A stretch of DNA of 63,076 nucleotides, the filler included, from Reclinomonas americana ATCC 50394 (Eukaryota), in assembly GCA_048213135.1 (NCBI GenBank). It is 40 parts of 40 records of this genome, joined end to end, with 100 filler letters (N's around TTAATTAATTAA, not from the genome) between each part and the next. Parts side by side here need not be neighbours in the genome. Positions count along the whole stretch, not along the records: positions 1,598 to 3,091 come from AFZH01025534.1; positions 3,192 to 4,685 come from AFZH01025535.1; positions 4,786 to 6,278 come from AFZH01025536.1; positions 6,379 to 7,870 come from AFZH01025537.1; positions 7,971 to 9,454 come from AFZH01025538.1; positions 9,555 to 11,044 come from AFZH01025541.1; positions 11,145 to 12,633 come from AFZH01025542.1; positions 12,734 to 14,220 come from AFZH01025543.1; 32 more parts are not named here. One strand, given 5' to 3'. The translations under genes were made by a program, and so were the position numbers. Under the pieces are notes generated by a model. The model was not told where the DNA came from and made no database searches. It worked only from the letters and a program-made list of their open reading frames with translations. This document shows positions 1-63,076 of this stretch, in pieces (the stretch's first letter is position 1; the number at the start of each line of letters is the position of its first letter).

Positions 1-532
1 CTCACTCTCTCTCATACTTGCACTCATTCACACGTGCATGCATGCAGAGAGGGGGAGCGCAGTGTGCATGCATTGCGATTACACAAAGAGGAGGGAGTGG
101 AGCAGCACACACACACACATACACGTGAAAGTGTGGGTTGTCCACACGACAATGCATGCGCATGCACGTGCAAGCGCCTTTGTGCAATGTGAAGTAAGAG
201 ATGAGGAACGCAACGTCCATGGCTTAGGCTGGCGTTCACGCGCGAATGGACTAAAGACGAATGAGTCATGTTGATCGATTTGCCGCGCAATGCATCGTTG
301 CTCTGCTCCCTCACACTCTGCTTGCTCTCCATGCCACGACACCAGCCGATCGTTTTCCTCACAAACAGTGCATTTCCTTTCACGAGCAACAGTCACAAAT
401 CAACAAAGATCTCCAGTCGAGCAAGTCCTCCTCCTCCTCCCTTGCTCACTCTCTCGCAAGAGAGCAACGCAGTGTGATAATGGAAGAAGGAAGAAGCAGA
501 AGAACAAGAAGATCCTCGAGACACCCGTTGCC

Positions 533-817
533 TCACTGCTGGTGGCTCTTGTTGTAGGCCTCGTAGTACTGGCGGCGAGTGCGCTCCTTCTGCAATCATG
601 TGTGGGTATTCTCTCATCGTTCGCGCATGTGAGGGACGGACAGACGCACCGGCCAGTGGTAAGTGAACTTGAACACAATGGCAGCGGCAATGCCGAGGCC
701 AAGGCCAATCACGCCTATTTTCATGCGAGTGTGATCAGTGAGCGACACTTTCGAGTAGCAGCAGTAGAGCATTGAATGCGTACCCTCACGGACAGCAGAT
801 GGGTTCACAGGCGGCAT
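533..817 (-). CDS. Cytochrome c oxidase subunit 6C/Cox9/plant COX5C-like protein, 51 aa, 3 exons (817-784, 714-650, 589-533)
   Basis: Splicing two GT-AG introns (69 and 60 nt) gives MPPVNPSAVREGVIGLGLGIAAAIVFKFTYHWPKERTRRQYYEAYNKSHQQ*. It has one TM helix and the PSxVxExxIGLxLGxAA...HW...R..Y pattern of plant COX5C. Confidence 0.8.
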
Positions 818-1378
818 GGAATGTCTGTGTGTTGTGTGTGTGAGAGAGAGAGCGATGAGAATCAGCACGGCAGGCGAGGCGCATCTTGCATGCATCTGTG
901 CCTCAAACCGACACTTTTGCGCGTGACACACACAGAGACAGAGGAGAGAGTGCAGAGAGTGCAGAGAGAGCGTGTGTGCGATGTGTGTGCGTGCATGTGT
1001 GTGTGACGCGACGAAAACGAAGAAAGAAAGATATGCGGACGAGTGCACAGGCAATGTCAGTCACGCCATGCCTCACGCTCTCGCCACCCTCGCCTGTGCT
1101 CTCTCCACTGACAGCGCACCACTCGCCAACACACACGCAGTCACTCACTCAACACACACAGAGAGAAGAGACACAACAGCATGCACACAAAAAAACAAAA
1201 CAATCACCGCGCATTCATCACGCACGCCACTCGCATGCACTGTTAACACACGCACACACCGCGACGCCACACCGCGCGCACGCACTCACCAGCGCAAAAT
1301 ATGAAAGAAAAACAACGCGTTCACCAGCCCGACTCGACCAACGGACCTCCGTCGGTTAAACTAAACACAATCGCGCAA

Positions 1379-1497
1379 ATGGCGGAGTCGGCCTCACTCG
1401 CACCGCCTCCCGCAAGTGGCGGAGGAGGAGGAGGAGGAGGAGGTGTGTCTGCGAGGCTGAGTTCGCGGTCTTCTGTGGGACCGAGTGCGGGTGGGGC
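1379..1497 (+). CDS. 5' start of an unknown protein (MAESASLAPPPASGGGG...), divergent from the COX gene
   Basis: ATG after an A-rich leader, with the frame open to the contig end. Confidence 0.45.
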
Positions 1498-1597
1498 NNN
1501 NNNNNNNNNNNNNNNNNNNNNNNNNNNNNNNNNNNNNNNNNTTAATTAATTAANNNNNNNNNNNNNNNNNNNNNNNNNNNNNNNNNNNNNNNNNNNN
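1498..1597. other. Artificial contig-joining spacer (first of 39): 44 N + TTAATTAATTAA + 44 N
   Basis: An identical 100-bp block recurs about every 1.57-1.59 kb and places stops in all six frames. Sequences on either side are unrelated. Confidence 0.99.
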
Positions 1598-1608
1598 ATT
1601 CCGCTCAC

Positions 1609-2984
1609 CTTCTCCTGCAACTTGTGCTCCTCATTCAACCTCTCAATCTGCCTCTTCAGCACATCAATGGCCGCCTGTTGCTGATTAACCGACTGCTCCG
1701 TGTCCGTCTTGGCGCTCTCCAGCGTGTCGAGAGCATTGCGCAACGCCTGGAAATATTCAATTCGCCGTCAGCTGAGCGTTGGCACAAACCCCACTGATGA
1801 CACTCGTAGCCTCACCTGCAGCTCGCTCTCTCGCTCGCCAAGGAGCTCGCCCCGCCGATGCGCCTCCTGCTGCGTCTCTTCGAGCACAGACGACAGCGAT
1901 TCGTGAGCCAGACGGCACTCGGTGAGTTCGTGCTGCAGCCGCTGGGCGTCCTGCACAGAGGCGAGTTTATGAGGAACCTGATGCAGTCCTTTCATGAATC
2001 ACAGGGAGAGAGAGACAGTGTGTGAGAGACGCAACAGATCGTGCAGCAGCCAACTGACTGCGCACATCATCGGCCTCCGCCACACTGGCCGTGGCCGACT
2101 CGATGCGGCTCAGCGCATCTTGCAAGTCTCCGCGCACGGACGCCAGCTCCGACTGCAGTTGATCGCGCTCCAGGCGGAGAGAGTGAATCTCCTCGTGCAG
2201 GAACTGTGGACAACACGAACACAACATCAGATAACAGTGATTACAAGGTGTGACGCTTCTATGACACCTTCTGTTCACTGCTTTGTCAGCAATTGTCTTT
2301 TGGGTCTGTGCTCTCAGTTGTTCTTTATCTCGCAATCCACTCTGCAGTATGTGTTGTAGCTCGCGCTCCGTGCATCAATGCTGCTGTTCACGAACTGCCT
2401 GTTTTCGATAACGAGTTGACTTGCTTCATGCCTTTCAGCTCCAAGCTCCAATCACTCTCTTGCCTCTCACAAGGTGGATTGAGGAACAGAAAGAACAAAG
2501 ACCAATGAGAAAAAAAGGCACAAGACACAACACTGCACGAAGTAAAGAGGACGAGAAGAGCGAACTGGAGGAGGATGCCCCTTGCTCTGCCTCCCCACGT
2601 CTCCGCTTCCCTTGTCTTTCCCCTTCAACCTTCCCCTTATTCCCCACTCACCCTCGCATGCATACTCTTCTCCGACTGCAACGACGCCACCGCCTCCTGC
2701 GAGTGATACAGCTTATCACTCATCTCCTCCAACTGCTCCTCCAGGTCCGTCACGCGCGACTGACACGACTGCAGACGCTCGTTCGTCTCGCGATACTTGG
2801 ACTCCTCGGCGTGCAGCAACTCCTCGGCTCGCTGCTGCTTCTCGGACGACACGCGCAAGTCACGCTCACATTGCTGTCCCTTTTGCGCCTCGGCCAGCGC
2901 CGCCGATAGCCGCTCCTCCAGAGTGCGCTTGTCGCGACGGAGGTCCTCGACGGTTGCGCTCATTTCTTGGAACTGTCGGCTCAC
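1609..2984 (-). CDS. Long coiled-coil protein, internal multi-exon fragment
   Basis: E/Q/L/R-rich heptad exons joined by GT-AG introns. The frame is disturbed near 2350-2470 (sequencing error or decay). Confidence 0.7.
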
Positions 2985-3191
2985 CTGCAGTGGCAACCGA
3001 AAGGAGTGAGGAAAGGGGAAGGGAAGGGAAGGGAGAGACGATCCAAGAATGGAGGAGGAAACGACGCAAGGAGGCAACGACGCAAGGAGGANNNNNNNNN
3101 NNNNNNNNNNNNNNNNNNNNNNNNNNNNNNNNNNNTTAATTAATTAANNNNNNNNNNNNNNNNNNNNNNNNNNNNNNNNNNNNNNNNNNNN

Positions 3192-3837
3192 GCTCGATGC
3201 TGGCCTCGGCAGGCGGGCGTGAGCGATCGGCCTCGCCCATGTCGCCGTCGGCACGGGCGCTGGTCAATGAGGGAACGTTGCGTGCGCGAGAGAGGATGGT
3301 GGACGTTGTGCGCGCGCGCGCGCGTTGAGCTCATGTTGTGTCGCAGGCAAACGCCGAGCCCCGAGCGCTCCTCGTCTCCGCGATCGCCGCGGCATCGGCA
3401 TCGCAGTCCCACGCATCATCATCATCACCACCATCATCGGCATCACCACCACCGTCATGAGCAGCATCGTGACAGTGAGTCACCGAGGCGGCGATCGGGA
3501 GGGCGACGGGAGGAAGGCGCGGGGCCGGCGAGTCCGCGGTCGTCGTCGCCCGCTGTGTTGGTGATGGGTGAGCGTGTGTCCGCATCGTCGCCGTCGCGTG
3601 GTTCGATTCGCAGAGAAGATCTGCGAGCGTCGGCCGATGACGCGATGCGAGTGGCGCATGCGCGCTCTCGACCAGCTGCAGCTGCCGGTAGCGCGTCGGT
3701 GAGCGTCCCGTAGCGATCCGCTGCGCGTGTACGACGCTCACTCACTCGCTCCCCTCATTCGCGCAGGTCGACATGACTTCGTTGTTACATCGAGCGAGTC
3801 AGGTGAAAAAGGCAGGCGACACGGGGCAGCGGAGCAG
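3192..3837 (+). CDS. Low-complexity Arg/Ser/His-rich protein fragment
   Basis: ORF with a poly-His tract, then a GTGAG...CTCAC...GCAG intron and a further short exon ending at GTATGC. Confidence 0.45.
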
Positions 3838-4272
3838 GTATGCGTGACTGCTGCGGCCTATTAATAGAGAGTGAGTAGTCGGTACTCATTGCGCGTGATC
3901 ATGTAGTATGGCGGCACCTTGACGATCGCCATCGCGGGGAACGGAAGAGAAGAAATAATTATTTGTCGATCGAGAGAGAGTGCGCTCGGCAGTTTTGTTG
4001 AAACAGTGAAGACTTTTGTGTGTGTGTGTAAAGTCAGCCAGTCAGTCAGTCACATACGTGCACATCACCGGTGATGTATCCTCGAATTGCAGTTTGCGAC
4101 CGACGACCCGCCGACGAGTTGACGTCGAGGCACTGTCGAGTTCGACAAGTGCCTGGCCTATATATGTCCGGTTATGACCGGATGAGTTTTGGTATATTTC
4201 TTCTGCAACCCGCTGAGCCAACACCATCTCGTTTTCTGTTCATCATCATCAACATCATCTGCAACTTACATC

Positions 4273-4685
4273 ATGAGCTCTGCTTCTGCATCTGAGACCA
4301 ACATCATCACCACCACTGCCGTGAAGAAGACCTGGCAGGACTACCGCAGTGAGGCGATTGCCGCGCGCGCTGCGATGACACCGGAGCAGCTGGCCGAGCG
4401 TGAGGCCGCCAAGGAAGCTCGTCGAGCTGCCAAGGAGGCCCGCCGCTCTGTCCGCGGCATCCGTCAGCCACTCACTGCCGAGCAGCTGGCCGACCGTCGT
4501 GCAGCCCAGGAGGCTCGTCGTGCCGCCCGCGGCATTCGTGAGCCATTCTCCGCCGAGCAGCAGGCCGAGCGCCAGGCTGCCAAGGAGGCTCGTCGTGCCG
4601 CCCGCGGCATTCGTGAGCCATTCTCCGCCGAGCAGCAGGCCGAGCGTCAGGCTGCCAAGGAGGCTCGTCGCGCCGCCCGCGCGAA
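4273..4685 (+). CDS. Tandem-repeat charged helical protein (25-aa unit GIREPFSAEQQAERQAAKEARRAAR), 3'-truncated
   Basis: 75-bp repeats at 4456-4680, strong GC3 bias, ATG at 4273. Confidence 0.75.
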
Positions 4686-4785
4686 NNNNNNNNNNNNNNN
4701 NNNNNNNNNNNNNNNNNNNNNNNNNNNNNTTAATTAATTAANNNNNNNNNNNNNNNNNNNNNNNNNNNNNNNNNNNNNNNNNNNN

Positions 4786-5598
4786 GGAGGCGCCCGGAAG
4801 TGTGGCCGGGATCGCGCGGAGAGCCGCATCCACCCTGTCCTGCTCCGCTCCCGTGCGCACACGGACGTCGACCGCGAACTCCGCCGCCGCCGGCACCGTG
4901 TTCGTGGTGCTGCCGGCGCGCACGAGCGTGGGGGTGACACTGGTTCCGGCTTCCGGGTCGCCGAGCAGGGCGATCGCGAGCAGCAGGTGTGCGGCCTCGA
5001 CGGCGGCGTTGATGCCGCGTTCCGGTTCCAGCCCGGCATGGGCCGCACGGCCGGTGACGTGCACGCGGTAGAGCGAGACGCCCTTGCGCGCGATCTTCAC
5101 GGCGCCGCCGTCGGCCGAGGCCTCGAGCACGAACACTGCCGCACAGCCGATCGCCTCCTGCTCGATCAGCTGGCGGGAGCTCGGCGAGCCGAGCTCCTCG
5201 TCGCCCGTGATCAGGATGCTCACACCGGTTCGGTCCGGCAGCGCGGCGACGGCGTGCAGTGCCATCACGACGCCGGTCTTCATGTCGAAGCATCCGGGAC
5301 CACGGAGCACCCCGTCGTCGATGCGGAACGGGAGACTCTGCAGGGAGCCGAGCGGCCAGACCGTGTCGTGATGGCCGAGGACCAGCACCTGAGGTGTGCC
5401 GAACCGCCAGCGCAGGTGGGTGCGACCGTCGATGATGATGCGCTCGGGGGCGGCACCCAGCAGCCTTTCGCCGAGGGCGGCGACGACCTCTGCGCTGCGG
5501 GCGACCGCGTCCAGGTCATCGGACGGTGACTCGCAGGTGACGAGGGTCTCGATGTCGGCGACGATCAGGTCGAGGTCGACGTCCGCCTGCACGGTCAT
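4786..5598 (-). CDS. Bacterial M20 metallopeptidase (carboxypeptidase G2-like), 3'-truncated
   Basis: Motifs GHHDTVW, GPGCFDMKTG, GDEELGS, VLEA and GRAAHAG. Intronless and very GC-rich. Confidence 0.93.
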
Positions 5599-6278
5599 CA
5601 CGACACCTTCGGCGCCGCGCGGACGCCGTGGTGCAGATAGCGCTCGCCGGTGGGCAGGGAGTAGAAGACCACGGCATGCCAGGCCTGTTCGCCCTCACTG
5701 CGCATCACGAATTCGCCCGGTCGGACCGGCACCAGCGGATGCTCCTGAATCGGATCGGGGAGGAGGGCTGCCAGCGGTCCGTTGATGGTGGTGCGCATGC
5801 GCAGGCCGCCTTCCTCGGCGAAGATCTCGGTGCGGACACCCGCCCGGTCGTAGACGCCCTCGAACTCGGAGAAATCGTCGGCGAACGGCTGCGCCGGCGG
5901 CACGAGCCCCGCGGGGAGTCGCACATCGGCGATCTCAGCGAAGATCTCGCCGAAGAGAGCGTCGTACAGGTCACGGGTGTTTCCGCCGTTCGCGAGCAGA
6001 GTGACGGCGACCTCCTCGTCGAGCAGGATGCGCAGGAACGACGACTGCCCGATCGTGTTGCCGTCGTGACCGACGAGCTTGCGTCCATCCCAGTCGAACA
6101 GGATCCAGCCGACGCCCCAGGCGTCACCGAGCGAATACGGGTCGGGCATGTCGACCTCGCGCTGCTGCATGCGCTTCACGCTCGCTTCCGAGAGCACCCT
6201 GGTGCCGTCCGCGGCGAGTCCGCCGGTGAGGTGCATCCGGGCGAACGCGAGCACGTCGGCCGTCGTGGAGTTGATGAG
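5598..6278 (-). CDS. Bacterial serine hydrolase (beta-lactamase/class C family), C-terminal part
   Basis: D(V)LAFARMHL, WGVGW and VGHDGNTIGQ motifs. Its stop overlaps the next start (TGATG), as in an operon. Confidence 0.88.
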   Translation of the reverse strand, partial: LINSTTADVLAFARMHLTGGLAADGTRVLSEASVKRMQQREVDMPDPYSLGDAWGVGWILFDWDGRKLVGHDGNTIGQSSFLRILLDEEVAVTLLANGGNTRDLYDALFGEIFAEIADVRLPAGLVPPAQPFADDFSEFEGVYDRAGVRTEIFAEEGGLRMRTTINGPLAALLPDPIQEHPLVPVRPGEFVMRSEGEQAWHAVVFYSLPTGERYLHHGVRAAPKVS

Positions 6279-6574
6279 NNNNNNNNNNNNNNNNNNNNNN
6301 NNNNNNNNNNNNNNNNNNNNNNTTAATTAATTAANNNNNNNNNNNNNNNNNNNNNNNNNNNNNNNNNNNNNNNNNNNNGGGGGCTCGTATGAACGGGACG
6401 GTGGCTCGTATGCGCGAGACTGGGGCGGCGGCGGAGGCGATGCTGTCCTCTCTCCACGCCCGCCACCTCCCTGCTGCAACTGTGCCTGGCCACGCTCACG
6501 AGCGCTACGACGCTGCGCATGTGTGGACGTGCGTGGTTAGCACATCGAGATGCGACAAGCACACTCACTCGTGA

Positions 6575-7735
6575 TCAGCACTCAACTGTTGGCGCGTCGC
6601 GTGACGGCGGCGACAGTGACGACGCGGTGGCTGCCGATGCCGACGAGGAGCCCTGTGGCGAGCTGCGGCCCCGTCGATAGTCGTGTGCGTCGTCGTCCTC
6701 CTCGCCCTCGGCGGCCAGCTCCGCAGCCGACACACCGTACTCTTGCATCTCGCGCAACAGCTTTTCCCTGGAACGATCGGCCAGCGTGCGTCGCAGCTGC
6801 GGAATCTTTGGCGACTGCAGCAGGCGGTACACTTGCATGCGCTGATCGTGTGTCGACGGCGTGTCGCGACCACTGCGGGGGAGAGAGAGCATTTGAGGTG
6901 AGTGGCGACATGCGCACGACCCCTCCCATCCCCTTAAAAGAGACACGACGCAACTCCGTAATGGCACGGCAGTCGTGGTACGCGGCAACACGATTCAACA
7001 CCTCCGTCGGGCTAATGTCGTAGATGAGACCGAGAATGACGGCGGCCGCCACTCCCGTGCGTCCGTGACCACCCCAGCACGACACGTAGATCTTGTGGCC
7101 GGAGAAGGCCATCTCCACCACTCTGCTCATGGTGTTGAGGAACTCGGCGTCGGGCGCCACGTCGTCGTCGTGAATCGGCAAGTGGATAAAGTCAAAGTCG
7201 GACTGCGACAAGCGACGCTCGTCCATGATGCTGAGGATGTCTTCCACGTACGGTGCGCGCATGGCTCCCTTGTTGATTGAGCGCGACTTGCCCGGTTGCA
7301 ACACGGCTGCGCAGATGCTCAGCAGCGGTTCCACACAGCGAGAACAGAAGCAACACACACGTACCGGGGAAGCGCGAGTCCTCGGGAACCTCCGACTGCA
7401 GGCACACAAACACGCCAATGCCCGTGTCGGCGACCAGCGCCACCAGATCGTCGCGCTTCTCGGCCGGGTAGCTGCCAACGAGAATGTGGTTGCGCACGAG
7501 CCAGTTGGAGCGCTCGATCGGTCCACGCATGTTCTCGTACGCGGGCGTGCCCTTGCGTGGCAACTCGGGCGGGAACTTGAGTCCGCGACGGAAGCGTGCA
7601 CGCAGGTCGGCCATGTTGCGCGGCGGGCGCGGTGGCGACGGTGGCGGCGACGGTTCGCGACGCGGCGCAGAGTCACGCGATTGCTGCGGCGGCGGCTGCA
7701 CAAACTCGCGTGAACCCGACAACTCCTCGTCGTCT
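6575..7735 (-). CDS. Protein tyrosine/dual-specificity phosphatase-like protein, multi-exon
   Basis: SNWLVRNHILVGSYP, HLPIHD (general-acid loop) and the P-loop YVSCWGGHGRTG. Confidence 0.85.
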
Positions 7736-8414
7736 GCGCGCGCACACACACACATGTGAGACTCGGCGACCGGCGACGGCGATTGACAATAGTACACACC
7801 ATAGGCAGACGAGGGCGGCGACGGCGCAAAGTGCGCACGCTTGCGAGCCGACAGCGGGCGACCATCTTCANNNNNNNNNNNNNNNNNNNNNNNNNNNNNN
7901 NNNNNNNNNNNNNNTTAATTAATTAANNNNNNNNNNNNNNNNNNNNNNNNNNNNNNNNNNNNNNNNNNNNGTGGTGAGGCAGAGTGAGTGATTGAGAGAG
8001 AGAGAGAGAGTGAGCGAGAGAACATGAAGAACACTCTGTCTGTCTGTGATTTTGTACACACACACACACACATACACACACACACACACATAGCGAGGCA
8101 GAGAGAGGGCAAGTGAGAGTGTGTGGCAGAGAGGGAGAGACAGTCAACTATTCACACACACGCACACTCCTTCCCTTCACTCTCCCATCTTCTCTCCTCC
8201 CTCACTCCCCCTTCCCCCCTTCTCCTCCTAATCAGTGGCGACTGCGTGATCGCCGACTACACCACTCAAGTGGGCACTCTGCGCACGGTGGTGCACTCGT
8301 TGCTGCCGAGTCTCCTGCGCACGCCCTCGTCGAGTCAACTGCCGCACTTGGCGCTGCATCAGCCTCCACACTTGTTTCACTATCCGCATCATTTGGCGCT
8401 CCATCCGCATCACC

Positions 8415-8910
8415 ATCATCATCATCGGCATCATATGTATGGTGGGTGGTGTGGGAGGGGAGGAAGGGGTCATATCACTGTCAACGCGTATGTCTTCGCG
8501 GTTCCTCTCTCACCCTTGTCTCTCACTCCTGTGGACACTCGTGCGCGTTTCCCATCGCTCACTTCTCGCTCATTTCCCATCATCGCCATCGGTATCATAT
8601 GTATGGTGGGTGTGGGAGGGGAGGAAGGAGTCATATCACTGTCAACGTGTATGTCTTCGCGTTTCCTCTCTCATCCTTGTCTCTCACTCCTGTGGACACT
8701 CGTGCGCGTTTCCCATCGCTCACTTCTCGCTGATTTCTCGTTCTTCTTCCTTGTGCGGTTCTATCCTTCATCCATCATCATCATCGGCATCATATGTATG
8801 GTGGGTAGTGGGCGGGAGGAAGGGCAAGTCACTGTCAACGCGTATGTATGTCTTCGCTTGTGCACTCGCGGTTCCTCTCTCACCCTTGTCTCTCACTCCT
8901 GTGGACACAT
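8415..8910. repeat. Degenerate tandem repeat, about 3 units of roughly 165-190 bp
   Basis: Recurring CATCATATGTATGGTGGGT...CACTGTCAACG...TCTCACTCCTGTGGACAC. Confidence 0.9.
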
Positions 8911-9331
8911 CGCTTACCGTGTCGTCCCAGTGTTGGTTAAGTCATGGCAGCTTCATTGAGGAGCGTGCTCATCTTTGCCAAAGCTGGGTTGAGAGAGATC
9001 TCTTCTCGGTCTCACAGTCTCTCTGTGAGCACCATGTCTGCTTCACTCATTGCTCTTGTCTCCCCTGCGTTTGAGAGTTCAGAGATCTCTTCTTGGTCTG
9101 TCTGAGTCTTCCGCTCATGTCTCGCCGATTTCACGCTCTTCTCCGTTGTGCGGTTGTATCCTTCATCCAAGGCTCTTTCCTTCATCTTTTCTTGCGTGAG
9201 GTGATGAAGGCTTGGGTCTGCACACTGCGGTCGTCTGTTTCTTTGGACTCCGTTGTTTTGCGCATGGAAATCTTCGCAGTGCATGTTGCGATTGGCACCA
9301 TACCACGTTCACATCTGTTGCTCACTTCTCC

Positions 9332-9369
<38 letters not shown>

Positions 9370-9708
9370 TTCTCGTACGTCGTCGTACGTCGCGCGGCGT
9401 CGTCGTCGTACGTCGTACGTACGTACCGACGGACCGACGACGTACGACGACGACNNNNNNNNNNNNNNNNNNNNNNNNNNNNNNNNNNNNNNNNNNNNTT
9501 AATTAATTAANNNNNNNNNNNNNNNNNNNNNNNNNNNNNNNNNNNNNNNNNNNNATGGCGTGATTGCAAACAGTGCCGGATTCAATAACATCTGTGTGTG
9601 TGTACAAGGCGTGCATAGGAGCGCGCGCATTAAAGGGTTTGTGCAATGCCAGCAACCAGAGCCGCCTGTTTGCATCGCAAGCTGGTCAGCAACGAGAGAC
9701 ACCAACAA

Positions 9709-10929
9709 TTAACAGTGGGCGTTGTTTGTTCTTTTTCTCACCTCTTGGGCATTCTGTGCTCGGCCGCTGGCCATCAGCAGTCGCATGCGGCGTGCCTCGC
9801 GACTGCTCGGTTGCACCTTCACAATGCTGCCGCCAGCGGTGACATTGTACGCAAACCGAGGAGAGGAAACGACGGGCGTTCCAACTCCCGCCGACGTCGA
9901 TGTCGACACGTGCAGTGCGGCGCGACCCTTGCCGCCACCGACCGACTTGGCCACCGACATTGACGCTGTGCCTCCAATGGTCGGTGCAACGGCGACAGCC
10001 GCCGGAGCTTCCATTGTGGAGGCTGGCGCGCCTCCAACTACAATCTTGTGCGGTCTGAGGTGCTCCTGCAGAGCCGCCAGCTTGACGTGCTCCTTGGAGA
10101 GCGCCCCCGAGGCCGGCGAAAACGTAAACACCGTGGCCTCGTCGCACATGCGCAAACTACGCGCTCGCTCTGCACAAGGGATGGGTGTTGTTAACAAACA
10201 GAAACACCCCTTGCTCTCACATCGACTGTCGACGAAACTGCGTTCGGGTGCCTTGGAGTGCGCGGTCGAGCTCATCTCCCGCGCGCTATTCGGCGCACTG
10301 ACACTCTTGCTGGCGCCCTTCAAAGTGGTGGCATCGCTCTTAAGGATGCCAACCAACTGCGCCGCCGACGAGCTCCGTCGCAACACCGAGTCCCCTCCCG
10401 CCGACGACACCGACGACACCATCGACGTCGGCGTTGCAGCCGACGACACCGCCTGCAATGTCGGCAGCGGCAACAGCGGCAACGGCACCGAGTTGCGCCG
10501 TCCCAGCAACGAAAACCGATGGCTGTCCTCCGCCGTCGCTGTCGCTGTCGTTGTCGCCGTCGCTGTCGCCGCTGCCAGTGCACTCCAGTGATCCACTGGC
10601 TGTCGCGGTGGTGGTCTCCGCTCTGTGCCCGCCACGGCCGCCGCCAGTGACTCAGCACTGGCGGCGCCCGAGCGCGGAACAACTCGGCACGAAGGCTCCC
10701 GCGAGCACGTCCACGATCCAGGCAACGATGATCGCCGTCGCGTCATCAACCACGAGGCAGCAGCCGCCGCCGACGCATCTCCAGTGGGTGTTGCACTGCT
10801 GCACCACATCTCCTCCGGCTGCGCGTCGTCGGTCAGTCGCGGTAACCGCGGCGCGAGAGGAGCCGCAATCGGCATGTTCAGTGATGACTCGTGTGCGCGA
10901 CTATATGTGGAGACGAGTGAGCGTGCCAA
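9709..10929 (-). CDS. Hypothetical Ser/Ala-rich protein (probably spliced)
   Basis: 406-codon open frame with low-complexity composition and no recognised domain. Confidence 0.5.
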   Translation of the reverse strand: MARSLVSTYSRAHESSLNMPIAAPLAPRLPRLTDDAQPEEMWCSSATPTGDASAAAAASWLMTRRRSSLPGSWTCSREPSCRVVPRSGAASAESLAAAVAGTERRPPPRQPVDHWSALAAATATATTTATATAEDSHRFSLLGRRNSVPLPLLPLPTLQAVSSAATPTSMVSSVSSAGGDSVLRRSSSAAQLVGILKSDATTLKGASKSVSAPNSAREMSSTAHSKAPERSFVDSRCESKGCFCLLTTPIPCAERARSLRMCDEATVFTFSPASGALSKEHVKLAALQEHLRPHKIVVGGAPASTMEAPAAVAVAPTIGGTASMSVAKSVGGGKGRAALHVSTSTSAGVGTPVVSSPRFAYNVTAGGSIVKVQPSSREARRMRLLMASGRAQNAQEVRKRTNNAHC

Positions 10930-11144
10930 TGTCGCAGCTCTCTCGTCTTCTGATCGTGTTTACCTTCTGCCTTGGTTCGTCGCCGATGGCGGTCTCTTTC
11001 GTGTCGCGCGTTCGCTCAGATCATCCCACAGCGCATCAGCTGCANNNNNNNNNNNNNNNNNNNNNNNNNNNNNNNNNNNNNNNNNNNNTTAATTAATTAA
11101 NNNNNNNNNNNNNNNNNNNNNNNNNNNNNNNNNNNNNNNNNNNN

Positions 11145-23813: not shown

Positions 23814-25067
23814 AACGGCTCACCCGTCATCGGCGACGTTTGCCGTGAGAGCAGCCACTCTTCCACCACGCGGCGCTCGTATGTATGACCTGCGAGATGG
23901 GGGAAAGAATCGAGGTCAGTTGAGAAGGGATAAAGGGAAAGGGCAAGCTGGTAGTGCATTCACAACAATTCTTCTCTCCCCCCTCTCTGTGTAATAAAGG
24001 AGGGAGAAAGGGAAAGAGAAGCGCAAACTTGCTGTGCAAACACAACGATTGTTCTCTCCCCCCTCTCTGCGTAAGAAAGGGAGGGAGAAAGGGGGAGAGA
24101 GAAGGGCAAGCTTGTTGCGCATACACAACAATTCTTCTCTCCCCCTCTCTGTGTAAGAAAGGAGAGAGAAAGGGAGAGAGAGAGAGAGAGAGAGAAGGGC
24201 AAGCTTGCAGTGCATACACAGCAATTCTTCTCTGCCCACTCTCTGTGTAAGAAAGGAGGGAGAAAGGGAGAAGGAGAAGCGCAAGCTTGCAGTGCATACA
24301 CAACAATTCTTCTCCGTCCCCTCTCTGTGTAAGAAAGGGAGGGAGAGGAAAAGGGGCAACACAGCAAGTCATTCTCTCCCTCCCTATCTCTCTCCCTCCT
24401 CCTTCTCTGCATGAGTGGTGACTCACCATCGGCGGCCACCACGGGGTCCGTCATGAGGGTCTTAGAGATCGGGCAGATGAAATGCGGCGGCACCTGCACG
24501 AGGTTCTCGCGGAACTTCTCCACCTCGCCCTCCAGCATGGTGATGCGCGTCTGCAGCTCAATCGACTCGCGTGCACTGAGCGACGATGGTGGTGATCTGT
24601 GAGGCGGAGGGTCAGCGTGGAACTTGTCGGTACAGTGGTTCGCTCTTGTCGCACCTGTCACACACATCGATCGCTGCCGCTGCTGCCGCGGTGACCGAGG
24701 CGCCGGGGGTGCTGGAGGCACCACCACCATGTCGGTGTTGTGCGAGGAACGCCTCGTGCCGCCTCTTGGCCTCGCGGGCAATGTCGTCCATGGACGGCTC
24801 ACGGAGCTCCTCTGGAGTGAGATCCTGCATCAACCCTGCACGCGTGCCATTGTGTCAGCATGCGCGTGGTGCGAGAAAGAGCAGCAATTCAGCGAGAGGC
24901 ACACAACTCCTGTAGTGATCCAGCTCCTTGCGCAGCGCGGACAACTCGGTGCGTTGCTTGGCGATAATCTTCTCGCTCGACGACAGCATGATCTTGAGCT
25001 GCTCGAGCGTGCGCTCCTGGTTCACGCGTGGTGCGTTGCGCACGTTGCGCGCTCTGGTGACCAGGGA
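23814..25067 (-). CDS. U-box E3 ubiquitin ligase with coiled coil, multi-exon fragment
   Basis: VPPHFICPISKTLMTDPVVAADG|HTYERRVVEEWL...TSPMTGEP. Confidence 0.92.
23930..24360. repeat. Intronic minisatellite, about 5 units of roughly 80-95 bp, inside the U-box domain
   Basis: Recurring GCAAGCTTGCAGTGCATACACAACAATTCTTCTC...CTCTCTGTGTAAGAAAGG. Confidence 0.92.
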
Positions 25068-25396
25068 GAGTTGAGCGGAAGGAGGAGGGGAAGAGAGGGG
25101 AAGAGAGGGGAAAGAGGGGGAAAGAGGGGGAAAGAGGGGGAAGAGAAGGGAGAAGAGATTGGGGAAGGAGAAGGGGGAAGGAGGGGAAGGAGGAGAAGGG
25201 GGAAGCGAAGGGGGGGGAAGGAAGGGAGAATGAGAGGGGGGAAGAGATGGGGGAGGAGATGGGGGAAGATGATGGGGGAAGAGCAAGGGGGAAGAGNNNN
25301 NNNNNNNNNNNNNNNNNNNNNNNNNNNNNNNNNNNNNNNNTTAATTAATTAANNNNNNNNNNNNNNNNNNNNNNNNNNNNNNNNNNNNNNNNNNNN

Positions 25397-26606
25397 ATCG
25401 GCACTCGCCGACATGCGCGAGATAAATTCGTCGTAGGTGGCCTGAAGGCCCGAGCGCACATCGTACACCGTGTTCGGTGGCGCCTGTTGCTCATCCACGG
25501 AGAAACGTCGTCGTGTGCCGTTGTCTGGCACAGACGAACGACGCACATTCTCGCGCGCCAGCAACTGCTCGTCGAGGGCGATGAGATCGCCTGCCATGCG
25601 CTCCACGTCGGAGACGACCGACGGAGCTGCACTCTGTGCCGAGGCGCGCACACTGCCCTCCATCGAGTACTGCAACACATAGAGTGAGTCGGCACACATA
25701 CGTGGCATCGTGCTTCATGCAGACGCACCCCGTGATCTCTGGTAAGTGTCGCAGTGGCGGTGCCGTCCGACGAGCGCACCGAGCTCAGACTCTCGTCCAC
25801 CACGAGTCGACCATTGCCGCCGCCCGTGTACTCGCCGCCCGTGAGTGATCGCTGGTACAAATCGGCCATTGCCGCATCGCTCATGCGGTCGGGATCCTCG
25901 GTGGTGTACGTTCGGCGTCCGAGTTGACTGCCAGGACCGCGCACGTGGTGACTGAGATCCGGACCCACACGCGTCTGACCACTCAAGTGTGCCTCACGCC
26001 CGGCAGCCAGGCCCGTCGGTGGCCGTGCGCCTCGCGATGCTCCGCCGTTGCCGTTGGTGTCGCTGGGCAGCGATCCCGCAGATCCCGCTACGGAGAACGC
26101 CGAAGTAGACGATCGGAGGCCGTCACCGCCATGCGTAGCTGGAGGCGATTCATAGTGAGCATGACAGACACATATACACCCACACGTTGGCAGAGAGCGC
26201 GCGCAATAACGCAACATGGTGCCGACTGGCGCACATCACCGCCACCACCACCACCACCCCATTGCTGATGCTGACGGAGATACTCGACACCTTCACGGGC
26301 CAGATCCAGCTTGCGCAGCGACGCCGCGGCGCTGGCCGACAGTGGTGCGATGGGTGCCTGCGCTGGAACTCCCACTGACGAGGGTGCGGGCTGATGCATG
26401 CTACTGCTGGCGCTGCCGCTTCCGTGCCCACTGAAAGACACCGAGGTCTGATCACGCGAGGGAGCGTGAATGGTGGACGCCGACGGGAATGTCGACGAGG
26501 CACTGTCCACACTCTGACGCTGCTGCTGCTGTTGTTGTTGTGCGGTCGCCAGTCGCGACATTTCCCCTTGTGAATCCTGCACCGTGTACACCTCCTCGCC
26601 CATCCT
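25397..26606 (-). CDS. Hypothetical Ser/Gly/Gln-rich protein, multi-exon fragment
   Basis: Three ORF segments join in frame through GT-AG introns. Confidence 0.6.
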
Positions 26607-27789
26607 GCATACAAGCGTACACATATGCGCTGTTGGTGACCAGGAATGCAAGAGACGAAAGTGATGGGTACGCCAACCTCTGGTGTGACGCCCGAGATTG
26701 CGAATGCGACAGCGGGGGTTGGCTGGCGCGCGGATCCCCGCCTCCCACACCGTTTCCGGTCAGAGTCAGTTCGTATGCGTGTTTGGCAAGCTCACGGAAT
26801 CGCTCGCCATACGCCCTCTCGTCCTCCTCTTCATCCTCATGATCGTCTCCTCCTCCTCTCCCTTGCTCGTGGTGCGCNNNNNNNNNNNNNNNNNNNNNNN
26901 NNNNNNNNNNNNNNNNNNNNNTTAATTAATTAANNNNNNNNNNNNNNNNNNNNNNNNNNNNNNNNNNNNNNNNNNNNCGAGAGGCGGGCCCTCGTCATCA
27001 CTTTCGAACTCGAACAAACCTGCTGATGAACTTCGAACGCCCTCACCTGATGAAATTGATACCGACTTTCATCACCCCTCCCTCTCCCTCTCCCCTCTCT
27101 CCCTTTCTCCCCCTTAACCCCCTTCCTCCCATCCACTCCCTCCCTCTTACGCAGACCTGCATTCCACGGTGACTCGGGACATATCATTTTCATCCTGTCC
27201 GATTGGTGTGTTGCGGCGAGAGAAGGTTGTCCGACGCGCCAGCCAACCGACTGTGTGTGCTGCGCCGTGCCGCTCACCCGCCCACCCGACCAGTCTGTCA
27301 GTCGGTTGCTGTCCACTGCTCCTGTGTGCCATCTGTGCGCGCCAAGACAATCTCCTCGCCCCTCTCTTCTCTCGTCATTTTCGTGAGATCGGACGACAAG
27401 CACATTCGAATTCTGTCGTCGCGCCACGCCGCGAGAATCCAGCTGATCTCCACCTTTGTGTGACTGGCTCTTTATATCGCTATAGCTGGCCACACCTCTC
27501 CACCTCTCCACCTCTCTCCTGTAGAACGCGCGCGTCGGCGTTGTCGTCAATCTCTTCTTTTTCTTCATTCTGTCCCGAATGGGTACTCTGTTGAGCACTG
27601 AAGACGCCGTGCATCGTCCGGCAAACGCGCCCGCGGGTGGTGCAGCCCCCGCGGGTGCGGCTGTGGTGGTCTCGAGGAGGAGAAAGACAGACTCGGCGTG
27701 CTGCGCCGTGTTCTGTGGCCTCTTTTCACCCACACGCCAACTGGCCAACAAGAACCAGACGTCACCGCCGGCGACCTTTGCCGGCCCCA

Positions 27790-28457
27790 TGGCGGCCATG
27801 GTGGTCGAGACGCAGGGTGTTGATGAGCACTATGATGGTGAGTGTGTGAGCAAGAGAGAAACGTTGTCGCATACACTTGTTTGCTCAGCAAAAGAGATTC
27901 TCCTTGGTTTTCTGTGTGCGCAGCGGTCGGCGGCGTGTTCCTGACACCATTAGATCCGAAGCAAGCGCATGCCCTGGATGCGCTCCTGCACAGCCCCTTT
28001 GGCTCGTTCCCTGGCGAGCGGCAAGAGGCGGTTGACAAGACCGGCAGCTTCTCATCATTGTGTTGCGTCTCTTCTCAGCTGTTGCATCATCTATTTTTGC
28101 AAGATCGCGCAGACAACTCACTTGCCGCTTGACTGCTCGCAGATCGGTGCGAGGTTTCGAGTCTGGGTCTGTCGCCGCTGGCCGCACGGCCCACTTATCG
28201 GCGGATAGACCGGTTGGCCCGCGTCGAGGCACTGTGCGGGCAGCGCTTGTTCGAGTTGCAGGCGCGACAGCGCATCAAGGAGTGGCAAGAACGCTGCGTG
28301 CTGCCGTCTACCGACGACGTGGATTACCATCCGCACGCACCGTGGCGTGTCGACGAGGCCGCTGATCGCGAGTCACCCGTGAAGGACGAGCCCGAGAAGG
28401 AGGAGGAGGCGGAGGAGGAAGGTGGTCACCAGAGACCACCGCCTTCTTCTTCTTCGT
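27790..28457 (+). CDS. Hypothetical protein, multi-exon
   Basis: Exons join in frame (...DKTGSFSSLY|RCEVSSL...RVEALCGQRLFELQARQRIKEW). The start position is uncertain. Confidence 0.55.
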
Positions 28458-28899
28458 NNNNNNNNNNNNNNNNNNNNNNNNNNNNNNNNNNNNNNNNNNN
28501 NTTAATTAATTAANNNNNNNNNNNNNNNNNNNNNNNNNNNNNNNNNNNNNNNNNNNNAATTGTTGTTGTTGTTGTTCTCTTGGTCCAGCAGCAAGTTTCT
28601 GGACGGGCTTGTAATTAGGCCACCCTTAGCTGGGCTGAAGCAAGGCTTTTGATGAACTGCTCTCGCCCTTCGGTACACATCGAGTTCGAATTCAGTTTCG
28701 TTTTGCAATTGCATTTCCCAGTTCCGAAGCTCGTGGACGTATTTGAGTTCCAGAAACGCTATGTATACTCTTCCCTACACTTTAAACTCATTCGTCATAC
28801 AAAAGTCACCACTGCAGCTCGGAAAGGGGCCGTTTCCGTAATGTTCGATTCCACCCACCCACCCAACGGACGAACTCGTCAATACACGATCGGTCGCAC

Positions 28900-30037
28900 A
28901 TGAGCGACGAGGACGACCGTCAAACACCAGCGTCGCGGCGCTCACCTCCTCCTCCCCCTCCTCCATTAGTCCCCACTCCATCCTCCACACCAGGAGCAGG
29001 AGAGAGAGGAGCAGGCGGAGGAGGTGAAAGAACAGCGCACTTTGCGGCTCCCGACCCCATTGTGCCCTCGATACTCAGCCGCCGCAAACCACCCGTTGCA
29101 CCCTCCTCCACAGCACCATCAACAGCAACAACAGCAGCAGCACATGCGCATCCTCACCACCACCGCGCCGCCTCTCCATTGCTCTCTGTGGAACCCTCGC
29201 TGACCACTCTGCCCATGGTACCGCCACGCCCATCATCATCATCCTCGTCACAACACGAGGCCGTGCAGGAGCACCGCCGCATGCGTCGCGAGCAGGAGCG
29301 CGTGGCCACGCACGAAGCCGAGGTGCGCTCAGAGGCCGCTGCGTGGCTCAAGTCGCTGCCCTCGTCGCCGCTGTCGACAACGCAGACCGGGGTGAGTCCT
29401 GCGGGTATGCGACTGGCACTGGTGGCGCCGAGTCCTCCACCAGCCGTCTTTCGTCTGCCCACGAAGCGCGGTGGCGGGGAGCAGCAGCTGCTGCGGCAGC
29501 AGGAGGAAGGGGGTGATGATGACTATGATGTGCGCGTGTCGCGGTCGGTGGTGGCCTCGTTCAAGGAGCTGCAGGGACCGACGGTGACGGTGAACAGCAT
29601 GTATGGGAGAGCGTTGCCGAGGAAGCTGGTGCCGCGTACACTACCGCCGCTGCCGCTTCCACCAACGCGACCGTCGGTGGCTCGATTGCAACCGATGCCA
29701 CTCGATCCTTATGGTATGACAAAGCAACGAGAGACAAGTGCGTGTTGTTGTTCCGTCCACCACTCATCATCGTTTTGTTGTGTGCAGACCCTGCCGCGGC
29801 CGCCACCGCCACTGCCGATGTAGAGGAGGACGATGTCGATGCAATGGACGACGCGCAGTCGCCTTCGAATCAACGAGTGACGTCGCTGCAGTGGGCCTCG
29901 CCGTCGTCGTCTTCGCACCGCTCTGGCGTGCAGCAAATGTCGGCGCCGTCGCTGCCGCCATCGATTGTGCTGTCGCGCACGCGGACCCCGGTGCGCCGTG
30001 TGCAAGAAGTCAATATGCCATTCGAGAGTCTGGAGGA
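28900..30037 (+). CDS. Pro/Ser-rich hypothetical protein, 5' part (2 exons)
   Basis: ATG at 28900, a long ORF, and a GTATGA...GCAG intron near 29715-29787. Confidence 0.6.
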
Positions 30038-30199
30038 NNNNNNNNNNNNNNNNNNNNNNNNNNNNNNNNNNNNNNNNNNNNTTAATTAATTAANNNNNNN
30101 NNNNNNNNNNNNNNNNNNNNNNNNNNNNNNNNNNNNNGGCGGAGAGTGAGCATCAACGAGACACACGAGAAGGGAAGAAATACCCCCAGTCACACCTTC

Positions 30200-31616
30200 C
30201 AACCGCCTCCCACTCCTCCTGCTTGGTCTTCTTCAGCTTCTCCAACTTATCCTTGCGCTTCGTTTCCGCAAAGCTGTCGCGGTCACGCAGTGCGCGTCGG
30301 CGAGTGCCCTCACGCGCGTCATCGTCGCGATCGCCCGAGATCTGCTTCTGGCGATTCAACTCGGCCAACTCGGTCCGCCGCGCTGCATTGAGCGCACGGC
30401 GCTCAGCATCGTCGGCCTCGTCGCCATCGACGCCATCCTCGCGCTTCACCTCATCCTCGTCATCCTGCATCATCACGGGCGGTAGTGGTGGGTAAAAAAA
30501 GAGACTTTCCCCCAATTCTCCCTCCCTCTCACGCGGTTACCATGGTGTACATGATGTCGTCAAACGTCTTCTTGTGACGCGCCGTGAGATCCATGACCAC
30601 GTACCCAGCCGAGGTTTGCGGCTCCTCGCGCAGCACGAACGAGTCGGCGATCATGATGGAATACTCGCCGAGACGCAAATCTTGCAGCGGCCCAAAGCCC
30701 AGCACCAGCACAAAGGCCACACCGAGTTGGAGCTCCTGTGACCACGGCGTATATTGAGCGACAAGGAGAGGGATAACGATGGCAGGCGACAACTCACCAC
30801 TGCGCACTGCGCATTCAGCAAGTGTGCCGGATTGAAGAGCTCCTCGCAGCCAACAATGTGCCCGATGCTCTCCGGGAACACAGCCGCCAGCCGCTCCGGG
30901 CTGCGCTCGCCAACCCACCGACGCGCCTCGGCATACAGCTCCGCTCCGGTAATACCAGGGTGCACAAAAGAGACCAAATGAGCCTGGAGCTCGAACGCCG
31001 TGTTGTAATCGGCCTTGTGCGTCTGCACACACGAACAGTGAGTGCGTGGCCCCCCCAAGAACGAGAGTGTCGCGGATGCCGTACAAAACTTCATCGTTGG
31101 GCTGCACCAGGAACGTGCGCGCCACGGCAGTGTGCATGGCCTTGTATTGCGTGCCAAGCGACACCACAATCGCACCTCGATCGCGAATGTGCGCAGTGGA
31201 GTTTTCCGCGCGCAACGCCAACTTGATGCCGACGCCGCTCTGCGTGTGTGCAACGACTTTTCGTGTCAGCAATGTCGCGGAGAAAAAAGTCACCGTCGAC
31301 TGCTGCACACCTGAATGGAGGGCTCATACGCCGCCTGCAGCGTGTCCTTCTCCATGCGGAAGTCCTTCAGAATGGCAGCGTCGGGGTTGATGAAGAGCTT
31401 GGAGATGCGCTCGGCGAACGCCTGATGCGTCGACGGCAACTCCTTCTCCAGCTCCTTCTCCAGCGCCTGCACCACGGTCTTCTTCATGGCCGTGGCCGAG
31501 AATGCACCGCTCTGGCGCAAGGCATTCTACTCGTGTACGACCAGTGAGTACTCGTTCCGGTGGGGAGGGGTTTGTCGACCCACACACTCACCACTTCCGA
31601 CGGGATCTTGAGGCAC
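30200..31616 (-). CDS. SPT16: FACT complex subunit SPT16-like (N-terminal aminopeptidase-like domain and linker), divergent
   Basis: YEPSIQSG, IVVSLGTQYKAMHTAVARTFLVQP, YSIMIADS and KKTFDDIMY, then an acidic linker and KRK..LEKLKK. The motif order matches SPT16. Confidence 0.75.
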
Positions 31617-31716
31617 NNNNNNNNNNNNNNNNNNNNNNNNNNNNNNNNNNNNNNNNNNNNTTAATTAATTAANNNNNNNNNNNNNNNNNNNNNNNNNNNN
31701 NNNNNNNNNNNNNNNN

Positions 31717-31838
31717 AAGCGATGTGTGGCGGGATTGACAGTGACCAGAGTAGTGGGCTGCGGAAAGGCGGAGACCGAAAGCAGCAGTGTGCAGAGAACG
31801 AGTGCGACGGAGACGACGAGGGCTGTGAGCGCGCGCAT
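31717..31838 (-). CDS. Secreted protein N-terminus (signal peptide), copy A
   Basis: MRALTALVVSVALVLCTLLLSVSA-FPQPTTLVTVNPATHR, conserved in copy B. Confidence 0.65.
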
Positions 31839-32630
31839 TTCTTCGGAAACAGGTCGGCGCAGCGACGCGTACGTACCGGTGTCCTGTCGGCGATTGTACT
31901 GTAGCTCGAGCTCTTGGGTTCGTCTTTGCAATTGTGAATGGCGAATGCGCGGCATGCACAATTGCACAAGCGAATTTCCAACGCCAAGTCGCTTTGTTTG
32001 CCTTTCATTGCAGCCGAGTCGGTTCGATCCCCGGGCCCACCTTCGACCTCCCAGACAGCGTAACAAGTGGCGGACTTGCAAAGCCACATACCGACACTGC
32101 GCGGGGCTGAATAATTTGGTGGCTGGGCATCCTCAAACTTGTTTCGAACGACGAGCTTGCACGCACAGTTCACTGCGATCGCGGACACAAAGGCCAAAAC
32201 GGTGGTCTTTTGCACGTACATGTACATGTGGTGCATGATGCAGCTCGCCCCGCCCCTCCACGCCGCGCTCGACGATTCACGGCCCTCCAAAGAATATTTT
32301 TTGCTGTTGTTTATTCTCTCCAGCAGCAGGCGCGCGGTTTTTTGTGGTGTGTCCGGTTTTGTCGATACTTTTCCTTTTTAAATCCTCACCGCTTCTCACT
32401 CCGCCCCCCCGCTGCGCACGACCATCACTCCACTCACTCCCATCTCTCTCTCCACGTTCATCGCGCCTGCGATGCGCACGGCCTCGGCGAACGCGATCTC
32501 AAATCTGGCCGAAAACGAAGTCCATGGTCAGTTTCGACAATCGATCAATCGCTGTTTTCGTTGTGTTGAGAGAGCAAAGTGCACCAGCCCCAACCTTTGC
32601 ACCGCCCCCTGTTTGTTACCTTCGTTAGAT

Positions 32631-33192
32631 ATGAGCACAACAGTCACTGGCCAGCGCCGCCGCTCCTTCTCCGACTTGCTGCTGGAGGACTGGAACTTGC
32701 TGGCGCTGACCAGTGCCGACGAGTGTGGTTCCGGACAACGTGGGGTGCGTTTGCGCAGCGGTTTGCGCCTGGCGAGCGACCTCGACTGCGACGAGTGCAG
32801 CAGCACTGAGGATGCAGTGGAGGAGGACGAGCTGACACTGGAAGATGACGAGGAGGATGGAGGCGAGGCCATGGATGCGGAAAGTGATCACACACCTCAG
32901 GTCAGTTTCGCCTCTGTTGTTGTTGTCGGCGATTGTACATGAGTGACACCACCACCACTCACGCACATGCACACACACACAGCACCGATTACTGTCACGC
33001 TTGTTGATGCGCGACGACAGCGGTCAAGGAGGCGAAACGTCGCTCATTTCACCCCTCTCTGCATCATCGTCCTCGTCGCGCTTTGCTGCACCACCACCAC
33101 CACCACCACCAGCGTTTGCCTCGCCCACCTCTGCTGGCGCTGTCGTATGCATGCGTGCGCCCGGCACTCCCTCGGCCGCGGCTGCTGTGGCC
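32631..33192 (+). CDS. Hypothetical acidic protein 5' part, copy A
   Basis: MSTTVTGQRRRSFSDLLLEDW..., with coding sequence near-identical in copy B while the intron and upstream DNA carry indels. Confidence 0.65.
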
Positions 33193-33317
33193 NNNNNNNN
33201 NNNNNNNNNNNNNNNNNNNNNNNNNNNNNNNNNNNNTTAATTAATTAANNNNNNNNNNNNNNNNNNNNNNNNNNNNNNNNNNNNNNNNNNNNGCTCATTG
33301 TACCGTTGACTTTCCAG

Positions 33318-34176
33318 GGGTTGGTTGCCGAGTTGTCCAACGTGCATGTGTTGCGTCGCGCTCCTGAATCCCTTTTTGTGCGTGCTGCCTACTCACTTTG
33401 CTTGCTGTGCAGCCTCCGTCACTTGTGGTCATTCGTACCGTACGGTGCTGCGCTGTGGACGGTCGACATGTCACTTGTGTCCAAGCGTGTGCTGCACTGG
33501 CTCAGCGACAAGATGCACGACGTGCGGCAACAACACCGGCGGTGGTGGAACGACGTGGAAGGCAACATCAGAGCCGAAGTGGTGAGAGTGTTACACCCAC
33601 CCACATCTGTTTTTGTCTCCATCACTCACTTCCTGTGCGCAGCGTCACATGGCCAGCGAGCAAGCACGCGAGTACTTCCTCAACCGCATGCGCGGCGCCG
33701 AAGTGGGTGCACAAGCCCCCACTTTCGATCTGCTGTTCAACAATCCCGACATTGTCGCCGCCGTGCGAGCCAAGGTTCTCTCTGAGGCGCCGCCGCAGCC
33801 GCATCTTGCGGCCACCATCATGTCGATGCGCGACATTATGCTGCTGGTGCGCAAACTCGCCCGCCGCACAGTCATCGAACCGTCAGCTGTGGTGCAAATG
33901 ATGATCTACTTCAACACGCTGGAGGGTGAGCCTACGCTGCCGCCGGCCGAGCACAGTTGGTATGTGGGCGAGCAGTTGGATAACGACGACGACGATGACG
34001 ACGATGTGCCGCACGACAAGTCGTCGGCACCCAAGCGGCTGCGACGCGGTCCGCGCGGCCATCCGCGATTGTCGTCGACGATGATGTCGTTTGACGAAGC
34101 GCATGTCCCGCAACGGGCGGCCTCTCGTGCCGAGACGCGAGCGCAAATGCACTCGCGGCAGGGTTCGCGATCGTAA
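33318..34176 (+). CDS. Hypothetical protein 3' end, allele B of 19089-19956
   Basis: Near-identical sequence and exon structure. Confidence 0.7.
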
Positions 34177-34236
34177 ACAACGATCGCGCTGTGTAATTAG
34201 ATTGCAATGTTTTTTGTGAGGGTAAAATTTTTGATT

Positions 34237-34729
34237 TCATTGTTCTGGTGGTGGTGGTGGTGGAGGAGGTGGCGGTGGTGGGGATGAAGACTGAGCGGGA
34301 GGCGGGGGTGGAGGAGGCGGTGACTGTGACCGCGGTGGTGGTGGTGGTGGTGGTGGATCAGCGTCTGCACTGGAGCCAGGTGTGTCAGGCTGCGGGAAAG
34401 GAGGTGAGCAGCAGCGATACGGTGCGACAGACACGGCGGCGCACACGCAACGTCGGTAAAAAACGGGTGCTGCAGGGCGGCATTGGCGGTGAGGCGTGTT
34501 CTCTGGTCGTATTGTAGGAGGCCACGGATGAGGTCGAGGAACACGGTGTCTTCGTCAAACAATAACCGCTGGCGAGACAAGCGGTGAGGAGACGGAGGAG
34601 CGAAGGACGTGACAAGAACATCGCGCGAATACCTCCAGCGGGTACATGTTCTCCACAAAATTCACCGACGACTCGTTCTCGGCCAGCTCCGGCCAGTCGA
34701 GGCGGCCATCTCGTTTAAAGTACTTGCGA
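34237..34729 (-). CDS. LAMMER/CLK-family kinase 3' end, allele B
   Basis: Near-identical to 20017-20509. Confidence 0.8.
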
Positions 34730-34885
34730 CTGGAACGAAAGATAAGAGGCAAAGTTTTCCACGCAACGNNNNNNNNNNNNNNNNNNNNNNNNNNNNNNNN
34801 NNNNNNNNNNNNTTAATTAATTAANNNNNNNNNNNNNNNNNNNNNNNNNNNNNNNNNNNNNNNNNNNNAACCGTGCACGCTGCAG

Positions 34886-36332
34886 AAATACGAGTCCACG
34901 CGCAAGAAAATGGGCGACGACCGACAGCAGATGCGCTGGGACTTCCTGCCGCAGCGCCTCTTTGGTCGCACCAACTACATGGCCAAGCGCATTCTCGACA
35001 TGATTGCGATTGTCGAGGATGTGGAGTCGTTCCGCAAGATCCTCGGCCCCAAGCTCAAGGCCGTGACGGGCGAGGCCGTGGCCATTGATCGTGTGATTCG
35101 TCGTGTCGACCGGCTGGTCGATCCCGTGTGCGACATTGGCTTCAACGTCTTCTCTCCCAACACCTACGTGATGTGGAGCGATGTGTACGAGCAGTTCAAG
35201 CAGAACGTCGAGGAGATTCAGGGTGCGTTTGTGTGTATAAGATATGTCTTTCTCTGCCTGGCGTGTTGACACTGGCCTCATGCAGGAATCACGATGAAGT
35301 TCATTGACGACTCGTTCCGCGAGCTGCGTTCGGCCAAGGGTGCGTTCGAGCTGCAGCAGAACTTCAAGGAGTTCAAGACACGACCGGCTATCGAGTCGCT
35401 GATGGAGAACAAGTATCCGGAGATCTTTGACCAGTTCAGCGGCGAGATTGAGGGCGTGCTCAAGATCTTCCTGGCACACAAGGACAACCCACCTCGCTCC
35501 AAGAACCAGCCACCGGTCGCCGGTGCCATTTACTGGGCCCGCTCGCTCTTCCACCGCGTCAGCAAGACGTGGCTTCTGTTCCAGAAGACGTCGGAAAGCA
35601 TCTTCGACTCGGTCGAGGGCCAGAAGATCATCAAGAACTTCAACGACTTGGCGCGCAAGATGGCCGAGTTTGAGAGCGAGGTGAGTTTTTTTCTTTTTTT
35701 GGCCCTTTCCTTTACCTCACCTGGCGGCGACTCACCCACTGTTGATTGTCGTTTGTGTTTGACAGCGGTACCACCAGTGGGAGTCGACTGTCGACTCGCT
35801 GACGGTCACCAACCTGAAGCAGCCGATCCTGGAGCTCGTCGACGGCAAGTATCACGTGCGCTTCGACCCGTCGCTCAACCTCATCATGCAAGAGGCCAAG
35901 TACCTGGATCGTCTGGGCTTCACCATCCCGGATTCGGCACTCAACGTGGCGCTGCAGGAGGACAAGTACCACGAGCTGGTGGAGGGCCTGAAGGAGATGA
36001 TTCATTCGTACGAGCAGGCGGTCGCGTCGCTGCGACCAGCCGAGGCGCGTGTGCTGAAGAATCACGTCAATGCGCTGCAGTACACGCTGGCGCCGGGTCT
36101 CAGCTCACTCAACTGGAACTCACTCGGCATTCGCGACTACAACGAGCGATGCCACCGCGAGATTCTCGAGTTCCAGACGCTGGCCTCCAAGGTCGACAAG
36201 TTCGCCTCCGCCATTCTCGGTGTCATCACCTCGATCGGCCACTCGTCGCTGTTCCAGGTGCCGTCGACTCTGCAGCCGGGCAAGATCGAGTTGCACGAGC
36301 TGGATCACCTGCTCGACGAGCACCGGCAAGAG
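34886..36332 (+). CDS. DNAH10: Axonemal dynein heavy chain, DNAH10 (inner arm I1 alpha)-like N-terminal region, 3 exons
   Basis: RWDF..RLFGRTNYMA, GPKLKAVTG, FIDDSFRELRSA, KNQPPVAGAIYWARSLF, EAKYLDRLGF.IP..ALNVALQEDKY and LNWNSLGI motifs. Confidence 0.88.
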
Positions 36333-36481
36333 GTGAGTTGTTTNNNNNNNNNNNNNNNNNNNNNNNNNNNNNNNNNNNNNNNNNNNNTTAATTAATTAAN
36401 NNNNNNNNNNNNNNNNNNNNNNNNNNNNNNNNNNNNNNNNNNNTCCTTTCGTAAATAAACAATAACAGGGTTTTCATTCAT

Positions 36482-37372
36482 TTACTGGTACACGGAGCCT
36501 TGCAGGAACTTGACGACCTCCTCGCGGTACTCGATCTCGTCCGTCGGCAACACGGTAATCATCTTCATAAACGCCTCCATCTGTCGGCCATCCCGTGCCA
36601 AGCATCCCCCGATAACAACAACAACAAAGCAGAACAAACATCACGTGAGTGAAAATGGACCACTTGCCGAAGGAGGGAGACGTTGAGCAAGACGGGATGA
36701 GACTGTTATTCTGCCAGTAGCTTAGCCTTTTCACGCACACGGAGGCAATTGCACGGAAAAGGTAGTCGCCCTGGGGAAAGAGAAGAAAAGGGGGGAGAGA
36801 GGGAGAGAACGGAGGGAGGGAAAGGGGAGGAGGGGGAGGAGAGAGAGAGAGAAAGACAGAGGGAAGGGAAAAGGGAGAGGGAAGTGAAAGAAACCTGAAA
36901 ACAGACAGAACAGGAGAGGAAGAAAGTGAATGGAAACGAGCGTGAGAAAGATAACTGACGATATAGGGAGAAAAGGGCAGAAGAGAGAGAATGTAAGCAG
37001 CAGGCAGAAGGAGAATGCAAGAAGGAGAGAGACAGGGGAGACCATAGTTTGGCGAAAGGAAGTGGGGGTGGGAGAGCAGGCGGTAGGGAGAGAGAGAGAT
37101 ATGCGCCCCACCACTGACCTCTTCGGCGGTGAATCTCTCGCCAATGCGGGTCAGCACACGGCCAATCTTGTCCTTCATGATCTTGCCGCGCCCGTCGGGA
37201 TCGTCAAACAACAGCGCAAACGCCGAAATAGCCTGATCGGGAGCCGGGCCCTTGAACGTCTCCTTCATCTCGTCGTAGCGCACAATCACCGAGGAGAACT
37301 CGGCCCACCCGGTCTTGTCGGGGTCCACCGCCTTGCACAGCTCCGCAAAGCCGGTTTTTGAGGGGTTGAATC
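36482..37372 (-). CDS. Calmodulin-like EF-hand protein (light-chain/EFCAB2-like), last two exons (37372-37119, 36580-36482)
   Basis: GFNPS, VDPDKTG, AF..FDDPDGRGKI and LTRIGERFTAEE|MEAFM..EIEY motifs. Confidence 0.75.
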
Positions 37373-49596: not shown

Positions 49597-50395
49597 ATCT
49601 AACCAAGGTAACAGGGGCAACAGGGGGGGCGGGGCAAAGGTTGGGGCTGGTGCACTTTGCTCTCTCAACACAACGAAAACAGCGATTGATCGATTGTGTG
49701 AAACTGACCATGGACTTCGTTTTCGGCCAGATTTGAGATCGCGTTCGCCGAGGCCGTGCGCATCGCAGGCGCGATGAACGTGGGGAGAGAGATGGGAGTG
49801 AGTGGAGCGATGGTCGTGCGCAGTGGGGAGCGGAGTGAGAAGCGGTGAGGATTTAAAGGAGAATATCGACAAAACCGGACACACCATAAAAAACCGCGCG
49901 CCTGCTGCTGGAGAGAATAAACAACAGCATAAAATATTCTTTGGAGGGCTGTGAATCGTCGAGCGCGGCGTGGAGGGGCGGGGCGAGCTGCATCATGCAC
50001 CACATGTAGTCGTGCAAAAGACCACCGTTTTGGCCTTTGTGTCCGCGATCGCGGTGAACTGTGCGTGCAAGCTCGTCGTTCGAAACAAGTTTGAAGATGC
50101 CCAGCCACCGAATTATTCAGCCCTGCACAGTGTCGGTATGTGGCTTTGCAAGTCCGCCACTTGTTACGCTGTCTGGGAGGTCGAATTCGATCGCGAAGGT
50201 GGGGATCGAACCGACTCGGCAGCAGTGAAAGGCAAGCAAAGCGACTTGGCGTTGGAAATTCGCTTGTGCAATTCTACTGTGCACGCCGCGCTTTCGCCAT
50301 TCACAATTGCAAAGACGAACCCAAGAGCTCGAGCGAGTTACAATCACCGACATGTCGACAGGACACCTGTACGTCGCCGACCTGTTTCCGAGGAA

Positions 50396-50517
50396 ATGCG
50401 CGCACTCACAGCCCTCGTCGTCTCCGTCGCACTCGCTCTCTGCACACTGCTGCTTTCGGTCTCCGCCTTCCCGCAGCCCACCACTCTGGTCACTGTCAAT
50501 CCCGCCACACATCGCTT
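50396..50517 (+). CDS. Copy B of the secreted protein N-terminus at 31717-31838
   Basis: MRALTALVVSVALALCTLLLSVSAFPQPTTLVTVNPATHR. Confidence 0.65.
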
Positions 50518-51946
50518 NNNNNNNNNNNNNNNNNNNNNNNNNNNNNNNNNNNNNNNNNNNNTTAATTAATTAANNNNNNNNNNNNNNNNNNNNNNNNNNN
50601 NNNNNNNNNNNNNNNNNCAAGAGAAAATGATGGAAAGAAATACAATGGGGACAGGAATGACAGCTTCTATTATTCAACATCTGCATGAAATCAATGCTTT
50701 TTGTAAGTGCCAGAATCAAACCAAAAACAAACGTAACAGAGATAACGATTTCTTTTCAGATTTCACCGTCACGAAATCAAGATCAGAACGAGTCACAAAT
50801 TCTCCTACAATAAGGCAGCCTCAGTCATTTCATACTTTTTTGGCACTGAAAACGTGATTTCTTGGCTTCAAAGTGTTCACTCAGCGTGGTGATCACCAGG
50901 TAACATTGGTGCAAACACACACGCGAGGAACCTGCTGCTGCCGCAAGACTGGTGACTGTGTTGATGATTTGGATATGGTTGAAATCGGCCATCAACGCGG
51001 CTGATGCTTGTTTGTTGGTGAATGAATTTGTTGTTGTTGGAATAGAAAAAATACTGGTCAATGTGCTACACAAACACGCGTCAAATCGTTCTGTTTTGTT
51101 GTCTGCGAAATTGTGCACCATCAACTGCAAAGATAGTTGAAAACAGGGGAGTTGGAAAGGAAACTATACACCAGAATGATGTGGACACGGAGAGCAGCGG
51201 AAACGTACATCGACATGTTTGAAAAAAACAATAGTCAAGGAGCAGAGCATCAAAGACGAGAACTGATGCAACAGAGTGACGAGCGAGACAAAAATAAACA
51301 GCAAACAGGTACTCAAAAGTAAAATCTATAGCCAGGAAATAAACCGGACATGGAACAAACCGAACGAATCAATACCGGACGAATGGGTCTCCACACACAT
51401 CAAATCGTCATGACAAACACAGAATCTCGAAGCGCGTGCATTTCTGCAAAGGATTTTAACATCAGAAACGGACGGTAAAAAACACGAGAAAGCACCAGGA
51501 GGAGACACAATGGCAGCTGCTCATCGACCACGGAAACAAATGACAAGGCCGAACCAGGGCGCAAAGACTCACGCAGCTACACAAAACACAATCAATTGCA
51601 TCTAACAAACAGATTATGAGCACAACGACATACACATCAGCATTAGAATCGACTGAAACGCACCGAACAAAGGTGGAACCGGCAATATCGGGCGAATAGT
51701 AAACCAACTCTGCAAGATTAACATCACATCAAGTAGCGCTTACAACGATGCATATAACACGCAAAAGATCAACAAGGGGTCAGGGGCCATTCAGGAACAA
51801 CAAGCGAACCTCCAAGCGAACTCCGACTTAAGGACGCGCACGGGATGCGAGCTCGCTCGGAACCGGTCGCGGAGGGCAGGACTCGTGATTTTTTGTTGCG
51901 AGGCACAACAGCGGAGGGTCAGCGGCCGAGGGCCGTGGCCCGGGGG

Positions 51947-52089
51947 CCAAGGGCCAAGGGTCAAGGGCCAAGGGTCAAGGGTCAAGGGTCAAGGGTCAAG
52001 GGTCAAGGGTCAAGGGTCAAGGGTCAAGGGTCAAGGGTCAAGGGTCAAGGGTCAAGGGTCAAGGGTCAAGGGTCAAGGGTCAAGGGTCA
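51947..52089 (+). repeat. (TCAAGGG)n heptamer array running off the contig end, candidate telomere
   Basis: 16 perfect units at 51975-52086, preceded by CCAAGGG variants. The G-rich strand points to the contig end. Confidence 0.75.
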
Positions 52090-52390
52090 NNNNNNNNNNN
52101 NNNNNNNNNNNNNNNNNNNNNNNNNNNNNNNNNTTAATTAATTAANNNNNNNNNNNNNNNNNNNNNNNNNNNNNNNNNNNNNNNNNNNNAAAAAGGGGGG
52201 AATACAAAGATACAATCATGAGTGAACGAGTACCATCGCCAACAGTTGTATCAGAGAAGCACACGGAGAAGCGGAAGAGCAGCTCAAACAGAGATGAGTA
52301 CAAATGCTGCTCAAGGATCACACTCCACACAAAAACACAATTTCCACTCTCTTGCACTCTGCTGCTCCAGGCTTACTTTCCACCAGCCAC

Positions 52391-53524
52391 TCACCGCACA
52401 GCATGCTGGTTGAACTCGGAAAAGTACAACACTTCGTTGCCCGCGTCGTACACCACACTGTAGATGAAGTCCGGAGCCGGTGTCGCACTACTGCTCGTGA
52501 CCAGCGTCGTTGTGTACCCAGTCGACGACACTCGTCGTAGTGCGTTGTTTGATGACTGTGAAAACAGAAGTGAGTTCACAGAGACGCACATGGCTAACAG
52601 TTTACAGCCAAGTCGAGATAAAGAGAATTCGTGTTTTTTTTCAAAAGGAATGACATAATAGAACAACAGAATCGCAGCAAGGTGGCAAGAAGGAACGAGA
52701 AGTGTGCATCGTGGTAACTAGCGTACACATGACATAGAAACAAGGCGAACGAATCGCCCGGTGTCTCACGCACATCAGCAACAAACAGCGTGCTCGACTC
52801 CAGATCGATGGCGAGGCCTCGTGGACTGCACACGCGCACGAAACATTATCGACGACATGTCAGACACACAACACGACCTCAATCTAACGACAGCCTCAGA
52901 TCACACAACCACACGCACCCGTTGAATCGTGCCGTAGTCGCCGCACCATCTACCAATGCTCCAGTTGCTCCACACACACCAGCAAACGTCGACACCATGC
53001 CCGACGACACGTCGACAAACCGAATGCAATTATTGCTGCGCAAGAGCAATGACACGCATTAAGGAAGAAGAGAGAGAGGGGGGGAGAGAGAGAGAGATTC
53101 AGCGAGAAGTGATCGCCGGCTCATCGGCGCAAGACGCAGCAAAGGCACGCAACCCTGCTTCCACAAGGTACAAATCGCCTTTAGAGTCGCCAACAATGCC
53201 CTGCAGTGCAGACGCATCACGAAATCAAGTGTCAGTAGAAATATCATTCGCGGTCGCTCATAAGCACAAGCAATCACGCAGGAAGCAGAGACGTAACTCG
53301 CGGATCATTGAACAACGCACTCGCTCGTGCCCCATCGGTTGTTCCAGGAGTGCCCAGCGTACCAGCATACGTCGTCACCGACGACGCTGTCGTGAAATCA
53401 CTGCTCGATCGCGCCAACTCGAAATAGTTGCTGCTCGTCGCACCAGAGTTGTTCGTGATCGACCCATTCACTGTAGCCGTGTACGTAGACACTGCAGTCG
53501 CCGCGCTGCTCGTCGCAAGGGCAG
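52391..53524 (-). CDS. NHL-repeat protein fragment, multi-exon
   Basis: TYAGTLGTPGTTDGARASALFNDPR|GI, NNCIRFVD..GMVSTFAG..DGAATTARFN and PRGLAID..TLFVAD motifs. Confidence 0.85.
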
Positions 53525-54040
53525 CTGTCCCACAGAGAGAGAGAGAGAGAAATATCAACGACATGCGACAACAGGCAAAATGCGCCCCGAACATCCAACA
53601 AACCATTGCCGATAACAAGCGACGTCGTTCCGACACGCTCTGCCGTTCCCACGCCTCCGTACAANNNNNNNNNNNNNNNNNNNNNNNNNNNNNNNNNNNN
53701 NNNNNNNNTTAATTAATTAANNNNNNNNNNNNNNNNNNNNNNNNNNNNNNNNNNNNNNNNNNNNAGAGAGAGAGAGAGAGAGAGAGAGAGTGAGAGAGAA
53801 AGAGAGTGAGAGAGTGTAAGGAGAAGGCATTTGTTAGGTGACTTTAGGTGACACTCATCCTTTGCACATTTTGCACTTACAGTGAGAGTGTGCGTGACTC
53901 ACACGCGTACACACGCACACACACGCACACACACATACAGAGAGAGAGAGAGATGTGTGTTTGTTTGTGTTTTGTTGTGCCATGTTTCACGCGCGTTTCT
54001 CATTTTTGTTGGTTTTTTTTGTGTGTGTGTTTTTTCGAAG

Positions 54041-54110
54041 GATGGAACTGTGTTGACGGTTCCTCGCGATGTTGCCAACATGTCACAATTGTGCCGGAAC
54101 ATGTCAGAAG
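54041..54110 (+). CDS. SKP1-like (POZ domain) exon
   Basis: DGTVLTVPRDVANMSQLCRNMSE between AG and GT resembles SKP1 DG..F.V...VA..S..IKNM.E. Short. Confidence 0.6.
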
Positions 54111-54244
54111 GTTTGTGTGAGAAAAGAGATGTGTGTGAGAGAGGGGGGGAAATTGATGTGTGTGAATGTGAGTTGTGTGCGCGGTGTCTGTCTCATTCTC
54201 GCGGTTTCTCTCTCTCGTACGTGTGTGTGTGTGCGCGCTCTGTG

Positions 54245-54960
54245 TGAGCTTGTTTGTCTCTCACATGCGAGAAAGGAGAGAGAGAGACAAGAGATTGCAA
54301 ATGAGCTCTTGTCTCATTTCAACTCTTATGCTTCATACTCTTCTTCTTCCCCTCACTCTCACTCTCTGTCTTTCTTGTACACGTGTGCGCTCTGTGTAAG
54401 TTTGCTTGTCTCTCACATGCGAGAAAGAGAGAGAAACGAGAGATTGCAAATGAGCTCTTGTCTCATTTCATCTCTTATGTTTCATACCCTTCTTCTTTTC
54501 CTCTCACTCTCACTCTCTGTCTTTCTTGTACACGTGCCTGCTGCTTGAGTTTGCTTGTCTCTCACACGCGAGAGAGAGAGAGACAAGAGATTTCAAATGA
54601 GCTCTTCTCTCATTTCATATCTAATTCATACTCTTCTTCCTCTACTCACTCTCTGTCTTTCTCATACACGTGGTGCACGGTGCGTGAGCTTTCTTGTCTC
54701 TCACAGGCGAGAAAAGGAGAGAGAGACAAGAGAATGCAACGTTTCATGTCATCTCTTATTTCTCATTCACTACATCTTCCCCTCGCTCTCACTCTCTGTC
54801 TTTCTTGTACACGTGGTGCACGGTGCGCAGCTTGCTTGTCTCTCACATGCGAGAAAAAGAGAGACAAGAGATTGCAAATGAGCTCTTGTCTCATTTCATC
54901 TCTTATCTCTCATACCCTTCTTCTTCTGCCTCACGCACGCGCTCTGTTTCTTTCGTGTGC
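54245..54960. repeat. Intronic minisatellite, about 5 units of roughly 140-155 bp
   Basis: Recurring TTGTCTCTCACATGCGAG(AG)nACAAGAGATTGCAAATGAGCTCTTGTCTCATTTCA...TCTTTCTTGTACACGTG. Confidence 0.92.
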
Positions 54961-55187
54961 ACATGTAGAGGGGCAGAGAGAGAAACAAGTGACTGCACAT
55001 CAGCTCTGTGTCACATTTCGCGTGTACAGTCGCTGTCGTCTTTGCCTCATTTTGTCATTCTCTCTCTCGCACACATGCAAACTGCGTGATCTTGACTATC
55101 ACACGCGGGGAGAGACGAGAAAGTCAAGCGACTGCGCACCAGCTCTTGTCTCGTTTTCCCTCTGTTCTGCCGTGCTTCCCCTTTCTT

Positions 55188-55230
<43 letters not shown>

Positions 55231-55334
55231 CGCGNNNNNNNNNNNNNNNNNNNNNNNNNNNNNNNNNNNNNNNNNNNNTTAATTAATTAANNNNNNNNNN
55301 NNNNNNNNNNNNNNNNNNNNNNNNNNNNNNNNNN

Positions 55335-55429
55335 TCGGCGGTATCGTAGTCGCCGGCCTCGTACAGCTGCGTGGCCTCTTGCAGCAGCGAGATGGAGGTG
55401 GGCGAGGGCGGTGGCGATGGCTCCTCCAT
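55335..55429 (-). CDS. 5' start of a TPR-like protein (MEEPSPPPSPTSISLLQEATQLYEAGDYDTA)
   Basis: ACA-ATG context, GC3-biased codons and an A..LY..GDY..A TPR-like pattern. Confidence 0.6.
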
Positions 55430-55450
55430 TGTTGCGGTTTTATTTATTAA

Positions 55451-56248
55451 TTACAGTGTACGCGAGGACGAGGGGGCGTAGGCGGGCAGCGGAACGTCGG
55501 GATCGAGTTGTGCAAAGTAGATGCCGGTGAGTGTGATGATAATGTTGAGTGCGGCGAGTCGCGGGTTGTCCTCGTGTGGGTTCTCGGAGAAGGAGTCGGC
55601 GAGTGCGTCGCGGGCGAGGAGGGCGGAGCGGAGGAGGGAGCGGAGGGCGGCGGAGGTGTCGTCGTCGAGTGGCAGGTCGAGGCGTGCGCAAATGGAGAAC
55701 ACCCAGGCGCCGAGGCGTTGCAGTTGGGCGTCGGCGGCCTCGTCGGCCTCCACGTCGAGCTGCGTGCGCTCGGTTTCCGCGGGGGCGGAGAGCGACGAGA
55801 GCACCTGCTCGAGTTTCTCGCGAATGATCTCGACCAGGGCGCGAATGTCGACCTGGTCCAGGGCCAGCACGGCCGAGGTGGAGGGCGGCACCTGCGTGCA
55901 GTACGTCGACCAGCGCTCGGCGTGTCGTGCCACAGGTCGTCGAGGAGTGGAAGAGGAAGATGCAGGCGGTCGCCTGCTTTCTTGCACGGAGGAGAGCCAG
56001 GCGCGTGTCTCGCCGAATGAGGCGGCAAAGTGGCGCTGCCAGGTGGGTCTCGGTTGGAGCCGCGTGTGCCTGGGTGCGCTGTGTGGTGAGAACGACGAGA
56101 GTAAAACGCAAAAAGAGAGGAGGGGGAAGACCTGACGGTGGGAAGCGCGAGGGAGTGTGCAGGCAGGGTGCGCGTCTGCAGGTGGTCGTAGGCGCGCGGG
56201 TCGACGTCCAGTGCCGTCATGATTGCCGGGTGTTGGGCGGCCTCCCAC
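55451..56248 (-). CDS. GEMIN2: Gemin2 (SMN-interacting protein 1)-like, last two exons
   Basis: WEAAQ.P, P..TWQ..F...F...R, LGAWVFSICARLDLPL..DT..ALRSLLR and ALNIII.L...YF.Q.D motifs. Confidence 0.85.
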   Translation of the reverse strand: MGGRPTPGNHDGTGRRPARLRPPADAHPACTLPRASHRQVFPLLSFCVLLSSFSPHSAPRHTRLQPRPTWQRHFAASFGETRAWLSSVQESRRPPASSSSTPRRPVARHAERWSTYCTQVPPSTSAVLALDQVDIRALVEIIREKLEQVLSSLSAPAETERTQLDVEADEAADAQLQRLGAWVFSICARLDLPLDDDTSAALRSLLRSALLARDALADSFSENPHEDNPRLAALNIIITLTGIYFAQLDPDVPLPAYAPSSSRTL

Positions 56249-57138
56249 CTGTGGGTGGGGGAGGGGGGTGGGAGAAGGGTGAGGGAGGGGTGAGGGTGAA
56301 GGAGGAGGGAGGGGAGGGAGGAAGGAGGGGAGAGGTGAGGGGGGAGGGAAGGGGAGACTGAAGCAGAGTGGCTCGAATGAAGAATCCGTTGTTTCTCTGG
56401 TTGCATGTCACTCGCTCTTCTCTCAGTTGGTCGATGTATGTCTCGCTCCTTGTCCCTTGCAGCACTCTCTGTCTGACTCGGTCTCTGAGAGTCAACCTTT
56501 ACTGTGGTCACGTGTCTATCTGTCTTTGTCGAGCAGGGGAGACAGTGAGACGCGGGCAGATGGAGAAAGAATAACAGAGAGCGCAAGGGCACGGAAGCGA
56601 GGCAGGCGGCAGACTTCAGTCCCCTCTCTCTGTCTGCTGATGCACTCTCATACTCTCGACCCAGCTGTCTGTCTCAGTCAGTGAGAAGCATGCTGCATGT
56701 CAGCCTCTTCTCTCCTCTCCTACTTCCCTCTCTTTCTCCCCTCAGTTGCCTGCTTCAGTCATTCTCACTACAGACTCCTTTGTTTTTCTGTCTCATGTTG
56801 TCTCTTNNNNNNNNNNNNNNNNNNNNNNNNNNNNNNNNNNNNNNNNNNNNTTAATTAATTAANNNNNNNNNNNNNNNNNNNNNNNNNNNNNNNNNNNNNN
56901 NNNNNNGGAAGGGAGACAATGATTGAGAGAGAGAGAGACATTGGCTGCCCCAGTGATTGAGATACAGCACGCGATCGATAGACTGAGTGAGGTGTGAGCA
57001 ACCAGTGCTTCTGCTGTGTTTCTCCCTTCCACTCCTTTTCTTTCCATTTACACAACGCGATTTTACAGAGGCAGCGGCGGTGAAACGTGGAAAGCACGTC
57101 GACGCAGCGTTCTTCCGGAGCCTCCTCCTCCTGCTCGC

Positions 57139-58320
57139 ATGGAGACTGATGACGGAGGTAGTGGCAGTGGAAGTCCACCTGCTGGTGACGACGAGGTCTC
57201 CGCTGCCACGGATGACTCGATCAGCAGCAGTGGGTGCAGCAGTGGTGCGGGAACGCCGCGGGCGGATCGGCGACCGGTGCCGTCGACGGAGTATGTGGTG
57301 ATCAAGGTGGTGCAGCGGTCGCGCATGTCGTCGCATCAGCCGTTTCGGGAGCTGGAGGCGCTGCAGCAGGTGCGAGGAGAAGAAGGGAGATGTAAGGCAA
57401 TTAATGAGATGTGCGCCTCTTCCTGCTTCTCATCGCGAAGAGCGAGAGGAGAGAGAGAGGAGACAGAGGAGCGAGAGGGGAGAGCAGAACGAGAGGAGAC
57501 TGAGCAGCGAGAGAGGAGAGAACACAACGAGAGCAGCCATCACAGCAATCCTCCTGTGACCTTTCCCCTTCCCCTTCTCCTTATCTGCTCCCTCTCCTCC
57601 CCTTTCCCCTCCTGCCCCACAGACCCGCCACCGCAACGTCAACCGCCTGGTGGAATTCATCGAGACACCCACACACGTGTGCTTTGTGCTCGAGTAGTTG
57701 CGGCGACTGCCCTCTCCCCCGTTTTCCTGTCCGCCTTGTCACTCACCACACCCCGCAGTCTCGCTGGCGGCGACCTTGTCGGTCGCATCGCCCGCGGTAC
57801 CCTGACAGAGCCCGCGGCGGCACGATTCGCACGGCATATCTTGCAGGGCCTCTCGCACTGCCATGCGCGTGGAATGTTGCGTCCGGTTGACATGATGCGC
57901 CCTTTATCTTTTCTCTCACACTCGCTATTTTCCACGAGCAGTCTGCACCGTGACCTGAAGGTGAGATGCGTGGCCGCTCTTGCTCACCTTGCGTGTATCT
58001 CACCCTCTTTGACGCAGCCCGACAATGTCTTGCTCACCGAGGCACCCTGCGATGAACTGCTGGAGCAAATGAAGCACGATCCGAGTGTGGTGGATCCAGC
58101 CGCGGCACAGGTATGGCGACCACTCCCCTGCTGTAACGATCGCGGCACTTACTTTATGCCCTCAGCTGGCCGACTTTGGCTTTGCCTTTCTCAGTGCGTT
58201 ATTGTTGCTTCTGTCGCTCAACCCCTCTTCCTTCTATTGACTCCCTTTGTACTTTGTACAGTCTCTCCGCTCTCCGAATCGGATGCACGCCTGGTGGGGA
58301 CCATCCACTTTCTTGCGCCG
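57139..58320 (+). CDS. CAMK-like Ser/Thr kinase fragment with many short introns
   Basis: Spliced product VVIK..FRELEALQQ|TRHRNV..CFVLEY|LAGGDL..HARGI|LHRDLK|PDNVLL..|LADFGFA..|..VGTIHFLAP. The 5' boundary is uncertain. Confidence 0.9.
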
Positions 58321-59832
58321 GTGCGTGATGTTCGAGAGAGAGAGAAGGGAACGAGACAGAGGCTCATGAGCGCGANNNNNNNNNNNNNNNNNNNNNNNNN
58401 NNNNNNNNNNNNNNNNNNNTTAATTAATTAANNNNNNNNNNNNNNNNNNNNNNNNNNNNNNNNNNNNNNNNNNNNTACGTAGTAGAGTGAGAGAGAGAGA
58501 GAGAGAGAGAGGGAGGACGGTGTTCGGGTTGTTGAAACGCCTCCCACCAATGCATTTTGCAGTCAGAAGGCTTGTGTGAGGAGAGTTTCTTTGCTCGTTT
58601 TGTGCTTTGTTGCTGTGGAGAGGACCACGAGCAACGCATTCTTCGTCATGCAACGTCGAGGATCATGTCCAACCTCGTGATCATGACAAACGGGGACGAA
58701 CCCGCATTTCGCCGCATGCTCGTAGAGCGCTGTTTGACTGCTATATACAGGATCGACAGCATTCCCAGCTTGCACATGTTCCAGAGAGCTGTCAATCGTG
58801 TGCTGAGATCTCACTTTCAGCTGCACTTGCTGGCCGTGTTGCATCATGATCATGAACTCTTCGATTGCGCGCTCGCATGACGATGGTCTCTTTGACCGAG
58901 GAGAGCGTTGGTGGAAGGGTTAGCAGCAATCCGGGGAACTGCGCACCCAGCACGTAGAACCAGTTCGGTGCGCACCAACTGGAGACGGACGATTCAAACA
59001 AGCAGGGCTCCATTGCGCACGCAGGCAAGAAGGCATTAAACACGAGGCAACAAAAACAAATAAACAAGGCGTTCCTAGAAAATTACAGGCAGGCGGCTAT
59101 TGCTGCGATTGTTTTCCGGCCATCATCCTGCAAAACAGAAACAACGTTAACGGTCGTGAATCACCCCGCACTCCATCTTTCCCTCCATTCCCTCATACTC
59201 ACCTCCTGTGATAGGCATCGATCGTCTCTCCCGACTGGGACAGAATCACATCGGCTGGTCTCGTCGCGTCCCTCAGCGGATTCTCGTGCTCCACAGGCGG
59301 CGCTGGCGCGGCACGGCGGGGCAGAGGAGGAATGGTAGGCGGGAGACGAAGCGGTGGTGAATCAAACTGTAACTGTCGCGAGGCTATACCCGTTGGCTGT
59401 GACGACTGGGCGGGAGGTGGTGGCGGAGGAGGCAGAGGATGCGTCTGATGCGTGGCGGAGAGAGGCGGCAACTCTTGCGGCAATGACACGGGTGCTGAAG
59501 GGAGAGAGAAATAGTGAGTTTGAAGGATCTCTTCGCGAACGCAGTGAGGCGACGAACCCGGCGGCAGTGGTGGACGACGCACTGGCGTGCCTCGCTGCGG
59601 GGTAGTGGCGGCTGGACTCGTGACACTCGGTGGTTCCACGCGAGTGGTGTACAACTCGGGATACCTCGCACTCCACTGGTGCAGCTGATCCGCAATCGAC
59701 CTGCTAGCGGGGGGAAAGGAGGAGGATATCGTGTTACCAGGTGGGCGCACAGTATTCTTGAAGATAGAATACAATAGATCAAGACTCCGTCGTTCTCTTC
59801 TCGTCGCTTGTCCAACACTCTCATTTTCACAA

Positions 59833-59935
<103 letters not shown>

Positions 59936-60376
59936 CTCTTCTTNNNNNNNNNNNNNNNNNNNNNNNNNNNNNNNNNNNNNNNNNNNNTTAATTAATTAAN
60001 NNNNNNNNNNNNNNNNNNNNNNNNNNNNNNNNNNNNNNNNNNNTGTTCTCTCTCCTTCATGTCATGCACTTGCATTGTTCATGCCCCCGTGCGCCCACTC
60101 TCTCTTTCTTCTCGTCTCGCTTTGCTCTTCGTTGTTTCGATTGAGGGATGCTTGCTCGTCACTGTGCCGCGTTCCACGCTTGCTATCCTCTTCCTCCCCA
60201 CTCCGATTTGTGCCTACCCTCTTTCTCTTCTTCTTTTTGCACCCGCGTAATTGCAGCACGCTACTCCTCTCTTATTCTCCTCATTCCATCCCGTTCGCCG
60301 ATGTCTGTCTCCTTGCTTCACAACCCACTCTCTCATCTGATTGTTTTTCTCACAGTCCTTTGTTCCTGTTGCGCAG

Positions 60377-60656
60377 TGTTGGACGGTTGGGGCCGGGGGA
60401 ACACACTGGATGGGTATACTCTGTCGTCGTTACTCTCGATGGCCAGCACATCGTGAGTGGGAGTGAGGATAAAACGATCCGTGTGTGGTTCACGCCGCGT
60501 GGGCTGGCGCGGCAGGAGCTCGCTGCCGCACGACTGGCCGTGCTGGCCGTCAATGAGCTGCTTGCCGAAGATGACTGTGACTGGATCCTCGTCGACGTCG
60601 TGCTGCGGTGTTTCGTGTTGGAGGATGCAGAGATGATTGAACGCCGTGCGCCTTGA
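60377..60656 (+). CDS. Single WD40 repeat plus the same conserved tail as the 41-42 kb cassettes
   Basis: HTGWVYSVVVTLDGQHIVSGSEDKTIRVWFTPRGLARQEL..VLRCFVLEDA..*, after a polypyrimidine tract and GCAG. Confidence 0.8.
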
Positions 60657-61610
60657 TGGTGCTGGACGGAGTGAGCTCAATGAATGTACGAAGACCGATC
60701 TGTCTGTGTGCAACTCTCTCATGTTGACAGCCACACCGCCTCACACGTGCTTCTCCACTGCCTTGCCAAGTACAGGCAGCCGGTAAGCAAATACAATTGC
60801 AACACAGTGCTGTGGGAGTGCAAGAAGAGAATGCCGGGTGCGAGGTGTGTGTGGATGTGTGTGGGTGGTTGAGATGAGACCACGGAATGAACTGACACGC
60901 GTTCTGCTCGGCGTTGGGCGAGTCGTCGCTCTCTCACCCACCCACCCCTCATGTCGCCCTGTCATTCAAACACGGCGTGGATGCCAGCCTGTCACTATTG
61001 GAGCAGCGGCAAGTGGCATCATCGCCCACCTCCCCTTCTCACGCGGGCACCGCGTGTCCATGGAGAGCGCGTCAGGCATCGATTCAGATGGCCACTCTTC
61101 TCGTTACACACGCCACGGGGAGAGAGAGTGCACTTGCCCTGCGCACTCGTTTCCCGCGCGTGCGTGTGTACCCTGACAACTGGTTTGTTGCACCCACTCA
61201 CGAACTGCGCTGCTTCTTCCCTCTCTTTCTGAATCGTGTGTTGTTGGCCTCCACCCGACTCACGTGCGTGGCTCAGAGGGAGTTGATGCTCGTGGCGTGT
61301 CGAGTTGAACAGGCTCGGCGTGCATGCACGCACCCTCAATTCCGCAACATCTCGCTCACATTGCTGGTTGAGAATGGAGCACCACGACGGGGACGCAGAG
61401 AGACACAGGGCACAGAGACACAAACAGCACCGCGAGGCGCACGCACACACGGGCGAGAGAGAGTTGATTAGATGTTGATGTTCCGTCGGATGAATCAGAG
61501 TTGGTGCTTCNNNNNNNNNNNNNNNNNNNNNNNNNNNNNNNNNNNNNNNNNNNNTTAATTAATTAANNNNNNNNNNNNNNNNNNNNNNNNNNNNNNNNNN
61601 NNNNNNNNNN

Positions 61611-63076
61611 GGGAGCCGACAGATCGCCAGTCAGCAGCTTGCGAATCAGTCGTGCGGCGTTGACCTGCGCCGGAGTGACATTGGGCAGGCGCACCCACTC
61701 GCCACCAACTGCAAATACACACGAGAGTGAGCACTGGGGGAGACGCAGAGAATCTAGTGAAGAAAAACGCGCAACTGTTGCCCGACGCCCAGTACGTCAG
61801 CTGGTTGGTGCCAAACCTCGGCTGCTCCGACGGCAGCTCCGTCGTCGGCAGCGGGAACGGCTTCAGTACATCTGCACGCGACGGGGGAAAAGAGTGTCAG
61901 AGGCACGCCACAATCTCACTTCCGCATTCGTGCTCGATTGCTCACCAGGATCCTCTGGCTTGTTGTCCTCGGGCGACGCCACATAGTTGCTCTCACAAAT
62001 GTAGTAGACACCGTGCGTGCCGAGGAACTTGCCAAAGAAGCGCACCGCCGTCAATCGCTGCTGCCGCGCCAGCTGCTGCATTGCCGCATGCAACGCATAC
62101 ACCTCCGCCTGCGGCAGCCCGAAACCGCACTGCTCCAAGTACCGCAGATCCTCCGGCAGATCTTGCACCGAGCAGTTGTCGACGCCGTGCTGTGCGCGCG
62201 CATAGACACACACAAGTCAGCATAGGAGGCCTGAGATAGAGAGATGAGAGTGAGAGTGGAAGCTTGCCTTGCGACTCTCCGCAAAGGCCGCAATCGCCTG
62301 TGTCGCGCGTTCTCGATCCAGCAAGGCCTCGCGTGAGGGAACCTGCACACACCCACACAACAAGCGAGTCAGCTCAACTGCTGGCCAGTAGAAGTGAGGG
62401 AGCAAGGACAGGGGAAAGTGAGAGAAAGACAAGCATGAGAAGGACAGGCGAAGAGAAGGAGAGCAGGGACAAGGGAGAATGCGAGGGTGAGTGAGCATGA
62501 AAGACAAGCAAGAGTGCAGGGATGATGAGAGCATGAGAAACAAGCAACAGAGCGACAGGTGAAGACAGAGAAGGAGAGGAAACAGAAGAAAGGGCGAGGG
62601 AGCAAGGACTGGGGAGAGAGAGAGACCATGAGAGACACGCACGAAACGACAGGTGAATAGAGAAACGGAGACAGAAGAAAGGCGAGGGCGCAAGGAAAGG
62701 AGAGAGGAGAGAGGCGAGAGAGTGCAAGAGAGAACAACATGTGAAGAGAAGAGAGACAGGTGCAAGCGAGTGTCTCTCCCCCCCTCCCTCCTCTCTCTCT
62801 ATCTCCCCTCCCTCCCTCACTCCCTCCTCCCTCCCTCCCTCCCTCCCTCCCTCCCTTCTCTCTCTCCTTTCTCACCGACTGATCAGCGACCACATCTCCC
62901 GTCTTTGTGTCAAACTTGAGCCGCTGTCGTCCCAATCGCAACATCACATCCTCCAGAGTCTCTCCCGGTCCACCCACACACTTTGCGTCTTGCAACACCG
63001 CCTCAGTCAACTCACACAGACGATCGTACACAGAGACCCCATCAGAGCCCGCTTGAAGCAGGTACGATTGAGCAAA
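61611..63076 (-). CDS. Radial spoke head protein RSPH4/6-like, multi-exon fragment
   Basis: EQCGFGL..E.Y.L..AM..L, VRFFGKFLG..GVYYICE, GTNQLTYW and WVRLPNVTPAQVNAARLIRKLLTG motifs. Confidence 0.9.

Follow-up and report, generated by a model that had tools for sequence, protein, structure and literature searches.

A recurrent GTTGCG class of 5' splice sites in introns of Reclinomonas americana

A second, tightly defined set of 5' splice sites appears to operate in Reclinomonas americana ATCC 50394. Its consensus is read as W|GTTGCGT followed by C or G at the next position, with GTTACG and GTTGCA as rare variants. The introns that carry these donors behave as genuine GT-AG spliceosomal introns, share genes, in the gene models, with ordinary (C/G)AG|GTG(A/C)G introns, and probably account for very roughly one tenth to one third of the introns in the 59-kb sample. 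The original prediction of a real and recurrent second donor class with GTTGCG was borne out by four junctions fixed by homology, an excess of GTTGCGT, and enrichment of the motif upstream of 3' modules.

The window is the whole stretch of DNA analysed (63,076 nucleotides), in which 40 unrelated contigs of about 1.5 kb (1466-1497 bp) from the draft assembly are joined by linkers of N44-TTAATTAATTAA-N44; it is no single locus, and the sequence sampled from the assembly is 59 kb. The span 2030-61775 crosses separate contigs, and one locus would be the wrong picture of it. The GTT class as assessed comprised 13 GTTGCG loci and 3 variants (n=16) and was set beside 22 ordinary donors, both small samples. 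Hand curation with the motifs known beforehand supplied the ordinary introns and some of the GTT set, so contrasts such as G at -1 in 21/22 ordinary donors vs 1/16 GTT-class donors are inflated. Junctions were graded A when fixed by homology, B with partial homology or a two-copy comparison, C with frame and signals only, and D when open. All sites were re-read, and each donor first listed proved to be GTTGCG at its coordinate and strand, with GTTGCA at 38310 and GTTACG at 53297.

Four introns are of grade A:
57697..57758, plus strand: GTTGCG intron of 62 nt, phase 2, kinase gene on contig 37, junction VLE-Y-LAGGDL
57876..57941, plus strand: GTTGCG intron of 66 nt, phase 2, contig 37 kinase gene, junction HARG-I-LHRDLK
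61709..61775, minus strand: GTTGCG intron of 67 nt, phase 1, radial-spoke-head gene on contig 40 (Pfam Radial_spoke)
6873..6954, minus strand: GTTGCG intron of 82 nt, phase 2, dual-specificity-phosphatase-like gene on contig 5 (homologue P0001)

The claim that VLEY|LAGG and RGI|LHRD place the junctions at 57697 and 57876 holds, as the kinase motifs are read directly across both splices. The exon downstream of the 57697 intron matches positions 82-117 of the Pkinase profile, and the exon after the 57876 intron ends at the catalytic-loop junction K|PDNVLL. CTCAC lies 14 nt before the CAG in the first intron and 24 nt before it in the second. At 61775, the Radial_spoke match covers profile 217-238 on the upstream exon (residues 7-28 of 30) and 243-273 on the downstream exon (residues 2-32), and is gap-free over the junction with the split codon included. 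The homologue P0001 can be aligned as far as the 6954 donor (YHDCR), and by eye the spliced continuation is gap-free; of the frame-compatible donors that leave an intron of 40 nt or more, 6954 also has the top score.

Ordinary introns served as comparators, two of them in the same kinase gene:
57370..57622, plus strand: ordinary intron CAG|GTGCGA, same kinase gene as 57697 and 57876
57961..58017, plus strand: ordinary intron AAG|GTGAGA, junction LHRDLK|PDN
35681..35765, plus strand: ordinary intron GAG|GTGAGT, dynein heavy chain fragment

In the dynein heavy chain fragment, the codon scores flanking the intron are 71 and 88. The donor at 35681 is the sole plausible frame-compatible one (812-897), as the other listed GT (872-909) would give a 37-nt intron.

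Six further sites are of grade B:
19121..19192, plus strand: GTTGCG intron of 72 nt on contig 13, with a contig 22 copy at 33350-33412 (63 nt)
20170..20231, minus strand: GTTGCG intron of 62 nt on contig 13, with a contig 22 copy at 34390-34451
43758..43764, plus strand: GTTGCGT donor with its acceptor off the contig, where a CDC48_N match stops exactly
38310..38379, plus strand: GTTGCA variant intron of 70 nt, phase 0, COG6 gene on contig 25
53036..53153, minus strand: GTTGCG intron of 118 nt, phase 2, junction LVEA-G-NNCIRFV
53201..53297, minus strand: GTTACG variant intron of 97 nt, phase 0, junction FNDPR|GIVGDSKGDLYLVEA

The contig 13 and contig 22 copies are 96.5% identical. Five of the six indels between them (sizes 3, 2, 3, 1 and 4) fall inside the 19121 intron, the first 12 nt of which are unchanged; this comparison marks the intron as apparently unconstrained and its donor as conserved. 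At 20231/34451, both copies retain the donor and CTCAC and differ in the -1 base (T vs C); the last kinase-domain position (profile 263 of 263) lies two residues before the 20231 donor. The CDC48_N match at 43758 ends at profile position 63 of 85, and readthrough meets a stop six codons on. The COG6_N match (profile 43-113) begins at residue 3 of the exon downstream of the 38310 intron, which has CTCAC 24 nt before its CAG. The gene with 53153 and 53297 presumably encodes an NHL-like repeat type; a Pfam search at these two sites gave no match, and CTCAC is absent from the 53036..53153 intron.

The remaining sites are of grade C or D, together with one candidate from outside the first list:
26139..26215, minus strand: GTTGCG intron of 77 nt, phase 1, contig 17, frame restored, CTCAC 18 nt before CAG, grade C
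28062..28142, plus strand: GTTGCG intron of 81 nt, phase 1, contig 18, frame and signals, CTCAC 23 nt before CAG, grade C
47886..47956, minus strand: GTTGCG intron of 71 nt, phase 1, contig 31, frame restored, CTCAC doubled, grade C
38126..38246, plus strand: GTTACG candidate intron of 121 nt, phase 0, COG6 gene on contig 25, picked by the gene parse, grade C
1951..2035, minus strand: ambiguous GTTGCG candidate intron of 85 nt, grade D
23696..23702, plus strand: GTTGCGT candidate donor, with the contig stopping 18 nt after it, grade D
20693..20756, minus strand: further GTTGCGT candidate intron of 64 nt, outside the first list

The gene parse without a donor model chose 26234 over 26215. The exon downstream of the 28062 intron is strongly coding and joined in frame, and the codon score of the exon before the intron is weak. 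Low-complexity exons flank the 47956 intron, and the 38126 candidate has weak codon support and no branch motif. The 2035 donor has a rival, T|GTGCGCAG at 2065, with the same phase and acceptor and a codon score of 23 vs 20. The 20693..20756 candidate follows 216 open codons (score 15.4), has T at -1 and ends in TTCAG.

The bare hexamer GTTGCG is not over-represented in the window (56 vs 49-59 under Markov models), whereas the heptamer GTTGCGT occurs 20 times vs 10.99 +/- 3.05 in dinucleotide shuffles, and 20 was reached in 0/100 shuffles. The window holds 147 strict 3' modules (branch/pyrimidine/YAG). Eleven of the 20 heptamers lie 20-130 nt upstream of such a module (2.2 expected), as do 17 of the 56 hexamers (6.1 expected); a looser module test gave a modest result (18/55 vs 11.4 expected, p = 0.026). 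With no donor information beyond 'GT', the gene parse yielded GTTGCG more often than any other donor hexamer (7/215 over all strands and 6/87 on the best strands), and GTTGCG was outside the 12 commonest donor hexamers of the 101 decoy-strand introns. In unsupervised two-class clustering, 55% of the donors fell under CAG|GTG(A/C)G and 45% into a set with non-G at -1, T at +3, G at +4 and C at +5. In the parse without a donor model, T at +3 was found in 3/32 donors with G at -1 vs 15/55 others (p = 0.057); the two-class parse, which is self-reinforcing, gave 0/27 vs 14/29 (p = 1.7e-5).

Within the GTT class, +5 is C in 16/16 donors and +4 is G in 14/16. Standard U1 would not pair with C at +5. 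The -1 base is T, A or C at every listed donor except 53153, the sole member with G, as originally described. The description of a class without G at -1 holds, with one correction: G precedes GTTGCG in 4/56 window occurrences and any GTT in 16%, so 'not G' by itself is near background. The signal is a preference for A or T, found in 15/16 donors vs 6.2 expected from codon-position composition (P = 2.4e-6). In contrast, G at -1 is enriched in ordinary donors. The visible GTTGCG introns are short (62-118 nt), and all end in CAG after a pyrimidine-rich stretch. A branch-like CTCAC lies 14-27 nt upstream of the end in 9/11 of them vs 6/22 ordinary introns (p = 0.0078). The 3' ends of class introns are of the same kind as those of other introns, with CTCAC strongly favoured.

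U1 pairing was modelled with nearest-neighbour energies, taking the standard 5' end of U1 as given by Tan et al. 2016, from which the U1 of this organism may differ. The 16 GTT-class donors averaged -1.06 kcal/mol, the 22 ordinary donors -8.12 and 1500 random GT sites -2.79; the class pairs more weakly than the random sites (p = 0.0017). About eight conserved intronic positions, no exon G, an invariant +5 C and a U1 affinity below that of random GT sites make a different guide the most likely reading. It is therefore proposed, tentatively and with a little less than even confidence, that a reader distinct from the standard U1 5' end, most likely a variant snRNA, may recognise the class. Such a guide could be a variant U1-type snRNA with a 5' end complementary to GUUGCGU, which would pair with the donor. 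It could also be a U1-type snRNA changed opposite +4/+5, which would read G|GUGCGU in the usual register, and W|GUUGCGU one base shifted. In either case the catalytic core would still place the cut at GU. No snRNA genes were found within the window; a variant U1/U6, the alternative named in the original prediction, may yet be the reader. Human cells are reported to contain variant U1 snRNAs (PMC3561869 and PMC10870369). The two classes have 3' ends of one kind, and this speaks against a wholly separate machinery. The class would let introns follow codon positions ending in A or T, and such third positions are rare in this GC3-rich genome.

In the original prediction, standard U1 pairs with W|GUUGCGU one base out of register, G+1 standing in for the -1 G, or else the extra U is bulged; in both cases cleavage stays at GU. 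This is unlikely, although it is the strongest alternative. The frame G(G/T)TGCGT fits both G|GTGCGT and |GTTGCGT, T at +7 (12/16) mirrors T at +6 in ordinary donors (11/22), and GTTACG has an ordinary counterpart in GTACG (7364). The loss of -1 G suits a shift and not a bulge. Human 5' splice sites are known to be read in shifted registers and with a bulge at +2/+3 (Tan et al. 2016, PMC4856993; review PMC9311317). However, the shifted register with standard U1 found no support in the sequence-based tests. No register gave a stable duplex, and G+1 in the shifted position, opposite C9, is paired in 1/16 donors. GTTGAG, the shifted analogue of GTGAG (the commonest ordinary donor), showed no donor signal in the module test (4/27 vs 5.6 expected), and the +5 C is invariant despite being a mismatch. 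A shift predicts A at -1, since ordinary -2 is A in 10/22, yet T was observed in 10 and A in 5 of the 16 donors. By pair count, N|GTGCGT in the normal register would do as well as N|GTTGCGT in the shifted one, which leaves the extra T without an explanation.

It is rather improbable that no special reader exists and that very weak U1 pairing is tolerated, with the motif arising from U6, U5 or Prp8 contacts, a protein such as U1C, a bias in mutation or base composition, or an ancient origin by insertion common to these introns. Some ordinary donors also pair weakly with standard U1 (-1.7 kcal/mol at 19302 and -4.0 at 25779), so weak pairing may simply be tolerated; the hexamer count and the general depletion of G before GTT agree with this. 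Against it, 7-8 near-invariant positions are hard to obtain without a sequence-specific reader. The 13 introns are alike at their ends only (mean column identity 34%, invariant columns 1-5 only), which excludes a young repeat family, and a hairpin partner is lacking, with CGCAAC-like words within 200 nt at 2/13 sites.

More doubtful still is a diverged minor-spliceosome-like system, in which a second spliceosome with snRNAs co-evolved with transformed signals would remove the GTTGCGT/CTCAC introns. The extended intronic 5' motif without an exon consensus, the branch motif preference and a trend away from phase 0 (6/16 vs 15/22 ordinary, p = 0.10) point towards it, and an abundant transformed minor system is reported for Physarum by Larue, Elias and Roy (bioRxiv 10.1101/2020.10.12.336362). 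However, the 5' motif differs from [G/A]TATCCTT and the branch site from TTCCTT[G/A]AC, RTATCCTT occurs twice in the window (chance level), a pyrimidine tract is present, and CTCAC is shared with ordinary introns. The -1 A/T preference in a GC3-rich genome alone gives the phase trend. Finally, mis-called introns, with true donors elsewhere or frame breaks that are assembly errors, are highly improbable: the data are sequence alone from a draft of 1.5-kb contigs, 2035 has an equally good rival, and 26215 and 28062 have signals only, but homology fixes four junctions to the residue with no alternative GT there, the motif is enriched upstream of 3' modules, and the two-copy indels mark the 19121 intron as unconstrained.

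The proposed class with a distinct reader can be compared with several known systems. In ordinary 5' splice sites, the exon and intron halves compensate, and donors without -1 G have a stronger intronic part. Likewise, GTTGCG donors without -1 G have a more conserved intronic part, but compensation predicts N|GTGAGT or N|GTAAGT, and the motif here differs in its +3 T and +5 C. Atypical human 5' splice sites are reportedly read by U1 in a shifted register (Roca and Krainer are said to have described this in 2009). Like the human shifted or bulged sites of Tan et al. 2016 (PMC4856993), the class resembles an ordinary donor with one extra U after GU, the shifted form can do without the exon -1 G, and cleavage, as far as it can be inferred here, stays at GU. 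Those human sites are described there as rare and keep several U1 pairs, whereas the class here is common and its predicted duplex is essentially nil; it also differs in its +5 C mismatch to standard U1, -1 T rather than A, and lack of GTTGAG. Human variant U1 snRNAs (PMC3561869 and PMC10870369) offer a route by which a U1-type particle could read a second donor set; here the donor class is observed, and the window holds no snRNA gene. As with U12-type introns, including the expanded and transformed Physarum set (bioRxiv 10.1101/2020.10.12.336362 and PMC10639083), a parallel class lies within the same genes; its intronic 5' motif is long and conserved, the exon side lacks a consensus, one branch motif is preferred and phase 0 is less frequent. 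In contrast to the U12-type introns of those sources, the class has GTTGCGT/CTCAC in place of RTATCCTT/TTCCTTRAC, it has a pyrimidine tract, ordinary introns use its branch motif too, and it is far more frequent than the ~0.5% typical of minor introns.

A second major class of 5' splice site exists in this genome, a conclusion that is well supported for the small sample of genes in the window. Its donors read GTTGCG, with the variants GTTACG and GTTGCA (the GTT class, 16 sites in the motif counts), and were compared with 22 hand-curated ordinary donors of the type (C/G)AG|GTG(A/C)G. Both donor sets were picked with the motifs known, each duplicated contig pair was counted once, and the ambiguous sites 24904/24907, 29396, 29636/29714 and 31062/31089 were left out. 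The GTT class follows the consensus W|GTTGCGT(C/G), where W is A or T, with G at +4 in 14/16, C at +5 in 16/16, G at +6 in 15/16 and T at +7 in 12/16. The original prediction had described a recurrent GTTGCG donor class, and this observation was confirmed by junctions fixed by homology, by an excess of GTTGCGT and by its association with downstream 3' signals. Every donor listed there has the sequence ascribed to it in the window. The following sites, named by the first base of the donor or by the span of the intron, are concerned (contigs are numbered 1-40 along the window):

57697-57758, first GTT-class intron of the contig 37 kinase gene
57876-57941, second GTT-class intron of the same gene
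19121, GTT-class intron of 72 nt, present in two copies of one region (contigs 13 and 22)
38310, donor at the COG6 junction
43758, donor at the end of a CDC48_N match
2035, donor with a rival at 2065 in the same phase and with a slightly better codon score
23696, donor whose contig ends before any acceptor
26215, 28062 and 47956, donors supported by reading frame and splice signals only
53036-53153, minus strand, the sole GTTGCG intron after G and the longest (118 nt)
20693-20756, minus strand, likely GTTGCGT intron of 64 nt absent from the original prediction, with T at -1 and 216 open codons upstream
214 (minus), 42948 (plus) and 48702 (plus), further unlisted GTTGCGT sites followed by pyrimidine-rich sequence, without coding support

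Conserved kinase motifs fix two of these junctions, as had been claimed. Removal of 57697-57758 rebuilds VLE-Y-LAGGDL, and the Pkinase profile matches the middle exon at positions 82-117, while removal of 57876-57941 rebuilds HARG-I-LHRDLK. When the next, ordinary intron is also removed, K|PDNVLL is joined and the invariant catalytic loop is restored exactly. The gene has three ordinary and two GTT-class introns, so that both classes occur in a single gene. In contig 40, Radial_spoke positions 217-238 correspond to residues 7-28 of the 30 in the upstream exon and positions 243-273 to residues 2-32 of the downstream exon, and the match crosses the junction without a gap, split codon included. 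The dual-specificity-phosphatase-like gene of contig 5 aligns with its sole homologue, P0001 (35% identity), as far as YHDCR, immediately 5' of the donor, and its spliced continuation was judged by eye to align gap-free. Partial support was obtained at 43758, where the CDC48_N match ends exactly at the donor (profile position 63 of 85). The COG6 junction at 38310, held to be gap-free, has partial support as well, in that residue 3 of the following exon corresponds to COG6_N profile position 43. A comparison of the contig 13 and 22 copies showed that the 72-nt intron at 19121 holds 5 of the 6 indels (sizes 3, 2, 3, 1 and 4) and 5 of the 43 mismatches, and its first 12 nt are identical in both copies. 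Of the 1483 nt of this region, 319 belong to its four predicted introns, which contain 16/43 mismatches. A listing of frame-compatible donors showed that reading frame alone leaves many junctions ambiguous. A protein search with the phosphatase ORF gave one weak match, P0001; the radial-spoke exon found no match among longer proteins, the dynein exon found no relative in a metagenome scan, and a protein atlas search returned generic kinases only. Neither the phosphatase nor the radial-spoke search brought up a protein derived from a transcript of this organism.

The GTTGCG hexamer is not over-represented in the window (56 occurrences vs 49-59 under Markov models of order 1-3). The heptamer GTTGCGT is over-represented, with 20 occurrences vs 10.99 +/- 3.05, a count reached in 0 of 100 dinucleotide shuffles, and 12 of the 20 are sites of the original prediction. 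Without any gene model, 17/56 GTTGCG sites lie 20-130 nt 5' of a strict 3' module, that is, a branch-like motif, a pyrimidine stretch and YAG (147 modules; 6.1 expected). For GTTGCGT the figure is 11/20 (2.2 expected), and it is the GT-heptamer most strongly associated with these modules. With a looser module (background 20.8%), 18/55 GTTGCG sites were positive against 11.4 expected (p = 0.026). A gene parser was also run in which the only donor knowledge was "GT". A self-trained codon model was drawn towards low-complexity frames, and the one used instead was seeded from 668 homology-supported codons. GTTGCG was the commonest donor hexamer in this parse (7/215 on all strands, 6/87 on the better strands) and was not among the 12 commonest in 101 decoy-strand introns. 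Unsupervised clustering of the parsed donors into two classes yielded (C/G)AG|GTG(A/C)G as one class (55%) and, as the other (45%), donors with a non-G base at -1 and frequencies of 0.54 for +3 T, 0.46 for +4 G and 0.63 for +5 C.

The claim that these donors mostly follow exons not ending in G is right as a statement, but G is rare before GTTGCG throughout the window (4/56), so that "not G" on its own is near background. G precedes any GTT in 16% of cases vs 23.5% for GTG. The selected feature at -1 is A/T. The GTT class has T at 10 sites, A at 5, G at 1 and C at none, where 6.2 with A or T are expected from the interrupted codon position (P = 2.4e-6). Ordinary donors are enriched for -1 G (21/22 hand-curated, 9.1 expected), and the automatic parse gave -1 G in 27/42 donors without +3 T. 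The proportion of +3 T after G and after non-G was 0/27 vs 14/29 in the two-class parse (p = 1.7e-5), which is self-reinforcing, and 3/32 vs 15/55 in the parse without a donor model (p = 0.057). Decoy strands gave 4/21 vs 17/80 (p = 1), and all GT sites 15.3% vs 19.8%.

In their remaining anatomy, GTT-class introns share features of U2-type introns. GT at the start and CAG at the end are found in all 14 whose 3' end is visible, CTCAC lies 14-27 nt 5' of the CAG in 9/11 GTTGCG introns, and the fraction of pyrimidines at intron positions -20 to -4, the 17 nt that precede the CAG, is 0.59-0.82. CTCAC in the last 48 to 6 nt is more frequent in GTTGCG introns (9/11) than in ordinary ones (6/22, p = 0.0078), also when the three variants are added (10/14, p = 0.016). 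Lengths of 62-118 nt vs 55-686 nt in ordinary introns do not differ significantly (p = 0.26). CTCAC is the commonest branch-like motif throughout, for example in 57740-57758 and 61709-61735 (302 occurrences in the window, against 14 of CTAAC), and the base before its presumed branch A is C, not a purine. Because the common donor GTGAG reads CTCAC on the opposite strand, the two motifs confuse the assignment of strands. No useful match was found in the literature on CTCAC as a branch point. The 53153 intron, a single case, is without CTCAC and has the word TCCTTAAT 24 nt before its CAG, which resembles a U12-type branch site. An introner-like or mobile-element family was rejected: an alignment of 13 introns had invariant columns only at 1-5 and a mean column identity of 34%, so the introns are alike at their ends only and form no young repeat family. 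A nearby CGCAAC with which the donor could form a hairpin was found at 2/13 sites, the chance level, and the hairpin idea was rejected as well.

Rather than a single locus, the window strings together small, unplaced contigs of a draft assembly. It is divided by 39 linkers of 44 N + TTAATTAATTAA + 44 N (1498-1597, 3092-3191, then roughly every 1590 bases) into 40 pieces that fall in length from 1497 to 1466 bp. In the literature, linkers of this kind were encountered for draft genomes of bacteria only. Neighbouring genes here are therefore not genomic neighbours, and the span 2030-61775 covers unrelated genes, in effect about 59 kb drawn at random from the genome, which is a small sample. Contig GC has a median of 58%, third codon positions reach about 78%, and genes of cilia or flagella are present (dynein heavy chain, radial spoke head). 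One region is present twice, in contigs 13 and 22, at 96.5% identity (19064-20546 and 33293-34768), and contigs 21 and 32 are a second pair at 93.9% in opposite orientation (31717-33192 and 49045-50517). Recent duplication could account for these pairs, as could the presence of both alleles of a heterozygous diploid, and their differences are concentrated in predicted introns. Contig 4 (4786-6278) is the most GC-rich (70%) and has long intron-free minus-strand ORFs with M20 peptidase and beta-lactamase-family domains; it may stem from bacterial contamination or from gene transfer. Genes with WD40 repeats of a single type (...VSGS.D.TVRVWS...) occur at 11369-12632 (plus), 41349-42593 (minus) and 60438-60644 (plus); the contig 8 repeats spread over three frames that overlap, a pattern suggestive of frameshift errors or of unresolved introns. 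Many contig ends carry (CT)n, (GA)n or (CA)n microsatellites (14201-14220, 17361-17380, 22233-22252), to which the assembly breaks are probably due. A Pfam scan covered ORFs no shorter than 70 aa as far as position 30035, 260 of them from a list with 257 more, and gave few matches, and no tRNA genes were found in the window.

The original prediction proposed that U1 may read GTTGCG in a one-base-shifted or bulged register, or that a variant U1 or U6 does so. Both registers are established for rare human 5' splice sites (PMC4856993; PMC9311317). Pairing was modelled with the standard U1 5' end, as printed by Tan et al. 2016 (PMC4856993), from which the U1 of this organism may differ. Ordinary donors paired at a mean of -8.12 kcal/mol and in the normal register in 20/22 cases. 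The GTT class, with a mean of -1.06 kcal/mol, paired more weakly than 1500 random GT sites (-2.79 kcal/mol, p = 0.0017), and thus departs from U2-type introns in its complementarity to the standard U1 5' end, the only U1 sequence used. The rarity of -1 G (1/16) fits a shifted register, in which the exon G is dispensable. A one-base shift, with G+1 opposite U1 C9, was predicted for only 1/16 GTT donors and the energies were near zero. Such a register also predicts GTTGAG donors, the analogue of the commonest ordinary donor GTGAG, and these gave no signal (4/27 with a 3' module downstream vs 5.6 expected). The C at +5, found in 16/16, would be a mismatch with standard U1 in either register. A shift predicts A at -1, in the role of -2 (A in 10/22 ordinary donors), and a bulge predicts G, whereas T is the commonest base there; in the bulged (+2/+3) register a preference for G at -1 and A at -2 is expected to persist, and these were seen in 1/16 and 4/16. 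A count of base pairs puts N|GTGCGT, read normally, level with N|GTTGCGT in the shifted register, and the extra T is left without explanation. As stated, the shifted-register interpretation is not supported; the GTTGAG, +5 and -1 results speak against a bulged register of standard U1 as well.

The weak U1 pairing, the lack of a GTTGAG signal, the invariant +5 C and the T at -1 favour, by inference, a reader different from standard U1, most simply a variant U1-type snRNA. If the base of such a U1 opposite +4/+5 could pair with C, G|GTGCGT would be read in the normal register and W|GTTGCGT in the shifted one, which would reconcile the likeness of GTGCG and GTTGCG, pointed out in the original prediction, with the pairing data. 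An Rfam search of the window for snRNA genes gave 0 matches at gathering thresholds and, at E <= 1, nothing but low-complexity chance matches. A further reading, which we consider rather unlikely, is that two parallel 5' splice-site systems operate in one GT-AG population, the second with a dedicated guide RNA complementary to GUUGCGU, which would make a third intron class besides the U2 and U12 types. Ordinary U1 would then serve the (C/G)AG|GTG(A/C)G donors, while the W|GTTGCGT donors would have evolved away from U1 complementarity and would prefer a CTCAC branch site.

In eukaryotic gene expression, the U1 5' end and the GTRAGT-like donor rank with the most conserved features. With a large share of its introns on a sharply defined donor that lacks complementarity to this U1, a lineage would allow direct tests of how the cleavage site is uncoupled from U1 pairing, and of whether snRNA and intron can form new pairs beyond the U2 and U12 systems. 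Gene finders with one donor model will mis-annotate such genomes; the gene parse here missed the exon between 57758 and 57876 of the contig 37 kinase. Among the matches listed in the full-text literature, no published GTTGCG or GUUGCG donor class was found, and a description under another name is possible.

The closest analogue in logic is the U12-type (minor) system, but its defining motifs are absent from the GTT class. The U12-type 5' splice site is [G/A]TATCCTT and its branch site TTCCTT[G/A]AC (bioRxiv 10.1101/2020.10.12.336362). The consensus GTTGCGT differs from the former, and RTATCCTT occurs 2 times in the window vs 0.78 expected. A U12 branch site would lie no more than about 45 nt from the 3' splice site; 9/11 introns have CTCAC, and a TCCTTAAT-like word occurs only in the 53153 intron. 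U12-type introns are about 0.5% of introns, and the GTT class is far too common for this, with +3 T in 14/56 parsed introns. Minor introns are described as avoiding phase 0 (PMC10639083); in the GTT class, phases 0/1/2 number 6/4/6, against 15/6/1 in ordinary introns (phase 0 vs rest, p = 0.10). An abundant, transformed minor-intron system has been reported in Physarum (bioRxiv 10.1101/2020.10.12.336362).
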